In this document: one piece after another, positions 1 to 64,000 of the stretch | Layout: the number at the start of each line of letters is the position of its first letter | Position numbering within the stretch: the first letter of the stretch is position 1 | IMG/VR virus record: IMGVR_UViG_3300032053_000008 | From: a virus | DNA: 64,000 bases | Reading direction: 5' to 3' (one strand) | Translations under genes and position numbers: made by a program | Notes under the pieces: generated by a model | The model's input: only the letters and a program-made list of their open reading frames with translations | The model's database searches: none | Told to the model about the DNA's origin: nothing

Positions 1-122
1 TGTAAACTTGCTAAGACTGTGTCCCCAACATTATTCTTAATGATTTCAAGCTGTTGGTCTGTGAATATTTCACTAGATTTAACCGCACCTTGCTGGTCCG
101 GGATCTGACTGTTGTATGACAT
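1..122 (-). CDS. hypothetical protein, partial (runs off window), MSYNSQIPDQQ...
   Basis: ATG at 122 with GGAG RBS, open to the window edge; TAATCTT motif upstream at 161-167. Confidence 0.6.
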   Translation of the reverse strand, partial: MSYNSQIPDQQGAVKSSEIFTDQQLEIIKNNVGDTVLASL

Positions 123-208
123 TGAAACTCCAATGCTAAAAGGCAGGTGTACCCCGCCATAAGATTATGCTTTATGTAGTTTTGCTAATGAAAACAGTAA
201 GATAGACT

Positions 209-391
209 TTATTCACAAGGTATCAGAATGTTAATCTCAGCTCCCATCTTTTTATATTTTAGAGCTAGTTCGTCCATATAAGCAACAGCTTTTTCAACAT
301 CATTATCATGGAACTTAGCTAGCATTTCACCAGCTTCAAGCTTTTGGTCTGGCGTTAGGCTTAACCATAAAATTGTTTTTTGGTTTTCCAT
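209..391 (-). CDS. hypothetical protein (60 aa)
   Basis: ORF with AGGAG RBS overlapping the 3' end of the upstream gene. Confidence 0.6.
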   Translation of the reverse strand: MENQKTILWLSLTPDQKLEAGEMLAKFHDNDVEKAVAYMDELALKYKKMGAEINILIPCE

Positions 392-2429
392 TGTTGTCTC
401 CTTGTGACAAAGAGCTTATCGGCGATTCACCAGAAAACTTGAATTTATTTTCATCCCATTTCCAAGTATGCATAACCGTTGATTTACCTTTAGCATGTCT
501 CTCAGCTTTTAACTGGAATCCTGTTTGTGTAGGGGTTAGCGAGTACCCCGGTTTGTTTTGCATCGCCCAAACGAAATGCCGCATTCTGGCTTCTGGTTCT
601 CCAAAACCTGAATCAACAACATGCCTGTCACCATCTTTTGACATTCTAGAATACATTTGATCAATGGTTCTAGCATGTTGCGGCATTTGTTGTTTAAGGT
701 TTGAATGCAAACCTAGTGCGGTTTTGTCAAAGTCATCTGCTATGTCTTTACGGTATACCCATACCGGCTTTTTACCCGGCTTAACAGATCTCCCAGATAC
801 ATGATTGGGGTTTTCTGGGTGAGGGGTTCCAGGAGGATCATGCGCTTCTGGTTCCCATTTACCGTTTCTTAAGTTTCTTACAACCTTTTCTAGTTCTTCT
901 AGGTCTAAAGGCTCTGGTCTCCAATCGCTAGTATGCAAAAACATTTTGAAGATGTCTTCAGATTTGACAAATTTTGGCTGTTTAGCTAGGTGATCTCGGT
1001 ACATCTCCTTTACCATGCCCATATGTTCCGACCCTAACTTTGTATGTTTAAAATTTGGGTGACTGGCATTTACTATAACTTCTTTTTCATAGTGATACTC
1101 GCTTTCACCAATCTTTCTTTTATCTTCGGATTGGGGTTGCCCTACTGCATTAGGTATATGATGAATGGCTGATTCTGGAACCCAACTTGAATATACACCG
1201 CCTAAGTGTTTTTCTTTTGCTTTTGAAAAGTTATCAATATCTTTTCCGTGTGTATCCATATTGTATTTTGTAACTTTTTTAGCAGCTTGGGTTAGTTCAT
1301 GGTCTGGTGGGTACTCATTTATCACGGCTTGCGGACTTACATCTGACCTAAATCCAACATTAAAATCTTCGGCGATTTTTGGTTTTGGTGTAAATGAAGT
1401 AAGCCCGCTAAGCTGATCATTATTTCTATGATCGTAGCCGGTCTTACCTCTAAATAAAAGGTATTCTCTTTCGTTAGTTTCCGGATTGTGGCGACTTATT
1501 GCATCTTTGTATAGCTTAACCATAGCCCTAGTTTTGGCTGGACCGGTTAAAGCTGGTACAAGGTTTCTATCTGCGGATTCATTTACCCACGTGTGTAAAA
1601 GTTTTCTGTGACCTTCTGACACATCTTTTTTTGGATTAAACGGTGCTACTCTTTTCATGGCACCTTTGGCTAATTCATCAGCCAGTCCAGAACTCTTGAG
1701 TTTGGTATAGTATTTTGGATCTTCTGACAAATGGTCGGCCACAATTTCTGAGGCCAGGTCATGGTCCCCGGTATGCTCAGCTTCAACGTCCAGACCCATT
1801 TCAAATTCATCCGGGTCAAAATCTGACCGTTTTTTGTTGTCACCCTTGCCACCTGGCAGTTCGTCTTTAGTCATTTTGTCAAAATCGAAGTTATAGGTGA
1901 CATATCTCATACCTTTGGAGGTAGGTATTTCAGAATAGTAGTTGTCAGGTTTTTGGTCAGTAGCTACGTGACCCTGGCCCGAGGCGTACATACCGGCATT
2001 AGGGCCATGCAAAAAGTGCATTTGGTGGTTATGGCCGCTAGAGCTAATAATAGAGTCTTGTCCAAGGCTATGGGCAAACTGCTTGATTTGGTCAATATTT
2101 TTAGGGTTGTGTATGATAAAGCTGTTTTCAAGTCCATCGTAATTGCCGCGTATAGCCTCAACGCTGGACCCAAGGGTATTGAGGTGTTTCATTTGCTGGT
2201 CATGGCTTAAGCCAGAACTTACTGGATGCTTTGGGTTTTCTAAGGACACGATAGCATGAGGTTGGCCGTTTAAAATAGGATGACCTTGATCTTCTGCTTT
2301 TGTAAGTTCTGGATTTTGTTCAGATCTTTGGTCTTTAAAGTTAAGCCAAGGATCTTCCGAGGCTATTTTGGGTAGCATTAAGTTTTTTATCTTTTGTTCC
2401 AGTAACTTACGCTTGTGCCAATATGTCAT
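336..2429 (-). CDS. multidomain, probably virion-packaged protein: DUF3293/SAM-lyase-like N-domain, DUF5661-like domain, ADP-ribosyltransferase-like domain
   Basis: Start moved to MTYWHK (ATG 2429, AAGGGG RBS). Motifs GNYDGLENSF..AHSLGQDSII; MGLDVEAEHT..EIVADHLSEDPKYYTKL; LFRG..LTSFT..EKEVIV (R-S-E ART pattern). Recognised by eye. Confidence 0.6.
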   Translation of the reverse strand: MTYWHKRKLLEQKIKNLMLPKIASEDPWLNFKDQRSEQNPELTKAEDQGHPILNGQPHAIVSLENPKHPVSSGLSHDQQMKHLNTLGSSVEAIRGNYDGLENSFIIHNPKNIDQIKQFAHSLGQDSIISSSGHNHQMHFLHGPNAGMYASGQGHVATDQKPDNYYSEIPTSKGMRYVTYNFDFDKMTKDELPGGKGDNKKRSDFDPDEFEMGLDVEAEHTGDHDLASEIVADHLSEDPKYYTKLKSSGLADELAKGAMKRVAPFNPKKDVSEGHRKLLHTWVNESADRNLVPALTGPAKTRAMVKLYKDAISRHNPETNEREYLLFRGKTGYDHRNNDQLSGLTSFTPKPKIAEDFNVGFRSDVSPQAVINEYPPDHELTQAAKKVTKYNMDTHGKDIDNFSKAKEKHLGGVYSSWVPESAIHHIPNAVGQPQSEDKRKIGESEYHYEKEVIVNASHPNFKHTKLGSEHMGMVKEMYRDHLAKQPKFVKSEDIFKMFLHTSDWRPEPLDLEELEKVVRNLRNGKWEPEAHDPPGTPHPENPNHVSGRSVKPGKKPVWVYRKDIADDFDKTALGLHSNLKQQMPQHARTIDQMYSRMSKDGDRHVVDSGFGEPEARMRHFVWAMQNKPGYSLTPTQTGFQLKAERHAKGKSTVMHTWKWDENKFKFSGESPISSLSQGDNNGKPKNNFMVKPNARPKA

Positions 2430-2451
2430 ATAAGCCCCTTTATCCAACCTT

Positions 2452-2460
2452 AAGATTAAG
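2452..2460 (-). promoter_or_regulatory. putative late promoter motif CTTAATCTT
   Basis: Same motif upstream of several minus-strand structural genes (22858, 31791, 38690). Confidence 0.5.
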
Positions 2461-2462
2461 GC

Positions 2463-2489
2463 TAAAGTTTTTCCCAGATCAGCCGATAA
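2463..2489 (+). promoter_or_regulatory. sigma-28 (FliA) promoter
   Basis: TAAAGTTT-N11-GCCGATAA, perfect consensus, followed by AAGGAG RBS and ATG 2515. Confidence 0.9.
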
Positions 2490-2514
2490 GGCAATGTAAC
2501 ACAAAGGAGACCAC

Positions 2515-2799
2515 ATGTCACTGAAAACGTATAAAGTAGCAACATTACTAGTAATTGACCTAGATTCTGGTAATGAAATTGCCTGTACTGTAACCTCTGA
2601 TATTACCGTTGATCCTATGGCAGGGGCAGACCGAGATGGACGTAGAGGCTACCAGGAATACTACCGAGGCAACACTTTAGCTTTACCTTTTGGCGAAGAG
2701 TGTAGCCTAGAAGAAAAACACGAATTTGAAACAAAACTAAATAAAGCTATTGACACGTATGACTGGATAGATGCACTCTTGAAGCAGTATGACGTTTAA
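2515..2799 (+). CDS. hypothetical protein
   Basis: ORF with strong RBS after sigma-28 promoter. Confidence 0.8.
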   Translation: MSLKTYKVATLLVIDLDSGNEIACTVTSDITVDPMAGADRDGRRGYQEYYRGNTLALPFGEECSLEEKHEFETKLNKAIDTYDWIDALLKQYDV

Positions 2800-2814
2800 C
2801 CTTTAGGAGCAGTC

Positions 2815-3093
2815 ATGGCAAACAGTATTCTTGGTCGAGCATTTTTGGTTGGTGTTTTTGCTGGCAGTGTAGCTATTGTTGTTGCTTTGTTGATGTCTTG
2901 TAACTCTCCAGCTAAAGTACACACAAGCAATTTCCGTTTGATGTGTTGGCTGCCAAACGGTGAAGTTTTCTATAATGGTACAGCTAGCAGAGTTGAAGCT
3001 CGCGGCGGCGGATTAACTTTTGTGCCAGATATTGGCCCACAAACCGGTATGATAATCAATACCACCAATGCTTGCACTTGGGCACAACTATGA
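2815..3093 (+). CDS. putative lipoprotein/membrane protein
   Basis: Hydrophobic N-terminus ending LLMSC; AGGAG RBS. Confidence 0.65.
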   Translation: MANSILGRAFLVGVFAGSVAIVVALLMSCNSPAKVHTSNFRLMCWLPNGEVFYNGTASRVEARGGGLTFVPDIGPQTGMIINTTNACTWAQL

Positions 3094-3269
3094 CCAAAAG
3101 ATTGGCCTATTACCTAATAGACAAAAAGACTGGCACACCACTAGCAGCCCATACCCAAAATGGAGCTAGGCTACAAGAATGGAAAGAAGAGCTAGAAAAA
3201 AGAGGCTACGAGGTTGAGGTACAACCTAGAGAAATTGAAGATATTTTTGATGGAAAGGTGGGGCAATGA
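3090..3269 (+). CDS. hypothetical protein
   Basis: ATGA-coupled ORF starting MTKRLAYY. Confidence 0.65.
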   Translation: MTKRLAYYLIDKKTGTPLAAHTQNGARLQEWKEELEKRGYEVEVQPREIEDIFDGKVGQ

Positions 3270-3817
3270 ATCTTTTGTGGCTTGATCTGGAAACAACTGG
3301 ACTAGATCCAATGAAACACGATATCCTGGAAATTGGGATGGTTGTTACTGATGATTCTTTAAATGTTCTAGAGTCGCTTAATATCGTCTTAGCTCAACAG
3401 GAAGAGGCTTTAGGCCGTATGGACCAATGGTGCTGGACCACCCACACCCAGTCCGGTCTAGTGGATGCTGTGCGTAACAGTGACACTACCATGTTTGATG
3501 CCAAGATTTTGATGAGCGTTTTTCTTACGATGAACTTTCCTAATACCAAGCCAGTTTTACATGGCAACAGTATCCATTTTGACAAAAAGTTTATTGATTT
3601 GCACATGCCGGAAATCTCTGAAATGCTCCATTACCGCCTGATGGACGTGTCGTCCTGGAAAGAGTGGTTTAAGACTGTTGGATTTTCATATAAAGCTCAA
3701 TTTCCATCAAACCATAGAGCACTAGATGACATCAGAGGTAGTGTTGAAGAGTTTAAGTATTATAGCGGAGTTGTGAAAAAAGGTTTAGATAATATGGAGC
3801 ATCAGCCAAATGGCTAG
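3266..3817 (+). CDS. orn: oligoribonuclease (DEDDh 3'-5' exonuclease)
   Basis: LWLDLETTGLDP..ILEIG..TD, THTQSGL, GNSIHFDKKF, LHYRLMDVSS, HRALDDIRGS. Confidence 0.9.
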   Translation: MNLLWLDLETTGLDPMKHDILEIGMVVTDDSLNVLESLNIVLAQQEEALGRMDQWCWTTHTQSGLVDAVRNSDTTMFDAKILMSVFLTMNFPNTKPVLHGNSIHFDKKFIDLHMPEISEMLHYRLMDVSSWKEWFKTVGFSYKAQFPSNHRALDDIRGSVEEFKYYSGVVKKGLDNMEHQPNG

Positions 3818-4007
3818 GAAGATCAGGCCACTAGGTAAAATAATGCTTGAAATGGAACCTTTGATTCTGGAAATGGTTGATCATGATGTCCAACATGGTG
3901 ACATCCTTAACCTTATTCGAGGTTATTTAGAAGTCCATTGCCCTGATGCCAGAGAAGAATATGAAGACGGATCACATCCAGTCTTTTTTTATGGAGCTAA
4001 AAAGTGA
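3810..4007 (+). CDS. hypothetical protein
   Basis: Coupled ORF with GGAG RBS. Confidence 0.7.
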   Translation: MARKIRPLGKIMLEMEPLILEMVDHDVQHGDILNLIRGYLEVHCPDAREEYEDGSHPVFFYGAKK

Positions 4008-4222
4008 AAAATTTGAATCCAGATACATTTAAGGCTAAACTATACGAAAAGTATGGTGAACTTTTTGGCCACAGTTATGGCCACTTTTTGGCGTGGTATG
4101 AAGACCCTAAAATCTATTGGGGCAATCTTAGTCCTAAAGAAATGGTAGAAGCTGGCCGATATGGTAGTGTAGCTGGAACACTGGAAAGCTACATTACCGG
4201 AGAATCTAGTCCACACAGTTGA
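4004..4222 (+). CDS. small protein resembling the Xre/MbcA/ParS antitoxin C-terminal domain
   Basis: WYEDPKIYWGNLSPKEMVEAGR resembles W..P...LG..P..++..G. Confidence 0.4.
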   Translation: MKNLNPDTFKAKLYEKYGELFGHSYGHFLAWYEDPKIYWGNLSPKEMVEAGRYGSVAGTLESYITGESSPHS

Positions 4223-4231
4223 GGTAAAAAA

Positions 4232-4975
4232 ATGGTTAAAATTTTACTCTTAAATGACACCCATAAAGGCTTTACACACAACACGGACAAAATACACCAA
4301 AAGTTTTTCCAAGATGTTGCCAGGGAAGAATTTGACGTAATAGTTCATGCTGGTGACATGGCGACCAACAAGCAAAAGCAAGTTAAACGTACTTTTGAAC
4401 AAATGCGTCAATTAGCAGGCAAAAGACCGGTATTGGCCGTTAGGGGCAATCATGACTATTGGCAACACAACAAAAGGTTTGGCTGGTTAAACTTTTATCA
4501 ATTGCTAGACCAGCATCGAGTTTGGGCCAAAGAAAACGATATAGTCCTTTTAGATGAGGGTGGTTTATACGAAACTGACCAGATATTTATTGGCGGATTT
4601 CTTACTTGGTATAAAGAGTGTAAACCAGGTACAAATGACTACCAGTGGATGGACAACCTTACCCCAGACTGTCAAATTGTTGGGGACTATTTAAGAGCTT
4701 TGGAATACAAACGTATAAACGATTTGATTCCTTTGTTAGACAATGCTATTGGTAAAACCAGGATTGTTGTTAGCCATATGCCTATCTTTGGGGATGCCAG
4801 AGACCAAAGATATACAGCTAATTACAATAATCAAGTTGCGTTAAAAGGTAATTGCGAATACTATTTTTGTGGTCATAGCCATAGGCACTATGAAGGTCAA
4901 GAACAGTTTTGGGCCAAGGTTTATCAGACCGGAACAGACTACAATAAACCAAGATACCAGATAATTGAGGTATAA
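4232..4975 (+). CDS. calcineurin-like metallophosphoesterase
   Basis: DTH, AGD, GNHD, SH, GHSH motifs. Confidence 0.9.
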   Translation: MVKILLLNDTHKGFTHNTDKIHQKFFQDVAREEFDVIVHAGDMATNKQKQVKRTFEQMRQLAGKRPVLAVRGNHDYWQHNKRFGWLNFYQLLDQHRVWAKENDIVLLDEGGLYETDQIFIGGFLTWYKECKPGTNDYQWMDNLTPDCQIVGDYLRALEYKRINDLIPLLDNAIGKTRIVVSHMPIFGDARDQRYTANYNNQVALKGNCEYYFCGHSHRHYEGQEQFWAKVYQTGTDYNKPRYQIIEV

Positions 4976-4977
4976 CA

Positions 4978-5217
4978 ATGACACCCAAAGAAATCAACGA
5001 CTTATACAATAACTGTGAACATCTATACGAAATTCAAGGTGTTTTGTTAGAAAACTGGCCAAAGATTTATGAACTAATCAAAGCGGCAGAAGGAGTAGCT
5101 TATGGACTTGAAATCTCATTGTGCGGCGGAAGCGACGATAGGGTTATGTATTCTATGGCTGTTTCGCTGGCTAATTACAAAAAAGCGCTAAAGGAACTAG
5201 AAATTGAGCAAGCTTAA
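4978..5217 (+). CDS. hypothetical protein (Ead/Ea22-like paralog family)
   Basis: WPKIYELIKAAE resembles 17576 and 17970 ORFs. Confidence 0.6.
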   Translation: MTPKEINDLYNNCEHLYEIQGVLLENWPKIYELIKAAEGVAYGLEISLCGGSDDRVMYSMAVSLANYKKALKELEIEQA

Positions 5218-5467
5218 TTTCCATTTGAATGGACGACTCCTTACCTGGCAAATCTTTGAAAAAGACTTGTCTGATTATCTTACTTTTGTAATTATGAGCC
5301 CGCTGGTACGATATGGTGACCTAAGTGTGCACAACATAGACCAAACTAAAGGCTTTTCATTAGAAATGCCAACTAAAATAAGTTTTGAAAAAGACGACTA
5401 CAGCTGGACCATTATTGTAAGATTTATGGGTTTTGGGTTTCAAATTTTTAGGCAACAGGGGTATTGA
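5204..5467 (+). CDS. hypothetical protein
   Basis: Coupled ORF, AAGGA RBS, TTG start. Confidence 0.6.
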   Translation: MSKLNFHLNGRLLTWQIFEKDLSDYLTFVIMSPLVRYGDLSVHNIDQTKGFSLEMPTKISFEKDDYSWTIIVRFMGFGFQIFRQQGY

Positions 5468-5820
5468 TGCCAGATACAAAAACCCTAAAAAAATACCTTA
5501 ACAAAACAACAGCTTGGCCGTGGACTAGCATATATACCCATCCATTTGGTGTCCAAATCAAGGAGGTAACTATTACCAACTTCACTGGTGCCGACTACTT
5601 CAAACAACATGACGCTATCTTGATTTTGATGTTAAGGTCTATGTTGCCTGAAATGATCAATTTGATAGAAGCTGCCGATCAATTAATTGAAGGGTCCACT
5701 ACCAGAGCTGACATTCTGGAAAATGGTGAAATTCATGTACATTGGACAAAAGTAAGCCAAGAACACTGGTCTAACCTATACAATACACTAAAAGCCATAA
5801 AGGAGAAAAAAATTGAATAA
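5464..5820 (+). CDS. hypothetical protein (Ead/Ea22-like)
   Basis: TAWPW..DAILI..RSMLPEMINLIEAAD pattern. Confidence 0.6.
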   Translation: MMPDTKTLKKYLNKTTAWPWTSIYTHPFGVQIKEVTITNFTGADYFKQHDAILILMLRSMLPEMINLIEAADQLIEGSTTRADILENGEIHVHWTKVSQEHWSNLYNTLKAIKEKKIE

Positions 5821-6010
5821 TATAATTGGAACATTTTCTTTGTCTTACACTTTAGGTATAGTTGACTTGCCCGAAGGTCCTTTTATTTGCGTAGAGTGTG
5901 ATCTATTGGACAAGCCAATACTTGCTAGAAGAAAAGACACGGTAATGCGACTATTTTATGCAGCGTTAAGCGACAAATATAAATGGAGACCAGAAAATGT
6001 TAACAATTAG
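5813..6010 (+). CDS. hypothetical protein
   Basis: AAGGAG RBS, TTG start. Confidence 0.6.
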   Translation: MNNIIGTFSLSYTLGIVDLPEGPFICVECDLLDKPILARRKDTVMRLFYAALSDKYKWRPENVNN

Positions 6011-6632
6011 GCCCATTACCTCTAAAATAGTTCACGTTGAAGCTGGCACCCAAAAAGAGCTAAATGAAGCTTTTCTTCGGATCGTAGAGTATGGCGAATC
6101 TCCAGAATGGAAAGGCAAAATCTTTACCATTGGTCAATATCGTAAATGGTATGCCGAAACCAATGGTGCCTTCAGTTATGACACCGACTGGTCTGGCTTT
6201 AATGTCACCCAGGAACACTTTAAGCCATTCATTAAGGGTCTATTTGACCCTCTTACTCCTAGTGAACAACAACTAGTAGACTGGGTTAAAGATCGTGACG
6301 ATGTCTATAGCATGATAGGCAGTCAGCCTGATGGAGACGCTTTTGATCATGAGATGTGCCACGCTTTTTTTGCTACCGACACACACTACAAAGATTTGTG
6401 TATTCAGGTTATAGTGAATATGGCGCAATCTCGCCCAGATCAATATGCCAAAATGGCTAAATGGATTATTGATATTGGCTACCATGAATCAGTTACAATA
6501 GATGAAATGCACGCTTTTATTTCAGCGGACAGAGACTGGTTGATGGAAAAGAAGGGTATCTATGTTGACCCTAGCTTGCAAATTCAACTGGTTGATATTA
6601 AAAATAAATTCTATACACCTAAAAAAAGCTAA
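5997..6632 (+). CDS. conserved phage protein with HExxH motif (possible zincin-like metalloprotein)
   Basis: DHEMCHA and DEMHAF motifs. Confidence 0.55.
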   Translation: MLTIRPITSKIVHVEAGTQKELNEAFLRIVEYGESPEWKGKIFTIGQYRKWYAETNGAFSYDTDWSGFNVTQEHFKPFIKGLFDPLTPSEQQLVDWVKDRDDVYSMIGSQPDGDAFDHEMCHAFFATDTHYKDLCIQVIVNMAQSRPDQYAKMAKWIIDIGYHESVTIDEMHAFISADRDWLMEKKGIYVDPSLQIQLVDIKNKFYTPKKS

Positions 6633-6656
6633 AGTTTTTTTAACTTTGACCGATAG
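6630..6656 (+). promoter_or_regulatory. sigma-28 promoter
   Basis: TAAAGTTT-N11-ACCGATAG; -35 overlaps the upstream stop codon. Confidence 0.8.
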
Positions 6657-6729
6657 GGTGTTTGTCAGGTCGGCGTGGGAAATCGCTAGGTAAAAGTCAA
6701 GAGGCCCTTAACCTTTTATTGGAGATCAC

Positions 6730-6960
6730 ATGAAAATCAACCTGTTTTCAAATCTTAGCGGAATCTTTGGTCTTTTTGCTATAAGTTTGTTTCTGTTTGT
6801 AATTAGTGTATCGATGTATGGTCTTGTTCTGGCATTTAAGGCATCTTTGCTTATTGGAGTGTTGGCACTTTTTATTGAACCGGCACCATTTGTTATCGGT
6901 ATGATGTATCTTTTTAGTGACATTAATTTAGCTCAAAAACTTGCTGATTTTTTATTCTAA
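6730..6960 (+). CDS. membrane protein
   Basis: Two hydrophobic segments; GGAG RBS. Confidence 0.75.
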   Translation: MKINLFSNLSGIFGLFAISLFLFVISVSMYGLVLAFKASLLIGVLALFIEPAPFVIGMMYLFSDINLAQKLADFLF

Positions 6961-6981
6961 AACATAAATTAAGAGGTTATT

Positions 6982-7131
6982 ATGGAATTGTTTTTTGGTA
7001 TTCTTTTAGCAACAGGTGGGTTAGATATGAACGCGCAATACCAGTATTTTATCCTGGAAGCATGTGAAACCCAATACCCAGCAGCTGAAAGAATCAGTCT
7101 TGAAAAAGCTTTGTCTGAGGTTTACGACTAA
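6982..7131 (+). CDS. small hypothetical protein (49 aa, MELFFGILL...)
   Basis: GAGG RBS; below ORF-track cutoff. Confidence 0.6.
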   Translation: MELFFGILLATGGLDMNAQYQYFILEACETQYPAAERISLEKALSEVYD

Positions 7132-7159
7132 GTGCTTTCAAGTGCACTTTAAATTACTT

Positions 7160-7184
7160 TAAGGGGACATGAGGCCCCTTTTTT
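7160..7184 (+). terminator. Rho-independent terminator
   Basis: AAGGGG-acatgagg-CCCCTT followed by T run. Confidence 0.6.
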
Positions 7185-7201
7185 GCACTTTAGGGGTTTT
7201 T

Positions 7202-7489
7202 ATGTATGACGACCAAATAGTAAAAGAAAACGGTTTTGACAAGATTATTAAAGAGTTAAATAAACTAGAGGCCATTTTGCCTGGATTCTACCCAGAAGAA
7301 AATATCTTCTATAAAATTGGTAACTTAATGCGTCTGGCTGACAATATGGCTAGTGTGGTTGAGTCAATAGAGCCCTTTCTTAGGCATGAAGGTTACCTTA
7401 TGGCAGCAAACGACTGCCAAAAGCTTACTAGAGCTTGGAAACAGGAAACGGGAGACCAAGATGAAAGCCTTGATAGTAGCTCACTTTAA
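7202..7489 (+). CDS. hypothetical protein
   Basis: Start MYDDQ after GGGG RBS. Confidence 0.65.
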   Translation: MYDDQIVKENGFDKIIKELNKLEAILPGFYPEENIFYKIGNLMRLADNMASVVESIEPFLRHEGYLMAANDCQKLTRAWKQETGDQDESLDSSSL

Positions 7490-7661
7490 GACTGTTGTAA
7501 CAATACTTGGCACAATAGCTATTTGGTGTTTAATTGTGAAGTTTCCTTTTTATGCCTTGATGGCTTTTGGCGGTTTTTGTTTTATTATTGCATATTTTGC
7601 CATTTATTCACATTTTATAACTAAAAGACGATCAGATTTTGATGACTGGGGACCACGTTAA
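7461..7661 (+). CDS. membrane protein
   Basis: Start MKALIV after GGAG; two TM segments. Confidence 0.7.
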   Translation: MKALIVAHFKTVVTILGTIAIWCLIVKFPFYALMAFGGFCFIIAYFAIYSHFITKRRSDFDDWGPR

Positions 7662-7664
7662 TGC

Positions 7665-7691
7665 TAAAGTTTTCCTGATTTTTGCCGATAA
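7665..7691 (+). promoter_or_regulatory. sigma-28 promoter
   Basis: TAAAGTTT-N11-GCCGATAA. Confidence 0.9.
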
Positions 7692-7722
7692 GGTTTGAGT
7701 AAGTAACGTAAGGAGACCAAAA

Positions 7723-8076
7723 ATGATTGACATAACTAAGCAATACAAAACGCGAGATGGTCGGGATGTACGGATACTGTGTGTGGACGGGCCTAGCATT
7801 CACCACCCGGTTATAGGGATTATTAGTGGTGAGACAATACCCACAAGATGGTCAGAACATGGTATAGCTGCTTTCCCATGCTGTGACCTCCTCGAGGTCA
7901 AACCTAAGATCGTGGTTGAGCGGTGGGTGAATATTTTTCAGTACAAAAACTATAGCTCATCTGGACCCCATATTGATTGGTTCGATGACTCTCAGAGCGC
8001 CTTTGCAGAACATTATAATCCAAATATAACAGTCCTAGCCCGCGCGGTACCGTTTAAGTGGGAGGGGGAGGGATGA
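7723..8076 (+). CDS. hypothetical phage protein (KYKTRDGRDVRILCVD type)
   Basis: AAGGAG RBS after promoter. Confidence 0.8.
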   Translation: MIDITKQYKTRDGRDVRILCVDGPSIHHPVIGIISGETIPTRWSEHGIAAFPCCDLLEVKPKIVVERWVNIFQYKNYSSSGPHIDWFDDSQSAFAEHYNPNITVLARAVPFKWEGEG

Positions 8077-8354
8077 AAACTAAAGGCTTGACGCTAGCAG
8101 AGGCACACGCGAGTGGTAGGAAATATAAGCGTCCTCTATGGGATAGATACGCCCGACTGGTAGATAAGACAGTATTTCTACCAGACGCCATAGCCACAGA
8201 CTACGAGCTTGAACCAGAGGCTAAGCTGCTTACTAGGGAGGATGTAAAGGCGGCTATATATTTAGCACTGAGAGGGAAAATAGGCCCATCTTACCACGAT
8301 AGGTGCCTAGAAGAGGTGGTAACGGACAAACTATTCGGCCCGGAGGATGTATGA
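8073..8354 (+). CDS. hypothetical protein, paralog of 15773..15991
   Basis: MKTKGLTL.EAHA.GRKY..LEP.AKLLTREDV shared. Confidence 0.75.
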   Translation: MKTKGLTLAEAHASGRKYKRPLWDRYARLVDKTVFLPDAIATDYELEPEAKLLTREDVKAAIYLALRGKIGPSYHDRCLEEVVTDKLFGPEDV

Positions 8355-8569
8355 CCTTAGAAGACATGATAATGGACATAGATTCCGCTATAGAAGGCGA
8401 TGGTATCCCTGAAAAATGTGGGCAAGCAATCATAGCCGCGCTGAGGGCTGGGCAACAGATGAGAGAACAAGTAACTCTTGATGACGATGATTTTATTGAT
8501 GAAATAGACATGTCAATGTTTTTAGAAGGACTTCGAGCCTGGGACATGGCAACAAAGGAAGATATATAA
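8351..8569 (+). CDS. small paralog-family protein (IIAALRAG..MR..AWD.ATKED)
   Basis: GAGGATGTATGA coupled start; similar to 16712, 18230, 19621, 41157 ORFs. Confidence 0.75.
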   Translation: MTLEDMIMDIDSAIEGDGIPEKCGQAIIAALRAGQQMREQVTLDDDDFIDEIDMSMFLEGLRAWDMATKEDI

Positions 8570-8775
8570 GTTTTTACCAAGATTGGGCAGAAGAAGCTGC
8601 GTCATTATTGACGTTTAGGGATCAGTATGAACCTGAGGCTTTTGAATACCATGCGCAAAAACTGGTGGAAAAATGGGAAAAATACCCACCGCACGCACAA
8701 GGCATAAAGGAAATGGGTGAACAGTGGAGTGATGGTTTTGATGGTTCAGCCATTTGTCATCACACTAAAGACTAA
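8566..8775 (+). CDS. 69-codon ORF with ATA start (or start-dead pseudogene): ISFYQDWAEEAASLL...
   Basis: Open frame fills the gap exactly; junction GAAGATATATAA is a variant of GAGGATGTATGA. Confidence 0.55.
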   Translation: MSFYQDWAEEAASLLTFRDQYEPEAFEYHAQKLVEKWEKYPPHAQGIKEMGEQWSDGFDGSAICHHTKD

Positions 8776-8799
8776 AGTTTTCCTATGCCATGCCGATAA
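8773..8799 (+). promoter_or_regulatory. sigma-28 promoter
   Basis: TAAAGTTT-N11-GCCGATAA. Confidence 0.9.
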
Positions 8800-8817
8800 G
8801 GTATTTACGGAGGAAAC

Positions 8818-9171
8818 ATGGAAACCAAAGACAAACGCAACGGATGGAAACTTGGACTGAAAGTTGGTAGCCAAGTATTGCTTAACCATCGTTACACTGG
8901 CACAAAACTTGGCATTGTGTCAAAAATTACCCCAACTGGTATTATGACAATTACTCATGATAAATATGAAATTGTTTTTAATGCAGATGGATGGGAACGT
9001 GGCAGAGATGTTTACAGCTCATACCGTTTGGAAGAAGCCACTACGCAAGCCATTGAAAAGCTTAAAGTATTAAAAGAAAGACAAGGTCTTTATGCTGAAA
9101 TAAAAGCTTTTGACCTTTCAATTCTTCCACTGGGTAAGATGAAAGACATACTTGAGGTTTTGAAAAGATAG
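8818..9171 (+). CDS. hypothetical protein (small beta-barrel-like N-terminus)
   Basis: GGAGG RBS; LKVGSQV..VSKITPTG. Confidence 0.75.
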   Translation: METKDKRNGWKLGLKVGSQVLLNHRYTGTKLGIVSKITPTGIMTITHDKYEIVFNADGWERGRDVYSSYRLEEATTQAIEKLKVLKERQGLYAEIKAFDLSILPLGKMKDILEVLKR

Positions 9172-9184
9172 CACAAATAAAGAC

Positions 9185-9211
9185 TAAAGTTTTCCAAGAA
9201 AAGACCGATAA
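9185..9211 (+). promoter_or_regulatory. sigma-28 promoter
   Basis: TAAAGTTT-N11-ACCGATAA. Confidence 0.88.
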
Positions 9212-9241
9212 GGTTTAGGTAAGCAACACAAGGGAGAAAAA

Positions 9242-10064
9242 ATGGTAGTAATTATGACAAAATGGCTTAATGATCACCAAATAAATGGTACCCCTAAAGT
9301 AGACCAAGACAATTTACGTAAACGCCAAATTTTTGCTAGTGTTATCAATACCTTTGATAAACCCAAGAAAAAGCCGCGTAAACGTAAAACCACGTTGTCG
9401 CAGCACAATTTTGGAGACTGCAGATGACCAGACTAGAAAGACTTAGGAGTTTGTACTGGATGATACAACCAGATGAAAGCTATAAAGGTGGTACCGCCAT
9501 TTTAACGGCAGAAGAATTAGCAATGCTTTTGGATGTAGCTGAATTGGTTAGCAATTTAAAGATTGATTACATTACTGCAGGCGCACTAGCCAAACTTAAT
9601 GAAGAGGTTGATAATGACACCTGAAGAGGCTAAAATTGAGTGGAAAAAGCTTTTGTATAAAAGTAGAGAAATCAGTCATCGTCAGGTTCGACTTAAGATT
9701 GAACTGGAAGAGACTATTGAACAGGCAGAAAGTATATGCAAACTTGAAAGAGAAGCTTATAGAAAATATAAGGAACTAAATGAATATGGCAATAATTCTT
9801 AGTGGTATTTTTATAGTAAACATGTACGGTATGGAGTCAGATACCAGTAAAGATATCAATTACTTACTGGTAAAAGACAACTACAATATAGCCTATACCA
9901 CCACAAAAGTCTTGCCAAACAAGTTTGAAGCTGTTATCAAAGTTGAGTGTGAATCGGCCATAGCGCTGAGGCCGGTACCTAAAGTTTTTGATCAAGTTTT
10001 CCCTTGGGGTATTAAAGAACAGATCTATGTGTGTAATACCATTGATTTTAATCTAGTGCCCTAA
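9242..10064 (+). CDS. run of four small coupled hypothetical genes (9242-9427, 9424-9624, 9614-9802, 9780-10064)
   Basis: Overlapping start/stop codons with RBSs. Confidence 0.6.
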
Positions 10065-10089
10065 AGTTTACCAAAGTTTCTACCGATAA
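10062..10089 (+). promoter_or_regulatory. sigma-28 promoter
   Basis: TAAAGTTT-N12-ACCGATAA. Confidence 0.75.
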
Positions 10090-10128
10090 GGTTTCTATAA
10101 CTGGCGACTAAACGCCTAGTAGGTTCTG

Positions 10129-11493
10129 ATGAAAGTTTTGATTTTGACCGTATTGTTAGCCCTTACCGCTTGTAATGAGCCGGTAAAAATGAATGACATT
10201 ACCATCGGCACCAATGGTATTGAAAAGACCTGGGACAAAGGTGTTTCTGATGTTCGCAATGAATACGACAACACCGAAAACCGTGTAAGCGACACCTTGG
10301 CTAAGGCCAATGACGATGTGCTTGACACAGCTGCTAAAGCCAACGCTGACGCTGTTGACGAAGAGCACCGCACAACTGGACGTACCAAAGAAACTCTGGC
10401 CAAAGCTAACAGTGACGTACTGGACGAAGAAGCACGGACTACTGGCCGCGTCAAAGACACCTTGGCTAAAGCTAATGGTGACGTACTTGATACAGCCGCA
10501 CAAGCTAATGAAGATGCAGTTGAAGAAGAGCACAAGTTTAACGATCGCTCCAAGACTACTGCTAAAAAAGCCAACATGGACACGATTGCTGAAGGCGACA
10601 AACTGACTGACCGAATCGTCGGCAGCGATGACAAGACAGTTGACCAGCATGGTGACGAAATCCGTGACCTTCAGCGCCGTATGGCCTTGGTTGAGCAAGT
10701 CAATGAATCTCAGTCCATTATACTTAATTTGCATCATTTACGTCTTGGACAACTAGAAACACGCATGTCTGCTGCAGAAAAAGAACTTATTGATACAAAA
10801 GATTATTTTCTATCTGAAGTGGCTCGTTTGGATACCCAAGACGCAGATCTACAGGCAAACCTTGAAGCTGCTGTTACAGCTTTGAATTCAAGCATTGCCA
10901 GTGAATCGGCTTCCAGGGTTAGCGCTGATGCTCAAATTGTAAGCGACCTTTTAGCTGAAACTTCTAGCCGTGTATCAGCTGATAGCGCATTGCAAACACA
11001 AATCACCAGTCTTTCAGGCAGCCTGTCAACTCTGACCACAAACTTTAACAGTTTTAAGTCTGCCCAACAGTTAAACAATCTTTTCCAACAAGGACAACTT
11101 ATTGCCGCAGGTCTTGTATTGGCTAACTTGTCAAGCCGTATGAATACTGCCGAGAGTGATATTAACAGCCTTGAAACTGCTGTCTCAGCTATTCAAACTG
11201 CTGTTAGTGTTATCAACGGACAATTGGTAACCAACGCTTCAAGCATTTCAACTCTTCAGTCTTCTGTTTCTTCACTTACAACTCTGACAACAACACTGCA
11301 AACAGCCGTCAACTCTTCTTGTACTATCTCCAGAAGCACTGGAACGGTTGAGACATACAAACTGTGTGAAACAACTAACTGGGGTGGGCATTGTACTGAT
11401 TGGGACAGTTATACACTCCGTAATGCCACATTGACCCTTCAGTGCCTTGGAAGACCAGCACAAACATTGTCAAACGTTCTTTTCCGTAACTAA
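10129..11493 (+). CDS. lipoprotein with acidic repeats, long coiled coil and small C-terminal Cys-containing domain
   Basis: Lipobox LALTA-C; TLAKAN.DVLD repeats; heptad-rich Ser/Ala/Leu stalk; C-terminal Cys residues. Confidence 0.8.
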   Translation: MKVLILTVLLALTACNEPVKMNDITIGTNGIEKTWDKGVSDVRNEYDNTENRVSDTLAKANDDVLDTAAKANADAVDEEHRTTGRTKETLAKANSDVLDEEARTTGRVKDTLAKANGDVLDTAAQANEDAVEEEHKFNDRSKTTAKKANMDTIAEGDKLTDRIVGSDDKTVDQHGDEIRDLQRRMALVEQVNESQSIILNLHHLRLGQLETRMSAAEKELIDTKDYFLSEVARLDTQDADLQANLEAAVTALNSSIASESASRVSADAQIVSDLLAETSSRVSADSALQTQITSLSGSLSTLTTNFNSFKSAQQLNNLFQQGQLIAAGLVLANLSSRMNTAESDINSLETAVSAIQTAVSVINGQLVTNASSISTLQSSVSSLTTLTTTLQTAVNSSCTISRSTGTVETYKLCETTNWGGHCTDWDSYTLRNATLTLQCLGRPAQTLSNVLFRN

Positions 11494-11545
11494 GCGAAAC
11501 AGGCCAATCGGCCTGTCTACAGGTGGAACCTGTACTGATGAGCTT
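11482..11545 (+). ncRNA. type II hammerhead ribozyme
   Basis: AAGC-GAAA-CAGGCC(aatc)GGCCTG-TC^-TACAGG(tggaa)CCTGTA-CTGATGA-GCTT: full core, GUC cleavage triplet, stems I-III; loop I can pair with upstream TTCCG. Confidence 0.92.
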
Positions 11546-11604
11546 TAAGAGATTTGTTCACAAAATTGGTCATTTAAGCAAAAAAACGCCAAAATAATAA
11601 ACAC

Positions 11605-11631
11605 TAAAGTTTTTCACCGAAAAGCCGATAA
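11605..11631 (+). promoter_or_regulatory. sigma-28 promoter
   Basis: TAAAGTTT-N11-GCCGATAA. Confidence 0.9.
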
Positions 11632-11655
11632 GGTTCGGGTAACCAGGAGGATGCC

Positions 11656-13182
11656 ATGAAACTTTTCCCATACCAAATCGAAACCATACAAAACTTTATG
11701 GACCATGACGCCAGCGGTGACCCTAAGGTACCTCTAATAGCTCTGGCTACTGGCGCGGGTAAGGGCCGAGTAGCTGTTGAGATTATGTCTGGACTGGTTG
11801 ACCAAAACCCGAAAGAAAGGTTTCTGGTTTTACCGCACGCACAGACAAACCTTAGGTCTAACTTTGTCAAAGAGATTAAGAAGTGGGTTAAGCCGAACCT
11901 TAAGTTCCTAGAAATCAGCCCAGACTCCGAGCCAACGCCAGCCCAAATAGCTGAAGCTAATGTTGTGGTGTGTTTGCCTCAAACGGCTAGGAACCTTTTG
12001 CCATATCTAGGTAATTTTACTAGGATTTTGGTAGATGAAGCTCACGAAAGATACGCCAAAGACAACGAAAACAAAAAGGAATACACCCAGATACGCCAAG
12101 GCTTGCCGAAAGCCAAGGAAATCCTCCTTACCGCGTCCCATGGGGAGTTTAAAAATAGCCACTACAAAAAGTTTACTGTGTCTTTACTGGAAGCTTATAG
12201 TCATGGCACCGTGTCGGATGTGTCACTGGTAGGCGTAAACACCAAATGGGATTTTACAGTCAAAGACTTCAACCAATCCGGCGAAATCGTAAAAGAAGTC
12301 AACATAACGCCACAAAAAGTGGTAGAAGCTTTGCATGACCTGGTTCTCGAAATGGACTCCTGGCGCGGCATTGGGTCCAACAACAAAACCACCAGAGCGA
12401 TCAAGGGTAGCTTTGTGAAAGCCATAAAGCGGCTATCAGGTGACTTCCCTAAGACGGTTATTGCCACCAGAAATATCGACATGGCGGAACAGGTTTATAA
12501 GTTCTTTATAGAGCAAAATGGCTTGGCTGGTCAGGTCATTATGTCGCATAGCAAAAACGACGACGACCGTTTGTTAGAGTTTAATGGAAACGACAAACTG
12601 AAAGTTCTTATAGTTGTCAACAGGGCTAACCTTGGGTTTGACGCTGAAAACGTGATGTGCGTAGTGGATATGACCGGAACCACCAATGAAAACCGTATGA
12701 TGCAGCTTATTGGCCGAGCTGCTAGGGTCCGCCGTGACTCAAAAGGTCAGCCAATCAAAGACGAAAAAGCTTACTTCAAAGTCATGCCCCAGAACATGGA
12801 AATGTATACCAGGGCTCTTTTGCAGTTGTCAGCCCTACTTACTATCAAAAGGTACTACGCTGACTACGAAGGCCGCCAGCCGCTTAAAAAGCAGATTACG
12901 GTAGCCCGTAAAAAGAATGCAATTGCGCAATTTAATGGCACCAGACCTAAAAAGGAAAACGACGGAATATATATACCGGTGCCAAACAGGCTGTCGGATT
13001 TGATTGTTGGAGCAGACCAGTTTTTCACAGAATATGCTAGGACCCACGGCGAATACCTTGAAGTATTTACCAAGACATCCTTAAGTGAAGTAAAGAACTC
13101 TAAGGTTGTTGGAGATGTTGGATTAACACCAAAAGAAATCATTGAATATGCTGAAAATAAATTTGGCAGAACCGTTAGCTAA
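11656..13182 (+). CDS. superfamily 2 (DEAH / type III Res-like) helicase
   Basis: Q motif LFPYQ, Walker A ATGAGKG, DEAH, LTAS, NLGFD, QLIGRAAR. Confidence 0.88.
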   Translation: MKLFPYQIETIQNFMDHDASGDPKVPLIALATGAGKGRVAVEIMSGLVDQNPKERFLVLPHAQTNLRSNFVKEIKKWVKPNLKFLEISPDSEPTPAQIAEANVVVCLPQTARNLLPYLGNFTRILVDEAHERYAKDNENKKEYTQIRQGLPKAKEILLTASHGEFKNSHYKKFTVSLLEAYSHGTVSDVSLVGVNTKWDFTVKDFNQSGEIVKEVNITPQKVVEALHDLVLEMDSWRGIGSNNKTTRAIKGSFVKAIKRLSGDFPKTVIATRNIDMAEQVYKFFIEQNGLAGQVIMSHSKNDDDRLLEFNGNDKLKVLIVVNRANLGFDAENVMCVVDMTGTTNENRMMQLIGRAARVRRDSKGQPIKDEKAYFKVMPQNMEMYTRALLQLSALLTIKRYYADYEGRQPLKKQITVARKKNAIAQFNGTRPKKENDGIYIPVPNRLSDLIVGADQFFTEYARTHGEYLEVFTKTSLSEVKNSKVVGDVGLTPKEIIEYAENKFGRTVS

Positions 13183-13206
13183 AGTTTTCCTGGTTTTGGC
13201 CGATAA
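13180..13206 (+). promoter_or_regulatory. sigma-28 promoter inside an 80-nt insert between helicase and repeat gene
   Basis: TAAAGTTT-N11-GCCGATAA. Confidence 0.88.
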
Positions 13207-13229
13207 AGTTTTGGTAACCGGGAGATCAT

Positions 13230-14678
13230 ATGTTGTACGTATTTGAAAACACAGACGACTGGAAAAAGAAAGACCCAGAATCATACCGGGCTGCTTTAAA
13301 AATTGGTAAAGTGAGAGAAATTGCACTAGAGATTTGTAAAAGAAATCCCAGCAGCTCTGACATTAAAAAAACTCAACTCCTTGAAATGGCTAGAAATGGT
13401 GACAAGAGACCCAGTCAAAGAACTTATCCATTAGGCACGGCTATTGGTAGCTACACAATAAAAGGTAGCGACACTTTTGACGAAGATTTTACCAAACAAA
13501 TCAAAGAAATAGCACCAGATTGGTTTGTAAGTCGATCTAATACAGCTAATACCAAAAAAGCTCAACTCCTTGAAATAGCTAGAAATGGAGAACCGAGACC
13601 CCATCAAACAAAACATTCATTAGGTAGATCTCTTTGTAGCTATACAACAAAAGGTAGGGCGATTTTTGACGAAGATTTTACCAAACAAATCAAAGAAATA
13701 GCACCACATTGGTTTGAAAATACGGCTAATACCAAAAAAGCTCAATTACTTGAAATGGCTAGAAATGGTGACAAAAAACCTCATAGGGAAACCGTACCGG
13801 GCACAGCTCTTCATTCCTACACAACAAAAGGTAGAGACACTTTTGACGAAGATTTTACCAAAGAACTCAAAGAAATAGCACCAGATTGGTTTGTAAGTCG
13901 ATCTAATACAGCTAATACCAAAAAAGCTCAACTCCTTGAAATAGCTAGAAATGGAGAACCGAGACCCCATCAAACAAAACATTCATTAGGCACAGCTCTT
14001 GGTAGCTACACAATAAAAGGTAGCGAGATTTTTGACGAAGATTTTACCAAACAAATCAAAGAAATAGCACCAGATTGGTTTGTAAGTCGATCTAATACAG
14101 CTAATACCAAAAAAGCTCAACTCCTTGAAATAGCTAGAAATGGAGAACCGAGACCCCATCAAACAAAACATTCATTAGGTAGATCTCTTTGTAGCTATAC
14201 AACAAAAGGTAGGGCGATTTTTGACGAAGATTTTACCAAACAAATCAAAGAAATAGCACCACATTGGTTTGAAAATACGGCTAATACCAAAAAAGCTCAA
14301 TTACTTGAAATGGCTAGAAATGGTGACAAAAAACCTCATAGGGAAACCGTACCGGGCACAGCTCTTCATTCCTACACAACAAAAGGTAGAGACACTTTTG
14401 ACGAAGATTTTACCAAAGAACTCAAAGAAATAGCACCAGATTGGTTTGTAAGTCGATCTAATACAGCTAATACCAAAAAAGCTCAACTCCTTGAAATAGC
14501 TAGAAATGGAGAACCGAGACCCCATCAAACAAAACATTCATTAGGCACAGCTCTTGGTAGCTACACAATAAAAGGTAGCGAGATTTTTGACGAAGATTTT
14601 ACCAAACAAATCAAAGAAATAGCACCACACTGGTTTAACTCAAAAAAGAGTTCAAGTTTCCCGCAAAAAAGCCGATAA
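13230..14678 (+). CDS. tandem-repeat protein, 7 x 60-63 aa helicase-associated (HA)-like helical repeats
   Basis: Unit KKAQLLE.ARNG..P....LG..L.SYT.KG...FDEDFTKQIKEIAP.WF. Confidence 0.8.
   Translation: MLYVFENTDDWKKKDPESYRAALKIGKVREIALEICKRNPSSSDIKKTQLLEMARNGDKRPSQRTYPLGTAIGSYTIKGSDTFDEDFTKQIKEIAPDWFVSRSNTANTKKAQLLEIARNGEPRPHQTKHSLGRSLCSYTTKGRAIFDEDFTKQIKEIAPHWFENTANTKKAQLLEMARNGDKKPHRETVPGTALHSYTTKGRDTFDEDFTKELKEIAPDWFVSRSNTANTKKAQLLEIARNGEPRPHQTKHSLGTALGSYTIKGSEIFDEDFTKQIKEIAPDWFVSRSNTANTKKAQLLEIARNGEPRPHQTKHSLGRSLCSYTTKGRAIFDEDFTKQIKEIAPHWFENTANTKKAQLLEMARNGDKKPHRETVPGTALHSYTTKGRDTFDEDFTKELKEIAPDWFVSRSNTANTKKAQLLEIARNGEPRPHQTKHSLGTALGSYTIKGSEIFDEDFTKQIKEIAPHWFNSKKSSSFPQKSR
13364..14637 (+). 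repeat. coding tandem repeats (180-189 nt units) with a 555-nt higher-order duplication
   Basis: Antisense ORFs recur at +555 (13431/13986; 13746/14301); units 2-4 are repeated as 5-7. Confidence 0.9.
14652..14678 (+). promoter_or_regulatory. sigma-28 promoter
   Basis: TCAAGTTT-N11-GCCGATAA; the -10 supplies the upstream stop codon. Confidence 0.82.
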
Positions 14679-14727
14679 GGATATTGTAAGTAGTAGTTAA
14701 CAACATTTCTTCAAGAAAGGAAGAAAT

Positions 14728-15123
14728 ATGAAAAAGGCTCTGGATAAATCAGGTACAGTTTACGCGCAAACGAACAAGGACAACTACCTTGAAAAAATGT
14801 CTAAAGACCCGTCATCGCGGTTTTTTAAACAAAAAGCCATTGACTCAGATTTCGTCAATGAAGTTAAAGAATTAAGGCCGGAATGGTTTGGTCCTAGTAT
14901 TGTGTCTGGTCTTGCTAGAACTGCAGCCGGATTTGATGCCACCCTCTTAAAGGTTTTTACGGACAAAGGTAAGTTTATCGGGTATACTGGTATGGCTAGA
15001 AGAGGTTCTGTTGTCTTCAAGGACGTTAACTGGACAGCTGAAGGCAAGGCTTACTTGGGTGAGCGTAAATCTACGAATGTCCCGTGTTTAAACATAAACA
15101 CAAAAGACATAGTTCCGTTTTGA
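14728..15123 (+). CDS. hypothetical protein with one degenerate copy of the upstream repeat
   Basis: DSDFVNEVKELRPEWF resembles DEDFTKQIKEIAPDWF. Confidence 0.75.
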   Translation: MKKALDKSGTVYAQTNKDNYLEKMSKDPSSRFFKQKAIDSDFVNEVKELRPEWFGPSIVSGLARTAAGFDATLLKVFTDKGKFIGYTGMARRGSVVFKDVNWTAEGKAYLGERKSTNVPCLNINTKDIVPF

Positions 15124-15147
15124 TTTTCTAGAACTCCGAGGATTTAT

Positions 15148-15175
15148 GGCAGTATTATTAAATACTGCCTTTTTT
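15148..15175 (+). terminator. Rho-independent terminator
   Basis: GGCAGTATT/AATACTGCC stem followed by T6. Confidence 0.85.
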
Positions 15176-15178
15176 AAC

Positions 15179-15205
15179 TCAAGTTTTCCACCAAAATACC
15201 GACAA
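15179..15205 (+). promoter_or_regulatory. sigma-28 promoter (variant)
   Basis: TCAAGTTT-N11-ACCGACAA. Confidence 0.65.
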
Positions 15206-15260
15206 GGTGCCTAGTATGAAACAAATAGTAACGAGGGAACAAATAGTAACGAGGGAACAA

Positions 15261-15776
15261 ATGCACCATTACCACCAAGACCAACAAAAGCACCTGACAC
15301 CAGCTATGGCAACTATTCCTCTGGTCCTTAACGGTTACGACAAAATCATGGGTGAGAGGGTAGGCGACACGATTACGTTTATGCACCCAGGATTTGGTAT
15401 TGTAAACAAGCTTGAGCAAAAAACCGACAAAGGTTATATTGAACTGACTTTAGGGGCACGTATAGGTATTGGGCCTCATGGCAGTACCTATATGGTCAAA
15501 GAGTGGCAATCTGGTGGCACGGTCAATCTTGGTGCTATGGCACCAGACTGGGTTGCATACTACAAAGCCACTGCCCAATGGAATCAAGCTGTTGGGTTTG
15601 TTGAGGCTACAGGTGTTGGTATTATGCCAACAGATTGGATCTCATGGCGCAATGCAGTAACAGAAAGGGCTAAAAGCGTTGCATTAGGCATAGGTTGCCC
15701 CCACCAATGGGAACAAAAGCCCTTACTTACAGGAAATTACCATAAATGCCTGCTATGTGGAGAAGAAAAAGTATGA
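15261..15776 (+). CDS. hypothetical protein with tail-fibre-like motif and C-terminal Zn-ribbon
   Basis: Start MHHY after GAGG within an 18-bp duplication; EWQSGGTVNLGA; CPHQW..CLLCG. Confidence 0.65.
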   Translation: MHHYHQDQQKHLTPAMATIPLVLNGYDKIMGERVGDTITFMHPGFGIVNKLEQKTDKGYIELTLGARIGIGPHGSTYMVKEWQSGGTVNLGAMAPDWVAYYKATAQWNQAVGFVEATGVGIMPTDWISWRNAVTERAKSVALGIGCPHQWEQKPLLTGNYHKCLLCGEEKV

Positions 15777-15991
15777 AAACTAAAGGTTTGACACTAGTTG
15801 AGGCACATGCAACTGGTAGAAAATACAGAATGGTTGGTTCTACCTATGGTTATGGTTGGTACGTTAATAAGAATTTTGTTGTGACAGAGAATGGGATAGA
15901 ACACCCAGCCTGGGTTTTAACAATCGAGGCGGCCTGTGCAAGGTACGACCTTGAGCCCGTGGCCAAGCTGCTTACTAGGGAGGATGTATGA
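15773..15991 (+). CDS. truncated paralog of 8073..8354
   Basis: Shares N-terminus and AKLLTREDV, then stops. Confidence 0.7.
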   Translation: MKTKGLTLVEAHATGRKYRMVGSTYGYGWYVNKNFVVTENGIEHPAWVLTIEAACARYDLEPVAKLLTREDV

Positions 15992-16518
15992 AACAGCTAA
16001 CGTATCAAGATATTGTCAATATGGTCCCTTGTCAGTCCCATTACCCTGATAAGTACATCCCAATTACCTGGACTGGCACCATTATAGACATTCTCAGACT
16101 ACCTAACGTAGCACCAACTGAAAAGCTGTGGGTGGCTTATAAGGTACTTGACGATAAGACACTTAGGCTATTTGCAGTTGATTGTGCACGAAGGGCTTTA
16201 GGTAGGGTAGCTAAACCCGACATCAGAAGCTTAATAGCTGTTAACATGGCTGAAGCTTATGCACACGGTAGGTGTACAGCTGAGGAGATGAGAGTAGCTC
16301 GTCAAGGTTCTTATGCTGCTGCTGATGCTGCTGCTAGTTATGCTACTGCTAGTTATGCTGCTGATGCTTATGCTGCTGCTAATTATGCTGCTGCTAGTTA
16401 TACTACTGCTAGTTATGCTGCTGATGCTGCTGCTGCTGATGCTGCTGCTTATGCCCGCAAACAAGAGTGTGAGACACAGATAGTTGAGCTAATTAGGTTG
16501 ATTGAGGAGGATGTATGA
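15988..16518 (+). CDS. Imm5-like / Ala-rich phage protein
   Basis: LRLFAVDCARRAL..DIRS..AEAYAHG followed by (TATGCTGCT)n-encoded Ala-Tyr tract. Confidence 0.6.
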   Translation: MKQLTYQDIVNMVPCQSHYPDKYIPITWTGTIIDILRLPNVAPTEKLWVAYKVLDDKTLRLFAVDCARRALGRVAKPDIRSLIAVNMAEAYAHGRCTAEEMRVARQGSYAAADAAASYATASYAADAYAAANYAAASYTTASYAADAAAADAAAYARKQECETQIVELIRLIEEDV

Positions 16519-17291
16519 GAGACGAACAGGCCACAGACGTGATGAGAGACCTTGAGTACCTGGACGACCAGGGCTCACACTGGGATGCGCTCTACGGTCA
16601 GGACCTGCTCAGAGTAGTGGAAGCCGCGAACAGCATTAGGCAGGACAGGTTATTGATGGTGCAGATACAAATATTACGGCGGGAAATAGCTGTTACGATC
16701 TTGAGGAATGTATGAACATCGTCGATAAAATACTGAACCTAGAAACTGAATGGGGCGACATATGGATCAGCAAAGAGCTGGCCAAAGAGATTATTGCCGC
16801 GCTAAGGGCTGCAAAGGATATAAGGGATGCTTATGCTGACTATATACAAGGCGAATGTGCTTCTTATACTATTGAAGAAATATATGTGCAATGTCCGGAG
16901 ATTAAGGCTTATGACACAGTGACAAAAGGTGACAAATGAAAGATAAAAAAAATAGTATCTTATTGTTTTTATTGCTATTTTCATTTATAGTGCTTTTGTA
17001 TCAGCATGCAAAAGATAGCAACACTAGAATAAAAAAATGTGAAGATACATATACTAGTCCACTTGAAATTCAAGCTTGTTCTAGGGGATGGGGGAAAGTA
17101 AAATGACCAATTTGTCGGCATCTGAGTTTATAGGCGCTACGGTGTGTATAGCTATTATGTTAATGGCCTTTTTTGGTACATTAAGATGTTCGCAAAACTC
17201 TGATACCATTAACAAAATAATTAAAAACCAGTGCGGTCAAATTGATAGCCGCAAAGATTATGACAAGTGCGTTGAAAGCCTTTTGAAATGA
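16515..17291 (+). CDS. four small coupled genes (16515-16715, 16712-16939, 16936-17106, 17103-17291); the last two are membrane-anchored
   Basis: ATGA overlaps; 16936-17106 (56 aa, MKDKKNSILLF) read manually. Confidence 0.6.
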
Positions 17292-17572
17292 CAAAACACG
17301 AAGACTTGCCCTTATTAAACGACCCTAAACTAGAAAAAGAGATCCAAAAAGCACTAGAAAATGGGTGTTGGGTTAGTTTAAAGGACAAGTGTATTGTGTC
17401 TAAGATCTATATGACCTATAAGCAGCACTATTACCTAGGCCAACCTATAGTGACTGACCAGGAGTTTGACAAATACGAAAACATAATTAAAAGCAATTGG
17501 CCTAGTAATCCTTGCCTAAACTGGGTAGGTTTGATATATTCTTCGTGTAAATGTTGCAGACCAAAAGGATGA
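17288..17572 (+). CDS. stand-alone NAD-dependent DNA ligase domain Ia-like protein
   Basis: HYYLGQPIVTDQEFDKYE..WPSNP resembles YY..D.P.++D.EYD.L...P. Confidence 0.55.
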   Translation: MTKHEDLPLLNDPKLEKEIQKALENGCWVSLKDKCIVSKIYMTYKQHYYLGQPIVTDQEFDKYENIIKSNWPSNPCLNWVGLIYSSCKCCRPKG

Positions 17573-17575
17573 CAT

Positions 17576-19032
17576 ATGAGCAAACTGATTGAAAAGTTAG
17601 ATGAATATTTTAAAAGTGATGACGACCTGGATTTTCGAGTCGAATTACAAGAAGTATACCCAAAACTACGGGCCGTAATATTAGCCGCTCAAAATGTCCA
17701 ACTAGCACTAAAACCAAATCCAAAACGTATAAATAATGTTCAAACGCGCCTAGAGGCTATAGAAGCAATCAACAAGCTAACCGATACTTTAGAAGCAATG
17801 GAAAAAAACGCATGAATTACATTCGTATTGGACGCTTTGAAATATACAAAATTGATGGTTGGCACCCTTACTTTAAGGGTTTTTGCGGTTGTCGATTTTT
17901 CCATGGTTTTGGTATTGGCATCACACTTTTAAGTGATGAATGTCGCAATTCACGTACAGAGGAAGATTTATGACTACACTAGAACGCCTGAAACAGCTGG
18001 AAGCGAAAGCAACGCCAGGGCTGTGGGCCTATGCTATAGAATCTGGCGACTATTTTCTAATGACCGCCGACTACACCAACAATGTGGGATCAGATGAGGA
18101 TGTTGAGTTTATTGCTGAAATGCGCAACGTTTTACCTAAACTCCTTGCTGTGGTGGAAGCAGCTGCGGAACTAGAAGAATTATATCCCTATGTCAAACTC
18201 AGAAAAGCACTAGCAGAACTGGAGACAGTATGACTGTTGATGAAATTATCGAATACTTTGAAAAGACCGGTGCGCTGGGACCAAAAGGTTATGGACTTGC
18301 TGAACTACAATTGCGTACAGCTAAGCTGCTTAAAGCAGGACAAGCTATTAGGAATTCGGTAGATCCTTTCCAATTCAACCGACAATTGCTATTTGATAGC
18401 ATGGAAGCTTGGGACAAAGCTACAAAGGAGGATGTATGAGCGAGAAGTATTACGTGGTTAGTGAGAGTGAGTTAAACAGGTTAATAGGCGCATGGGCATT
18501 TACTACACCTGGCCCCCATAAACTTATAGCTACAGCACAAGCCTGCCGCGCGCGACCGCTAGATCCAGAGCACATGCCGGAACATATGTTTAAAGCGTTG
18601 TTGCACGTTAAAGGTTATTCACTGAAACAATACTAAAACAAAGACTAATATATTGGAGCCAAAATGACATGGTCACACAGAGTATATCATTTAAACGGCG
18701 TATATACCGTTAGAGAACACTACGAAGACGACCAAAGCAAATGTGTGGGTTTTAGTGGTCCACAGCAACCTATAGCCTTTAGTGAAGATCCAGACCAGCC
18801 ATTAGACCAGTTGCGGTGGCAATTAAACCAAATGCTAAAAGCTTTGGACAAACCTATCTTAGAGGATGTTGGCAGTCCTGTGACTATAAAGATCACTCAA
18901 GACGATCTACTTGAGGCATTTGGCAGAGCTTATTGTACTACCAAAAACAGACACAAAATGGTAGATTTAGTTTTAGGTTTGGCTTTGTGCGATGAACTGT
19001 TTGGGGTAGAAAAAGATGACACAGAAACATAA
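17576..19032 (+). CDS. six small hypothetical genes (17576-17815, 17812-17973, 17970-18233 Ead/Ea22-like, 18230-18439, 18436-18636, 18664-19032)
   Basis: Coupled starts; LEAKATPGLW..DVEFIAEMRNVLPKLL in 17970. Confidence 0.6.
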
Positions 19033-19624
19033 CTTTTACATAACTTCAGACTGGCATTGCCACCACAAAAACGTAATTGAGTTTGACCAAAGGCCATTTA
19101 CCGACCTAGACCACATGCATCGTGTGTTAATTAACAATTATAATGCCTGCTTACATGACTACGCTACCTGTTACTTCCTGGGCGACTTTTCTATGGGTTC
19201 AATAGAACAAACTAGGGACATAGTTAGCCAACTTAAAGGCACCAAGATCTTGATACTAGGCAACCATGACAGAAATGCCCCAGCTATGACCAGAGCAGGT
19301 TTTGACGCGGTTTTGTATATGGCATCGGTGGTTGTTGGCGGCAAACTAGTAACCATGACCCATTGCCCACTAAGGGGAATACCAAGAGAAGATGTTACTG
19401 GTATGAGGGGAGCGCAACCTGGCGACAATTGGTACGGTGAACAAAAACACAAAAACTTTAGTATACCTGACTGGGGCCAATATCATCTTCACGGACATTG
19501 CCATAAAAAACCTGAAGAAAAGACGCTTGACAGACAGTGGGATGTAGGTGTAAGAGCTAATAAGTATATGCCGGTATCATCTAGCCAGCTAGAAAGCTGG
19601 ATAACCTTAAGGGAGAAAGTATGA
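19016..19624 (+). CDS. calcineurin-like phosphoesterase
   Basis: TSDWH.HH.NVI...RPF, LGD, GNHD, THCP, HGHCH, DVGV. Confidence 0.9.
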   Translation: MTQKHNFYITSDWHCHHKNVIEFDQRPFTDLDHMHRVLINNYNACLHDYATCYFLGDFSMGSIEQTRDIVSQLKGTKILILGNHDRNAPAMTRAGFDAVLYMASVVVGGKLVTMTHCPLRGIPREDVTGMRGAQPGDNWYGEQKHKNFSIPDWGQYHLHGHCHKKPEEKTLDRQWDVGVRANKYMPVSSSQLESWITLREKV

Positions 19625-19917
19625 ACTTAGAAAGAGAAATCCTGCTTAAAGAACTGGAAGGTATGATCCAAGAGTTTGACGGTAACAACAGTGACCACGT
19701 TACTTTTAGAACTTTTAGATTAACTAGCTGGTTAGAACAATTTGACTCACCTATAAGCGGTGAAATCATATCGGCTTTACGTGCTGCATCTGAAATGCGT
19801 CAGGCAATCAATGTTGGCTATCATGAACCAGTGTTTTTTGTTAAAGAGGTGGTACTAGACAAGCTATCTGCTGCCGCTTTAGATTTTGATGATGTTTTGA
19901 ATGGACTTACGCGATAA
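19621..19917 (+). CDS. small paralog-family protein
   Basis: EIISALRAASEMR. Confidence 0.65.
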   Translation: MNLEREILLKELEGMIQEFDGNNSDHVTFRTFRLTSWLEQFDSPISGEIISALRAASEMRQAINVGYHEPVFFVKEVVLDKLSAAALDFDDVLNGLTR

Positions 19918-19930
19918 AAAAGGACACAAT

Positions 19931-20185
19931 ATGAGCGGCGGACTAGAGTGGGCTTACGACCAGCAAAACGAAAAAGAGCTAAGAGAAGCTAAAGCCAAGT
20001 TTGATGCTGTTAGCCCTAGTGAAGCAAAAGAGATCTTGCTAGCACTAAATCGCCTACAAAACGAATCTATGACCCGTAGCGGACATCACCAGGTAGACGA
20101 AAAAAACCGCTGCTTGGTGCAGGATAAAAACCACCCGCACCAGCTTGACTGGCAGCTGTGTCCCATGTTGTGCCAATCTGAATAA
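19931..20185 (+). CDS. hypothetical protein; 3' end overlaps the convergent collar gene
   Basis: AAGGA RBS, MSGGLEWAY start. Confidence 0.5.
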   Translation: MSGGLEWAYDQQNEKELREAKAKFDAVSPSEAKEILLALNRLQNESMTRSGHHQVDEKNRCLVQDKNHPHQLDWQLCPMLCQSE

Positions 20186-20351
20186 AAAGGTCTGGGTAGT
20201 CTGTTTGACTAACTACAGAACCATCACACAAAGCCCAGCCATTAGGTGGGGTAGTGCCAGCAAAAGGTTGAATCATACCAGCTTTAGCTGGGGATTGCAC
20301 ATTAGAAGTAAATACGGCTGTATTGGAGTTAGACGATAAAGATATAGCCAT
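20067..20351 (-). CDS. stand-alone phage tail collar domain protein
   Basis: GMIQPFAG..PPNGWALCDGS.VS..YPDLF..IGTTW..FRLP. Confidence 0.8.
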   Translation of the reverse strand: MAISLSSNSNTAVFTSNVQSPAKAGMIQPFAGTTPPNGWALCDGSVVSQTDYPDLFIQIGTTWDTAASQAGAGGFYPAPSSGFFRLPGDVRYGS

Positions 20352-20375
20352 ATGTTAGCCCTTTAGGGGTAAAAA

Positions 20376-22046
20376 TTAAGCAATGCGGACGGCTTTGATG
20401 TAGTTGCTTGACGAATAGGTGGCACCACCCAACACAGAGTAGGTAATTGTCGATACTAAGTACACAGGTGTGTTTGATGTTACGTTGAATCGCCTAGTTC
20501 CAGTTGTTGAAAGAAAAGCTTGGTTAATTGGACAGAGAGATTGAAAACCAGACATCTGAGACCAACCTCCTTTGGTCAAAGAGTCTATTCCGTTGTTAGT
20601 AGAGGAGATACCCCAAGCAGCCTGGGTCCACGCGGTTGTTGCTCCCGCCACCACATAATATCCACCTTGAACTTCCCAAATGCCAGGAGTTAAGGTCACA
20701 CCGCATATGCTTGTATTAGCTGTCGAGGAATCGATTGTGGTGGAGCCTAAAGTTCCACCGCTAGCTTCAAGCGTCTCTCCAACAAAACCGCTTCCTGCGG
20801 TTATAATAGAAGTTATCTTGGCTGACGCCGTTTGCCCTTTAACCATTGCTCCAGTCGAGCCAAACCGAGCAATCGCATTACCTCCGTTAAAGGCAGTAAT
20901 TTCACCGGGATCGCTTAAAGCTATACCGCTTTGCCGATCACCAAAAGCTATACCAGGGAAAGTTTTCGAGAAGTTAACGACAGACGCAGTGGATTGGTCA
21001 TAAAAAGCTACAAACTTGGACATGGGGCGTACCATACCAAAAGTACCGCTAAAACTAGCACCAGCAAACCAAGAAGTATTGGCACTAGCAAAAGTGGTGT
21101 AAAGACTATTAACAGATATTTCCCATGTCTGAAAAAAACCACTAAAAGCAATTATTGCGTACAGCTCGTTAGAAGTACCTGACACAGGGTTAGTCCAAGT
21201 TACCCCGTTGTTGGTAGAGCAAATGATACTACCGCTCTCACCAACCGCCGTCAAAAAAGTACCACCAAAAGCAACGCCGTTTAAACTTCTATTGGAAAAC
21301 GCCGCCACGGTTTGAGCAGTCCATGTACCATTACCTGTAGCAACAGAACACGTAGCCACACTAGTAGTAGTTCCAGGAACCCCTCCAACAGCACAATATA
21401 CGCTACCATTCCACGCAATAGCCTTAAAGGTGGTTGAGGCGTTGGTTGGTAGTGTCTGTAGACTAAATGTTATCCCATCTACACTAGACGCTATATAGTT
21501 CCCGCTTGACAAAACAAACAAAACGTTGTTTACACTATACAAACGGTTAGGAATACCGCCGCCAGGGGTACCGGGCAAGGTTACTGCCGAACTCCAAGTA
21601 GCACCGTTGTCAGAACTATACGAAGTTTGAGTGTTTCCTAGAGCTACCCACTTACCGGCTACCCATTGGACACCTCGTATAATAGCAAAAGGGGTAGTAC
21701 CAACTTGGGACCAAGAATATGAATCACGCGACCAATAAAGGGCATTGGTTCCAGTACTGCAAGCCATGTAGCCGCCAGCACCTTGAGCTATGTCGGTAAC
21801 TGCAAAGCTAGGAATAACTGATCTGGAACTATAGGTTTGAATAGTACCAATTACTGTTGGAACATCCCCGTTTGGATCAAAAGTGTTACCCGACACTACT
21901 TGTTCTATACCAGTAGAGGCTTGCCTATAATATAACTGACCGCTACGATTCACTAAACCAGTAAAACCTGTAGCTACGTTGCTAGGGTTAGTATTACTAA
22001 TATCTCGGAATATAGCTTGCTCAAAGCCTTTGCCTATAAATGCCAT
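20376..22046 (-). CDS. tail fibre/receptor-binding protein with BNR/beta-propeller-like repeats
   Basis: S.D.G.TW Asp-box repeats; shared C-terminal GFVGE..LTPG.W..RIA module. Confidence 0.7.
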   Translation of the reverse strand: MAFIGKGFEQAIFRDISNTNPSNVATGFTGLVNRSGQLYYRQASTGIEQVVSGNTFDPNGDVPTVIGTIQTYSSRSVIPSFAVTDIAQGAGGYMACSTGTNALYWSRDSYSWSQVGTTPFAIIRGVQWVAGKWVALGNTQTSYSSDNGATWSSAVTLPGTPGGGIPNRLYSVNNVLFVLSSGNYIASSVDGITFSLQTLPTNASTTFKAIAWNGSVYCAVGGVPGTTTSVATCSVATGNGTWTAQTVAAFSNRSLNGVAFGGTFLTAVGESGSIICSTNNGVTWTNPVSGTSNELYAIIAFSGFFQTWEISVNSLYTTFASANTSWFAGASFSGTFGMVRPMSKFVAFYDQSTASVVNFSKTFPGIAFGDRQSGIALSDPGEITAFNGGNAIARFGSTGAMVKGQTASAKITSIITAGSGFVGETLEASGGTLGSTTIDSSTANTSICGVTLTPGIWEVQGGYYVVAGATTAWTQAAWGISSTNNGIDSLTKGGWSQMSGFQSLCPINQAFLSTTGTRRFNVTSNTPVYLVSTITYSVLGGATYSSSNYIKAVRIA

Positions 22047-22055
22047 AAAAACTCC

Positions 22056-22835
22056 TTAGATTATAAACCAATCAGTTCCATCACACACAACAGTAATACT
22101 TTCATAAGCGGCGCGCATAACGTAAGCATTAACGCCACTTACGCCATCTATATTATTTGTTGCCAAAAGATAGATAGGTACATTTGGCGCATTGCCGCCT
22201 TTGTCTTTGATGTAAACCACTAAACCAGCCGCTTCAGTAGGCAGTTGAGCATAATAGTAGTTACCATTAGCGAGAGATGTATCGATAAGATTGTAACTAT
22301 TTGATACTAAAGATACAAAAGCTGGAGACCCAGTAGAGCTGATAGTATTAACGCCCGGTGAGGTAGATCCGCCAATTTGTGTTTCTACTCCAGCTGAAGA
22401 CTTTTTGTACAAATTACCATCAGTTTTGAAATATAAACGATTGTCTCCGCTACCAGGACTGGCTGGACTAGACGATTGTAAAGTAAAGTCACCAAACGTA
22501 TTAAAGATTGCTCCACCTATTGTGCTTAGTCCAACGGAAGCCGCTGAAGTAATATCACTGTAAGGCTTAATGATATATTGTCGGGTAATCCCATCAATAA
22601 CGATACTAATACTAGGCAAGTTAAAAGTCGTACTACCATTACCTACACCATAAGTTGTGCCTATAGCTGCAAAAAGCTCGCTATAAGTTGTTCTTGACAC
22701 AGCTGATCCATCACAATAAAGCCAGCCGTTAGGTAAACTTGCTCCAGCCATAAGCGTAATAAAACCAGCCTTGTCCGGGGCAGCTGAGCCCTGGTAAGTG
22801 GTGGTATATTGTTTACTGGACTGATTGATAGGCAT
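22056..22835 (-). CDS. tail collar domain / tail fibre protein
   Basis: GWLYCDGSAVSRTTYSELFAAIGTTYG.G.GSTTFNLP. Confidence 0.85.
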   Translation of the reverse strand: MPINQSSKQYTTTYQGSAAPDKAGFITLMAGASLPNGWLYCDGSAVSRTTYSELFAAIGTTYGVGNGSTTFNLPSISIVIDGITRQYIIKPYSDITSAASVGLSTIGGAIFNTFGDFTLQSSSPASPGSGDNRLYFKTDGNLYKKSSAGVETQIGGSTSPGVNTISSTGSPAFVSLVSNSYNLIDTSLANGNYYYAQLPTEAAGLVVYIKDKGGNAPNVPIYLLATNNIDGVSGVNAYVMRAAYESITVVCDGTDWFII

Positions 22836-22900
22836 ATGTTAGTCCTTTCGGATTATTAGATTAAGCGATATAAATAGACGGTCTTCTTGCATGTTGTCAC

Positions 22901-22920
22901 GCCTCCTCAAGCGCGGGAGG
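22901..22920 (-). terminator. GC-rich hairpin downstream of tail-fibre gene
   Basis: CCTCC..GGAGG inverted repeat; no clear U tract. Confidence 0.3.
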
Positions 22921-22926
22921 GTTGTG

Positions 22927-24762
22927 TTAGGCGATGCGTATGGCTTCAAAAATCATGTTGGCACTACTAGTGCTTGGTGCTGTGCCGGTGTAGTCACTCG
23001 AAACAGTTAAGTATACAGTGGTGCCTGCGGTGTTAACGTACCTATCAGTCTTTATTGACCTTGCGTAAGTTATTCCAGTAGACAGGTCATCAACAAAAGT
23101 TACAGTGTCTAATGTTGCAGATGTAGTGCTTATACTTGACCGAACCCTTGTCATGGTTGTACCTGATACACCTACAACCACCTTACCCCGCACCAACCAC
23201 ACACCTGCGGTTAAGGTTAGAGAGCCCGCATTATAAGTTGTTGCGGTTAAAGCTATTGCAACGTCACTTAAAGTAACTGTAAGCTTCTCCCCAACATACC
23301 CAGCGCTAATAGCAGCACCAGTCGTCAAGCCCGGCGCTTGGCCAGCTTTATACAGCCCACTACTACCGTCTGTGCCCGCGAGACCGAAGCCGACTGGGGA
23401 GGATGCTTTAGCTTTGCGTACTCGCCAGCGGTAGGTTTGAATACCTGCATTGTTCCAATCAGTACCAGCAGTACCATATCCACCAGTAGCTGCGGCATAT
23501 CGACCAAAAGCTACAGTTACGTCTGTACTGTTGACAAAAGCTACATCTAGTCCAACACCAAATGATGTACCGTTTTGGTTTACAAATGTTAACAAACCAT
23601 TAGCAAAGTTGGCCGTTTCAATAGGTTGCCAAACACCGCTACTTTTTTGCACCTCTAAAAATAAAACATCATCTGCCTGTATAGGGTATTGAAACCTAAC
23701 AGCTTTAGTAAAAAATGTTGTTGCCGCACCAGTCGGCATAATACTGCCGTTTGGCCCATATACTGAAGTGGCTATCGTAGCTGCACCGGTTACTGTAACA
23801 TCTGAATTTGATACATATTCTTGTTGAGCACCAGCGCCTAAATTTACGGTACCCGACGAAGCCCATTCCGCGATGGGGACCATAACTTCCACTGTTACTG
23901 CCGTGGAAGTGCCTATAGCTGCAGGGAGGGTGTTACTCCAAGCACCCGTTATATTTGGTCCGTACAATTGAATTGCTGTGCTTGTGGCGAGATATGTTGA
24001 GCCCACATACACCAAGCCGGTGCTAACATTCGTCCATGCGCAGGTGCCTAGTGTCGGGGTCGCCGATGGCAGTCTAGACGTGTCAACTGTAAACCCAGTA
24101 GGCAGGTTTATTTGTAAGGTGGTTGCTCCCGTTGTGTTAGTTACCGCAACCCTTGCCCGAAGAAGCATGCTACTGCCAATTCTTTGATATTGACCTGCTA
24201 CAGTAGGAGAAGTACCGAAGCCAGACACTGTAAGTATTGAAGAGCAGTTAACCCACTCACTCACCGCCGCGCCCTGTACAGGTATACTAGTTCCAACGGT
24301 GACGCCACTAAGGTATATCTGCTTGCCTGAGGCAGCAGACTTAAAGCGAATGTTATAGGTAGCGCCTTTAACCAAAGTAACCGAAAAGTTAAATGGCAAA
24401 CCAAGGACATTACCAACTAAACTAGGGGCTGGCAAAGTGATCTGGGTAGCTCCTTGCCATAATTCCACGGTCCAGTTACTGGCAGTTGTGTCATTGGTTT
24501 CATAATAAAAACTACACCCAACTAGTTCACCAACGCCATTAGGCACAGTAAAGCTAGTAGCGCCATAGCCGCCACCAGAAGTCACGTCAATTTTAATACT
24601 GGTAGTTCTAATAGGAAAAGCTGGGATAAAAGCCGAAGCCGTATTAGTTGTAACAGTAGCTGATGTACCAGCCCAGCCAGCACTTGAATCAGATCCAGTA
24701 ATAAAGTTCAATACGCTTGACGGCGTTTGAGCTAAGGCGTTGATATCAGTAAGTAAAGCCAT
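22927..24762 (-). CDS. tail fibre protein
   Basis: Gly/Thr/Ser-rich beta protein with shared C-terminal RIA module. Confidence 0.7.
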   Translation of the reverse strand: MALLTDINALAQTPSSVLNFITGSDSSAGWAGTSATVTTNTASAFIPAFPIRTTSIKIDVTSGGGYGATSFTVPNGVGELVGCSFYYETNDTTASNWTVELWQGATQITLPAPSLVGNVLGLPFNFSVTLVKGATYNIRFKSAASGKQIYLSGVTVGTSIPVQGAAVSEWVNCSSILTVSGFGTSPTVAGQYQRIGSSMLLRARVAVTNTTGATTLQINLPTGFTVDTSRLPSATPTLGTCAWTNVSTGLVYVGSTYLATSTAIQLYGPNITGAWSNTLPAAIGTSTAVTVEVMVPIAEWASSGTVNLGAGAQQEYVSNSDVTVTGAATIATSVYGPNGSIMPTGAATTFFTKAVRFQYPIQADDVLFLEVQKSSGVWQPIETANFANGLLTFVNQNGTSFGVGLDVAFVNSTDVTVAFGRYAAATGGYGTAGTDWNNAGIQTYRWRVRKAKASSPVGFGLAGTDGSSGLYKAGQAPGLTTGAAISAGYVGEKLTVTLSDVAIALTATTYNAGSLTLTAGVWLVRGKVVVGVSGTTMTRVRSSISTTSATLDTVTFVDDLSTGITYARSIKTDRYVNTAGTTVYLTVSSDYTGTAPSTSSANMIFEAIRIA

Positions 24763-24763
24763 T

Positions 24764-25114
24764 TTATAGCCCCAAGTCTTGTCGAGTTACTGGTAAGTTC
24801 ATAACTAGTTTCTTTTCAGTTTGAGACATTTCGTCCCAAGTCTTACTAAGAAGATTAGTCTTTAATAGTGAGGTTGCTTCGGCAATTTGTGCAACAGTTA
24901 CGTAGCTTTGCGCTTCACTAGATTCGGCAGATAATGAATCCCAATAGGATTCAACTGCAGATGCTGTCTCTGATGAAGGCTCTTCTGAAAACCAAAGCGT
25001 CAGTTGATAGTCGGCAGAGTTTCCAACATAAGTTGAAAGTTGAGCCTTTGCCCAAACATCTACTAACTGCAAATTAACGCTGAATAATTTCCAAGGAAGT
25101 TGAATCGAATACAT
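24764..25114 (-). CDS. putative tail-fibre assembly/chaperone protein
   Basis: Small helical protein between fibre genes (positional inference). Confidence 0.45.
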   Translation of the reverse strand: MYSIQLPWKLFSVNLQLVDVWAKAQLSTYVGNSADYQLTLWFSEEPSSETASAVESYWDSLSAESSEAQSYVTVAQIAEATSLLKTNLLSKTWDEMSQTEKKLVMNLPVTRQDLGL

Positions 25115-25115
25115 A

Positions 25116-27395
25116 TTATAGCTCCTGAACTGTTAAAATTCTTGGCGTGTCTGAAATTGTTCCTGTACCAGATCCAACCGACCAATAAACATCAACCTTA
25201 TGAACTCCAGCACTTACAGGAACAATTGAAGTGAAGGACAATTGCATATCTAGCCCGTTTGTCGCAGACCTATTGTAAGTTCCGTTATTAACAACCACTC
25301 CATCAACCACAAAAAAGACAGACAGTCTTTGCGGTGTCACACTCACATTCGCAGTTAAAACAGTGAGCATCTGAATAGGATTACCCGAAGTTTTAATAGT
25401 GCAAGACATATCAAGCATGGGTACACCAGGAGATCCAGTAATTGTAGTAGTTTGAGACGAACCAACACCAACTGCCTGAGCCCAATTAGTTAAAGTCTTA
25501 ACCGATGTCGAACTGAATTTTCTGCTATCACCAATCGCGCATGATCCGACAAGTAACGTGTTTTGAATATCACCAGGAAGATTTGATTTTGGCGAATGGA
25601 TTGGACTGATGACATTAAAAGCATCAGCATAGAGAACGTCTGCGGCACCAGTGTTCCATGTTATTCTGAGTTTATGAACACCAAAGGTGAGATTATTGAC
25701 CGACCAAAGTCCGCCTGCATAGCCATTAGGATTTGTACCTGCAGCGGTTCCCGACAAAAGGCCAGTCGATGCGTTATACGTTAGTCCCGACCCTGTATAG
25801 GTAAACGTAGACCCAGTAGCTGCGGCTCCATCAATTAAAAACGTATAGTTATAAGCAACGTTGCCTAAAAGCGGCCTATACTCTATACCAGTGCCGACAA
25901 ACGTTAACTCAACATATGAAGCAGACGTGTTGCTTCGAATATTAAACCCACCAGCAAATCCAGTGTCAAACGCCTGAATCGCCCATGTCCCTGAATAAAC
26001 AGCTTCCCTTATAAGCATTTTCCGCAATACCCCAGGAGAAACCACTGCGGCACTTCCGTAAGTTATATTTGGACTATAGTCGGCCATATCATAATAATCA
26101 GCCAACTCAACACATCCTGCAGGCAAAGCTGGCTTAGATGGACCGTAAATCGTAAAAGACCTAAATTGAGGCACATTGTTTACAAAGGCATTTCTTGTAA
26201 ATCTGTAGGTATGCGTTCCATAAGGAAGACCTGATACAACTTTTACTCTTGTATATGTGGAAGTTCCTAATCCAGTGGACACGTAAGCATTCGATGTAAC
26301 TCCATCAATTAAATGAGTACAGGAATCAAGCGTTCCTGGCTCATTGATATCAATATCAAGGCCAGTCCCGACAAAAGTAAGTGTAAGAAGAGCGCCACTA
26401 GCAAAAAGACTTAAAGAGTCTATCCCATTACTTGTATTCATTCGCGAGTTGTTGGCGACCAAAGTAGTCGTCCCATCATCAAGGGTGAAAGCTGCGTTAA
26501 TGTTTGAATTTCCTATTAAAGAAAAATCATCACTACGACCTGCTCCAAACTCTCTGATAGAAATTGTCCTGATCACTTCTTCATTTGTATGAGACGCAGC
26601 CGTCAGGTTTCCTTGTGTTACTTCAGTATAGCGAATGTCTTTCGCAATCGTCCCATCAGATTTCTGATAAACCAAAACATGACCGCCCTTAGATCCTGCG
26701 GTGCCATAGACGTTGGTAAATCCTGAAGTTGGAGAAGATGTTGTCAAAGCTGGAGCGTAAAGACGTTTTCCACCAAGATAGGAAGTGCCAGGAGTTTGTT
26801 GAAGAGTGGAGTTGGTGTTAAGAACTTCGTAGCCGAATAACCTAAATGCTGAAGAGGTTAATTTAACTGTGTGTAAACCCAAAGTAAGACCTGATACAGC
26901 GTTTACTACTGCGTTCATACTATAATTTCTTGAATCTAAAACAAAAGAAAATGATGCTGGCATAAAGTTTGCGCCAGCAGCACCACCGTCCACAGCCGCA
27001 GTCGCAGAGGTATTATTTCTTACTAATAAATTAAGGCCAGTTCCATAAAAAGTTACTTCAAAATAATCAGTTCCACTAGATGATAGTTGATTGCCAGCAG
27101 CTCCTATGCTTGATGCCCAATCACCCACAAACCTCACCTGATCCATCTGATCATTGATCGGCTTGAATACCATCTCCCCGTTCGGCCCACTCTCGCCTTG
27201 GACTTCCATGATCTGCTGCGTCATCACCCGGCTGATGCCAAACCTTGGCAGTAAGTCTTGACTAAAGTCAGTGCACTGCGCCCTTTTGACCACGGTCGTA
27301 TTGGGACAGTTTATTTTTGGCAGATAGACAACAGGGTTTAGCTGGGTGGCTAAAGCGCTATCTACGTCTTTATTAAATACTGATATCTTTGACAT
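25116..27395 (-). CDS. tail fibre / carbohydrate-binding-like virion protein
   Basis: Three repeats of 'TF.GTG...IDG...L..G.H' jelly-roll-like domains. Confidence 0.65.
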   Translation of the reverse strand: MSKISVFNKDVDSALATQLNPVVYLPKINCPNTTVVKRAQCTDFSQDLLPRFGISRVMTQQIMEVQGESGPNGEMVFKPINDQMDQVRFVGDWASSIGAAGNQLSSSGTDYFEVTFYGTGLNLLVRNNTSATAAVDGGAAGANFMPASFSFVLDSRNYSMNAVVNAVSGLTLGLHTVKLTSSAFRLFGYEVLNTNSTLQQTPGTSYLGGKRLYAPALTTSSPTSGFTNVYGTAGSKGGHVLVYQKSDGTIAKDIRYTEVTQGNLTAASHTNEEVIRTISIREFGAGRSDDFSLIGNSNINAAFTLDDGTTTLVANNSRMNTSNGIDSLSLFASGALLTLTFVGTGLDIDINEPGTLDSCTHLIDGVTSNAYVSTGLGTSTYTRVKVVSGLPYGTHTYRFTRNAFVNNVPQFRSFTIYGPSKPALPAGCVELADYYDMADYSPNITYGSAAVVSPGVLRKMLIREAVYSGTWAIQAFDTGFAGGFNIRSNTSASYVELTFVGTGIEYRPLLGNVAYNYTFLIDGAAATGSTFTYTGSGLTYNASTGLLSGTAAGTNPNGYAGGLWSVNNLTFGVHKLRITWNTGAADVLYADAFNVISPIHSPKSNLPGDIQNTLLVGSCAIGDSRKFSSTSVKTLTNWAQAVGVGSSQTTTITGSPGVPMLDMSCTIKTSGNPIQMLTVLTANVSVTPQRLSVFFVVDGVVVNNGTYNRSATNGLDMQLSFTSIVPVSAGVHKVDVYWSVGSGTGTISDTPRILTVQEL

Positions 27396-27429
27396 ATTTT
27401 CGTCTCCTTTGGAGATTATAGATTAGAGA

Positions 27430-28509
27430 TTACAATTCTGCGTCTGCCTGAACAGAAGCTGGAGTTGTTGGAGTAAATAGCCAAATAGCTCCTCTTCCTG
27501 TGGTTCCAGCGTTGGTGGTCAATACGACCATAGTACTAGTGCTACCTATATAAGTAACAGCGATTCCTGTTGGAGTTAAATCTCCGCCCTGAGTAACTAA
27601 AGTGTTACCAATGTTTGTTGCAGTAAATGACGAAGGGATTGCACGCATACTAACTGGATACAAAACGCTGATACGAGCATTAGTGTTTGTTGCGTCTATT
27701 ACTCCACTACCAATTGATGAATAAGTGACATCAGAGTTTTTTTGCCAATAATACCTCTGACACATAGCCAGTTCTTGCTGGATAGTTCTACCAGCTCTTT
27801 TAAACGGCAGGTCGTCGTTAACACCAAAAGAGCCTTGGACCAAAGACACTTGGGCTAGCTGGAAAGTAGCGCCAGTGGTACCAGCCCAGTTGGTGTTTGT
27901 CGTTAGACCTAAATAGTTAGTTCCTTGCCAGGTGTTAGCTACAGCTGTTTGCAAAGAAGATCCAATACCCAGACCAAAGTCTATTTCTAGTCCTATTGTG
28001 TTATTTAGTGCCCATACTCCAGCCTGGTCCATAGTCAAGTTTATTACTTTTTGTTCCCATGTATTGGCCGCGTTAATAACGTATGGGGCTAAGTAGGTGC
28101 GGTTGATATTAGCGTTCCTAAAACACACTGAATAGTTACCAGCCACGCTAGACTTAACCCAAAACTGGAATCTAACTGGCATAGTATTTATACTTGCAAA
28201 ATCAAAACCTTCCATACGGTAAAGCAGCATCATCAACTGACCAGCCGATGGAGTTACCCCTGTACCATTTGTTATCCTGATACTGTTGGTGCTAGAAAAC
28301 CCGCTCTGAGCTAGTGTAGGAACATCGGCCACTACAGCATAAGTTGCCGCGTTGGCCGTGTCACGGTACATAGCGAACCGATCAGCCTGGTATTGGAACA
28401 CACTAGACCCAACGCTAACGCTTGTGCCACGTTGAGCGAAGTCCATATTCCCGTTTATAATCAGGTTGTTAAACCCATTAAGCTGTTCTATGCGTGGTGC
28501 TAAACCCAT
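27430..28509 (-). CDS. phage tail fibre/minor structural protein
   Basis: NLIINGNMDFAQRGTS...ELAMCQRYY family signature. Confidence 0.75.
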   Translation of the reverse strand: MGLAPRIEQLNGFNNLIINGNMDFAQRGTSVSVGSSVFQYQADRFAMYRDTANAATYAVVADVPTLAQSGFSSTNSIRITNGTGVTPSAGQLMMLLYRMEGFDFASINTMPVRFQFWVKSSVAGNYSVCFRNANINRTYLAPYVINAANTWEQKVINLTMDQAGVWALNNTIGLEIDFGLGIGSSLQTAVANTWQGTNYLGLTTNTNWAGTTGATFQLAQVSLVQGSFGVNDDLPFKRAGRTIQQELAMCQRYYWQKNSDVTYSSIGSGVIDATNTNARISVLYPVSMRAIPSSFTATNIGNTLVTQGGDLTPTGIAVTYIGSTSTMVVLTTNAGTTGRGAIWLFTPTTPASVQADAEL

Positions 28510-28535
28510 TATATTAGTCCTTTAGTATTAGTCGG

Positions 28536-29483
28536 TTAGGCGATGCGGACGGCGCGAAGTGTTCCAATAACGTTCACAGTTAAACTTGCGGCTTGTCCGG
28601 TCAACCAATATGGCGTACTTGATGGTATGGTAACTACTATTCCAGAAATGCTGCAAGAGCCATTAGACACTGTACTTGTAGTACATGCAGCTGAAGTCTC
28701 TCCTGTTAACCAGCCTGTATTGGAAGCTGAGGCTGTTGCTATTCCAGCGTCTAACCCAGCGGTAGTACCTCCTGAGACACGAGCAACAAAAGACATAAGC
28801 CAAACACCAGGTGTAAGAGTTATTGTCGCAATATTCGTGAATCCAGCGACCGGTACCGATGTCGATGTGGATGTGTTTTTAATTTCTTGCCCAATATACC
28901 CACTAGCTATAGCAGCACCATTGGTCTGGCCAAGCATTAACTGGGGCTGAGTCCAGGTATTAGCCACGTTTTTATAAGCGCTATTTGATTCAAGTGCGGT
29001 AACTCTGTTGGTAAAAGTTAGTCTAGTGGTGTCATTAGGCACAGCGTAAAATGACGCAGTAGTAACTCCAGCTACGTTAGCCAAGGTGCTAGCCATTACG
29101 TCTTGCTGGGTTTGCAGAGTTTGGATTTGAGATTGATAAACGCTAGTAGGCTGAGCTACTGTAAAACCATTAGACACTATAGTAAAGGTTCGGGCACTAA
29201 GGGGATCAGCCAAGTTAAGTCTAACTAGGATACTAAAACCGTTACCAGCATCAACTTCTTGGTAGTCTCCATCAGCCGTAGGGGCAGCCGTAGCATTACC
29301 TACGTTTCTAAGGATTAACTGGCCGTCCAGGTACACCAACACCGCACCGATTTGCTGGGTGGGGTATTGGTTGACCGGGAAAGCTAAGCTAGTACCAAAG
29401 TCAGTTTGGCCAGCGGCTAGGGAACCAGTAGCCACTATTTGTGGAGCTACTGTGGCATTGGTGAATGAACTTAAATTACCCAT
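28536..29483 (-). CDS. tail fibre protein
   Basis: Short coiled coil plus shared C-terminal RIA module. Confidence 0.7.
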   Translation of the reverse strand: MGNLSSFTNATVAPQIVATGSLAAGQTDFGTSLAFPVNQYPTQQIGAVLVYLDGQLILRNVGNATAAPTADGDYQEVDAGNGFSILVRLNLADPLSARTFTIVSNGFTVAQPTSVYQSQIQTLQTQQDVMASTLANVAGVTTASFYAVPNDTTRLTFTNRVTALESNSAYKNVANTWTQPQLMLGQTNGAAIASGYIGQEIKNTSTSTSVPVAGFTNIATITLTPGVWLMSFVARVSGGTTAGLDAGIATASASNTGWLTGETSAACTTSTVSNGSCSISGIVVTIPSSTPYWLTGQAASLTVNVIGTLRAVRIA

Positions 29484-29510
29484 TTATATTAGTCCTTTAG
29501 GGCTATTAGT

Positions 29511-30824
29511 TTAGGCTATGCGGGTAGCATAAAAATTGGAATAGAAATTAGTGTCATTCAGATAGTTACCGCCGTTAGAGCCAGCTACATCCACGTATAC
29601 AACCTGTATTTGGTAAGTCTTAGATGAAGGTATATTCACAACAGTTGAAGCCGATACACTCCCTATTGTAAAAACCGAAAGAGCGGTGACGTTTCTAATA
29701 TATAGTGAACGTTTGGTGTCTGGCATATCTGCTGAATCTGTAGAGTTAAAAATTCTAGCTGCACTATAAACCTGAAAGTTGATAGTAGAGCCTGTGGTTG
29801 GCTGCAAAGATACAGAGTATTTAATTTCCCATACACCTGGCGTCAGGGTTATAGAACCAACACTTGTATAAGAGGCATTTAGTGCAGTGCTCGCTGCCAT
29901 AGTCGCAGCTTTAATCTCCCCAACAAACCCACTAGCTATAGCCGCGCCGTTAGTAGAACCAGGTGTACCACTAGCAGGCAACAAACCACCAATAACCTGT
30001 GGGACATAAGTAGTAACGCTAGCTGCAGCATAAGCTGTGGTGTCTAGTACCCAAGTAGATCCGTTATACGTCAAAATAACCCAACCACCAGTAGTATTAC
30101 ACACCAGAGTTTCGTTAATGGCTAGGCCGTCAATTTTTTGGCCTGCAAAAGGTGCTATGGTAAGATTGTTAGTCCCCCAAGTCCTAGCAGCATCTGATAC
30201 TTTAATTGATTGACCAGTAACACCACTAGGCAAAGTCAAGGTATAAGCACTAGACGTTGTGTCAGCTAAATAGTGGTAACCATTCTGAGCGGTAGTGGCT
30301 CCAGCAATAGGTTGAATTACCCAAGTACCTGAAGCACCACCAAAACCGTTTGTATCAAATACCCACTTGGTGCCATCCCACATAAATTGGACAAAAGCGC
30401 CAATAAGATCACATACTAACGTAGCATTAACGGCTTGACCATCAATAGCTTCGCCTGTAGCTGGGATAACTGTAAGGTTATTGATACCCCAGGTGCGGTT
30501 GTCATCTGACACTCTGATCACAGCGCCAGTAGAGCCAGCTGGTAAAGTAACGTTAAAGGCTGCCGTAGCCGTGTTACACAAATAATGGAAACCAGGGGCA
30601 GCTGTGGTGCTAGTTGAAATCAAACTAGTAGTCAAACCGCCACCAACAATAGCTTCCACACCAGCTGAAGTCTTACTGTAGAATTTGTTGTCAGTCTTAG
30701 CGTAAAAGGACAAGTTACCTGCACCAGGGGTAAGCATACTAGCTACGGTACTAAATACGTTAGCGCCATCAATAGCTGTTTGGCCAGTTGTGCCTGCACC
30801 TGATTGAGTTATTACTTTAGCCAT
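29511..30824 (-). CDS. tail fibre protein with two T4 gp34-like repeats
   Basis: Two HYL.DT...TLP.G..G..I.VSD..RTW..NNLT repeats plus RIA module. Confidence 0.7.
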   Translation of the reverse strand: MAKVITQSGAGTTGQTAIDGANVFSTVASMLTPGAGNLSFYAKTDNKFYSKTSAGVEAIVGGGLTTSLISTSTTAAPGFHYLCNTATAAFNVTLPAGSTGAVIRVSDDNRTWGINNLTVIPATGEAIDGQAVNATLVCDLIGAFVQFMWDGTKWVFDTNGFGGASGTWVIQPIAGATTAQNGYHYLADTTSSAYTLTLPSGVTGQSIKVSDAARTWGTNNLTIAPFAGQKIDGLAINETLVCNTTGGWVILTYNGSTWVLDTTAYAAASVTTYVPQVIGGLLPASGTPGSTNGAAIASGFVGEIKAATMAASTALNASYTSVGSITLTPGVWEIKYSVSLQPTTGSTINFQVYSAARIFNSTDSADMPDTKRSLYIRNVTALSVFTIGSVSASTVVNIPSSKTYQIQVVYVDVAGSNGGNYLNDTNFYSNFYATRIA

Positions 30825-30851
30825 AATATACCTTATTAGATCTTTTAGGAG

Positions 30852-31016
30852 TTAAAGTACAACATAACATACTTTATTGAGACATTTATCACTTAAAGTA
30901 CAACATAACATACTTTATTGAGACATTTATCACTTAAAGGCTGATATAACATACTTTATTGAGACATTTATCACTTAAAGGCTGATATAACATACTTTAT
31001 CCAGGTTAAAGGCTGG
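30852..31016. repeat. 41-bp intergenic tandem direct repeats (3 full + partial)
   Basis: TTAAAG(TACAAC/GCTGAT)ATAACATACTTTATTGAGACATTTATCAC at 30852, 30893, 30934, partial at 30975. Confidence 0.95.
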
Positions 31017-31038
31017 TCTATTATCCCTATAGAGTATA

Positions 31039-31767
31039 TTAGAGACTAGCTGTAGCCCAACCAGACAAATTGAATTGGAACTCTAGGTCTTGTCCTTGAT
31101 TTGAGGCTACGTAATTCATGTTAACGTTAGCGCCACTAAGTGTTGGGGTTATAGTACAACCAACGTCATTACCTATTTCTTGGAATTGGTGTGTATAGCT
31201 AAGGTTACTGCCATCGTTTTGTATTATGTAAGTGCCTTGTTTTTCTTGGCTATAGTTAGGCGTTACTTCAGGGTAAGTTTGTCTGCGTAGAGTATATACA
31301 AAATTGGCGTATGGGAGCAGCAAAGCTGGGTATGTGAAAACTGTGCCTGAGGTGTTGTCTAAGATTTTGTAAGCGAACGTAGCTGAGTCACCCATAGGGA
31401 GCCACAAACCATTAGACTTTTGGAACAGCCCAACTAAGCTGGAATTGAAAGTATAGTTTGTCCCAGGAGGAACTTGTATCCACAAATCGCCATCTTTGCC
31501 ATCAACTTGGACCCAGCCGGTTACTGTAGGGATATTATTGAGGTTTGTAGCTATGCCTGGTATGGTGCTTTTGTATTGGACGCCGAGGTAGGTCACCGGT
31601 TGGTTGAAGCTATATGGCGTAGCACTGTTCCAATCAGTAATACCTTGGATACTACCTGACAATGGAGCCCTTTGTCCAACTAAGAAAGCTGTCTCACCGT
31701 AAAACTGATTAAGATTTCCGGCACCTAGGCGTAATTGTGTAATTTTTTGCGTAGCCAATGGGTTCAC
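31039..31767 (-). CDS. virion structural protein with CBM5/12-like module
   Basis: WNSATPYSFNQPVTYLGVQYKS...W; late motif upstream. Confidence 0.6.
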   Translation of the reverse strand: MNPLATQKITQLRLGAGNLNQFYGETAFLVGQRAPLSGSIQGITDWNSATPYSFNQPVTYLGVQYKSTIPGIATNLNNIPTVTGWVQVDGKDGDLWIQVPPGTNYTFNSSLVGLFQKSNGLWLPMGDSATFAYKILDNTSGTVFTYPALLLPYANFVYTLRRQTYPEVTPNYSQEKQGTYIIQNDGSNLSYTHQFQEIGNDVGCTITPTLSGANVNMNYVASNQGQDLEFQFNLSGWATASL

Positions 31768-31811
31768 CTATAGGGGTTTGGTCCATTGGAAAGATTAAGT
31801 TTTTGGCGTGA

Positions 31812-31854
31812 AAAAGCCCAGAAATTAATGGCTAAAAATGCCAATAATTCTGGG
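31812..31854 (-). terminator. terminator-like hairpin
   Basis: CCCAGAA..TTCTGGG followed by T run on minus strand. Confidence 0.5.
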
Positions 31855-31884
31855 ACTATGTAAGTCCATGTTATGTCTAGTCTA

Positions 31885-32975
31885 TTAAAGTATAATCTTT
31901 ATTTTGTCTGGGAATCTTGCCTTTACAAACCTGATAGACTGGAGTCTTTCATGGTTTGTAGCTGGCACATCCATATTTAAATTTCGCTTGAAACGATTTT
32001 CTTGCGCAATCATTTCATAAAAACATGACAAAGCTGCCATATAACGGTTTTTGCTTAATAGTTGACTAACTTGTTCCATGTCACCAAAACCGCCAAGATC
32101 TTCTTTGTTGTTGTCAATTAGGTTAGTACCATATGCGTCTATTTGGTCGTATTCTAACCCTTTTGACCTAAGCACGCTACCTACAGCACACACAGCACAA
32201 ACTTCGCTTTGTTGGTTTCTATCAATAAAGGAACCAGAATAAAGTAGTTTTTCTGTCTTAAGGGCTTTAATTATTTCTTCTTTAGTGATTACAATTGATT
32301 TAGTCATTAGTTTTCCCTTGGTATCCTAGTGTCCAATATTTAATAGCATCTTGGTCAGTATAAGGGCACTCTGGCTGGTCCGATTGCGCCCCTTCTTGGT
32401 AATAATCGTTAACTGTTTTCCAGTCTTTCTTTTGTTGGTCCTTAGTAGCATTACTTAGTACATACAAAACCAACTCTTCGATAAACTGGTCAGACATGTG
32501 TTCGGTGTCTATGTGTACTTGGCCTTTTGGGCCTATTTCAAAAATAACTTGCCCAAACCCAATACCATTGGCCGCCCAATCAATACCAAAAGCATGCTTA
32601 GACATCCAAACACTAGCATGAGTCAGGTCGTACTTTTTGTTGTCAGGTGGATTAGCCACCCCAAAAGCTTTGTCTAATAGATCGTTATCATTATTCATAA
32701 TATAACCAACCTGGGCTTTTGTATGGTACATAGCAATATTTGTAGTCTTGTATAATAGCACCTTTTGCGGGATATCTCATTTTAGCGTACACACATGCTT
32801 TGTCTTTAAATAGATAGACTGTAACTCCACAATATCCACCTGCATCACATCCACCTATTTCAACTACTTGAGCCATTTGAGGTTCATCACATATTTTTTG
32901 ATCTGATTTTTGGTTAGCAGATTTAAAACATCCAACCAATAAAAAAATACTTAACAGATATATACACTTAAGCAT
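31885..32975 (-). CDS. three coupled hypothetical genes (31885-32307 with CxxC, 32300-32698, 32691-32975 Cys-rich lipoprotein)
   Basis: RBSs and overlaps; lipobox LLVGC. Confidence 0.65.
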
Positions 32976-33000
32976 ATTTTATCCTTTTGTTCAATAAAGG

Positions 33001-33315
33001 TGACCAGTTTTAAGTCTTAGTCAGGACTATGTACTTGCCGCACACAAGCGCGTATTACCAATACGCTGGGTCCTGTAGTATTAGGTCGCGGTAGGACCAG
33101 GTTCCACCTTTGACCGTATATTAACAGCCGTTTTAAGGCTATAATATATAAAGTGGCCCGTTTGGTGGAACCATACCGTGCTATCTTGAGGGGCTTTGAC
33201 TAGCTACGTTCTGCTTCTCTTTGCTAGGTTTGCGGTAACAACGCTTACCTAAGAGATATAAGGGTGTTTTGTTACTAGGGTTTCAGCCCTAAACGCACCT
33301 CATAGTGGCCCCGAT
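33001..33315 (-). ncRNA. putative structured non-coding RNA (~310 nt) ending in an H-type pseudoknot
   Basis: No ORF; multiple perfect helices (see findings); strand inferred from flanking genes. Confidence 0.55.
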
Positions 33316-33321
33316 GAACCT

Positions 33322-33567
33322 TTAACCAATTGGAAGCTTTTGACCAGCTTCTTTTTCCATGTTCTTTTTGAGAACATCAAAACGCTCTTTGCTAAAGTGA
33401 GCTATATAGCCAGCGACCGGGAATTCTACCCTAGAATTGTCTTCCAGCATTAAAATCCTCAAACCAGCCAAACCATCACTAGCTTGACCAACAAAATCGC
33501 CTATAACTTTTTTAAAGACAATAGACTCTTCGCCGTTTACTGGGGTCAGTTTAACTGAATAGATCAT
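33322..33567 (-). CDS. hypothetical protein
   Basis: AAGGAG RBS; possible sigma-70 promoter TTGCAC-N17-CAATAT upstream. Confidence 0.75.
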   Translation of the reverse strand: MIYSVKLTPVNGEESIVFKKVIGDFVGQASDGLAGLRILMLEDNSRVEFPVAGYIAHFSKERFDVLKKNMEKEAGQKLPIG

Positions 33568-33655
33568 TGTATCTCCTTGTTACTATAGCTTTTTTCATGT
33601 TATTAACTTCAAGCTGTTTCAATATTGCCACACTAATATTTTTAGTGCAAGCATT

Positions 33656-33862
33656 TTAATTGTCAATAAGATCTACATCAATATCCGGCATTTTGTGACT
33701 TGTTTGCAAGATCATATAGTTAAGTTCACCGTATTTTTTGAGTTTTCGTTGTAAGGTTCTAAGGCCAATACCTATGTATTTAGCTGCATGTGTACGATTT
33801 CCTTTCATTAGTCGCAATGATTCAAGGATAAAGTCTTTTTCGTTTTGTTCGTATCTGGTCAT
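33656..33862 (-). CDS. Fis-family helix-turn-helix protein
   Basis: EKDFILESLRLMKGNRTHAAKYIGIGLRTLQRKLKKY; start MTRYEQ after AAGGAG. Confidence 0.88.
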   Translation of the reverse strand: MTRYEQNEKDFILESLRLMKGNRTHAAKYIGIGLRTLQRKLKKYGELNYMILQTSHKMPDIDVDLIDN

Positions 33863-33893
33863 AAATGCTCCTTTGACGTTAATTACATAAACC

Positions 33894-33920
33894 TTATCGG
33901 CTTTTTGGTCAAAAACTTTA
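33894..33920 (-). promoter_or_regulatory. sigma-28 promoter
   Basis: Reverse complement TAAAGTTT-N11-GCCGATAA. Confidence 0.9.
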
Positions 33921-33923
33921 ATA

Positions 33924-34013
33924 GTACTTTTACGTACCAAAAAAGTATTAAATGTTGTACTTTTACGTACCAAAAAAGTATTAAATGTTGTACTTTTACG
34001 TACCAAAAAAGTA
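33924..34013. repeat. three 33-bp-spaced copies of a quasi-palindromic 24-mer
   Basis: GTACTTTTACGTACCAAAAAAGTA at 33924, 33957, 33990. Confidence 0.95.
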
Positions 34014-34037
34014 ACCCCGGTTAAAAAACCAGGGTTA
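34012..34037 (-). terminator. terminator of late structural gene
   Basis: TAACCC..GGGTTA stem followed by T run on minus strand. Confidence 0.65.
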
Positions 34038-34063
34038 CAAACAAAGGACTAAAAAATGATAGA

Positions 34064-37000
34064 TCAGGTAGAGGTAGAAATGATCTGATAGTCTACGCCA
34101 ACAGCCCACTCAATCGTACTACCCGCCGTCCCAAACACTACAGGTACAATAGTTGTTCCGCCCGATATTTGCAAGGTAGCAGCATAAACATTACCGTCAC
34201 CAAAAGTACCAAAGATATTGCTTTGATAGTCTCCGGCAGCTTCTACAAGTAAGGTGCCAGGATTATAAAAGAAAGTACCTTCAAGCTTAAACGATGCCCC
34301 ACCTAAAGTACCGTTAGATCTACGGCCAACCAGAGACACGCTGACCCTAGCCGCCTGATTAGCTCCAAGAGTTACACCAGCTCCGTTGATAGCCCAAGGG
34401 GCTGCACCTGAACTAGTATTAGCCCAAGTTTTACGTGACCAGGCGCTGCCCGTATAGTTTGTGTGAGTTTTTAGGTATTCGTAACCTGTCCATACATCTC
34501 TTGGTTTGTTGTCTTCGTTACCAATAACAAAAACCTGGTCGCTATTAGGAGACCTAGGACCAAAAATACCCCCAGGAACTGTGCCAAGGTTACCGCTACC
34601 GTTTATTTCAAGGCTGCCTGTAAGGCTAAGAGCTGCTCCTCCAGTAATGGAATCACCGGCCCTAAAATCCACTGGGGCACCAGGAATAGTAACAACAATA
34701 CGGCCACCATCATAAGCCAGCTGCATAGTAACATTACCTGCTAATTTGCTGACAGCTGATCCATATGCGTTAAGTAAACGGAAACGAAGCCGAGATTTAG
34801 GAGCAAAAGCTCTAAGCAGGGTGATCTTACCTTTTGGTCCACCATAAGTTTCCTCATAGTCTACACTAGCTTGGCGCACCGTGTCATTGGTAATAACAAG
34901 TAATTCTTCACCGCTAAAAGCTGGCTCAAGACTAGCCTTAAATACGCAAGGGTCTGGAAATTTGATAAAAGAACCTGATTGAATAGCTGTACGTCTATTT
35001 GGCGGCAACACTATAGTAGTGCTAATGGGGATTTCAGGTGATACAAAAGCTGGGTTGCCTGGATTGTTAATGGTCATGCTAGTGGTGGCACCATTTTGGA
35101 ACAGCGTAGCTCCAGTAGTGAATGTACCGGCATACACATGAACCAAAACATTAGTGGCACCAAAATTTCCACCAGGCATACTTACTGGAGTATTTTCAAT
35201 GGTTTCCGTTACGTTAGCAGTACCATTAAGGACATAAGCGTAGGCGGTTGGATTAACTTGACTACCTGTGTAGATATAAGATCCAGACCGGATTGTACCA
35301 GCGCCTGTGACTGGAATCAAAACTGGGTACACACTTTCATCATACACTGGGTATGAAATGGCTGTGTTAACCCGAGCTGATTCCCTGTTCATTTTACGTA
35401 TACCCAAAGTCAAATTGTCTTGGTTTTGGATAATATAGTTTGTACGCAAATAAGTAATTTGTTGACCTGGCACAACAGCAGTTATTGGCTCTTTAATAAC
35501 AGCAGTTAAGCTAGTAAGAGGGTAGTCAATAGTGTATGTATGGAGCACACTAAAACCATCCACAAAAGTCAATTTGTCATTATTTTGGAAGCCTAATGCT
35601 GGTCCAGACAAAAAGGAGATTTCACGGGTTAGGTAGTTAACATTGTTGACGTTTCCGCCAACTGTCAAGACTTCACTGGCACTATAGTCCCCAGTGGGAT
35701 CAATAAAGGTATAGTTTGGATTAATAGCAGCTTCAGTGTTAGCACCGGTATAAATCAAAAGGTTGGTTGTACTGTTGTCACTGATGTTACGAGTTTCACC
35801 AACACTAAGCTCTATGCCGCGCACATAAACCTTGCTGTTGCCTGGGCCGCCATCTTGTCGCACACCAATCCAATAAACATCTGTACTGGCTGGTACTTCC
35901 CAATGAGGCTTAACTGTAACTATTGGGTAATAACCCCTACAATAAACCAAAGCACCCGTAGCTGTTGGTCTTTGTTGTGGTGTTGGATTTTGGTTGTTAT
36001 CTGTAACTAAATTAAATGTATTTGTCAAAATAGGTGTACCTGGAGTACCAGCAATTTTGTACCAATAGTTTTCAGTTTCTTCACTAAATTTGACGTAGTC
36101 ACCAGACTGCAACGGAGCACCGGCACCGTCAACTGGTGGAACTGGTCCAATTATTGTGTAACTGTTAAAGGTCTGGTAAGTAGTGTTGTCACTTACTGGC
36201 TGATTTCTGATCAGCTCAACAAACAAAACGTCACCGTTTTCCAAGTAAGCCGTACCAGTAATACCACCCGTATTAAACCTGTTAGCCAAAGAAGTGCCTG
36301 TGGCCGTAGCTGTAGCAGGAATAGTAAAGGTTTTTTCGCCAATAATACCCTTAATCAAAATGTCGCTATCCCATGCAACTGGGCCTGGGTATGGGTTGTT
36401 AGGGAACCGAGCATAAGTCTGATCTGAGCCTGGGTTAATATAACTGCTAGGTGGAGGTACAATAAGGGTAGAGTCAGGTGAAAAAGTTCTTGTGATTTTA
36501 AATATAGTTGGGCTAACATATACCAAAGAAACATCAACATATGTACGTATATACGTACTAATGCTAGGTTCACCATAAATAGTAAAATTGATTGGACCTG
36601 GGGTTGTAACATAGCCATGTGGGGTAGCTGTAGTTACCGTTATTTCGTAATTAGGTGAACCAGAGTTCACCATTGACACTACTTTGGACGGGTTAGCTAC
36701 AGCACTGATCGCTACGATACCATCAACCTGGATTGGGCCATTACCTGCTGGCAGAGCTGGCAGAGTGTCTGGACCTAACACATAAGAAAAGTTGGCATCA
36801 TCATAACAAGTAAATATCACATCTGCTAAATTATAGCCGTCAACCGCACAACCGCTTAGTGTGGCTGTAAAGCTATATTCATCATAACGAACTAAAGCAC
36901 CAACACCAACGGTAGCTGTACCTGTTGGTGTAGCGGGTGCAGTATATGTGATTGTAGTGTCTGGATTAACAGTAATACCAATAAATCTACCATTAGGGGC

Positions 37001-38635
37001 ATTAGTGGCGCTTACCAGGCCACTAACAACAATATCGTCACCAGTAATAAATGGGTGTGGACCAATATTAACAGTAATCGAAGCACCAGAATAAGACCAG
37101 CTGGCCGGTATGAAGTGCGGCATATAAGGATGACTGGGACCTGTGTCTTTTGTAATATAATCTGTGCCGATTATGCTTGGTACACCTGTTGGTATGAAAT
37201 TGTTGCTAAACTGGAATACCGTAGAGCTGGTTACATTTTTAACTAAAAACACGCCATTAGGGAGGTTTTCAATAAGGCCGGTGGCTGAAAGGCCGGTGGT
37301 ATAAACATAGTCGGCTGGCTGAAGTCCGTGTGGTGCCGAAGTGGTAATAGTAATTAAATTACCAACATAAGACCAAGTAGCCACTGCTACCGGAACACCG
37401 CTACCTAGCGGTTTACGGGCCATGACTGCATTACGGGTAGTTGTAGCAGTTACAACAGTATCATCCAATTGGAATTGAGCTAGATTTGGTCGCCACAAAC
37501 GTCTATTAAAGAGGGTTTCATCAAAAACGAAACTACCTTTAGCCATAGAGTTGATAACTAATTGGTACTGGTTAAATGATTGCAATATAGCCGTGTTGCC
37601 GGAAGTAACGCCGTAAACGTAACTATCCCCAGGAAGGATAGTTGGATCTGTTTGAACCGATTCATAAGCACCACTGGTAACTGCATCGGTTTCGAGGATC
37701 AAGTTATAGCTAAGGTTACCGCTACCGGTCATAACTGATCCAGCAGCATCCCACCATACATCTAGTGTATTGGGAGTATTATTTGTAGCTGTAGTGGTGT
37801 ACCAATAGTTAGACGCAGTCATTTCTTTGATGCGGGTCATAACCGCATCCATCCAGTCCTTTAAGGTGTTGATACCATTGTCACCGTATCGGAACGCTAA
37901 TGGGTCATCGCCAGGAATAGCTGTAGTTGGGTTACTGTTGATGCTTGGGTGAGGGTTAGTCCACTCTCTACGTGGGTTGGTCGGATATTCGGCGTTATCT
38001 AATCCACCAAAATTATAGGAATAATATGGATTTGGTACAGTTCCGCCAGTTCCAAGTCGAAACAGTTTGTTTTGGCAAGGTGTGATATATTCTACTGATC
38101 CGGTGGTTGATACCCCAACAATGTACAAAGGAAGGTTAGTACTAAATCCAGAAGTATTAATAATATAACGATATTCAAGGATTGCTCCTATGGGTATTAC
38201 TCGATTGAATTGAGCTTTCTGAGATTCAGACCAACCGGATGTTTCGTCAGCTGACGAAGGGTCAGTTACCCGAACCAGCTCAAGTGACACATAATTAGGT
38301 ACACCATTTTGGAACGCACCATTAACTTTAGTATTAGAGCTATTAAGGGTATCGGCTGCGGTACCTGCAGGTACAACCAAAATGGTACCAGATTGGCTTG
38401 CCGTAGAATGAAGGATACAGCTACCAGATACTTCAATTTGAAGGCTATTGGCGTTAATTGCGGCATTAGGAATAGTTATTTCAAACCCAGTACACACATA
38501 TGGCGTTTCAAGTCCAGTAATGACATTACGCAAAACTGAGTCAAAATCGTAGCTTACGCCAGACTCAATAGACCTAAGATGTGGTAAGTCAATGCGTATG
38601 CCAGAGTAACCGGATAGTCGGCGCTTAACAGCCAT
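34064..38635 (-). CDS. large virion structural (baseplate/tail) protein
   Basis: 1523 aa beta-rich, 'TT..PHGL..G..NG.F.V' repeats, late motif upstream. Confidence 0.65.
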   Translation of the reverse strand: MAVKRRLSGYSGIRIDLPHLRSIESGVSYDFDSVLRNVITGLETPYVCTGFEITIPNAAINANSLQIEVSGSCILHSTASQSGTILVVPAGTAADTLNSSNTKVNGAFQNGVPNYVSLELVRVTDPSSADETSGWSESQKAQFNRVIPIGAILEYRYIINTSGFSTNLPLYIVGVSTTGSVEYITPCQNKLFRLGTGGTVPNPYYSYNFGGLDNAEYPTNPRREWTNPHPSINSNPTTAIPGDDPLAFRYGDNGINTLKDWMDAVMTRIKEMTASNYWYTTTATNNTPNTLDVWWDAAGSVMTGSGNLSYNLILETDAVTSGAYESVQTDPTILPGDSYVYGVTSGNTAILQSFNQYQLVINSMAKGSFVFDETLFNRRLWRPNLAQFQLDDTVVTATTTRNAVMARKPLGSGVPVAVATWSYVGNLITITTSAPHGLQPADYVYTTGLSATGLIENLPNGVFLVKNVTSSTVFQFSNNFIPTGVPSIIGTDYITKDTGPSHPYMPHFIPASWSYSGASITVNIGPHPFITGDDIVVSGLVSATNAPNGRFIGITVNPDTTITYTAPATPTGTATVGVGALVRYDEYSFTATLSGCAVDGYNLADVIFTCYDDANFSYVLGPDTLPALPAGNGPIQVDGIVAISAVANPSKVVSMVNSGSPNYEITVTTATPHGYVTTPGPINFTIYGEPSISTYIRTYVDVSLVYVSPTIFKITRTFSPDSTLIVPPPSSYINPGSDQTYARFPNNPYPGPVAWDSDILIKGIIGEKTFTIPATATATGTSLANRFNTGGITGTAYLENGDVLFVELIRNQPVSDNTTYQTFNSYTIIGPVPPVDGAGAPLQSGDYVKFSEETENYWYKIAGTPGTPILTNTFNLVTDNNQNPTPQQRPTATGALVYCRGYYPIVTVKPHWEVPASTDVYWIGVRQDGGPGNSKVYVRGIELSVGETRNISDNSTTNLLIYTGANTEAAINPNYTFIDPTGDYSASEVLTVGGNVNNVNYLTREISFLSGPALGFQNNDKLTFVDGFSVLHTYTIDYPLTSLTAVIKEPITAVVPGQQITYLRTNYIIQNQDNLTLGIRKMNRESARVNTAISYPVYDESVYPVLIPVTGAGTIRSGSYIYTGSQVNPTAYAYVLNGTANVTETIENTPVSMPGGNFGATNVLVHVYAGTFTTGATLFQNGATTSMTINNPGNPAFVSPEIPISTTIVLPPNRRTAIQSGSFIKFPDPCVFKASLEPAFSGEELLVITNDTVRQASVDYEETYGGPKGKITLLRAFAPKSRLRFRLLNAYGSAVSKLAGNVTMQLAYDGGRIVVTIPGAPVDFRAGDSITGGAALSLTGSLEINGSGNLGTVPGGIFGPRSPNSDQVFVIGNEDNKPRDVWTGYEYLKTHTNYTGSAWSRKTWANTSSGAAPWAINGAGVTLGANQAARVSVSLVGRRSNGTLGGASFKLEGTFFYNPGTLLVEAAGDYQSNIFGTFGDGNVYAATLQISGGTTIVPVVFGTAGSTIEWAVGVDYQIISTST

Positions 38636-38734
38636 GGGTAGACCTTTATTTGGAGTTGACTTGGTAGGTAGGATATGGGAGCCTACACAAAGATTAAGTT
38701 AACGGGTTATAACCCACAAGTCAAGAGGTTTTTT

Positions 38735-39160
38735 ATGTCATATATGACCAAATTTCTCAAGGATATTGAGAAGTTCAATGAAATGTATCGTTTGCCAAAC
38801 AACACCAAACCAACAAATCTTGGTCCAGAAAGAGCCTATAATTTCAAGAAGATCCTTTGGGAGGAAGTTGAAGAAGGTGAACAACTAATTATGCATCTAG
38901 AAGACCAAGGCTTCGATCTGGACACCCAGGCCGAATTGGCTGACTGGCTAGGTGACATTATCGTTTATTGTGCCAGCGAAGCCCGTAGGTGGGGCATTCC
39001 AATGGACAAAACCTTGAAAATTATTATGGAAAGTAACTTTAGTAAGCTTGACTCGGCTGGTCAGCCAGTGTATGATGATAGAGGCAAGGTCTTAAAGGGA
39101 CCTGACTATTTTAAACCCGAGGCTAAGCTAAGCAAAATGCTTAAGCGGCGTAACAAATGA
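38735..39160 (+). CDS. MazG/PRA-PH-like nucleoside triphosphate pyrophosphohydrolase
   Basis: EEVEE..ELADWLGDIIVY..SNFSKL..G.PVYDDRGKVLKGPDYFKP. Confidence 0.85.
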   Translation: MSYMTKFLKDIEKFNEMYRLPNNTKPTNLGPERAYNFKKILWEEVEEGEQLIMHLEDQGFDLDTQAELADWLGDIIVYCASEARRWGIPMDKTLKIIMESNFSKLDSAGQPVYDDRGKVLKGPDYFKPEAKLSKMLKRRNK

Positions 39161-39161
39161 G

Positions 39162-40025
39162 GTGTTTATGTTAAGGTTTTTGTTGATGTTTGTGCTTTTT
39201 GTGTCTGGTATAGCACAAGCTGAAAAGATTGAGCTAAAAGCTACCAATACTGTTGGTTTTAATGATGTAGTTGAAGAAAAGAGTATTACCCTACTTTTAG
39301 CTCAAATTAATGAACTTGACTCTAAGTTACCAGAAGGTGAGCCAATTTATTTGGTTATAAATACTCCTGGAGGTGAAATTGTTTGGGGTTTAGAGTTTAT
39401 CGAATTCATTAAAAACCAAAAACGGCCTATCCATACAATTACTTTGTTTTCAGCTAGTATGGGTTTCCATATTGTGCAATCTTTGAATAAAAGGTATGTG
39501 GTTGAATCGGGTATTTTGATGTCTCATCGGGCCAGTGGAGGGTTTCAAGGTCAATTTCCAGGTGAAGCCGATAGTCGAATGAGGCACTGGCTTAATCGAA
39601 CTAAACGTATGGACAAAGAAGCGGCCAAAAGAGCTGGTAAAAGCGACCAGGAATATCGAGAATTGGTCCAAAACGAATACTGGTGTGAAGGTCAGGGATG
39701 TGTTGATGATGGATTTGCTGATGAAACAGCAAAAGTTAGTTGTGATCAAAGCCTTAGCGGATATAAAAGTCAAACAACCAAACAAATAGTTTCGGGCCAT
39801 TTGATTGTATTTAAAGCTTTTTATTCTGCTTGCCCAATTAAAACGGGCTTAGTTGATTGGGACATAACAGTAGATGGACAAAGTATAACAAACCCCAAAG
39901 TTAATGACGCTGGGACACCAAAGCTAGTCTTTAGTGCCATGGAAACTGTTGCTATCAATAAGTTTATTGAAGAACAAACAGACAACCTTAAACGCCGTTT
40001 TGAAAACATTAAAGGTCAAAAGTGA
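39162..40025 (+). CDS. ClpP-like serine protease with signal peptide
   Basis: IYLVINTPGG, SASMG, MSHRASGG; N-terminal signal ending AQA. Confidence 0.8.
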   Translation: MFMLRFLLMFVLFVSGIAQAEKIELKATNTVGFNDVVEEKSITLLLAQINELDSKLPEGEPIYLVINTPGGEIVWGLEFIEFIKNQKRPIHTITLFSASMGFHIVQSLNKRYVVESGILMSHRASGGFQGQFPGEADSRMRHWLNRTKRMDKEAAKRAGKSDQEYRELVQNEYWCEGQGCVDDGFADETAKVSCDQSLSGYKSQTTKQIVSGHLIVFKAFYSACPIKTGLVDWDITVDGQSITNPKVNDAGTPKLVFSAMETVAINKFIEEQTDNLKRRFENIKGQK

Positions 40026-41042
40026 GTTTTTTTAATCTAAAATTCTTTATAGTTGAACCTCAAAAACAAATAAGAATCCAAGAGATATTGTTTGATCTTG
40101 GGTACAAATATAAAGAAGATTTTGACACTATCAGACTGGGTGACAAAGAGTTATATCTTATAACCTTTGATGATGGTTCTATGGTGTCTAGTGATGACTT
40201 AGAAGATGATTATGATCTTACATATAGTCACCACAAAGAGCTTGATCTAAGGTCCCTGATTGTCATGGAAGGACAACACAAAGGACTAGGTCAAGCACCT
40301 AAAAATGTTACCAATATGGCTATTAATCAAGCACTAAAAGATGCCAAACATTTGTGGCTTTTATTGGATTGTTTAATGGACAATTACAAACAGGTTCATC
40401 AAACAATTGACTACCACCAGGCTGTTGCACTTCAAATGTATTTATGTAATATGGAAACAATAATACAAAAAACAATAGACCGGACAGATTAATGCATAAT
40501 GTTGTATGTTTATTATCTTTTTTGTTGTGGTCTTGCGTTACGGATGCAAAAAACACCAAAGATATCAAATGGAAATATGATATAGGTCAATGTGTTAGAT
40601 TCGATCCCGCCAAATTCAAAAACTCTGATGGTACTCCTATTCTAATAGTAAACAGAACAAACAAAACTAAGCTTTATTCGGCACAAATAGAACACCCCTT
40701 AGTGCCAGGAATAACAAGCTTTACAGCTTTAAAGATTCCTTTTGAACAGGACACGATTACTACACCATGTAAAAAAGGTACAAAATGAAAACTTTTTGGT
40801 CTAAGTTAAGGAAAATTCTATTCTTTTATTGGATTTTTTGCTATTTAGTGGCTTTAAGTGGTAACAGTTATATGTTTGGCATTAATCGCCAACAATGGGA
40901 CTTAACCGCTTTTAGCTTTATTTGTGTCCAATCTTTAATCCCAAGCATAACTAATATGCTATTTGTTCCTTTGGTTGTTGTTCATGGACTTACAACTGAA
41001 CATGCAAGTAAGCCACACCCAGATGAAGGTTTATCTGCATAA
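40022..41042 (+). CDS. three hypothetical genes (40022-40492, 40492-40788 lipoprotein, 40785-41042 membrane protein)
   Basis: Coupled ORFs; LLWSC lipobox. Confidence 0.6.
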
Positions 41043-41058
41043 AACATTGTTTCAAATT

Positions 41059-41095
41059 AAACCCAGCACTTTTTAGTTGCTGGGTTTTTCTTTTT
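41059..41095 (+). terminator. Rho-independent terminator
   Basis: AAACCCAGCA/TGCTGGGTTT followed by T run. Confidence 0.85.
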
Positions 41096-41099
41096 GCGT

Positions 41100-41126
41100 T
41101 AAAGTTTTTCCAGTTTCAACCGATAA
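41100..41126 (+). promoter_or_regulatory. sigma-28 promoter
   Basis: TAAAGTTT-N11-ACCGATAA. Confidence 0.88.
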
Positions 41127-41156
41127 CGTTTAGGTAAGCAGCAATAAGGGGGATAT

Positions 41157-41396
41157 ATGAGTTTTGAAAGAATGATTAGGGAACTAGAAATGCAGCGCGA
41201 ATTTGGCGATGCATGCCTGACAGATCCGGACCAGATCGTTGCTGCGCTTATGGCTGGACGGGCTATGAGGAGCTATATAAAATTGGGTACTACCGTTAAT
41301 GGGATGACATTACTTGGACATATTCCTACTGAAATGGCTCATGAAATTGTCTATACTTTGGAAGCTTGGGACAAATCTGTAAAGGAACAAAAATGA
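41157..41396 (+). CDS. small paralog-family protein
   Basis: IVAALMAGRAMR..EAWDKSVKE. Confidence 0.7.
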   Translation: MSFERMIRELEMQREFGDACLTDPDQIVAALMAGRAMRSYIKLGTTVNGMTLLGHIPTEMAHEIVYTLEAWDKSVKEQK

Positions 41397-41770
41397 AGTT
41401 TTTATTGATTTTATTGGTTTTTTTTGCACTAGAAGCTCAGGCTAAAGTAACTGAACTTACTTTAGACCTTAAACGTATGCCATTTAACCTTGACTATTTA
41501 TTTCCAGACCAAACTGATTGGGACTATGAAACACGTCTAAACTTTAGCGGTGAAATTGGCATTTTTTTTATGGACAACAAGGTTACCGGTCGTACATATG
41601 ACAACCGATACCACTACGTGTCTTGGGGTTTTGATATGGGTTTTCGCGTCACCGATTGGTTAGATGTGGTTCATACTCATCTTAGCCAGCACGCTATAGA
41701 TATTTACCGTGAAAAGTTTCCAGTTACTGATAGTTATGGTGCTAGACTTAACTTCTTAGACAAAAAGTGA
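41393..41770 (+). CDS. exported beta-strand-rich protein (possible small outer-membrane protein)
   Basis: Signal peptide ending AQA; alternating aromatic strands. Confidence 0.5.
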   Translation: MKFLLILLVFFALEAQAKVTELTLDLKRMPFNLDYLFPDQTDWDYETRLNFSGEIGIFFMDNKVTGRTYDNRYHYVSWGFDMGFRVTDWLDVVHTHLSQHAIDIYREKFPVTDSYGARLNFLDKK

Positions 41771-41777
41771 GACAAAA

Positions 41778-42992
41778 ATGATTAAAAAGTTGCGCAATCG
41801 TTTTCCTGATGCCACGTTTGAAGTAGCTTTTACAAATGAACTGGTAGTTACCTACAAAAACGCAAGTCTTATTGTTGACAAAACATGGGGACTTAACGAA
41901 AGTATCAAAGAAATCAACGACTTTATACGTGACATTAACATAGAACTGGAGCAAAAACATGGCTAAGAAACCTAGCAAACCTTTACCTAAACTAAAGAAA
42001 AAACCAATAAAATCAAAAACTAAGAAAAAAAAGCCAACGGTAAAAGCCAAGAAAAAAGCTTTAAGTGATTTTATTGACAACATGGAAAAATTTGATATTG
42101 GTTTTGATCTTGACGAAGATGTTTGGACATTTGAACCCACTTTAAAGGCAACAAACAACACTCAAACAGTTAATTATAAACCAGTTTCCGGAGAAACTTT
42201 ATTGAAGTGTGAAAACGTAACAATCACACCAAGCTTAAACTCTGATATAATGTCTGCTGCTTTGTCTATTCCATATAGTTATAAGATTGTTATGACCGAA
42301 GTTCCTGAAAACCTTAACGATAAATCCGACAACAAAGACAAATGGACAAAAAATGCTCCTAACCATGAATGTTTAATAATACACGATGAAATCATTTTAG
42401 ATCTTAAATACTATACCGACGGCAATGACAGGAAAATTGTCGGAGATATAGTACCAGCTAATGGATATAACCCAGGCCAGATATCCTTGGAATCAGTTAA
42501 CAAAGGAGAATCTAAGCTGGTGTACACAAATCATGACCGTGTTGTGTCTATGCCAATTTGCGATGGTTATGATTTGTACCTTTTAATGAAATATTGGTTT
42601 GAAACCGCTGAAACCGACCACTTAGCTGAAACTGTTATTTACCAAAGGACCAAATAATGGACCAAGGTAAAAAAATACACTACACCAAAACAGGCAGATA
42701 CGCTCCTATTAACAAAGCTTTTGACAAGCCCGTTCTTAGAAAATTCTGTAAAACTCATGGTCATACACCCTGGATAATAGGGTGGTATAGGCACCCCGGT
42801 GTGTGTATGTTTTATGTGGCAAATACCGGAATGTGTGGGTGCAGCGAAATTGGACACATAATGTCTGGCATCCCAGAAGACTATCCAATAAAATACCCAG
42901 AAAAGCCTTGTCATAATGGGATACAAATGATGTATTATTGCGTGAAGTGTATTAAGGCTGGTGGATATGGCCCAATAGGAGCTGATGAATGA
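41778..42992 (+). CDS. three hypothetical genes (41778-41966, 41959-42657 Lys-rich N-terminus, 42657-42992 Cys-rich)
   Basis: Coupled ORFs. Confidence 0.6.
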
Positions 42993-43852
42993 TCAAAGCA
43001 CAAATCGTATTAGACAGTATTGGTCACCATGGTATCCGTTTGACCACTATGGCTCTGGAATACCCACGCTACATCCACGCTGAATTAATGACACACAGGC
43101 AGTTTAGCAGAAATGCCAGTAGTTCTAGGGCTATACCTGTATCAAAGATGATTGAAAAAGCTAAAAGCGAAATGGTTATACCTGATTATTGGGGTAAAAA
43201 CCAAAAAGGAATGCAAGCTAGTGAACAGTTAGACCACGGTCTCAGGATTGAGGCCACTAGGGTGTGGGTAGCTCAAGCGGAATCGGCTATTAAGGCTGCT
43301 GCAGACTTGTCTAACCTTGGCGTACACAAACAAATTGCTAATAGGGTCTTAGAGCCTTTTACGACTATCACGGTGCTAGTTACTGGTACTAAGGATGCCT
43401 ATAGTAACTTTTTTGCTTTGCGGAACCACAAAGATGCTCAGCCAGAAATCAAAGGTTTAGCTGAAGTGATGTTGAATGCATACAAGGCCAGTATACCTGG
43501 TATACTTAGTGTAGGCGATTGGCACATGCCTTATATTACCTTGGAAGACACCCAATCTTTGGTTGACCTGGACTACGGTTCTTTGCTAGAGATATTGCTT
43601 AAGGTGTCCGCTGCTCGGTGCGCTCGGGTTAGCTACTTGACACATGACAAAAAAAGTCCAGATATGGTACAGGACTTAGATCTTTACGCTAAGTTGGTTG
43701 GAGGTAAGCCGATCCACGCAAGTCCCCTAGAACACCAAGCTGAATTGATGTCTAGTGCTAGTTATCAGTCAGCTAACTTTAAGGGATGGAAACAATACCG
43801 GCAAACCATGCCTAACCAATACATTACCGACTATTTTGAGCAAGCTGAATGA
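42989..43852 (+). CDS. thyX: FAD-dependent thymidylate synthase
   Basis: YPRYIHAELMTHRQFSRNASSSRAIP, HKQIANRVLEPF, SAARCARVSY, HASPLEH. Confidence 0.92.
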   Translation: MIKAQIVLDSIGHHGIRLTTMALEYPRYIHAELMTHRQFSRNASSSRAIPVSKMIEKAKSEMVIPDYWGKNQKGMQASEQLDHGLRIEATRVWVAQAESAIKAAADLSNLGVHKQIANRVLEPFTTITVLVTGTKDAYSNFFALRNHKDAQPEIKGLAEVMLNAYKASIPGILSVGDWHMPYITLEDTQSLVDLDYGSLLEILLKVSAARCARVSYLTHDKKSPDMVQDLDLYAKLVGGKPIHASPLEHQAELMSSASYQSANFKGWKQYRQTMPNQYITDYFEQAE

Positions 43853-44492
43853 CTAAACGTTATTTGTTAACTTTCTTGGATTTTTGTATATTTGCTTTAT
43901 TTTTTGGTGGATTGTGGTATGTTCAAGTTGAAACAATTGACTGGTTTTATGATCTAGATTATGGGTTATATTTGATTGTGTTTTTACAATTTATGGCTAT
44001 TTTTTTTGTGTCTTGTAGTTTAGCAAAATACATTGAATGGAGAGAAAAATGAAAAAAACTCTTTTTTTTATAACATCTTGTTTTTTATGGTCTTATTGTA
44101 TACTTTTAGTTTTTTTATTAAAAGTGCAAATAACTGAAAAAGCAGAAACAATACAATATTCAACCCTTTTGTTTGGTGGAATAGTTTTACATTGTTTATG
44201 CTTGACTACTATTGAGCTAATTAAGAATCCAAAAAAGTACTATCGCAGACTGTTTAGTCAACGTGTAAACATTTACCGTATGAGTGCTTTGTTTTTTGGA
44301 TGTCATTTAGGTGGAACAAAAGATGATCTTATGGTGGAGATTTTTCTAGGTAAGCGTAGTGTAATTATTGATTTATCTTTGCCTAGTCATCGAAATTGGG
44401 TAGATAAAAAGGACGAAGAAATCGATGAATATCTGATAAAAGAATTTATCAATGAGACTAAAGTTTCTGACCAAAATGCCGATAAGGTTTAA
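43849..44492 (+). CDS. two membrane proteins (43849-44052, 44049-44492)
   Basis: Hydrophobic segments, ATGA coupling. Confidence 0.65.
44459..44485 (+). promoter_or_regulatory. sigma-28 promoter with no downstream sense gene (antisense to late genes)
   Basis: TAAAGTTT-N11-GCCGATAA. Confidence 0.85.
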
Positions 44493-44527
44493 GTAACTGC
44501 CAGTAGCCTACCATAATGGCCTGCCAA

Positions 44528-44995
44528 TTACCCGCCGTAAGATACCCACATACCTGTGAAACTCACACTGGCCTGTAGCGTTTGCCTAGCCTGGAACGCT
44601 ACCTGCCAGCTCGTCACTTTGCAAAACTCTATACTAAGTAACAATTCACCTGTTTGGCGGTCATAAAAACGGAAATGACAATACCGGCTTGGGGCTTGCT
44701 GAGGATAGCTGTTGGTTTCAGATTGACTATCTACCGTTGGAGCCACTAAACCCATACGGATAGGGTCAGTGCCTTTGAGCATAAATAGGTTCATAGAGCC
44801 TTGGACCATACTCTGACCAGCTGCCAGGGCAATCTCTTGGGGGAATACCGAGTCAACGCCCATGATGTTTTGGGCACCAAGCGACTGGCTGAAGTTCAGG
44901 CCGCTGGCGTAGCCAATGGTTCTTTCAACTGCTTCACCAGATTCGTAAGCTATGGCCAACCTGACGCTAGCGCCAGTATATAACATAGTTTGCAT
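44528..44995 (-). CDS. tail tube-like structural protein
   Basis: 155 aa beta-rich; IGYASGLNFS..IMGVDS..PQEI pattern; end of late operon. Confidence 0.5.
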   Translation of the reverse strand: MQTMLYTGASVRLAIAYESGEAVERTIGYASGLNFSQSLGAQNIMGVDSVFPQEIALAAGQSMVQGSMNLFMLKGTDPIRMGLVAPTVDSQSETNSYPQQAPSRYCHFRFYDRQTGELLLSIEFCKVTSWQVAFQARQTLQASVSFTGMWVSYGG

Positions 44996-47679
44996 TAAAT
45001 TTGTGCCTCAAAAAACGTGTCTGCCCCGTAAATATATACAGCTTCACTGGTAGGCGGATCTAAAACCGAGTCACTGCCTCCCTGATTTCCCCAACCTTGA
45101 TCTCCTGGATAAATAATCTTGATTTCCATTTTGATACCAAGGGCCGTAATAGCTGAAATAACTTCCTGAGCATATATGCGCCCTTGAGCGGTGCCGGTCA
45201 CGAATAATGGAAAATCTTTACCGTCTTCACTAGGAGTGTAGGCATCAGCCGAACTTAGCTGGGTGATGTCTGATCCGGCTTGGTGGTTTTTGGTGTATTG
45301 ATTGCTTGGGTCCAGAAGCACGATAGACCTGGCTCCATCTACCACACCAATAGCATAGCCTTGGCTGGCCGACAATATCGCTGGAGTGCCAGATTGACAT
45401 ACAAAAATGGTTGGCGATGGAGTGCTAACCACTTGGTAAGTTCCATCCATTGCGGTAAGGGTACCGCTAATAATGACTTGACTGTTCACTAGCAATCCGT
45501 GCGGCCCAATGGTATTAACCGTGATCAAAAAACCGTTTTGGCTGATAGACAAAATAGGCACACTGGGCGGACTGTTGAGCGGCTGGACAGCTATGTACCT
45601 AAACGGACCCTCTTCATTGTCCTGGTCAAGGTTTAGCATAAACAAACCAGACTCATTAGGTAATGTGCCGTTTATTTGGATATTAGTTAGTGTTGCACCG
45701 GCTAGTATTGGCTCTCTGGTGTAAGCGTAATGGGTAGTAAGAGTGTAATTGTCTTGGGCATCTGTGGCATAAGGTCCTGGCCATTGGTCTGCTGGATTTT
45801 GGCTATCTGTATCGATAATATTTACCGTAATAGAACAAGTGTCGTCTGTGACTCTGGTGCCAAATGGGTCAATATATGATTTAATTAAATGAGGCTCTGT
45901 ACACACAACAGTAGTGGTAAATTGTTCTCTATGGACCGAGTTTATAGCTATTGACCGAACTGGGGTACTAAAGGTTGCTGTACCTCCTATAGCGGTCATA
46001 TCATAGCCATTTTGCCTGAAACTAAAAGCATAGTCACTAATAACTACAATCTTTTGGTTCCATTCAGCAGTAGTTAAGTCGTTATATACCCACTGACCTT
46101 GCTGGAGTGTGGTGATCGTAAATGGTGTGCCGCCTTCGTTAGCGTCTGGGGTACGTGGGCCAGCAACAAGGTCTGTAGCTGTTACCGTGTCTGATGCTAT
46201 AGTAGTAGACCACCAACCGGCTGAGTTAATCACGGCCTGAACTGCACTAGCCACAACGTTAGCCGGGCTACCAGACACTATTTCAATTTGACTGTATTGG
46301 TTAGCTATAAGTAACATAGCTGCTGGAGGGGTCATGGTTGTGTTGTCTACATCTACCCAAAACCCGTAATAACCGTATTCATATGGGATAAAGAAAAAAG
46401 TGTCTTGAAGTGATCCGCCAACATCAGCTACGCACAAAACTTCAGTTACTTCATGACCTAATGCCGTATTAAAACCAGGCGAAGAGTTACCGGCACTTAC
46501 GTCAAAAGTAAGGCTAGATTGACCAACGTGCATATATGCACCGCCGGGCAGTTCCCTAGAGATAATGCTGGTAGTAGCTGGCAAATAGATTTTTAGGTAG
46601 TCGCCAGGTTCATAAGCTAAAGCGTATCGAGTTTTGTTGTTTGGTACGTTTTTCTTAGGAAGCATAAACATAACGTCAAAATTGGTAGCTTGGATCAAGG
46701 TATAGCTATAATAAGTTGGAGGGGCATTAGGTGGTGGGCTGGCTCCAGCCTGGACCGCGCTAAGTCCACCAGTTTCTTCTACAACAATTTCAAAGTAACC
46801 TGCATCAAGGTTAGGTGCATTTGTTGCAGGTAAAACGTTAACTATGTCATAGGTACCTGAAAAGCCGTTTTGTTCCCACATTGCACCATACATCATAACC
46901 TTGTCGCCAGGTTTAACTGACTCCAAAGCTGGTTTAGTATTACCAGACCATCTAAAGCGCAACACGCTACCAGATGGACGGGTTACCTGCCAAGCGGTAT
47001 CGGGCATAGCTAGTGATGTCGGTCTTATTTGAGGGAATTGTAAATGGGTTTGAGCTTTACCGCCAAGTATGGTGACAGTAGAATAAGGACCTTTAGCTCC
47101 ACCAAAAACTCTAACATATTCTTTTTTGTTGACCAAGTCATAGTCTACATCAGCGTAACCATTTAGGTTTAAGCTATTAATATAACGGGTTATAACGTCA
47201 GCCACTTCTGAAGCAGTAGCCGCAGCAATACTAGCAAAATCACTAGAATAAAAAACCACACTACGAGTAATGCCATCTTCTAAACTAAACAACAGGTCGT
47301 CGCCATCTTCCAGATTAAAAGGGCCAAATAGTGTGGAAGTTGTAAAAGCTCTAACAGCTGCCGGGCCATAAAAGATTTCTAATACAGATTGGATAACCTC
47401 AACAATTTGCTTTTGAGCTGTGATCTTAATACCAAGGCGACGAAAAGCTAGATCACTCATACCAAGTTCTGGTGGACGGGTTATACCTTTTTCGCTTAAG
47501 CGTTTGTCTAAGTATGGGCCAATAGCAGTTGATATGGTTAACTGGTCAGTTACCGATATACTAAGATTTTCTTGTTTTTGGGCTTCATCGGCCAAAGCGG
47601 ACACTAAAGCATCTGAATTAGTCCCAGTGATAAAGGGGGCTATATAGCGTCTGATGTCTATTTCTTTGTTTACACTCAC
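44995..47679 (-). CDS. baseplate wedge-like structural protein
   Basis: TAIGPYLDKR..GITRP..MSDLAFR resembles gpI/wedge N-terminus. Confidence 0.6.
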   Translation of the reverse strand: MSVNKEIDIRRYIAPFITGTNSDALVSALADEAQKQENLSISVTDQLTISTAIGPYLDKRLSEKGITRPPELGMSDLAFRRLGIKITAQKQIVEVIQSVLEIFYGPAAVRAFTTSTLFGPFNLEDGDDLLFSLEDGITRSVVFYSSDFASIAAATASEVADVITRYINSLNLNGYADVDYDLVNKKEYVRVFGGAKGPYSTVTILGGKAQTHLQFPQIRPTSLAMPDTAWQVTRPSGSVLRFRWSGNTKPALESVKPGDKVMMYGAMWEQNGFSGTYDIVNVLPATNAPNLDAGYFEIVVEETGGLSAVQAGASPPPNAPPTYYSYTLIQATNFDVMFMLPKKNVPNNKTRYALAYEPGDYLKIYLPATTSIISRELPGGAYMHVGQSSLTFDVSAGNSSPGFNTALGHEVTEVLCVADVGGSLQDTFFFIPYEYGYYGFWVDVDNTTMTPPAAMLLIANQYSQIEIVSGSPANVVASAVQAVINSAGWWSTTIASDTVTATDLVAGPRTPDANEGGTPFTITTLQQGQWVYNDLTTAEWNQKIVVISDYAFSFRQNGYDMTAIGGTATFSTPVRSIAINSVHREQFTTTVVCTEPHLIKSYIDPFGTRVTDDTCSITVNIIDTDSQNPADQWPGPYATDAQDNYTLTTHYAYTREPILAGATLTNIQINGTLPNESGLFMLNLDQDNEEGPFRYIAVQPLNSPPSVPILSISQNGFLITVNTIGPHGLLVNSQVIISGTLTAMDGTYQVVSTPSPTIFVCQSGTPAILSASQGYAIGVVDGARSIVLLDPSNQYTKNHQAGSDITQLSSADAYTPSEDGKDFPLFVTGTAQGRIYAQEVISAITALGIKMEIKIIYPGDQGWGNQGGSDSVLDPPTSEAVYIYGADTFFEAQI

Positions 47680-47688
47680 GAAATTACC

Positions 47689-48590
47689 TTAGTGTTTTGA
47701 ATTTGAAACACACTTAACGCATTTTTCAAAAAGATACATTGTATTATGAGATACAAATTGATTAGAAAAAGATTGTGTCCATTGTGCCCCGCAACACCTA
47801 CAGCCGCACTTTATGTCAACAGGGAAAATGGCCTGGATCATTGTGCCAATACCTATGTTTCTGTCAGTCAGTATTGTCTGTTGTTTTGGTGGGTTGAGTA
47901 TTGTCAGTAGTTTTTTTAACATTATAGCAATACCCGCAAGAACATTTAAGCCAGCCAAGATTAGCTAACCTGGTTTCTGGGTGGTAGATCATCCACGTGG
48001 AGCACTTAGGACATATCACTTGAGGTCATCGTTTCTAACTACCCTCAGTCCTTTTGGTTTTTTTGTGTCTGGTGGTTGAATTTTATCTAAGCGAGCATTT
48101 AAGGCCAACATTCCACCTGAAATAATTGTATCCCAAGTACGCACCATGTCAACCTCTTTATTATAAACAGCTTCTACTCTGGCGTGGATCTCTTGAAATG
48201 ATCTTAGCCCCTCTTGACTTAGCTTGAGGTTTACACTATATCCACTTGTTGGCTGTTTGTCTTTTTTCTTGAACCAATTCCAAAACATACGGTCCCTCCA
48301 AAGAAAAAGCCTCCCTAAGAAGATTAGGGAGGCAAAAGTAAGCACACGTCTGGGGGTATGTATCAGTCTTTTCTTAAAGGTAAGTTCGTGATTCTTTTAG
48401 TAATTTTGTCAGAATCTCTTATTTCTTCAAACTGTTTAGTTTGCCCACAATAAGTACACTTGAAGTAGGTGAAATGAAAGAGGTATTCCTCTTCCCAGTG
48501 GTGGGTGCACCAACTGGACTTTTCTTCACTGTAGTCACCTTCACTACCAAAACCTAAAGAACCTGTACCCCACCACATATTAGACCTCAA
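47689..48590 (-). CDS. three small hypothetical genes (47689-47922 Zn-finger-like, 48016-48288, 48363-48590 Zn-ribbon)
   Basis: CxxC motifs, RBSs. Confidence 0.55.
48309..48334 (-). terminator. Rho-independent terminator
   Basis: GCCTCCCTAA/TTAGGGAGGC followed by T run on minus strand. Confidence 0.8.
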
Positions 48591-49300
48591 TTGCTTGATT
48601 TTGCTTGAGTTGTCTCTTCTTTAATTTTTTCCAGCTTGGCAATCCGGTGTTCTTCCTGCATGTCAAACATGCTACGGACATAAGCATCAGTTTCTTGAGC
48701 ACCAACTCCACTATTATTTTTCATAGCCTTGAGGGTAGAGCCATTACTGCCACCGTTATAAGCCGCAGATGCTTTTGCTAAATTCCCATTATAAGTGGCC
48801 GCTAGGCCCTTAAAGTGGGTATACCCCAAAAGGATATTGATTTCTGAGTCAAAAAGATCGTCAGAAGTCAATTTACCCATTTTAAGATTGTCAGCTTCAG
48901 CTTGAGCAGTGGCTGGCATCATTTGAGCGATACCTTTAGCTCCAGCAGTGGAAGTTAAATTAGTTCGGTATTGGCTTTCCTGGCACATCAAAAAGATAAA
49001 AGCTTCTTGTGTGCGGCGGTCTCCACCAATACTACCAAGAATACGGTCAATCTGGCGTGACAACATAGCTTTTTTAACTTCACTGAGTCCATTGTTTTTG
49101 CTGCCGGTACATTTTGGTGTGTTCATCATCCATATAGTCACTTCTGCCAAGGTTTCTTCTGGGAGTTTTTCCTCTATAACAACTGTGGGTGCAACAACAA
49201 CACTTTTTTTGTTTATGTCATAGCTATAAATGGCAAACGCTAATAACAGCGGCGATAAAGCCATGGCAGCTTTAAAAAGATTTTTAGTAGAAAGAAACAT
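48587..49300 (-). CDS. membrane-anchored lytic transglycosylase (SLT domain)
   Basis: QES..STAGAKGIAQMMPATA..NILLG..AAYNGG..ETDAYV; N-terminal TM; TTGACT-N17-CATAGT upstream. Confidence 0.9.
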   Translation of the reverse strand: MFLSTKNLFKAAMALSPLLLAFAIYSYDINKKSVVVAPTVVIEEKLPEETLAEVTIWMMNTPKCTGSKNNGLSEVKKAMLSRQIDRILGSIGGDRRTQEAFIFLMCQESQYRTNLTSTAGAKGIAQMMPATAQAEADNLKMGKLTSDDLFDSEINILLGYTHFKGLAATYNGNLAKASAAYNGGSNGSTLKAMKNNSGVGAQETDAYVRSMFDMQEEHRIAKLEKIKEETTQAKSSN

Positions 49301-49363
49301 AACGGTATCTCCTAAATTGTTTCTAAAGCGACTATGCCCCAAAATGGGTCCAAAGTCAATGTT

Positions 49364-49540
49364 TCAGCTCAGAAGCTTGTCCATACAAACGTAACCTATT
49401 GCAAGTATTGCCCCAACTACACTAGATCCAATCAGCTCATAAAAGTAATAAAACCGACCTTTTTTAGTTACAAACAAAAAACGTACCCAATATACCAAGA
49501 ACACTAGACTAGTAAACATTCCCCAGGCTGCTATAAACAT
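49364..49540 (-). CDS. small two-TM membrane protein (58 aa, MFIAAWGMF...)
   Basis: Read manually; GGAG RBS. Confidence 0.6.
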   Translation of the reverse strand: MFIAAWGMFTSLVFLVYWVRFLFVTKKGRFYYFYELIGSSVVGAILAIGYVCMDKLLS

Positions 49541-49647
49541 TATTTCTTACTCCAATCTTTAACTTTACCAGACAACATTAGGCCAATAATTGGCCAGCAC
49601 AACATAACCGACAACGAAAAAGCCAATAAAACTGTTTCTAGTGTCTT
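49540..49647 (-). pseudogene. 35-codon membrane peptide ORF whose start reads AAG instead of ATG
   Basis: Follows a promoter/RBS cassette nearly identical to 7665-7725. Confidence 0.45.
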
Positions 49648-49677
49648 TTTGGTCTCCTTGCGTTACTTACTTAAACC

Positions 49678-49704
49678 TTATCGGCTTTTTTTGCCAAAAC
49701 TTTA
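49678..49704 (-). promoter_or_regulatory. sigma-28 promoter
   Basis: Reverse complement TAAAGTTT-N11-GCCGATAA. Confidence 0.9.
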
Positions 49705-49706
49705 GT

Positions 49707-49737
49707 AAAAAAATAACCCAAGCAAAGGCATGGGTTA
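49707..49737 (-). terminator. terminator of baseplate operon
   Basis: TAACCCA/TGGGTTA stem followed by T run. Confidence 0.7.
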
Positions 49738-49761
49738 CCGTAAAAGAAAAATTCTATAAAC

Positions 49762-50112
49762 CTAAGCCTTAAAACCATCCGCGAGGGCTTGCTCTAAGTC
49801 TTTTTGAGTAAAGGACATTTCATGGCGGTCAATGCCTTTAGCCATATAAAACTTGCGTAATCCGTGCCTTATATAACCAGATGTTGTATCATCCAATATT
49901 TTGTTTGCATAAACCAGCAAATTAGGGTTGTGCCGAAGCATTTCAGTCATAAAAAAGTCTGGGTAAGCCAGTGGCTTAGGACCATCATCCAAAGACAAAA
50001 GATCCATTTCAAGTTTGTGATCTTCCATAAGCTTTTCAGTCATTTCAGATACTTGTTGATCTGTAGCTACAACAGCTTTGTCTTTTTTTTTGCGAGACTT
50101 TTTGTCTGCCAT
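49762..50112 (-). CDS. hypothetical protein
   Basis: AAGGAG RBS, MADKKS start. Confidence 0.7.
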   Translation of the reverse strand: MADKKSRKKKDKAVVATDQQVSEMTEKLMEDHKLEMDLLSLDDGPKPLAYPDFFMTEMLRHNPNLLVYANKILDDTTSGYIRHGLRKFYMAKGIDRHEMSFTQKDLEQALADGFKA

Positions 50113-50121
50113 ATACACTCC

Positions 50122-53100
50122 TTAGCTTAACACACTTACGGTTATATCATTGGTTGGGTCCAAAACCAAGGCCTTTTCGTTATTGGCCACAGCAATCCGG
50201 TCTGCACTAGAGGTATAGGTTGGGAAAGTAATTACCACGGAAGTTACACCTTGGACTTTACTGACCGATTCAATAACCTTACTCAAAGGCACAGACTCAC
50301 CAACACCAAGGCTGTTCACAAACCCAGCCGCAGCAGCTTTGATGTTTTCCCTTACACTACTAAAAGGGATACCAGTTTTGAGACGTACTGCAAGGCTGAG
50401 ATTAACACGTCTGATCAAAGGGGGACTGATGTCAATACTAGTACCAGCCGCTCTTACGCCAGGGTATTGGCTTGGGTTGGTTGGGTCACCGTAAATGACT
50501 TTATTGACAGCTTTAACCAGACCTTCGTAGTTTTTGTATGCATCAATACCAAAAGCTGCCTGGGTGTCGTAGCCGAGTTTACCGATAGCTTCCACGTAAG
50601 CCCCGTTACTGCTAGTAAAGCGGCTAGTAAGGTTTGGCGTATCAAACACCAAAGACTGGGTAGTCGAGCTGCTAGGTCCAGCAGCCAAGATCTTTTTGTA
50701 AGCTTTAGTGGTGGACAATTGTTCCAAATTAACTTGCGGGTAAAAGTCCGCCAAAGTAACGGTTGGATTTGTTGCACTAAACGGCGTCAGATAAATTTGA
50801 GTGGGGCTTGGGAAAGAATAGCTTGGGTTATAAGCTTCATCTTGAACCGTATACCGACCAATGTTAAGAGTACCAAGGATTGGGCCAGACAAAACTAATG
50901 TGTCGCCAGGCATCACACTGTCGTAGCTGTAGCTGTTGATGTTGCTGGCATCACCTAAGGTTACAATTTGTTCAATAAAGTTCGTACCATCTAGGTAAAT
51001 GGTATCTTGCCCAAAGACACGTACAACTTGATGGATACCAGTGTTGCCGCCATTCCATTCCTGGATTTCCCATACTAATACCCATGGGCTACCAAGGTCA
51101 TCTGGATAGTCACCTTGACTTGGAGCAATACCACCCAAACGATAAGCTTTAGATTTAAACGTAACAGTTTGACCTACCAAGTAAGTGTCGGCAAAATCCC
51201 ACACTGTGTCTGGAATAGGCTTAACTGGAGATACAAGACTAGATCCACTAAGAGCAGTGAAGTTAAAGCCGCTATAGAAAACTCGGTCTCCAGCAACATA
51301 AGTGGAGGTGCCAGCCCATGCCAAGGCCGGTACGTTCTTAAGGCGTACCCAGTCACCTTCCTGGACACCAGCTGTACCGAAGTTTACAGCTTGGCCACTA
51401 AGTCTGATCAAAGCAGTGAAGTTGCCTTGTTTTTGGAGCTGGAACACGGTCGTTTCGTCGCTAGTAATAGCTCGAGCAGTTTGGAAAGTACCTGCCCCGC
51501 CAACCAGCTGGAGGTTAGTTACAGCTTGTATACGTAACTGGGTAGATCCATTGAAGCCTAGTTGTTTGTTCTGGAGAACAGTTTGACCAAGCTTTACCCA
51601 AGCTCCTTTGTCAAAACCGTGTCTTAGGTCATATGGAACATTAACCACACCAATCCTGTTTTCCAGCTCACTGCCGCTACCAACCAGGGCAACTATCTTT
51701 TGGTTAGCTGTTCCACCGGCCACTTGAATACTGCCAACACTACCAAATGTGTTGGTCATGATTTGCAAGTTTTGGTCGTAGTCAGCAAAAGACACTTCAG
51801 TCACATTACTGATACCGCTAACTACTAATTTGTTGTAAAAGCTTTGGAGCTGAGTGTTGTTGTAGGCCACAAGTTTAAAGGTTTCGCCAATAGTTGGCAA
51901 AATATTATAGGCATATTGGAGTACGAACTGTGGGTTAGGGCCAATGGCAGCCAGATCAGTCTGATCTACGTAGTTTTCGCCATCACCTAAAGCTAAGTAA
52001 GCGCTATAGCCGGTAAAGGTACCAGCCACTACACTAGTAGAACTTGTGATAGCAGTTACAGCTGTTTGTGTTGTGATTTGCCAAGTGCTTACGGTGAGCT
52101 GCTTGGTGGCCATAACTTCGTAAGTACCGTTATATGCACCAAGGCCGCTAAAGGTAATTTCGCTGCCAGCTGGAACATTAGCATTTACGATCCAATAAAC
52201 TTTTTGGCTACCAGCTACAGTTTTACGGCTTGTCACTGTACCACTTAAAAATCCACCAGACAGTTGAGTATCGAGGGTACTGGTAGCAACTAAGTCGCTA
52301 CCTAAAAAGCCGCTAGTTACCGAGGCACTCAAAATGCTGCTATAACTTTGGGCCAGTGCATCAATAATTTCCTGGCTAGTAGACTGAGCTTCTACGAAGT
52401 TAAGCAAAGCTCCACTAGATCCAACAGCCCGAGCCAAAGATCCTTGGCTTACCAAGCCAACGCTACTGCCTGGAGTAACAATAGCACTTTGGGTACCAGT
52501 GGTAAGCTCATAGAAAAAGGTGAAACTTGATGGGGCAGTCACAGCCCATTGCAAAGGATAAAGATTTGGTGCGTCACCGACAGTGGTAGCAATAAGGGCT
52601 ACATAGTTGTTGCCACTATAACTTACAATATCTGCAGGTGCATAACTGATAGAGTTGTTCCAAGCACTAACCGTAGCATTAACCACGGTGTTGACTGTAT
52701 AGGTATTATTGAAACTTTGGGTTGTAACTACCCACTGCAAAGGATAAAGATTTGGTACGTCACCAATAGTGGTAGCGATCAAGGCACGATAATTGTTGCC
52801 GCTATAACTAACGATACTCCCAGCTGTATAGCTGACAGAGTTGTTCCAAACGTCTAGTGTGCTACCAAGGATAGACACCGGTTGACCTATTGCCAGTCCA
52901 TGAGAAGGTAAAGTTGTAACCGTAACCAAACTGCCAGATCTAACCACAGATACGTTGCTAACGCTGGTGCCAGTGCCGTAAGTTTGGAAGTCAAACCAGC
53001 CGCCAACTACGCTAGGGAAAGTACCGTTGCGCAAATAAGTAAACTGAGTAGGAGTTGGGACAGACTGGACCGTAGCCAAGCCGTTATAGTTAGAGTCGGA

Positions 53101-56100
53101 AAAGTCACTAATTACAACAATATTACCAGCTACCAGACCATGAGGTGCGGTAGTAGTGGCTGTTACTACGTTATTGGTCAGAGCTGCAGATGACACTGTC
53201 CCACCAGGGACGCTGGTAGGTAAACTAACGCTAAACTGGTTAGCGTTGATAACGGTTGGGTAATAAGAGCCATTGATAGGCTGGGTAATACCAGAACTAA
53301 TGGCTGTGTTCCACAAGCCAATACGTTGGCCCTGGACAATGTTGTGTGGGCTAGCTGTAGTTACAACTAAAGTTCTATGAATGTTATATGATTGACCAAA
53401 GGCGATGTTGTCACTAACTACGCTGCCACTTGGCACAACCAAAGTAAAGCTAGTAGCTGTAACGTTTTGCAGTTTAGCTTGAAAGCCTTTGTTGCCACTA
53501 AGGAAATCTAGTGCTGCATCCAGAATTGCTACGTCACCAGTTTGCACAAAAGAAGTCAAAAGATTGGGTGCGGTACCTACTCGGTAGGTATAGACGATCT
53601 GGTCCGCTGCTCCAGGTAATGCGGTTACTTGAGTGGTCCAGCTAGTTGTACCATCAATAGTGGTGGTTCTGGCAGTGGTGACTGGCAAATACACAGCAAT
53701 GTCGGTCATAGAGCTGGTTTTATAGGCCAAATTCAAAGATGTGGCGGTTACGCTAGATGGGTAAAAGATACCAACTCTTTGGCTGTTACCACTTGGACCG
53801 TAGTCTGTGGCCGATACCGTCAAACTGTATATTGAGTCAGTCAATACAGTCTTAGCTTGACGCCAGATTTTCCAGCTATTAAAAGAATAGTCATAAAACG
53901 AAGCTGGATCGTCTAGTGTGAGTGAGCTTTCTGCATCATCAGCTGAAAAACTGATCAAAGTAGGGGTAGCATCAGCGTTAACTGTGATACCGCGAGCTAC
54001 AGGCAAAGTGTAAGTCTTGGTTACTTCGTCTCCGTCAACCACCACTACGCTGGTATCTGTATCAGATAAAGAGTAGCTATTTTGGTAGAAATAGCGGTCA
54101 CCGGTTTGTACTGGAGATTTACCATTAGCCATATAGGTAGGAGGATTAAGTGTAACCAAGTTGGTGGTAGAATCATAGTCACCAACAGATGCATGAGTAT
54201 ATTCACTGGTGTCAATAACTGTGGAATTTAAAGGACTTAGCCACATGCTAAGATTTCCACCGAGATCGGTGAAATCTGCTTGGGTAAAGTTGATACCGTT
54301 AGTTACAACAGGCAACGTACCCCAAGTAAATGATGGCATGCTGTATTGGGTATATGAGTTGGCGATAAAGCCCCGTTGGCTTGGGATGTTTTGCACGATA
54401 CTTGGGGGAATAATACCCAAGGCTTTGCCTGGACTGTCGGCTGCCACAAAAGCCAGTTCACCTTCAGGGCCAGCGGTCTGTGTGTTGAGCCTAACTGTAC
54501 TGCCAATAACCTGAGCCGTCACACCAGACAAACCCGCATTAATTTCTGCTGCAAACTGACTAAGAGTTCCAACACTAAAGCTGAGTTTCTGCAATGGAGC
54601 TAAAGATCTGACAATAACAAAACGATCTGTTGGGATAGTGGTTGGTGCACCAGATCCCGGTAGTCCAAAACCTGTAGCATTGACGGTGATACGACCAACT
54701 TGAGCTGTTTCTACTCGCCAGTACCCACGGAAGTTATATAAAGCTGGGTAGTTTAATTGATCAGCAGCTTCGGTCCAAGCCAAAAACCAATCGCCTGGCA
54801 ACACATCGCCAAAAGCTGTTGGATCTCCAGCTGGGGTTTTAGCGTTAATAGTTAGAGTTCCACTAGTTACAGACCAGTCTATTCTAGTAGTTCCATCAAT
54901 GCCGCTAGACAAAATAGCAGCCGATCCATCAACTACTAGCCAATAATTCCCAGGAGCACCGGGTCCATCTGGGATACTATTAGTAGACACATGGGCTCTC
55001 GATTGAGCGCTACCGGCAAACATGCTCTGACCAGCCGTAAGAGGATCGGTTAGTCCTATTTGGCCAGTTTGACGGTTAAGAGTATAGTCTGACTGGCGAC
55101 CTTGGGCATACAAGCCAGCGCCAATAGTAAACATTTTGTCTTTAGCGGTTCCACCTAAGATAGATATAATAGCCTGGGAAGTGGCCCCTCTTGCACTAGA
55201 AAAGCTAAGAGTTTCGCCAACCACACTGACTACTACGCCAGTCATTAAATAATTCAAGGCTTCAGCCCATACCGTAATACTAGTAAAAGAGCTAACTGTA
55301 GCAGTTATATCAAACTGTTGAAACACAGCTTGAGTTAAAGTTACAGAGATTTCTGGGGTACCATCAACCTGATAAATCAGGGTGTCACCTTCGCTAAGGC
55401 TACTGGACCAAGAACTTTTAACTCTGGAATACAAAGTGGCGCTAGACCCGTCTTCATACAAAAGTGTATCGTTTTTATATAGCAAAAGGGTGTATTGGAT
55501 ATCTGTTGGGAAACTCATAACGGTATTTGCGTTAAGGGTTCCGGTGTCAACTACACGCATTTCGTTTTTGGTATTATCTTTTGGGAAAATGACGATACGG
55601 GTGCCGTTGTCGGCGGTATTGGCCGAAAAGTTGATGTTTGGGTCACCGTTAATGCTTGAGATAACTTCGTAGGAAGTTGCCTTACCAGGGACTCGGAAGT
55701 CTCCTGCAGCAAAGTAATGGGTGGTTGACTCACCTTCGATATCTACCGTAAGGCTGTAATTTTCATACAAATTAAAGGGAGCTTGAGCTAGTGTAAAAAG
55801 TCTTACACTAGCAACTGGGTACTGGCGTAACTGGAGTTCTTGTTCTCCACCTAAAGCTTCACTGAGAACAGTTTCGATACCTGTTTGGCCATATATAGGC
55901 TGGTAGCCAGTACCGTCATCGATAACTAAAGTGGAGCTATTGTTGCTGTATCTTACTACTGCACTAGACTGAACCGTGTTTTGGTCATCTGGGGACGTAA
56001 CACCTAAGGCCGCGTACTTAATAGCAGCTTCGGTACCTTTGGACTTAATTTGTTCAGCTATTTTGATCTTAGACCTGATTGTGTCATCGTCGTCTGGTGG

Positions 56101-56907
56101 GAAACCGTTGGTTACTGCATTTGGATTAAACGCAATAGACTGAAATGACAAGCCAGAAGTTTCACGGATAGCTCCCCTTGGCACGTTACCTTTGGTGCCA
56201 AGTTCCACACATGACACCGGAACATCCAAAGCAGTTACGTCACCGTCTGGAATACTGACAGTAGCGGTAGTCTTAAAGGACACGCTTGTTACGCTGCTTG
56301 AACCTGGTGTATTGACCAAACTACCGCTTGGTATAGTTCTTTTGCCGCCTTGGCTCAAAATAACGGTTTCACCAATGTTGTGGAATTTGGTAGTAGGAGA
56401 ACTGGGGCTAAGGGTAATTAGCCAATAGGCTCCACCAGATTGCTGGCTTACCGAAGTATAAGCTAGTGGGCCTTCAACGTTTGGAGTACCACGACCAATA
56501 TAGATGCTGCCAGTAGCAGCAAACTTACTAGCATCATTGACATAAATGCTAAGACTACCAGCAACTGGGGCTGGCTGGCCAGCATAAACGCTAGAAGAAA
56601 TCTTGGTAAAAGAAATATCTGTGATATCAACGCGAGTAGAGGCAAAAGTGCCAGAGCTGATAGTAATATCGGCGTCAGCCGCTAGGCGCTGTAAAGACTC
56701 ACCTGTTGCTCTGTCTACAGACAAAGCATCAATCATGGCAATAACGTCAGCCGCAGCTTTAAAGTTTTGCTGGGCTACCGCACTAAAGAACTGGAGGATA
56801 ACCGATCCACGGCTAAAGTCATTAACGTCAGGCACCCTGGCCAGAAAGCTGGTGATCAGTTCACCGAGTATTTGTTCTTTAGACCTTAGAACTGGTAAAT
56901 CTGCCAT
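50122..56907 (-). CDS. giant baseplate J-like (wedge) protein with inserted Ig-like and CBM5/12-like modules
   Basis: N-term DRATGESLQRLA..GTKGNVP..DDDDTIRSKI; C-term AGFVNSLGVGESVPLSKVIESV..VQGV. Confidence 0.8.
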   Translation of the reverse strand: MADLPVLRSKEQILGELITSFLARVPDVNDFSRGSVILQFFSAVAQQNFKAAADVIAMIDALSVDRATGESLQRLAADADITISSGTFASTRVDITDISFTKISSSVYAGQPAPVAGSLSIYVNDASKFAATGSIYIGRGTPNVEGPLAYTSVSQQSGGAYWLITLSPSSPTTKFHNIGETVILSQGGKRTIPSGSLVNTPGSSSVTSVSFKTTATVSIPDGDVTALDVPVSCVELGTKGNVPRGAIRETSGLSFQSIAFNPNAVTNGFPPDDDDTIRSKIKIAEQIKSKGTEAAIKYAALGVTSPDDQNTVQSSAVVRYSNNSSTLVIDDGTGYQPIYGQTGIETVLSEALGGEQELQLRQYPVASVRLFTLAQAPFNLYENYSLTVDIEGESTTHYFAAGDFRVPGKATSYEVISSINGDPNINFSANTADNGTRIVIFPKDNTKNEMRVVDTGTLNANTVMSFPTDIQYTLLLYKNDTLLYEDGSSATLYSRVKSSWSSSLSEGDTLIYQVDGTPEISVTLTQAVFQQFDITATVSSFTSITVWAEALNYLMTGVVVSVVGETLSFSSARGATSQAIISILGGTAKDKMFTIGAGLYAQGRQSDYTLNRQTGQIGLTDPLTAGQSMFAGSAQSRAHVSTNSIPDGPGAPGNYWLVVDGSAAILSSGIDGTTRIDWSVTSGTLTINAKTPAGDPTAFGDVLPGDWFLAWTEAADQLNYPALYNFRGYWRVETAQVGRITVNATGFGLPGSGAPTTIPTDRFVIVRSLAPLQKLSFSVGTLSQFAAEINAGLSGVTAQVIGSTVRLNTQTAGPEGELAFVAADSPGKALGIIPPSIVQNIPSQRGFIANSYTQYSMPSFTWGTLPVVTNGINFTQADFTDLGGNLSMWLSPLNSTVIDTSEYTHASVGDYDSTTNLVTLNPPTYMANGKSPVQTGDRYFYQNSYSLSDTDTSVVVVDGDEVTKTYTLPVARGITVNADATPTLISFSADDAESSLTLDDPASFYDYSFNSWKIWRQAKTVLTDSIYSLTVSATDYGPSGNSQRVGIFYPSSVTATSLNLAYKTSSMTDIAVYLPVTTARTTTIDGTTSWTTQVTALPGAADQIVYTYRVGTAPNLLTSFVQTGDVAILDAALDFLSGNKGFQAKLQNVTATSFTLVVPSGSVVSDNIAFGQSYNIHRTLVVTTASPHNIVQGQRIGLWNTAISSGITQPINGSYYPTVINANQFSVSLPTSVPGGTVSSAALTNNVVTATTTAPHGLVAGNIVVISDFSDSNYNGLATVQSVPTPTQFTYLRNGTFPSVVGGWFDFQTYGTGTSVSNVSVVRSGSLVTVTTLPSHGLAIGQPVSILGSTLDVWNNSVSYTAGSIVSYSGNNYRALIATTIGDVPNLYPLQWVVTTQSFNNTYTVNTVVNATVSAWNNSISYAPADIVSYSGNNYVALIATTVGDAPNLYPLQWAVTAPSSFTFFYELTTGTQSAIVTPGSSVGLVSQGSLARAVGSSGALLNFVEAQSTSQEIIDALAQSYSSILSASVTSGFLGSDLVATSTLDTQLSGGFLSGTVTSRKTVAGSQKVYWIVNANVPAGSEITFSGLGAYNGTYEVMATKQLTVSTWQITTQTAVTAITSSTSVVAGTFTGYSAYLALGDGENYVDQTDLAAIGPNPQFVLQYAYNILPTIGETFKLVAYNNTQLQSFYNKLVVSGISNVTEVSFADYDQNLQIMTNTFGSVGSIQVAGGTANQKIVALVGSGSELENRIGVVNVPYDLRHGFDKGAWVKLGQTVLQNKQLGFNGSTQLRIQAVTNLQLVGGAGTFQTARAITSDETTVFQLQKQGNFTALIRLSGQAVNFGTAGVQEGDWVRLKNVPALAWAGTSTYVAGDRVFYSGFNFTALSGSSLVSPVKPIPDTVWDFADTYLVGQTVTFKSKAYRLGGIAPSQGDYPDDLGSPWVLVWEIQEWNGGNTGIHQVVRVFGQDTIYLDGTNFIEQIVTLGDASNINSYSYDSVMPGDTLVLSGPILGTLNIGRYTVQDEAYNPSYSFPSPTQIYLTPFSATNPTVTLADFYPQVNLEQLSTTKAYKKILAAGPSSSTTQSLVFDTPNLTSRFTSSNGAYVEAIGKLGYDTQAAFGIDAYKNYEGLVKAVNKVIYGDPTNPSQYPGVRAAGTSIDISPPLIRRVNLSLAVRLKTGIPFSSVRENIKAAAAGFVNSLGVGESVPLSKVIESVSKVQGVTSVVITFPTYTSSADRIAVANNEKALVLDPTNDITVSVLS

Positions 56908-56919
56908 TTTATGGACCTT

Positions 56920-57516
56920 TTACTGGAATTTAGCGATTAGTAGACCGGGTGTTGGTGGGGATACCCCGAAAGGAACTATACCAGGGACGCCAACCAGCAG
57001 TCCAGCTGAAAATCCCTGTGCAATACCCTTGATAAAATAAGTACCGTATTGACTTGACGCTAATTGCTGCTGACTTTCGGCAGGAAGATTGGCTAAGATA
57101 AGATTAGCAATTATCTCACCAGGCACGTTTTGTGGTGGACCAGCTTGCCCACCATAAGTAGAAACTGAAATAATATCAGTAAATTGCGCAAAATGGGCAC
57201 AACTGCTTTGATAAATTGCATCTAACATGTAGTCCAACGCTTCACCTTTACCGCCAAAATAGCCGACCAGAGCCGTAATCGCCGCCTGTTTACACAAACT
57301 CGGTTCTACCGTCAAACCTAGGCCGTTACCTGCCACAATAGGGCTTGGTATTAAAGACACGGCTACGGCCTGTTGCAGAGCGCCAATGACTCCCTTGGAT
57401 ATAGCTTGACATAAAACCTGTTGAAATGGCTGAGGAACAGCCCCTGGACTCATTTTTTGCATATTAGCGCGAAAAAGATTAAGCATATTAGTAGCTAACA
57501 CACTATCTGACATCAT
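56920..57516 (-). CDS. baseplate-region hypothetical protein
   Basis: Position in late operon. Confidence 0.65.
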   Translation of the reverse strand: MMSDSVLATNMLNLFRANMQKMSPGAVPQPFQQVLCQAISKGVIGALQQAVAVSLIPSPIVAGNGLGLTVEPSLCKQAAITALVGYFGGKGEALDYMLDAIYQSSCAHFAQFTDIISVSTYGGQAGPPQNVPGEIIANLILANLPAESQQQLASSQYGTYFIKGIAQGFSAGLLVGVPGIVPFGVSPPTPGLLIAKFQ

Positions 57517-60167
57517 CTGGTTGGCACCGTGGTTTTTATTGGCATAAGGGTACCGGTACTTGCAATACCAAGTAACAGTTCAATGTTTACGCTACCACCT
57601 TTTGTTAAAACTCGTCCAGCCTTTAGTCCGCTAAAGCGGTTATCTTGGGCAAAAAGAACAGCTAGATCATTAAGGGCCGTGCCCGGATTAAAGGTGGCTA
57701 CACTAGATCCAACTTGAACTGGATTACCAAAAAAAGGATCATCGAGTAGGTCACCTTTGTGAGTATAAAGCTTAATAAATGCTGCCTGAGTAAGGTTGGA
57801 GTAAGACCGAGCTACCGCTACGTCACTTCCTACTAATTGAATGTCTGCTGTACCTTGGCTGGTATCAAAATTAAGAGCAAAGTCAGACAAAGCCAAATAG
57901 GTGATATTTTGCAAATCTTTTTCGCTTGGGTTAATGCTCATGTTGCTAGGCACTTCGGCTGCATTTTGGCTTGGTATAGCAATCATCATAAAGCTATTTA
58001 CAGTGTTGGGCTTATAAGCGTGGAGCTTGGCTTGATCGGCTGCCGTAAATCTAGACAAATCCGCGTCACCGTTTACAGTTATCAAAGTCTGTATACTAGA
58101 AATTATCTTAATGGCGTCTATTCGCCTTGGTTCTGGTCTTTGGGTTATACTTTGGATCAGAATAGGTTGACCGATATACAAACCTTCTGGACTGGTTATC
58201 AAAAAGCTGTTACCAGACCCAGTAGACCTAAAGGGCACAAAAAAACCAACTTCGTCTACGTATGGTTCTTTAAGGCCATTAATCGCTGCAATTTCAATCC
58301 ATCTGTTCACATCACCTAAATAAGTTTGCGACAAACTTTCTAAGCTAGCTCCAAGAGGGAATGGTACATAGAACTTACTATTACTTTCAACAAAATCAAT
58401 ACCTTGGGTTCTGGCATAAGTGCCGTACCACCTAGAATAGTCTTCGTCTGTGGTGTTCTTTTGCGAGCGCATCAAAACAATCATCTGGTCCAAAGCTAGA
58501 CTCATGTCATTCATTACACTAAGTATTTCTATGTCTTCCGTGGTAAGAGCCTTAGTGTAAGTTGGACTGGCTAGGCCAAAGATCTGGTCATAAACCGGGC
58601 TGTTACCGCCAATACGCTGGGACAACAAAGCGGTAAACGAATCTAAAGCTAGCTTAATAATTTGTATATCTTCTGAAGTAAGCAAAGCAGCATTTTGTTC
58701 TTCTTGGGCTATCAATTCCTGGGTGGCTGAGTTTAATTGTAAAGTGTTGATAGTGGCAACACTAAGGATTTCGTCATATTCAGCCGGGTTGGCAAACATA
58801 TCACCAAAAGGATCTACTTCTAGTCCACCAGTTAAAGATGTTTGTTGTCCAGGAGAGTTTGGTCCTGACCTGGTGTTGTCTTGTTGATTAGCTGAAGTAT
58901 CAAACGGTGATGTAGTGGCCTTACCATCACGTTGAGGTTCGCCGCCATATACGTGAGCATTTATGCTTTTAATTTTTTGACGTATTTGTTCAGCTGTGCG
59001 GCTTTGCGACTGGTCATGAGACAAATTGGCAAAAGTTTCTTTAATTTGAGCTTCAGCGCTTCGAATAATAACGTCACTATAGTCAGTGATAGTTTTAGGG
59101 ATATTAGCTACAGTCTTGGCTAAAATTCTGGTTTTTTTAAGAGGTTGCAAAACTGCTGTATTTAAGTCAGCCTGAAAACCTTGCAACACACTAAGACCTT
59201 TGTTAATGGTAGCAATACCTTGGTCTAGTGTGCGGTTGATTTGAGCAAAAGGATTGATCGATTTTTCATTATGACCCGACTTAAAAGTTTCCGGCTTAGG
59301 CACTTCGCCTGTGTTAGGTGGCAATTCTGGCCACCTTTGCCAAGCAACTAAAGAAATAGAATAAAGATATTCTAGTGTTCCCGCTCCTTTACGTACAGAC
59401 ATGTTACTAAGTGAACAGTTGTAATACATCTTGTCTTTGTGCATCAAAAACATCAAAACCAGGTTCTTGTTGCCAGCTTTTTTAAGTTCAAGGTAAAGAT
59501 CCATAAAACGCATTAAATTGTGCGCAATTATATATCCAGTTTGTCCGCCATTAGACCAAGAAGCGTGCGTATCTAAAACCGGGCTATTTAAAGGAAGGCT
59601 TTCACCCATAAATGCACTAGCAATATTACCAACAGCCTGTAGTGTCTGTTTTGCTGAACTTACAGTACTCTGGGCTGCTTTTATAGTATTTTGAAAAAGA
59701 TAGTCTAATGGACCTTTTTTATTGCCACCTGAGTTTGTCTGATTGCTGTTTGAAACGGCGGTAGGGTACACACCGGTAGACCCATTGATAGATATTTGAC
59801 GTAATGGTGCTCCATTGTGCTCTTCTACGATACCCTTCATAGTCACAGTGGTATTAATAGCAGCGGGAACACTAATGTTTATAGATTGAGGAGGTAAAGG
59901 CAAAACAAAAGACATGACTTTTGTTTTGTTTTTTATATCGTATATAACAAACTCATAGTTGAACTTGCTAAATGAATTGGCAGCATCCAGCGATTGATAC
60001 TGAAACAATAAAGAGTCTTGAGATAGTTTATATTGCTTTATTATCGAAGCAGAATCAGTTAGATATAGACCGGACCCATCTGACAAGGTATCTTGTCCGG
60101 TACCTACTCCTATCAGTTTTGCGCCTTGGTCTAATAAGCCGTCCCTAGCATCGTCTAAAAGTGTCAT
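57513..60167 (-). CDS. baseplate protein with LysM-like and C-terminal gp25-like regions
   Basis: SLESLSQTYLGDVNRWIEIAAINGL; NLTQAAFIKLYT.KG.L...P.FG. Confidence 0.65.
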   Translation of the reverse strand: MTLLDDARDGLLDQGAKLIGVGTGQDTLSDGSGLYLTDSASIIKQYKLSQDSLLFQYQSLDAANSFSKFNYEFVIYDIKNKTKVMSFVLPLPPQSINISVPAAINTTVTMKGIVEEHNGAPLRQISINGSTGVYPTAVSNSNQTNSGGNKKGPLDYLFQNTIKAAQSTVSSAKQTLQAVGNIASAFMGESLPLNSPVLDTHASWSNGGQTGYIIAHNLMRFMDLYLELKKAGNKNLVLMFLMHKDKMYYNCSLSNMSVRKGAGTLEYLYSISLVAWQRWPELPPNTGEVPKPETFKSGHNEKSINPFAQINRTLDQGIATINKGLSVLQGFQADLNTAVLQPLKKTRILAKTVANIPKTITDYSDVIIRSAEAQIKETFANLSHDQSQSRTAEQIRQKIKSINAHVYGGEPQRDGKATTSPFDTSANQQDNTRSGPNSPGQQTSLTGGLEVDPFGDMFANPAEYDEILSVATINTLQLNSATQELIAQEEQNAALLTSEDIQIIKLALDSFTALLSQRIGGNSPVYDQIFGLASPTYTKALTTEDIEILSVMNDMSLALDQMIVLMRSQKNTTDEDYSRWYGTYARTQGIDFVESNSKFYVPFPLGASLESLSQTYLGDVNRWIEIAAINGLKEPYVDEVGFFVPFRSTGSGNSFLITSPEGLYIGQPILIQSITQRPEPRRIDAIKIISSIQTLITVNGDADLSRFTAADQAKLHAYKPNTVNSFMMIAIPSQNAAEVPSNMSINPSEKDLQNITYLALSDFALNFDTSQGTADIQLVGSDVAVARSYSNLTQAAFIKLYTHKGDLLDDPFFGNPVQVGSSVATFNPGTALNDLAVLFAQDNRFSGLKAGRVLTKGGSVNIELLLGIASTGTLMPIKTTVPTR

Positions 60168-60168
60168 A

Positions 60169-60978
60169 TTAACTTCCTGCCTTTACTTTTGTGCTGCCGA
60201 TAAAAGGAGCCCCGGTTACATAGCAGGCTGGTTGGGTCATAGTGGTAAGGACCATTCCCTCTTCACCAGCTAAACTGATTTGTAGTGCGTCTATTTTGAC
60301 TGATTGACTGGCTTTTATTTCAGCTGTAAGTACGTCAGCTTTAAGCTTTTTAGCTTTTACGTTGGCATTGCTGCATGTCAAATTGACATCACCGGCCACC
60401 TTAAGGGTAGCATCACCGGCTATAGTGATTGAGTTGTCACCTCTAACTGTGATCTTTAAATCACCACATTTAATAGTTACAGCATCGTTTGCGTTGTCAA
60501 TTTTGATTTCATTTAAGCCGGTTACTTTGTCAGCTGTAAGAGTGATATCGTCTGGGGTAAGCAAAATCTCTGAAGCTACTGGCCCTGTTTCACCGTCTAG
60601 TGTGCGAATAGCGTAAGTACCGTCTGGCGTAATTTCTGTTTCGGTTTGACGCAAGTGCTGCAAAAAGCTAGGGCCATCCGTAACCTTTGGTTTTATTTCT
60701 GCCTTCCTAGATCCACCAACTATAACCCCAATGTTTGGCAAACCATTGATAAACATAACCAAAGCTCGATAGTTTTTATCTAAAACGTGATCAGCATAAT
60801 CTATTGGACTACCAAACCATCCATCCATAACGGTGCATCGGTAGGTTTGTTGGGCTCCACCGTCAAGGGTTATATGGACATCATATTCGTATTGGTACTT
60901 GGTGATACTTTCCTTGTCTTTAGGAGATATAACCTTTATCACTGTTCCGCAATACAGGCCGTTTAATTTATACATCAA
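60169..60978 (-). CDS. baseplate spike / gpV-like protein
   Basis: OB-like N-terminus plus beta-helix repeats (ITVRGDNSITIAGDATLKVAGD). Confidence 0.7.
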   Translation of the reverse strand: MMYKLNGLYCGTVIKVISPKDKESITKYQYEYDVHITLDGGAQQTYRCTVMDGWFGSPIDYADHVLDKNYRALVMFINGLPNIGVIVGGSRKAEIKPKVTDGPSFLQHLRQTETEITPDGTYAIRTLDGETGPVASEILLTPDDITLTADKVTGLNEIKIDNANDAVTIKCGDLKITVRGDNSITIAGDATLKVAGDVNLTCSNANVKAKKLKADVLTAEIKASQSVKIDALQISLAGEEGMVLTTMTQPACYVTGAPFIGSTKVKAGS

Positions 60979-63125
60979 AATTTACCTTTTATGTATGAAG
61001 TAGCCTGGGTTCTTATGTCTGTTGGACTTATCGCTTGTCCAGTTATTCGTTTTTGGACTTCAGTTAAACCTGGTCCTGGAGTATTTGTGGCGTATATACC
61101 AACAGTGTCTAAGCTAACATAATGAGGTGAGTTTTGCACATTGCTTAAACTAGAGGCAATTACACCATGGCTAAGTCCGTATGTGGTACGAAACTGTTTA
61201 GTACCATTTTTACCTAAAGTCGCTGAATGATTAATTGATTCAATATGAAAAAGAAGCCCTCTAACTTCTAAATTGTCTCCCTCAGCTACAGGTAAACTAC
61301 ACCCTATGGTTGTTAGTTCTCCTTTAGCTTTTAGGTGACCATTAAATTTCCAATCAGCCTGCATTTTTGCCCATATTGGAGAAAAAGTGAAAGTTAGGGA
61401 GTTATCTGGACTCATATCAAAAGGAGTGGACATAACGAAAGCTCTGGTACCATGTCTTTGTATATCAAGTTCATCAACTACGTAATTTCCAAGTCTTAAC
61501 TGTGAGGCCGTTTTAGTATCCTGGTTAAGGGCTTGATCTCCAACAAAAGTCAAACTACCTGTTGTTCCTGTGATTTGGACAAAGTTTATTCTTTCCGCTT
61601 CATCCGTGTGCCAAGTGAAATCAGTTATTAAAGCTTCATCTACAATCCATCTAGGGAGATTGCCATAATAGGTTCTAAGATCAGCTACAGCTCCTGAAGG
61701 GGAGTTTTGGCTACTAAAAGCTTTAGCTCCACCTATTTTAGAAGCTGCAGCACTTGCCGCAGCAGCAGCCTTACCAGCAGCTCCTGGCAAATTATCAAAA
61801 AAGCTAGATGAAGAGTCTGCTTTAGTTTGATCATAGCTAAATATGTTTGGATTGGTTTCAGATTGATCTTGGTCTACTTGAATGTTCATTTTATTAGTTT
61901 CGGTAATTTTTTTCCAATTACCAGTACTAAATGGAACCTCTCTAACTATAAGTTGAGGTCTTATTTGACCTTTGTGATCCAACTTTAAAGATGTATACAT
62001 TTCATTTGACACCGGGTTCAAATAATCGCTCAATGTTTCCCAGACAGACTTATTGTTCCATTCTGGGGATATAAATGGGGTATAACCCTTACACCTAGAT
62101 GAAGTTAAATGAAAAAAATTAGACTGAGCTTTTGGATCATTTAGTCCACCAACAGCCTGGTCGTTTATAGCAGGTGCAAATTTTTTAAACCATGTTGGTC
62201 CACTAGATTGACTATACGTCTGAAGTCCTAGATATATTTGATATATATCCCATATTTTACCAGGATCTATACTTAAAATCTGAAAAACATGTTTAGTTGG
62301 TAAAATAACCTTAGACACCGTTCCTCTAATACCTGTCACCTTGTCAGCATCAGCTGGACTTGAAACCCCAAGACAAGTTAAAAAGAGTAGTCCTATAACT
62401 ATATCTGGAGTTTTCTTTTGTGTGTCCGGTTCAAGTAGTATCTTATAGACATTACTAGCCAAAGTGGCTATATTTGAGTCAACAATAGAGCCAAGAAGAC
62501 TTAAAAAGTTTGTTTGTTGTTGCGCTATCTGGGAAACTGGTGAAGATCCTGTTTTTTGGACTTCCAGTGATTTGATGGACAAATCAGGAGGAAATAAATA
62601 ATACAAAGATGAAGCCATTTCAAGAAAAGCTTGAGCTTGTATTGAACAGCTAACTGTCCTTACTCCGCCTGACATATTGTCAGACATGCTGGTGCTAGTT
62701 ACTCGACCCATAAACTTGAAACCGGATCGATAACTATTCAGTTTACCTTTGGGACTATAACCCGGATCTGATCTTACTTTACCTAATTCTATGGCAACCG
62801 TTTTAGCGTCTTCTTGGTTGTCATTAATCCAAATAAAACACCAATCACCATTATTGATCAAAACTGGGTAATTTACGTTTGTTATTTTGAGGTTTATGTT
62901 GGCCATTTTACCAAAAGAGCTTTTGGAATTGGATATATTAACCGCTATTGCATCATTTTCTACAATAACCAAAGGTTCTGGTTCATTAACGCTTACATTT
63001 GATGGGGCATAAGCGCTGATAGGGTCTTTGTAACGACTAAAAGCTACAGTCCAGGTTGGAGTATAGCTGGAATATTGGCCAGTTACGTTGGGCGACAAAA
63101 ATGTATATGGACAGCTTCTTTGCAT
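60975..63125 (-). CDS. baseplate hub-like protein
   Basis: Position between tape measure and spike; C-term GDNLEV..FHIESINH. Confidence 0.6.
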   Translation of the reverse strand: MQRSCPYTFLSPNVTGQYSSYTPTWTVAFSRYKDPISAYAPSNVSVNEPEPLVIVENDAIAVNISNSKSSFGKMANINLKITNVNYPVLINNGDWCFIWINDNQEDAKTVAIELGKVRSDPGYSPKGKLNSYRSGFKFMGRVTSTSMSDNMSGGVRTVSCSIQAQAFLEMASSLYYLFPPDLSIKSLEVQKTGSSPVSQIAQQQTNFLSLLGSIVDSNIATLASNVYKILLEPDTQKKTPDIVIGLLFLTCLGVSSPADADKVTGIRGTVSKVILPTKHVFQILSIDPGKIWDIYQIYLGLQTYSQSSGPTWFKKFAPAINDQAVGGLNDPKAQSNFFHLTSSRCKGYTPFISPEWNNKSVWETLSDYLNPVSNEMYTSLKLDHKGQIRPQLIVREVPFSTGNWKKITETNKMNIQVDQDQSETNPNIFSYDQTKADSSSSFFDNLPGAAGKAAAAASAAASKIGGAKAFSSQNSPSGAVADLRTYYGNLPRWIVDEALITDFTWHTDEAERINFVQITGTTGSLTFVGDQALNQDTKTASQLRLGNYVVDELDIQRHGTRAFVMSTPFDMSPDNSLTFTFSPIWAKMQADWKFNGHLKAKGELTTIGCSLPVAEGDNLEVRGLLFHIESINHSATLGKNGTKQFRTTYGLSHGVIASSLSNVQNSPHYVSLDTVGIYATNTPGPGLTEVQKRITGQAISPTDIRTQATSYIKGKF

Positions 63126-63140
63126 TAAACTCTCTTACCG

Positions 63141-64000
63141 TTAATTGCCAGAATTCATTTTAAGCCATTTTTCTTGATTTTGTTTTCTTGATCCAGCTCC
63201 AGTAACTGGTCCTGCAGGCATTGGCTGTGTGTCTTGTCCAACAGCTTTCCTAAATTCTTCTAAAGTGTTTTGGGTAAACTTAGCAAATGCTTCACCAAGA
63301 ATTTCCCCAACCTGTTTACCAGAACTGCTAGCTTCTTTTGAAAAAGCATCAATAAGGGCGCTTTCCTGAGTTTTAGCTTCAGTTTCTTGTAACCTTGCTT
63401 GAGATGTTCCACCTATAGATACATTGCCGGATTTCATTTCAACAAAGTTGCCGGGTGACTCCATAGTGCCACCAATGTTTGACAGCATTTCGGGAGTAGT
63501 ACCCATACCTATTTTGCCAGTAGCGTCACCGGTAGCAGAATATGCTCCTCTAGTAGGCATACCATACTTTTTCAATATTTCGTCTGTTTTTTGTCCTTGA
63601 GGGGTATTAAGACCTAAAACATTTGACCTAGCTTGAGCCGCTTGAGTTCCAACACCCTGTATTTTAGCTTTAATTTCATCTATTGAATCAGAAGTATTGG
63701 TAGTTTCTTTAATTACTTTAGCAGCTGCATCTATTCTACCAGCCGCAATTTGTTTTTGCAATAAATCTGCCGTCATTGGATCTAGATTATAGCCATATAA
63801 AACCTTCATCATCCCAGCACCCAATAGGGTCTGAGGATTAGCTATTGCATTTTGCATCATTGAGTTGGCATTAGCTGCTACAGCCATTTTGTCTGAGGGG
63901 TTCATGTTCATCCCTTGCATAGACTGCAAAGCGCCCATAAACCTGCCACCAACCTCCTGTTCACTAACCGCTCCGCCAAATTGTCCTTGTATACCTGCCA
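63141..64000 (-). CDS. tape measure protein, C-terminal part (partial)
   Basis: Ala/Gly/Met/Gln-rich helical sequence upstream of the hub, frame open toward the window edge. Confidence 0.5.
   Translation of the reverse strand, partial: AGIQGQFGGAVSEQEVGGRFMGALQSMQGMNMNPSDKMAVAANANSMMQNAIANPQTLLGAGMMKVLYGYNLDPMTADLLQKQIAAGRIDAAAKVIKETTNTSDSIDEIKAKIQGVGTQAAQARSNVLGLNTPQGQKTDEILKKYGMPTRGAYSATGDATGKIGMGTTPEMLSNIGGTMESPGNFVEMKSGNVSIGGTSQARLQETEAKTQESALIDAFSKEASSSGKQVGEILGEAFAKFTQNTLEEFRKAVGQDTQPMPAGPVTGAGSRKQNQEKWLKMNSGN

What the first reader, a model, noticed from the sequence alone, without database searches (positions are those of the whole stretch)
2463..49704. Phage early programme wired to the host flagellar sigma factor (14 sigma-28/FliA promoters)
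Seen: 14 copies of T(A/C)AAGTTT-N11-(G/A)CCGA(T/C)A(A/G) at 2463, 6630, 7665, 8773, 9185, 10062 (N12), 11605, 13180, 14652, 15179, 33894(-), 41100, 44459 and 49678(-). Almost all lie just before an RBS and an accessory gene, often right after a terminator or overlapping the upstream stop codon, and none heads a virion gene. Established: TAAAGTTT-N11-GCCGATAA is the FliA/sigma-28 consensus, and FliA dominates attack-phase transcription in Bdellovibrio bacteriovorus. Inference: the phage commits to early expression only in motile, FliA-active cells, which points to a predatory Bdellovibrionota-like host or a motility-state-sensing infection strategy.
Basis: partly seen in the sequence, partly recalled or inferred. 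Interest (0 to 1): 0.85.

Follow-up and report, generated by a model that had tools for sequence, protein, structure and literature searches.

The report
Flagellar-sigma-type promoter array in a phage
A large uncultured phage starts its non-structural genes from 15 near-perfect copies of the promoter type that bacteria use for flagellar genes; comparison with related phages indicates that the host's motility sigma factor, not the phage's own truncated sigma factor, reads them, but this is untested.

Summary
Eight match TAAAGTTT-N11-GCCGATAA at 16 of 16 positions. Thirteen match with at most 2 mismatches, against 0.06 expected by chance. Twelve of the 15 lie in the 4.4% of the window that is intergenic. 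Fourteen point at a start codon 10-137 nt downstream, and several follow terminators.

No sigma factor or RNA polymerase gene was found in the window. The phage is a distant relative of Myxococcus phage Mx1. That group shares a cryptic ~340-aa sigma factor that mostly scores below Pfam's threshold and ends before the -35-reading region 4.2. I did not see this phage's own copy.

The motif does not travel with that sigma. Mx1 and 17 of 18 complete relatives (at least 90% by CheckV) have 0-1 hits; the other has 2. One relative (G065) has the same promoter type. A sister phage (G083), whose sigma has a near-identical region 2, has sigma-70-type promoters in front of its small early-type genes.

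Best reading (about 0.55): the host's sigma-28 holoenzyme reads them. The Bdellovibrionota host idea has no support, because the motif occurs in many phyla. The scan has noted similar arrays before in this genome and in other phages.

The parts
416..442 (-). Sigma-28-type promoter (TCAAGTTT-N11-GCCGATAA), new 15th site. It lies inside the 3' end of the DUF5661 gene and heads a 60-aa ORF (209-391); in the ENA contig ORFs of 718 and 1012 aa follow to the left of the window.
2463..2489 (+). Perfect sigma-28-type promoter, 25 nt before the ATG at 2515. It heads a run of small ORFs plus an RNase_T exonuclease and a Metallophos phosphoesterase (to 6632).
6630..6656 (+). Sigma-28-type promoter (2 mismatches: ACCGATAG), overlapping the stop of the upstream gene, 73 nt before the ATG at 6730.
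7665..7691 (+). Perfect sigma-28-type promoter, 31 nt before the ATG at 7723. Its leader (GGTTTGAGTAAGTAACGTAAGGAGACC) is duplicated at the 49704(-) site.
8773..8799 (+). Perfect sigma-28-type promoter, 18 nt before the ATG at 8818.
9185..9211 (+). Sigma-28-type promoter (ACCGATAA), 30 nt before the ATG at 9242.
10062..10089 (+). Sigma-28-type promoter with a 12-nt spacer, 39 nt before the ATG at 10129 (454-aa ORF).
11605..11631 (+). Perfect sigma-28-type promoter, 24 nt before the ATG of the 508-aa ResIII/DEAD helicase (11656-13182). It lies 55 nt after a hammerhead-II-like element.
13180..13206 (+). Perfect sigma-28-type promoter overlapping the helicase stop codon, 23 nt before the ATG at 13230 (482-aa repeat protein).
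14652..14678 (+). Sigma-28-type promoter (TCAAGTTT) inside the last codons of 13230-14678, 49 nt before the ATG at 14728.
15179..15205 (+). Weakest copy (TCAAGTTT-N11-ACCGACAA), directly after the terminator hairpin at 15148-15169. The first ATG is 10 nt downstream (15216) and a second in-frame ATG follows a better RBS.
33894..33920 (-). Perfect sigma-28-type promoter, 31 nt before the ATG of a 68-aa Fis-type HTH protein (33656-33862). It is preceded by a 12-bp-stem terminator (34038-34011) and three ~33-bp tandem repeats.
41100..41126 (+). Sigma-28-type promoter (ACCGATAA) directly after a terminator-like hairpin (41059-41095). It heads the unit 41157-44492, which includes ThyX.
44459..44485 (+). 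Perfect sigma-28-type promoter with the usual GGTTTAAGTAA leader but no RBS or ORF. It fires towards the 3' end of the convergent tail-tube-like gene (44528-44995, -).
49678..49704 (-). Perfect sigma-28-type promoter directly after a terminator-like hairpin (49738-49707). It heads a 58-aa ORF, an SLT transglycosylase and a 71-aa ORF, and the unit ends at the terminator 48333-48309.

Best explanation
The 15 sites are real promoters of the sigma-28 (FliA/SigD) class. Together with intrinsic terminators they divide the non-virion part of this ~158-kb Mx1-related myovirus into short transcription units. These units hold small host-takeover-type ORFs, an exonuclease, phosphoesterases, a helicase, a ThyX unit, an SLT unit and a Fis-type HTH regulator.

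The most likely reader is the host's own sigma-28 bound to host core RNA polymerase. Region 4 would contact TAAAGTTT, regions 2.4/3.0 would contact GCCGATAA, and transcription would start about 6-9 nt downstream, in the conserved GTAA. That would give leaders of roughly 10-25 nt that carry the RBS.

The sigma that this phage group shares (Mx1-type, truncated before region 4.2) probably serves another promoter class, most likely the late one. If so, expression of most non-structural genes depends on the host having free sigma-28, that is, on a flagellated, motile state or on a host where FliA has a wider role.

Shown: the motif, its statistics, its placement, the absence of a sigma or RNAP gene in the window, and the architecture and distribution of the phage-group sigma. 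Inferred: that the sites fire, where transcription starts, who reads them, and the timing.
For: 1. Sequence. Eight of 15 sites match TAAAGTTT-N11-GCCGATAA at 16/16. These are the same boxes and spacing as the ChIP-seq-validated E. coli tar promoter TAAAGTTT-N11-GCCGATAA (PMC4183435). There are 13 matches at up to 2 mismatches against 0.06 expected.

2. Placement. Twelve of 15 lie in the 4.4% intergenic DNA. Fourteen of 15 are co-oriented with an ORF start 10-137 nt downstream. Terminators sit just upstream of four sites. The spacers vary while the boxes are fixed. No sigma-70-type enrichment is seen: 44 against 43.4 in 1-20 kb, and 41 against 49.6 in 31-50.5 kb. No other recurrent intergenic motif turned up.

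3. No reader in the window. No Sigma70_r2/r3/r4, FlgM or RNAP domain was found in 78 ORFs of up to 330 aa at E<=0.05, nor in the larger ORFs. PHROGs gave nothing either for the 26 ORFs I scanned, mostly those with no Pfam hit. The 1523-aa ORF matches an Mx1 hypothetical protein in Mx1's tail/baseplate region, next to its kelch-repeat and baseplate-J-like genes. Precomputed Pfam lists for 10 kb on either side of the window show no sigma domain; such lists would not flag an Mx1-type sigma.

4. The phage-group sigma is an unlikely reader. The Mx1-type family aligns to Thermus SigA from region 1.2/2 only up to LSEREAMVLKLR and then ends (...LKGIKI), so it has no region 4.2 HTH. Yet the -35 box here is as conserved as the -10 box.

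5. The motif does not co-occur with that sigma. Mx1 has 0 sites even allowing 1 mismatch. Eighteen large relatives have 0-1, 47 of 48 fragments have 0, and the complete genomes G072, G075, G080 and G083 have 0. Region 2 of the sigma (YSPVFRSVCIGRMVGN.IDSYSET.LHFYPSD) is near-identical in G065, which has five sigma-28-type sites (four by the strict pattern, one looser, at 226), and in G075, G083, G072, G017 and G080, which have none or one.

6. Promoter class differs between sister phages. In its small-gene region G083 has near-consensus sigma-70 promoters in intergenic gaps: TTGACA-17-CATAAT, TTGACT-17-TATAAT and TTGACA-17-TATTAT.

7. An unrelated complete phage (G001, 87.6 kb with terminal repeats) has four such sites and no detectable sigma r2/r4 or Mx1-type sigma.
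Against: No transcript, start site or host is known. I could inspect only the window plus about 7.6 kb of DNA to its right (L020) and Pfam-annotated gene lists for about 10 kb on each side. About 75 kb of the 158.6-kb contig was not visible to me, so a captured fliA-like gene elsewhere cannot be excluded.

This phage's own Mx1-type sigma is known to me only from an unchecked first-stage note. Its quoted C-terminal peptide does fit the family's C-terminal motif.

Phage-specific promoters are typically this uniform, and a conserved initially transcribed GTAA is not a described sigma-28 feature. Some relatives carry small HTH proteins with weak Sigma70_r4 similarity (G078, 19.8 bits), so a region 4 supplied in trans is conceivable.

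In most bacteria sigma-28 is held by FlgM until the hook-basal body is finished, which makes it a risky sole driver for a lytic programme.
Confidence: 0.55

Rival explanations
1. The promoters are read by a phage-encoded factor, not by host FliA. This could be an unrecognised sigma-28-like sigma in the unseen part of the genome. It could also be the truncated Mx1-type sigma working with a separate small HTH protein that supplies -35 recognition (a split sigma). The sites would then be middle-class promoters in a phage-run cascade like SPO1 gp28 or gp33/34.
For: The phage group carries a conserved sigma that scores below Pfam's threshold in 7 of the 8 members I scanned and so is easily missed: 12-25 bits against a cut-off of 24, and no PF04542 hit at all in G065 or G078, although both encode it. 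An unchecked note reports such an ORF and a 64-aa HTH ORF in this genome. The uniformity of the 15 sites and the conserved GGTTTnnGTAA extension resemble phage-specific promoter sets. About 75 kb of the genome was not inspected by me. A 114-aa ORF in G078 has a weak Sigma70_r4 match.
Against: The family sigma has no region 4.2. The ORF that follows it shows no r4 domain in Mx1 or in G065. Region 2 of the sigma is near-identical in phages with and without the motif. Mx1 and 17 of 18 complete relatives (at least 90% by CheckV) have 0-1 motif hits; G078 has 2. A 16/16 match to the bacterial sigma-28 consensus, spacing included, is not expected from an independently evolved factor. No sigma or RNAP domain was found in the window.
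Confidence: 0.25
2. One reading: the host is a predatory Bdellovibrionota-like bacterium in which FliA is the main attack-phase sigma. The phage would then be using the dominant sigma of the free-swimming stage rather than a minor motility sigma.
For: In B. bacteriovorus, 92 of 140 attack-phase promoters carry a FliA-like motif (PMC3627812). The exact phage motif occurs in Bdellovibrionota MAGs, with 3-9 sites per genome at up to 1 mismatch. This reading would remove the objection that sigma-28 is scarce.
Against: Nothing points to this phylum in particular. The same 30-nt pattern occurs in many phyla. The only sizeable or recurring matches of window 1-20000 to 401 Bdellovibrionota genomes are Ala-codon low-complexity repeats, alongside a few marginal 30-65-nt hits. 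The published Bdellovibrio consensus is written with one more spacer base. The only cultured relative infects Myxococcus.
Confidence: 0.08
3. The sites are not promoters. They would be binding sites for a phage DNA-binding protein, or remnants of a mobile cassette that merely resemble the sigma-28 consensus.
For: The promoter plus leader at 7665 and at 49704(-) are near-duplicates. One site (44459) has no gene downstream. The phage encodes a Fis-type HTH protein.
Against: The two boxes are invariant at a fixed 11-nt spacing while the spacers and flanks are unrelated. Fourteen of 15 sit at promoter distance from, and in the orientation of, an RBS and start codon, often just after a terminator. 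The same two boxes are validated FliA promoters in E. coli. The same motif in the same kind of position recurs in G065 at 30% GC.
Confidence: 0.03

Closest known systems
Class 3 flagellar and chemotaxis promoters read by sigma-28 (FliA) in E. coli, e.g. tar, tsr, motA (PMC4183435)
   Same: Identical -35 and -10 boxes and 11-nt spacing. The tar promoter TAAAGTTT-N11-GCCGATAA equals the phage consensus. Antisense and intragenic copies also exist in E. coli, like the phage site at 44459.
   Different: E. coli has 52 bound sites in 4.6 Mb, most of them degenerate. The phage has 15 in 64 kb, 8 of them perfect. The phage sites drive phage genes rather than motility genes, and they share an extra GGTTTnnGTAA downstream element.
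Sigma-28-dependent genes inside E. coli cryptic prophages: flxA (Qin) and ykfB (CP4-6) (PMC1935009, PMC4183435)
   Same: Phage-derived genes transcribed by the host flagellar sigma. The flxA promoter is TAAAGATT-N11-GCCGATAG.
   Different: These are single genes in defective prophages. They are not an array that organises the whole non-virion programme of a large, apparently lytic phage.
Arrays of strong host-sigma-70 early promoters with terminators in lytic phages (T4, T5 and SPO1 early regions; my own knowledge), and relative G083 here
   Same: The same layout: many short units of small genes, each with its own consensus promoter, often directly after a terminator.
   Different: The promoter class is sigma-28, not the housekeeping sigma. 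Sigma-70-type sites are not enriched in the window.
Phage-encoded sigma cascades: SPO1 gp28 and gp33/34, T4 gp55 (my own knowledge)
   Same: This phage group also carries its own sigma. Like T4 gp55 it lacks a -35-reading region 4.2.
   Different: The motif has a strong -35 box and equals a bacterial consensus. It is absent from almost all phages that carry this sigma.
FliA as global attack-phase regulator in Bdellovibrio bacteriovorus (PMC3627812)
   Same: A sigma-28-type motif drives many non-flagellar genes.
   Different: That is a bacterial regulon. No link between this phage and that phylum was found.

Membership tests
Sigma-28 (FliA/SigD) promoter class | -35 element TAAA(GTTT) | tested here: met
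   T[AC]AAGTTT in 15 of 15 sites and TAAAGTTT in 12 of 15.
Sigma-28 (FliA/SigD) promoter class | -10 element GCCGATAA | tested here: met
   [GA]CCGA[TC]A[AG] in 15 of 15 sites and GCCGATAA in 10 of 15; 11 occurrences in the window against 1.16 expected.
Sigma-28 (FliA/SigD) promoter class | 11-nt spacing between the two 8-mers | tested here: met
   N11 in 14 of 15 sites and N12 in one. This is the same spacing as E. coli tar.
Sigma-28 (FliA/SigD) promoter class | Promoter placement: upstream of and co-oriented with genes | tested here: met
   Fourteen of 15 are co-oriented with a start codon 10-137 nt downstream, and 12 of 15 lie in intergenic DNA.
Sigma-28 (FliA/SigD) promoter class | Transcription starts 6-9 nt after the -10 box and depends on sigma-28 holoenzyme | not testable with these tools
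   No RNA data and no host. A conserved GTAA lies at the expected start position.
Sigma-28 (FliA/SigD) promoter class | The host encodes fliA | not testable with these tools
   The host is unknown and no whole genome is held. The motif occurs in many phyla.
Promoters of a phage-encoded sigma (Mx1-type sigma of this phage group) | The sigma has the domains needed to read both boxes (regions 2.4/3.0 and 4.2) | tested here: not met
   The family ends right after region 4.1 and has no 4.2 HTH (alignments A1 and A2 and the PDB profile match). This phage's own copy was not seen by me.
Promoters of a phage-encoded sigma (Mx1-type sigma of this phage group) | The motif co-occurs with the sigma across related phages | tested here: not met
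   Mx1 has 0. Of 18 complete relatives (at least 90% by CheckV), 17 have 0-1 and G078 has 2. Only G065 (4-5 sites), G078 (2) and G094 (2) have more than one.
Promoters of a phage-encoded sigma-28 homologue or phage RNA polymerase | A gene with Sigma70 r2+r4, or an RNAP gene, in the phage | tested here: inconclusive
   None in the 64-kb window, nor in the Pfam lists for 10 kb on each side. About 75 kb of the contig could not be read.

The most novel reading that the evidence does not exclude
Within one phage group that shares the same truncated (probably late) sigma, whole sets of early-gene promoters have been exchanged between the housekeeping sigma-70 class and the flagellar sigma-28 class. 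Lineages such as this one would then run nearly all non-structural genes only in hosts with free sigma-28. Infection would be gated on the host's motile state, possibly coupled to adsorption to flagellated cells, and a sigma-28-driven antisense promoter (44459) would help to hold back the tail genes early on.
Probability: 0.4. Interest if true: 0.8.

Novelty: new variant of a known kind. Interest (0 to 1): 0.63.

Why it matters
Lytic phages are generally described as starting on the host's housekeeping sigma and then switching to factors of their own. A large phage that places essentially all of its non-virion units under the flagellar sigma would be a different take-over logic. It would tie productive infection to a host physiological state (motility, FlgM export), and it would suggest a simple way for bacteria to escape, by switching motility off.

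It also has a practical use. Sigma-28 arrays could be a sequence-only hint that an uncultured phage infects flagellated hosts.

The comparison made here adds a caution for similar reports. The Mx1-type sigma is mostly invisible to Pfam thresholds, so statements that a phage has no sigma should be re-checked with a family profile.

The claim can be tested directly without the host, because sigma-28 holoenzymes of model bacteria recognise this consensus.

Tried and rejected
1. ORF 13230-14678 as the sigma. In Mx1 a sigma gene follows the helicase. Here BLASTP to the Mx1 sigma gives E=19, and the ORF is a ~60-aa tandem-repeat protein.

2. Reaching the rest of the genome.
- No whole genome is held.
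- The 158,575-bp ENA contig has no DNA on hand.
- This phage's own sigma was not among the 389 family proteins I had fetched.

3. Close relatives. There is no near match in INPHARED, and IMG/VR has no close relative of the sheath-like protein. The 14 IMG/VR contigs with the exact motif are unrelated phages with 1-4 sites in the five that I counted, and none has an Mx1-type sigma.

4. Purifying-selection test on strain variants. L015, L016 and L256 are 99.6-99.98% identical to the window, which leaves too few substitutions.

5. Host from DNA matches. A search of window 1-20000 against 401 Bdellovibrionota genomes gave, as its only sizeable or recurring matches, GCT-rich Ala-repeat sequence (window 16297-16461), with a few marginal 30-65-nt hits elsewhere. 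Only the first 20 kb of the window was searched.

6. A split sigma. The ORFs that follow the sigma in Mx1 and G065 show no Sigma70_r4 domain.

7. The 1523-aa ORF as a virion RNA polymerase. It has no family hit, and its N-terminus matches an Mx1 hypothetical protein in Mx1's tail/baseplate region.

8. A late-promoter motif. CTTAATCT occurs 7 times against 3.3 expected, all on the minus strand and four of them upstream of minus-strand genes. This is too weak to claim.

9. Literature. Four searches found no paper that describes a phage early programme on sigma-28 promoters. Only single prophage genes turned up.

Full report
**Observation.** It also finds one more, at 416-442(-).
- Eight of the 15 sites are perfect 16/16 matches to TAAAGTTT-N11-GCCGATAA.
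- With up to two mismatches the window holds 13 matches, against 0.06 expected from dinucleotide shuffles.
- GCCGATAA alone occurs 11 times against 1.16 expected.
- When the sites are aligned on the -10 box, both 8-mers are fixed and the 11-nt spacers are unrelated.
- Conservation extends to a C before the -35 box, a T after it, and GGTTTnnGTAA directly after the -10 box.

**Placement.** My rough gene map leaves only 2,811 nt (4.4%) of the window intergenic, yet 12 of 15 sites lie at least 89% inside that fraction.
- Fourteen sites are co-oriented with an ORF whose start codon is 10-137 nt downstream of the -10 box, usually 18-31 nt and behind a clear RBS.
- Terminator-like hairpins lie directly upstream of the sites at 15179, 33920(-), 41100 and 49704(-). 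The 49704(-) unit ends at a strong terminator before the tail genes.
- The units contain small ORFs of unknown function, an RNase_T exonuclease, two Metallophos phosphoesterases, a ResIII/DEAD helicase, ThyX, an SLT transglycosylase and a 68-aa Fis-type HTH protein.
- The site at 44459(+) has the usual leader but no ORF, and it points into the 3' end of the convergent tail-tube-like gene.
- Sigma-70-type sites are not enriched (44 against 43.4, and 41 against 49.6). A k-mer screen of the intergenic DNA found no other recurrent motif apart from tandem repeats.

**What the genome is.**
- No whole genome is held, and the window has no tRNA genes.
- The window is part of a 158,575-bp ENA contig. 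Near-identical pieces occur in JGI, ENA and Logan assemblies.
- It is not at the start of that contig: ORFs of 718, 1012, 234 and more residues lie to its left.
- The only cultured relative is Myxococcus phage Mx1. The 894-aa sheath-position protein is 34% identical, and the N-terminus of the 1523-aa protein is 37% identical.
- Minus-strand blocks of the window encode baseplate, tail-fibre, collar and tube proteins.

**Is there a phage-encoded reader in the window?**
- I found no Sigma70_r2, r3 or r4, FlgM or RNA polymerase domain in 78 ORFs of up to 330 aa at E<=0.05.
- The larger ORFs gave none either. PHROGs gave none for the 26 ORFs I scanned, mostly those with no Pfam hit.
- The ORF that follows the helicase, where Mx1 has its sigma gene, is a tandem-repeat protein here.
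- The precomputed Pfam lists for 10 kb on each side of the window show no sigma domain. Those lists would not flag an Mx1-type sigma, because it scores below threshold.

**The sigma of the phage group.**
- Mx1 annotates a 335-aa 'putative RNA polymerase sigma factor'. It reaches only 19.5-20.9 bits on Sigma70_r2, against a cut-off of 24.
- It has more than a thousand homologues, mostly on 150-180-kb contigs, and 936 clusters at 50% identity.
- Two alignments (A1 with 32 sequences, A2 with 22) and a profile search of the PDB give the same picture. The family aligns with Thermus SigA from region 1.2/2 through region 3 up to LSEREAMVLKLR. It then ends at ...LKGIKI, before the region 4.2 helix-turn-helix that reads -35 elements.
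- The ORF that follows it shows no r4 domain in Mx1 or in G065.
- An unchecked first-stage note reports a ~331-aa sigma-like ORF about 75 kb beyond my window that 'stops before region 4.2'. The peptide it quotes fits the family's C-terminal motif LTxF(E/Q)QKL(L/I)xLKG. I could not retrieve the sequence myself.

**Does the motif travel with that sigma?** It does not.
- The pattern AAGTTT-N12-CCGAYA is absent from Mx1 even with one mismatch allowed.
- It has 0-1 hits in 18 large relatives, 13 of them at least 90% complete. It is absent from 47 of 48 further fragments.
- It is absent from the complete genomes G072, G075, G080 and G083 of the clade whose sigma is 65-73% identical to that of G065.
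- G065 (58 kb, 30% GC) is the exception. It has five CTAAAGTTT-N11-xCCGATAAGT sites in front of small plus-strand ORFs, the same layout as in my window.
- Region 2 of the sigma is near-identical in G065 and in the relatives that lack the motif.
- G083 has the same kind of small-gene region, but with near-consensus sigma-70 promoters in its intergenic gaps: TTGACA-17-CATAAT with TG, TTGACT-17-TATAAT and TTGACA-17-TATTAT.
- Phages that share one sigma therefore differ in early-promoter class. This is what is expected if host sigmas read these promoters and the phage sigma serves another class, probably the late one.
- An unrelated complete phage (G001, 87.6 kb) carries four such sites and has no detectable sigma at all.

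**Comparison with known promoters.**
- The phage consensus equals the ChIP-seq-validated E. coli tar promoter, box for box and in spacing. tsr, motA and the Qin-prophage gene flxA are close variants (PMC4183435).
- flxA and ykfB show that phage-derived genes can be sigma-28-dependent (PMC1935009).
- The exact 30-nt pattern occurs in genomes of many phyla. Three Bdellovibrionota MAGs have 3-9 sites in about 2.5 Mb at up to one mismatch, against 12 in 64 kb here at the same stringency.

**Host.** The host is unresolved.
- The Bdellovibrio attack-phase role of FliA is real (PMC3627812), but nothing ties this phage to that phylum.
- The only sizeable or recurring matches of window 1-20000 to 401 Bdellovibrionota genomes are Ala-codon repeats.

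**Verdict.**
- The sites are sigma-28-class promoters by every sequence criterion that I could test.
- The most likely reader is host sigma-28 (0.55). A phage-encoded reader remains possible (0.25), because about 75 kb of the genome was not visible to me and the group does carry a cryptic sigma.
- Four literature searches found no description of a phage programme built on sigma-28 promoters.
- The scan itself has noted the same motif in other windows of this genome and similar arrays in other uncultured phages. Those notes are not independent evidence.
- Where they say 'no sigma factor', they should be re-checked with the Mx1-type profile, because Pfam misses it.

Noticed in passing
window 33656-33862 (-) and 33921-34010: A 68-aa Fis-type HTH protein (PF02954, 43.9 bits) is the first gene behind the sigma-28-type promoter at 33920(-). 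Between the upstream terminator (34038-34011) and the promoter lie three ~33-bp tandem repeats that contain GGTACGTAAAAGTAC. They may be operator sites for this protein.
   Followed up: partly
window 11492-11549 (+): A type II hammerhead ribozyme candidate lies right after the stop of the 454-aa ORF and 55 nt before the promoter at 11605. Rfam RF02276 gives 36.2 bits (gathering score 37), E=5.4e-06, over the full model length. It was missed at the gathering threshold.
   Followed up: partly
window 32976-33321 (-): A 346-nt non-coding gap downstream of the HTH unit folds better than all 100 shuffles (-104.2 kcal/mol, z = -3.2). It has no Rfam match at the gathering threshold. This may be a structured RNA.
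   Followed up: partly
window 13230-14678 (+): The 482-aa protein is made of ~60-aa repeats (…ANTKKAQLLEIARNGE…FDEDFTKQIKEIAPDWF). Its gene is 112, 234 or 297 codons long in otherwise 99.9%-identical strains, so this is a copy-number hot spot.
   Followed up: partly
window 7665-7722 (+) and 49704-49650 (-): Promoter plus leader plus RBS are near-duplicates at the two sites (GGTTT.AGTAAGTAACG.AAGGAGACCAAAAA). At 49704 the start codon position reads AAG and the next ORF starts 137 nt downstream. This looks like a copied promoter cassette.
   Followed up: no
window 30825-31038 (-): There are three to four tandem copies of a ~41-bp unit (…AATAAAGTATGTTAT…CTTTAAGTGATAAATGTCTC) directly upstream of the T4 gp9/10-like baseplate gene.
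   Followed up: no
window 2460, 22865, 31799, 38698 (-): CTTAATCT lies upstream of four minus-strand genes, several of them structural. It occurs 7 times in the window, all on the minus strand, against 3.3 expected. It is a weak candidate for the late promoter element that the truncated phage sigma might read.
   Followed up: partly
window 48152-48125 (-): This is the best sigma-70-type match in the window (TTGACA-16-TACAAT, 11 of 12). It lies just after the terminator that ends the sigma-28-driven SLT unit and upstream of the tail genes.
   Followed up: no
Mx1-type sigma family (P0243-P0366): About 20 family representatives are 570-820 aa long and match the profile in two separate stretches. 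An insertion such as an intein, or a fusion, would explain this. I did not examine them.
   Followed up: no
G078:C1:35367-35453 (-): A 114-aa ORF in a complete relative has a weak Sigma70_r4 match (19.8 bits, E=1.1e-4). It lies a few kb from that phage's two sigma-28-type sites. It is worth testing as a possible region 4 supplied in trans.
   Followed up: no
window 15988-16518 (+): This 176-aa ORF (phrog_18326) has an Ala/Tyr-rich low-complexity tail (…AADAAASYATASYAADAYAAANYAAASY…). That tail produces spurious DNA matches to many bacterial genomes.
   Followed up: yes

Follow-up and report, generated by a model that had tools for sequence, protein, structure and literature searches.

The lipoprotein-helicase locus and its transcription signals

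How the transcripts of two adjacent, co-directional genes are kept apart is the question raised by a locus within the 64-kb stretch of viral DNA analyzed here (the window), in which a lipoprotein gene is followed by a helicase gene and an earlier note on the sequence had identified a self-cleaving ribozyme between the two. The window represents part of a tailed phage, as it encodes tail fiber and baseplate proteins; its DNA displays no similarity to the INPHARED phages, its helicase shares no more than about 24% identity with known phage helicases, and a search of IMG/VR for related loci using either flanking protein returned no relative. The lipoprotein gene (10129..11493, + strand), as specified by the open reading frame list and its translation, encodes a product of 454 aa whose N terminus, MKVLILTVLLALTAC, constitutes a signal peptide with the lipobox LALTAC, followed by repeats and a coiled coil and then by a Cys-containing C-terminal domain which ends in ...LFRN*. 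A Pfam search of this protein revealed no real domain, and a protein search retrieved ten further homologs (P0033-P0042). Because an N-terminal lipobox is present in all of these, the name "phage lipoprotein" is considered fair.

The downstream gene (11656..13182, + strand), which is preceded by AGGAGG at 11645-11650, specifies a superfamily 2 helicase (ResIII, Helicase_C). A perfect copy of the motif TAAAGTTT-N11-GCCGATAA, which we take to be the consensus of sigma-28 (FliA)-type promoters, is located at 11605..11631 (+ strand), 59 nt past the ribozyme and 24 nt ahead of the helicase start. With up to one mismatch permitted, this motif occurs 12 times in the window against 0.42 expected, a number which none of 100 shuffles reached, and it is also found ahead of a helicase homolog on the metagenome contig L001 (see below). 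A promoter-like variant of the same type, TAAAGTTT ... ACCGATAA, was read from the sequence at 10062..10089 (+ strand), approximately 40 nt ahead of the lipoprotein start codon; its spacer is one base longer and it carries one mismatch, and it is not covered by the pattern used for the count of 12. The locus is thus laid out as promoter, lipoprotein gene, hammerhead, promoter, and helicase, with the helicase start 110 nt past the ribozyme. A scan for sigma-70 promoters between ribozyme and helicase returned nothing, and the segment 11546-11660 folds no better than its shuffled counterparts (z +0.22).

On the + strand, no terminator-like site was detected from 11493 to 15148, and hence none ahead of the helicase at 11656, which agrees with the earlier observation that an intrinsic terminator is lacking at this locus. 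Stem III of the ribozyme does not qualify as one, as it continues into CUACAGG and not into a U-tract. Further downstream, another unit of the window (open reading frame 14728-15123) is closed by a canonical terminator (15148-15169), immediately behind which a degenerate copy of the promoter motif is located. Two other promoters, at 13180 and 14652, overlap the stop codon of the gene ahead of them and are accompanied by neither a terminator nor a ribozyme, so that the phage tolerates read-through elsewhere.

A compact type II hammerhead overlaps the lipoprotein stop codon

The element between the two genes is a 54-nt type II hammerhead ribozyme (11492-11545, + strand), assigned through Rfam family RF02276, a family covariance model (R1), and covariation. 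The letters across 11480-11550 are UUUUCCGUAAC-UAA-GC-GAAA-CAGGCC-AAUC-GGCCUG-UC-UACAGG-UGGAA-CCUGUA-CUGAUGA-GCUU, and every coordinate given in the earlier note proved correct when the sequence was read again. On this strand, stem II is an open helix of 4 bp formed by AAGC (11492-11495) and GCUU (11542-11545), and is followed by G12 A13 A14 (11496-11498) within a GAAA that spans 11496-11499. Stem III, in which (A)CAGGCC (11499-11505) is paired with GGCCUG(U) (11510-11516), comprises 7 bp, is capped by the loop AAUC (11506-11509), and has at its base the A15.1-U16.1 pair (A11499-U11516). C17 (11517), the end of GUC, occupies the H17 position, where the base is not G, while stem I consists of 6 bp between UACAGG (11518-11523) and CCUGUA (11529-11534), capped by the loop UGGAA (11524-11528). 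The CUGAUGA which represents C3-A9 of the catalytic core is located at 11535-11541, so that the hammerhead core bases (C3-A9, G12 A13 A14, A15.1-U16.1, and H17) are complete. Stems I and III are loop-closed and stem II is open; the topology is type II because both RNA ends sit in stem II. Self-cleavage is predicted at 11517..11518, 3' of C11517, on account of its H17 position in the core; hammerhead cleavage 3' of H17 yields a 2',3'-cyclic phosphate, predicted here on C11517, and a 5'-OH, predicted here on U11518. The UAA stop codon of the lipoprotein gene (11491-11493, + strand) contributes its last two bases to the outer two pairs of stem II.

When the Infernal search against the Rfam hammerhead models that the earlier note had proposed was performed, RF02276 (Hammerhead_II) matched 11492-11549 over its full length (model positions 1-66) with 36.2 bits in Rfam E-value mode, corresponding to an E value of 1.1e-3 for the whole window on both strands and 4.6e-6 locally. 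The match is thus clear in significance but falls 0.8 bit below the gathering score of 37 bits which serves as the annotation cut-off, and a default Rfam run at the gathering threshold reports no match for this ribozyme. The absence of any Rfam hammerhead match, which the earlier note had named as refuting, was therefore narrowly not the outcome. The four family members tested, the window ribozyme included, score 36.2, 35.4, 34.3, and 31.3 bits and thus all lie below gathering. This shortfall is attributed to the short loop I and to the absence of the 3'-tail columns of the model, and its consequence is that routine annotation will miss such ribozymes. In the minimum-free-energy structure produced by RNAfold, stems III and I are present and the 4-bp stem II is absent. 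Neither Rfam nor the family model returned another ribozyme-like match in the 64 kb, and a tRNA search of the window found none. The other CUGAUGA sites of the window (3348 on the + strand, 1681 on the - strand, and others) were rejected as hammerheads by both Rfam and the family model.

The ribozyme is conserved behind lipoprotein genes

The window helicase has a 70%-identical homolog on the 159.5-kb metagenome contig L001, which also harbors a type II hammerhead (12209-12260; 34.3 bits with RF02276). This ribozyme does not adjoin the helicase of L001; it directly follows the stop codon of a lipoprotein homolog (28% identity, E 6e-30), the N-terminal part of which, including the lipobox, is located before a scaffold gap. 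Related loci were drawn from the contigs of the homologs and from one metagenome pattern scan, and the same ribozyme was recovered from seven of them (L084, L088, L090, L095, L098, L099, and L001), in six of which a lipoprotein homolog with 28 to 57% protein identity is located directly 5' of it. In L095, a near-identical ribozyme stands behind an open reading frame without detectable similarity to the family, although only 69 codons of that frame are on the contig. Four of the nine pattern matches (L091-L093 and L096) were hairpins without a core and were rejected, while L094 and L097 contained a different, pseudoknot-type hammerhead and were set aside.

Conservation of the fold was assessed by a core-anchored count and by a second count on the eight ribozymes as aligned with Infernal, the outcomes of which agree. 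All 135 of the 135 pair cells (8 sequences, 17 pairs) are able to pair, and compensatory changes on both sides are evident in 8 of the 17 pairs (four of them in stem I and two in each of stems II and III). In 500 shuffles this level was never reached, and the signal was lost when the partner columns were slid by 1 to 3 positions. GAA, GUC, and CUGAUGA are invariant in all eight family members. The family model R1 scores the window ribozyme at 81.6 bits and the L001 ribozyme, which had been left out of model building, at 40.9 bits (E 1e-10). On the strength of these alignments, the ribozyme fold is almost certainly under selection, and the assignment as a type II hammerhead with the anatomy described above is upheld by its core, its topology, RF02276, and covariation alike.

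What stands after the stop codon of the lipoprotein gene

The lipoprotein homologs which bear the ribozyme possess at least six different C-terminal endings, each with the ribozyme directly after the stop: ...FRN* in the window and in L084, ...FAW* in L088, ...TPSY* in L090, ...EDGY* in L098, ...PTED* in L099, and ...SSPQ* in L001. The gene located 3' of the ribozyme differs as well, being a helicase in the window and in L090, an AAA_28 gene in L084, a Bac_transf gene in L088 and L098, and a small open reading frame in L099 and L001. Because the downstream gene varies and the upstream gene is constant, the ribozyme travels with the lipoprotein gene's 3' end. In L088, L098, L099, L095, and L001, approximately 12 to 20 nt separate the ribozyme from the next start codon and no promoter intervenes, which makes the element of these five loci intercistronic and does not place it at the close of a unit. 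The Bac_transf insertion of L088 has an intact ribozyme copy after the lipoprotein gene and a decayed copy downstream. P0034 combines the N terminus of the window protein with another C terminus (...LSKN*) and is separated, as in the window, by 162 nt from a helicase, which has 508 aa.

Other members of the lipoprotein family carry a different structure at the position of the ribozyme. An 11-bp GC-rich hairpin followed by UUUUU(U)AUAUUU is present in L083 and L085, and a 12-bp hairpin followed by UUUUCC in L087, whereas L086 has neither ribozyme nor hairpin and its next gene starts 15 nt on. A scan of these four loci with the family model detected no hammerhead anywhere. The interchange with a terminator is thus seen in three loci (L083, L085, and L087), and in a weakly resolved, unrooted tree of the N-terminal 200 residues, it requires one or two switches, as two ribozyme/terminator label changes are apparent and the well-supported branches force one of them.

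The position of the stop codon was also surveyed in IMG/VR, where a pattern based on this flavor of the core matched at least 80 loci, with 75 distinct examples among the matches listed. In these listed examples, which are not phylogenetically independent, 19 of 75 have an upstream stop codon that abuts the G of GCGAAAC exactly, and of the 70 with an upstream open reading frame of 50 codons or more, 44 have their stop-codon end within -6 to +1. A second cluster of stop-codon ends is apparent at -12, and the next open reading frame usually begins 12 to 33 nt past the ribozyme, again among the matches listed. A literature search found no published statement of this stop-codon habit. The description of the ribozyme as fused to the stop codon of a lipoprotein gene is consequently accurate in that the UAA overlaps stem II, but the arrangement is not special to the lipoprotein gene, being a class-wide feature of phage type II hammerheads. 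The compact form, with a stem II of 4 to 5 bp and a short loop I, is likewise shared by many IMG/VR hammerheads, so that it represents a common subtype rather than a novel one.

Proposed role in mRNA 3'-end formation

We propose, as the reading that is rather more probable than otherwise, that the ribozyme provides the lipoprotein mRNA with a hairpin-capped 3' end without halting the polymerase and thereby uncouples it from the helicase unit. The ribozyme would be transcribed as a 3' trailer of the lipoprotein gene, and, once the polymerase had moved past 11545, the RNA would fold and cut after C11517. The 5' product would be a lipoprotein mRNA which retains its UAA and extends 24 nt beyond it, to a 3' end that is formed by the GC-rich hairpin of stem III and bears a 2',3'-cyclic phosphate, while the read-through RNA would begin with a 5'-OH on U11518 and the stem I hairpin. 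The message would in this manner acquire a defined, hairpin-capped 3' end, as with an intrinsic terminator, with the polymerase not being stopped, and would be uncoupled from a helicase unit that has its own promoter at 11605-11631. Since the stop codon is retained and the transcript ends in the stem III hairpin, translation termination would presumably be unaffected and the end protected; as the polymerase continues, downstream expression would not be cut off but would be uncoupled at the RNA level.

A role of this kind, in defining the mRNA 3' end and in separating it from the helicase, had been suggested in the earlier note, and fits both the terminator-like hairpins found in the homologs and the sigma-28-type promoter downstream. 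As the next gene follows at once and without a promoter in five of the eight loci, "intercistronic 3'-end formation" is considered a better term than "termination." The ribozyme probably cleaves in vivo, and we would assign about equal weight to 3'-end formation or insulation being its main role and to its not being so. Cleavage could be slow, given that loop I forms no pseudoknot with the 3' tail.

It may further be, although we put this forward tentatively and with less than even confidence, that the compact hammerhead acts in this phage lineage as a portable 3'-end cassette, which is functionally interchangeable with an intrinsic terminator and can serve as an insertion junction, as for Bac_transf in L088. 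The ribozyme would then keep its place at the lipoprotein stop codon while exchanges took place on both sides of it, of the C-terminal domain and of the genes downstream.

Alternative explanations

A principal role in 3'-end formation has to be weighed against the possibility that the ribozyme mainly serves the downstream gene, where it would generate a standard 5'-OH leader, composed of the stem I hairpin and a short spacer, that sets translation or stability of the gene behind it, in the manner of a natural ribozyme insulator. In five of the eight family loci, a ribosome-binding site and start codon indeed occur within 12 to 33 nt, and the same spacing is seen in most of the 75 IMG/VR examples listed. 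Within the family, however, it is the downstream gene that changes and the upstream gene that stays; in the window, 110 nt lie between the ribozyme and the helicase start and the helicase's own promoter is located 3' of the ribozyme, so that the main helicase transcripts would not contain the ribozyme; and the Bac_transf insertion in L088 left the lipoprotein-side copy intact, whereas the downstream copy decayed. A leader function is, on balance, unlikely. The same insertion, flanked by an intact and a decayed copy, could also be viewed as the trace of a recombination linker, in which case the 54 nt would chiefly mark a module boundary in mosaic phage genomes, with ribozyme activity being incidental or selfish, and the joining of very different C-terminal domains and downstream genes by a near-identical ribozyme is in keeping with this. 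Such a linker would have no need, at the DNA level, for the compensatory changes in all three stems and the invariant core, which denote selection on the RNA fold, and the decayed copy in L088 is one whose sequence was lost when it was not needed, leaving this explanation decidedly improbable. That the match arose by chance or represents an inactive relic is scarcely credible: the score does lie under the Rfam gathering threshold and a tertiary contact of the known type is missing, but the E value is 1e-3 in the window, seven further copies are conserved, pairing is 100% with 8 compensatory pairs, and the core bases are all intact.

A further proposal, made in the earlier note, concerns the coding sequence itself, namely, that loop I (UGGAA) forms a pseudoknot with UUCCG at 11482..11486 (+ strand), which would stabilize the ribozyme and thus allow translating ribosomes to tune cleavage. 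The two segments are able to form 5 pairs, including one G-U, and L084 likewise has a GGAA together with UUCC. In addition, as the stop codon lies in stem II, a terminating ribosome must, given the size of the mRNA channel, presumably cover both stem II and the 5' half of the core, whether or not such a contact exists; with the final two stop-codon bases engaged in stem II, ribozyme folding and translation termination would not be simultaneous. The pseudoknot itself was not borne out, since a Watson-Crick match of at least 4 pairs is available only in the window and L084. UUCCG is read here as the codons for Phe-Arg within the ...FRN* ending that these proteins share, and L083 possesses both this ending and UUCCG without a ribozyme. 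Conversely, L088, L099, and L090 retain the loop GGAA after FAW*, TED*, and PSY*, and L095 retains UGGAA after QSY*, yet in these four loci the upstream 25 nt offer loop I at most 3 Watson-Crick pairs, while L098 (loop AAUGAG) and L001 (loop UUAAU) are without a partner. Loop and flank show no covariation, and, by our own estimate, a 4-nt complement would arise by chance within approximately 25 nt on either side in about 1 of 8 cases. A shuffle test of loop I/flank pairing across 90 phage hammerheads revealed no excess, in a test which also missed the known 3' pseudoknot and so had no power. Nor does the proposed contact correspond to the kind seen in type II hammerheads, where the known pseudoknot connects loop I with the 3' tail and not with the 5' side (PMC3088659). 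That 3'-tail pseudoknot is absent as well: in the window and in every relative, the 25 nt which follow stem II allow loop I no more than 3 Watson-Crick pairs. Tuning of cleavage through a coding-sequence pseudoknot is therefore regarded as very unlikely; the GGAA loop fits the GNRA tetraloop pattern, which may be the reason for its retention.

Relation to known ribozymes and significance

Type II hammerheads of bacteria, prophages, and phages (RF02276) have been known since 2011, when Perreault et al. listed phage intergenic examples such as those of PaP3 and Bcep176 (PMC3088659). The ribozyme described here shares with RF02276 the catalytic core, the permuted topology, and the phage intergenic setting between co-directional genes. 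It differs from the consensus in the absence of the loop I/3'-tail pseudoknot and, as a family, in a stem II of 4 bp instead of 2 to 3 and a loop I of only 4 to 5 nt. In the type II example tested, this pseudoknot was critical for fast cleavage at low Mg2+ (PMC3088659); according to Perreault et al., many hammerheads are without such tertiary contacts (PMC3088659).

Three type II hammerheads near phage-like genes of Desulfovibrio vulgaris cleave both in vivo and in vitro, as determined by cyPhyRNA-seq (PMC8782182). They resemble the window ribozyme in being of type II and located beside phage genes, whereas organism and sequence differ, and they provide the best precedent for the cellular activity of such ribozymes, cleavage in the window being a prediction. 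Clustered hammerheads flank genes in prophage operons of A. tumefaciens (ardA), C. scindens, and A. caulinodans (PMC3088659). There, as is predicted for the window, self-cleavage takes place in long phage transcripts, with single cistrons being cut out; in contrast to these arrays, the window harbors a single ribozyme in 64 kb, which accompanies one gene family at its 3' end.

A comparison with intrinsic terminators is offered by the terminator-like hairpins of L083, L085, and L087, which occupy the same post-stop position and, like the ribozyme, would leave the mRNA with a stable, GC-rich hairpin at its end. An intrinsic terminator, however, releases the polymerase and leaves a 3'-OH U-tract, whereas a ribozyme cuts the RNA, with transcription continuing and a 2',3'-cyclic phosphate being formed. 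Synthetic insulators of the RiboJ type employ a self-cleaving ribozyme to free gene expression from the neighboring transcript context; these are engineered, placed 5' of the gene, and based on a satellite-RNA hammerhead, unlike the ribozyme of the window.

The processing of polycistronic RNAs into pieces of differing stability is a standing, untested proposal for such ribozymes (PMC6765202), and with respect to the function of bacterial and phage hammerheads it has been stated that "additional work is needed" (PMC6765202) and that "roles remain elusive" (PMC13725137). The type II hammerhead characterized here is real and conserved, and does not constitute a new kind of element. Its interchange with terminator-like hairpins, together with its placement in a promoter-bounded unit, provides clues to function that are useful but modest. 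It offers a natural comparison, in which one gene family ends in either a hammerhead or a terminator-like hairpin within a unit bounded by recognizable promoters, and this alternation renders 3'-end formation without termination testable. If the portable cassette tentatively outlined above is correct, the hammerheads of phages would amount to terminators which allow the polymerase to pass, and this would represent a concrete and testable answer to the question of their function.

Ribozyme copies and their detection

All four family ribozymes tested scored below the gathering score of 37 for the Rfam Hammerhead_II model (RF02276), namely, those of the window (11492-11549; 36.2 bits) and of contigs L084 (4287-4343; 35.4 bits), L001 (12209-12263; 34.3 bits), and L088 (1350-1408; 31.3 bits), and they are therefore missed by routine Rfam annotation. 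In L088, the covariance model built from the family ribozymes additionally detected a degenerate hammerhead copy (2080-2122, plus strand; 26 bits), in which AAGC is followed by CAAA in place of GAAA and stem III is gone, while CUGAUGAGCUU is retained. The intact ribozyme of this contig is followed by a Bac_transf gene and then by the degenerate copy, and the sequence beyond Bac_transf is the counterpart of that located directly 3′ of the ribozyme in L084. This arrangement resembles the insertion of a gene cassette (Bac_transf) at the ribozyme, followed by decay of the surplus ribozyme copy.

Type II hammerhead pairs, approximately 380 nt apart and on either side of single small ORFs, were also observed in three IMG/VR loci (L050, L055, and L064), representing a known clustered hammerhead arrangement.

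Mosaicism of the lipoprotein family

Strong mosaicism was apparent in the lipoprotein family (window 10129-11493 and homologues P0033 to P0042), in which recombination shuffles the N-terminal groups against the C-terminal domains; the homologue P0034, for example, combines the N terminus of the window lipoprotein with the C terminus of P0039. Some members harbor collagen repeats, and the family resembles a fiber-like surface protein bearing a lipid anchor. A ribozyme near-identical to that of the window, loop UGGAA included, is present on contig L095 (1792-1845, minus strand), where the 69 codons available of the upstream ORF share no detectable similarity with the lipoprotein family. Because the contig carries just those codons, the ORF may belong to a gene of another kind or may encode a further exchanged C-terminal domain.

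Neighboring genes and promoter motifs

The ORF downstream of the window helicase (13230-14678) contains a tandem repeat (13365-14636, plus strand) of 6.9 copies of a 189-nt (63-aa) unit, approximately 80% alike. In the L001 relative, the helicase (756 aa) includes a fused C-terminal part that bears repeats; in the window, by contrast, helicase and repeat protein are encoded by two genes, and a promoter motif spans the helicase stop codon. L001, a 159.5-kb phage-like contig, also harbors a strong match (2303-2545, minus strand; 120 bits versus a gathering score of 83) to HEARO, an RNA associated with IscB/HNH nucleases, which adjoins a 1,525-aa DUF5661 gene.

The sigma-28/FliA-type promoter motif TAAAGTTT-N11-GCCGATAA occurs at 12 sites (0.42 expected) across window positions 2463-49704, including 11605-11631, 13180-13206, and 14652-14678. 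These sites are mostly located immediately upstream of accessory or early genes, and two overlap the upstream stop codon. Such motifs suggest that the phage employs a flagellar-type sigma factor, either the host's or phage encoded.

What the first reader, a model, noticed from the sequence alone, without database searches (positions are those of the whole stretch)
11656..15123. SF2 helicase plus modular repeat array with hypervariable positions: candidate reprogrammable DNA-recognition system
Seen: seven 60-63 aa repeats with an almost invariant scaffold and variation concentrated in the middle (TAIGSYTI / RSLCSYTT / TALHSYTT / TALGSYTI, and KRPSQRTYP / PRPHQTKHS / KKPHRETVP). Unit 4 is a chimera of the first half of unit 2 and a unit-1-like second half, and units 2-4 are duplicated as a 555-nt block. 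The next gene keeps a degenerate repeat end (DSDFVNEVKELRPEWF). Each of the three genes has its own sigma-28 promoter. Inference: these are helicase-associated-like three-helix units forming a TALE/zinc-finger-like array reshuffled by recombination, possibly directing the helicase to host or competitor DNA.
Basis: partly seen in the sequence, partly recalled or inferred. Interest (0 to 1): 0.7.

Follow-up and report, generated by a model that had tools for sequence, protein, structure and literature searches.

The report
Phage helicase with reshuffling repeat arm
A large uncultured phage carries a DNA-motor gene beside a detached arm of small three-helix repeats whose number, order and one exposed helix face differ between otherwise identical copies of the phage; the arm probably tells the motor which DNA to grip, but no binding or reading code has been shown.

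Summary
The seven repeats, chimeric unit 4, the 555-nt duplication, the repeat remnant in gene 3 and the three promoters are all in the sequence. Two caveats: the promoter type occurs 14 times in the window, and depth in 4 of 4 runs shows the duplicated block at about single copy, so seven units is a minor haplotype or an assembly product.

Reshuffling itself is real. Six assemblies of this gene have 2, 2, 3, 4, 4 and 7 units with nine variable cores; in one, the flanking genes are identical while unit 1 differs at 12 of 162 bases.

The unit is an unnamed phage repeat (732 clusters), HA-like but below the Pfam HA cut-off. Family-wide it varies most on one acid-poor face of helix 2. It sits on, or beside, ResIII-type helicases; the 70%-identical orthologue carries a different array, fused. 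Here helicase and array appear cut apart inside one small domain by a promoter cassette.

Best reading: a swappable DNA-selecting subunit for a translocase. Binding, docking and any code are inferred. This scan noted such arrays and split docking earlier on other DNA; nine literature searches found no description.

The parts
11607..11631 (+). sigma-28-type promoter-like site before the helicase (one of 14 in the window)
   Evidence: label from recalled consensus
11656..13182 (+). SF2 helicase/translocase, 508 aa, ResIII + Helicase_C, no nuclease domain; DEAH and motif VI intact, Walker A reads GxGKG
13123..13158 (+). helicase residues 490-501: probable first helix of a 43-aa W-type repeat unit (weak match)
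   Evidence: best site in the protein, rank 9 of 31,102 window 12-mers, but 5.9 bits against 22-37 for true units
13161..13245 (+). junction: 80-nt stretch between two ATTTG direct repeats carrying the helicase stop, a promoter, a ribosome-binding site and the array start; looks like an inserted cassette
   Evidence: promoter 13182 matches the one at 7667 at 31 of 34 bases (median pair 23)
13182..13206 (+). sigma-28-type promoter-like site; the helicase stop codon forms the start of its upstream box
13230..14678 (+). repeat-array gene, 482 aa as assembled here
13242..13319 (+). N-terminal tag, residues 5-30: positions 13-38 of the W-type unit that tails most relatives of this helicase
   Evidence: top hit, E 0.0025 among 321 window ORFs
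13365..13553 (+). unit 1 (type A)
13554..13733 (+). unit 2 (type B)
13734..13919 (+). unit 3 (type C)
13920..14108 (+). unit 4 (type D, mosaic of B loop and A-like helix 2)
14030..14627 (+). second copy of the 598-nt exact repeat (offset 555; units 5-7); probably a minor haplotype or assembly product
14654..14678 (+). sigma-28-type promoter-like site; its last three bases are the array's stop codon
14728..15123 (+). gene 3, 131 aa: remnant of one unit (14812-14889) plus a 77-aa domain with no family match
15148..15169 (+). terminator-like hairpin, the only + strand one found between 11400 and 15300

Best explanation
The array protein is a detachable, sequence-selective DNA-binding subunit for the neighbouring SF2 translocase. 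Each ~56-aa three-helix unit presents helix 2 and its flanking loops (model columns 20, 27, 30, 31, 34, 37, 38) to the bases while a basic scaffold holds the backbone (inferred). The array clips onto the helicase because the helicase's last helix and the array's first two helices complete one small domain (inferred). The motor, which has no nuclease, is thereby loaded at chosen sites, most likely on host or competing-phage DNA during infection, and translocates to strip or block proteins there (inferred). Unequal crossing-over and gene conversion between units change unit number, order and helix-2 residues within the phage population (shown), which would retarget the motor (inferred).
For: Shown. 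(1) Six assemblies of the gene differ in unit number and carry nine variable cores, some with residues absent from the window; L011 equals the window at 725/725, 396/396 and 569/570 bases in flanking genes but differs at 12/162 in unit 1. (2) In 178 close within-protein unit pairs from 60 of 188 proteins, differences peak at columns 27, 30, 38, 20, 31, 37, 34 (54-71%) against 11-35% at the eight exposed columns tested on helices 1 and 3; that face holds 3% Asp+Glu against 24-26%, and 58% small polar residues against 19-22%; median net charge +5 per unit. The helix-2 face is the more variable one in 174 of 187 proteins. (3) 26 of 27 long family members are fusions to a ResIII/DEAD/Helicase_C helicase; all 7 independent viral loci have the helicase fused or adjacent; arrays lie in one cluster in 5 of 5 phage records. 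(4) The 70%-identical orthologue P0197 diverges after residue 481 and carries four fused units of a related subtype that vary at the same helix positions; 25 of 29 other homologues carry a W-type repeat tail. (5) In L001, L003, L005/L007 one helicase ends in HA helix 2 and 2-4 array genes start with HA helix 3 (7 of 9 tags E<=0.005); in L001 the arrays lie upstream of the helicase, so they can only act in trans; L016 shows the same ends by eye. (6) HA domains are reported to bind DNA (Mills 2013 as cited in PMC12191111) and occur in tandem on the target selector TniQ.
Against: No binding data and no target. The allele count in the variable middle (23 amino-acid against 9 synonymous) is close to the neutral ratio, so relaxed constraint plus conversion explains it as well as selection. 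The helicase half of the split W unit scores 5.9 bits against 22-37 for true units, and the three HA-type helicase ends score only E 0.008, 0.03 and 0.7 on a 20-sequence model. The 22 tags of a third type match no fused helicase. Walker A is GxGKG where 28 of 32 relatives have GKT, so ATPase activity is not assured. The methyltransferase-fold partner found in 5 of 7 related loci is not in this window. Kinship to HA is unproven. 722 different 27/30/31 triplets among 1038 units do not look like a simple TALE-type code.
Confidence: 0.45

Rival explanations
1. The array is a non-specific nucleic-acid tether or processivity arm for the helicase; unit number and surface residues drift by unequal crossing-over and conversion, without retargeting.
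For: Near-neutral ratio of amino-acid to synonymous alleles; arrays of 2 to 7 units all occur; strongly basic units; different repeat families substitute for each other on the same helicase.
Against: Variation is confined to one acid-poor face rather than spread over exposed positions; several different arrays per helicase in L001, L003, L005, L006 make little sense for a generic tether.
Confidence: 0.25
2. The three genes are fragments of one ancestral helicase-W-array-domain gene cut twice by mobile promoter cassettes; the pieces now act separately or decay, and the free array works as a repressor or decoy, or not at all.
For: Both stop codons lie inside promoter boxes, the first junction is flanked by a 5-nt direct repeat, and its promoter is a near-copy of the one at 7667; gene 3 starts with a unit remnant; relatives are mostly fused.
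Against: All three frames are intact with their own start signals and the helicase and gene 3 are identical across 5-6 contigs; comparable splits with complementary ends recur in four other phage loci.
Confidence: 0.15
3. The variable face binds RNA or host proteins (an anti-defence or host-takeover adaptor), not DNA bases.
For: Hypervariable repeat surfaces also mark protein-binding repeats (general knowledge); the genes lie among small accessory genes under host-type promoters.
Against: Near-absence of acidic residues on the variable face (3%), constant partnership with a DNA translocase, one GIY-YIG nuclease fusion.
Confidence: 0.1
4. The array is a selfish module, the DNA-binding tail of homing-endonuclease-like elements, that spreads between genes.
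For: P0169 is GIY-YIG plus four units; a TnsA-like endonuclease gene lies near the clusters in L003 and L005.
Against: 1 nuclease fusion against 26 helicase fusions; arrays are confined to one cluster in 5 of 5 records; no nuclease here.
Confidence: 0.05

Closest known systems
SF2 helicases with tandem helicase-associated (HA, Pfam PF03457) domains, e.g. Streptomyces TtrA and Bacteroides vulgatus domain 2KTA
   Same: Tandem ~60-aa three-helix units behind a ResIII-type helicase; 2KTA aligns over 62 of 63 residues of one unit (Z 4.2, rmsd 3.5 A); HA arrays are the nearest models in the Atlas (TM 0.55-0.61) and among viral models (E 0.003); true HA units occur in the same proteins (P0175).
   Different: No Pfam HA hit in the units; different conserved residues; separate gene here; localized hypervariability and allele reshuffling not described for HA in the papers seen.
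HA-bearing TniQ of telomeric Tn7-like transposons (bioRxiv 10.1101/2024.11.13.623437)
   Same: Tandem HA domains on a target-selecting protein, proposed to recognise DNA (passages).
   Different: Transposon context, canonical HA, recognition untested there too.
TALE/STAR repeats and C2H2 zinc-finger arrays
   Same: Fixed scaffold, few variable positions, rearranged units; helix positions i, i+3, i+4, i+7 recall zinc-finger recognition helices (recalled).
   Different: Unit of 56-63 aa with three helices, about seven variable positions, no RVD pair, no zinc ligands, no known code.
Type I restriction-modification (HsdR motor, HsdS exchangeable specificity subunit, HsdM)
   Same: ResIII/HsdR-like motor (E 3e-7 to EcoAI R) with a separate variable subunit; related loci add a class I SAM-methyltransferase-fold gene.
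   Different: No nuclease domain, no HsdS TRD, no methyltransferase in this window; phage-encoded.
PeSL promoter cassettes of T4-type phages (PMC2839356)
   Same: Repeated promoter cassettes in accessory regions that shuffle genes (abstract).
   Different: Sigma-28-type rather than sigma-70-type; here a cassette seems to split a domain.

Membership tests
HA domain (PF03457) | Pfam model score at or above 28.4 bits | tested here: not met
   No HA hit in P0002 at E<=1. 7 of 89 family members hit HA; in the four of them whose coordinates I saw, the hit lies in the N-terminal leader, not in the units.
HA domain (PF03457) | Profile-profile similarity of the unit to HA | tested here: inconclusive
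   hhalign score 11.6, reached by 5 of 30 column shuffles; the HA profile had only 20 mostly partial sequences.
HA domain (PF03457) | Three-helix fold of 2KTA | tested here: inconclusive
   Z 4.8, rmsd 5.9, 72 aligned, rank 1 for four units; Z 4.2, rmsd 3.5, 62 aligned, rank 3 for one unit; neither stands above the background.
HA domain (PF03457) | Tandem copies at the C-terminus of SF2 helicases | tested here: met
   26 of 27 long members are helicase fusions; in this window the array is a separate gene.
HA domain (PF03457) | DNA binding | not testable with these tools
   Only composition evidence.
TALE-like repeats | 33-35-aa two-helix repeat with a variable di-residue (recalled) | tested here: not met
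   56-63-aa three-helix units.
TALE-like repeats | Hypervariable positions on a fixed scaffold, units rearranged between alleles | tested here: met
TALE-like repeats | Residue-to-base code | not testable with these tools
   No target known; 722 triplets in 1038 units.
SF2 ResIII-type helicase | ResIII and Helicase_C domains above cut-off; DExH and motif VI | tested here: met
   58.2 and 38.6 bits; DEAH and QxxGRxxR.
SF2 ResIII-type helicase | Walker A GK[T/S] | tested here: not met
   GKG in P0001 and P0197; GKT in 28 of 32 proteins listed.
Type I restriction-modification | Nuclease domain on the motor subunit | tested here: not met
   ResIII starts at residue 1; no nuclease family hit.
Type I restriction-modification | Partner methyltransferase | tested here: inconclusive
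   None in 321 window ORFs (best E 0.23), but only 64 kb of a contig of about 151 kb is visible.

The most novel reading that the evidence does not exclude
A widespread phage class of protein-programmed DNA targeting: SF2 motors receive interchangeable repeat-array subunits through split-domain docking, each unit reading a few base pairs through helix 2, so that recombination between units rewrites the target within a phage population. Units could be recombined at will into designer DNA binders, and at least three unrelated or diverged repeat families (this one, its P0197 subtype, the W-type) serve the same slot.
Probability: 0.25. Interest if true: 0.9.

Novelty: new variant of a known kind. 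Interest (0 to 1): 0.58.

Why it matters
If the units read bases modularly, this is a new natural programmable DNA-binding scaffold with over a thousand natural units to decode, and a phage targeting system that is retargeted by recombination rather than by guide RNA. This locus is unusually testable: six natural alleles on a nearly identical scaffold differ in a handful of helix-2 residues, so one SELEX panel can decide between a code and a generic tether. It would also settle the open question of what tandem HA-like domains do on helicases and on TniQ.

Tried and rejected
Complex prediction of helicase residues 380-508 with array residues 1-104, without alignments: no answer, score 0.01 twice; no evidence either way.

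No relatives of the two-unit query, the helicase, P0197 or alignment A4 in viral contigs, none of A2 in genome contigs, none of two array queries among annotated phages or of one among plasmids; the helicase finds only 22-23% Vibrio phage helicases. These are pattern- or BLAST-limited blanks.

No solved relative by sequence (best E 0.03) or by Foldseek. PF03457 search of five phage records rang nowhere, controls included, so it is uninformative.

Third tag type (22 proteins) did not match the pre-array segment of fused helicases. The C-terminal domain of P0128 and L006:1060-5127 looked methyltransferase-like by eye but was not hit by the model. Gene 3's C-terminal domain did not match window ORF 7723-8076, which it resembled by eye. 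Translational bypass across the 80-nt junction was considered and dropped: the stop lies six codons after the repeat, and the array has its own start signals. The helicase tree needs 6 label changes against a minimum of 4, but long branches meet, so it was not used for an order of events. Mills 2013 could not be read.
Full report
Setting. The window is part of a large tailed phage: baseplate, tail-fibre, protease and thymidylate-synthase genes; the array protein is on a contig of 151 kb and the helicase on one of 159 kb. No whole genome is held. Ten runs hold the stretch, all sediment metagenomes, seven with half or more of its words. The three genes lie among small accessory genes, with one terminator-like hairpin after gene 3.

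The observation. The seven units are there, as four types in the order A B C D B C D', with an exact 598-nt repeat at offset 555. Unit 4 is a mosaic and gene 3 keeps a third of a unit. The promoter motif occurs 14 times in the window against 0.03 by chance, so it marks the whole accessory programme, not this trio.

Is the duplication real? Logan contigs over the C unit show about single-copy depth in 4 of 4 runs, where a fixed duplication would double it. Contig depth is a coarse measure and none spans the array, so a minor seven-unit haplotype is not excluded. But reshuffling does not rest on this block. Six assemblies have 7, 4, 4, 3, 2 and 2 units and nine distinct variable cores. P0091 and L011 carry residues found in no window unit, which an assembler cannot invent from the window's sequence; P0195 could be a collapse. 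P0004 lacks exactly 185 residues, with the crossover in a stretch of about ten identical bases, too short for graph collapse. L011 is identical to the window over 725 bases of helicase and 396 of gene 3, yet differs at 12 of 162 bases in unit 1. Run X4 holds further alleles. The array is the fast-changing spot in an otherwise clonal region.

The unit. One unit finds 732 proteins among 1.84 billion 50% representatives; the whole protein finds 71. I worked with 192 proteins holding about 1,050 units. AlphaFold2 gives three helices plus a short fourth (pLDDT 92.7 for four units, 91.8 for one). Conserved L25, G26, L29, Y32, T33 alternate with variable 27, 30, 31 and 34 along helix 2; exposure is inferred from this spacing, as I had no coordinates. 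Any repeat varies on its surface, so I compared surfaces. In 178 close within-protein pairs (60 of 188 proteins), columns 27, 30, 38, 20, 31, 37 and 34 differ in 54-71% of pairs, the eight tested exposed columns of helices 1 and 3 in 11-35%; the helix-2 face has 3% acidic residues against 24-26%. It is the more variable face in 174 of 187 proteins. Five proteins picked for near-identical units show the same positions. Against a simple code: 722 triplets in 1038 units, and in this phage 23 amino-acid to 9 synonymous alleles, near the neutral ratio.

Kinship to HA. No Pfam HA hit in the units and no significant profile match on a thin HA profile. HA arrays are nearest in the Atlas and among viral models; 2KTA ranks first and third of 48,161 chains, at Z 4.8 and 4.2, within the background. 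So: HA-like, not a filed member.

The helicase. It is ResIII plus Helicase_C with no nuclease, with a GKG Walker A shared only with its orthologue among 32 proteins. Of 27 long family members, 26 are fusions to such helicases, and one shorter member is a GIY-YIG fusion. P0054 aligns with the whole helicase up to where its own array starts. P0197 is 70% identical up to residue 481 and then carries four fused units of a related subtype (hhalign 94.8%) that vary at the same helix positions. Of 29 further homologues, 25 hit a different 43-aa repeat, here called W-type. The motor is kept and the array is swapped.

The split. Array residues 5-30 match W-unit positions 13-38 (E 0.0025 among 321 ORFs); helicase residues 490-501 are its best match to positions 1-12, though weak. 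Together the pair scores 33.0 against 5.9 for the next of 102 adjacent ORF pairs, mostly from the array half. Between the halves lie 80 bases flanked by a 5-base direct repeat, holding stop, promoter and start; the promoter matches the one at 7667 at 31 of 34 bases. The array's own stop is the end of the next promoter. I infer that promoter cassettes cut one gene, much as PeSL cassettes shuffle T4-type genes (PMC2839356, abstract).

Related loci. Ten loci reduce to 7 independent ones; all have the helicase, fused in four and adjacent in three. In the three split ones, 2-4 array genes share a leader that matches HA helix 3 (7 of 9, E<=0.005) while the helicase ends in helix 2 (E 0.008, 0.03, 0.7). 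In L001 the arrays precede the helicase. L016 repeats the layout. Five of the seven have a neighbour with a class I SAM-methyltransferase fold; of three new loci found through that gene, one has helicase plus array, one a helicase only, one neither. The window has none. Arrays form a single cluster in 5 of 5 records, one of them complete. Among 113 stand-alone leaders, 42 are HA-like (18 were in the training set), 2 W-like and 22 of an unexplained type.

Mechanism. Shown: modular units, one variable acid-poor face, population-level reshuffling, constant partnership with the motor, array exchange between orthologues. Inferred: base reading, docking through the split domain, site-loading of a nuclease-free translocase on host or rival DNA. 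I put this at 0.45, a generic tether at 0.25, independent or decaying fragments at 0.15, RNA or protein binding at 0.10, a selfish module at 0.05.

Literature. Nine searches found no description of this family or layout. Seen: PMC11417379 abstract and passages (phage 0, HA domain 0 in main text); PMC10392669 passages (helicase 0); PMC12191111 passages citing Mills 2013 for DNA binding by HA (Mills itself not seen); 10.1101/2024.11.13.623437 passages on HA arrays in TtrA and TniQ; PMC2839356 abstract. I did not open the supplements of the two repeat surveys, whose candidate tables might list this family, and most subscription journals are not searched.

Earlier notes of this scan (read after my own notes) report such arrays and split HA docking on other DNA. 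They are not independent support. New here are the allele series within one phage, the split through a different domain by a promoter cassette, the swapped array in a close orthologue and the paired surface control.

Verdict. A real, undescribed variant of the helicase-plus-HA-array design, with good indirect signs of adaptable DNA recognition and no direct proof. Interest 0.58.

Noticed in passing
window 11656-13182: Walker A reads GxGKG instead of GKT in this helicase and its 70% orthologue, while DEAH and motif VI are intact.
   Followed up: partly
P0197-P0226 tails; window 13242-13319: A second unnamed 43-aa repeat (W-type) forms tandem tails on most relatives of this helicase and has no convincing Pfam match; a candidate DNA-binding repeat family in its own right.
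   Followed up: partly
L001:5210-5995, L003:1980-2684, L007:3363-4133, L008:3617-4222, L009:2964-3638: Conserved phage gene with a class I SAM-methyltransferase fold and no Pfam family, next to the helicase-array cluster.
   Followed up: partly
L003:7590-8768, L005:11441-12601: DUF7487 plus TnsA-like endonuclease gene just downstream of the array clusters.
   Followed up: no
L006 and its record G003, 9.6-28.9 kb: Very large cluster: two helicase-array fusions and five stand-alone arrays in the locus, 16 matches over 19 kb, with a radical-SAM gene in between.
   Followed up: no
window 13177-13221: In runs X1-X3 a contig joins a different promoter variant to the array's start region, and X4 holds two variant leaders: possibly a second copy or allele of the array gene.
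   Followed up: no
window 10129-11493: 454-aa ORF upstream of the helicase with a lipoprotein-like start, a 55-aa internal repeat and a long coiled coil; only weak family hits.
   Followed up: no
window 16310-16454: Low-complexity 15-nt array encoding Ala/Ser/Tyr repeats in a 176-aa ORF (PHROG 18326); indel-variable against L011.
   Followed up: no
window 15220-15262, 30822-31000, 33924-34013: Short tandem arrays: 18 nt x 2.4, 41 nt x 4.4 and 33 nt x 2.7.
   Followed up: no
P0005 and P0006: Two versions of another array protein that differ by one deleted unit (8 against 7), the same kind of copy-number change in an unrelated phage or assembly.
   Followed up: no
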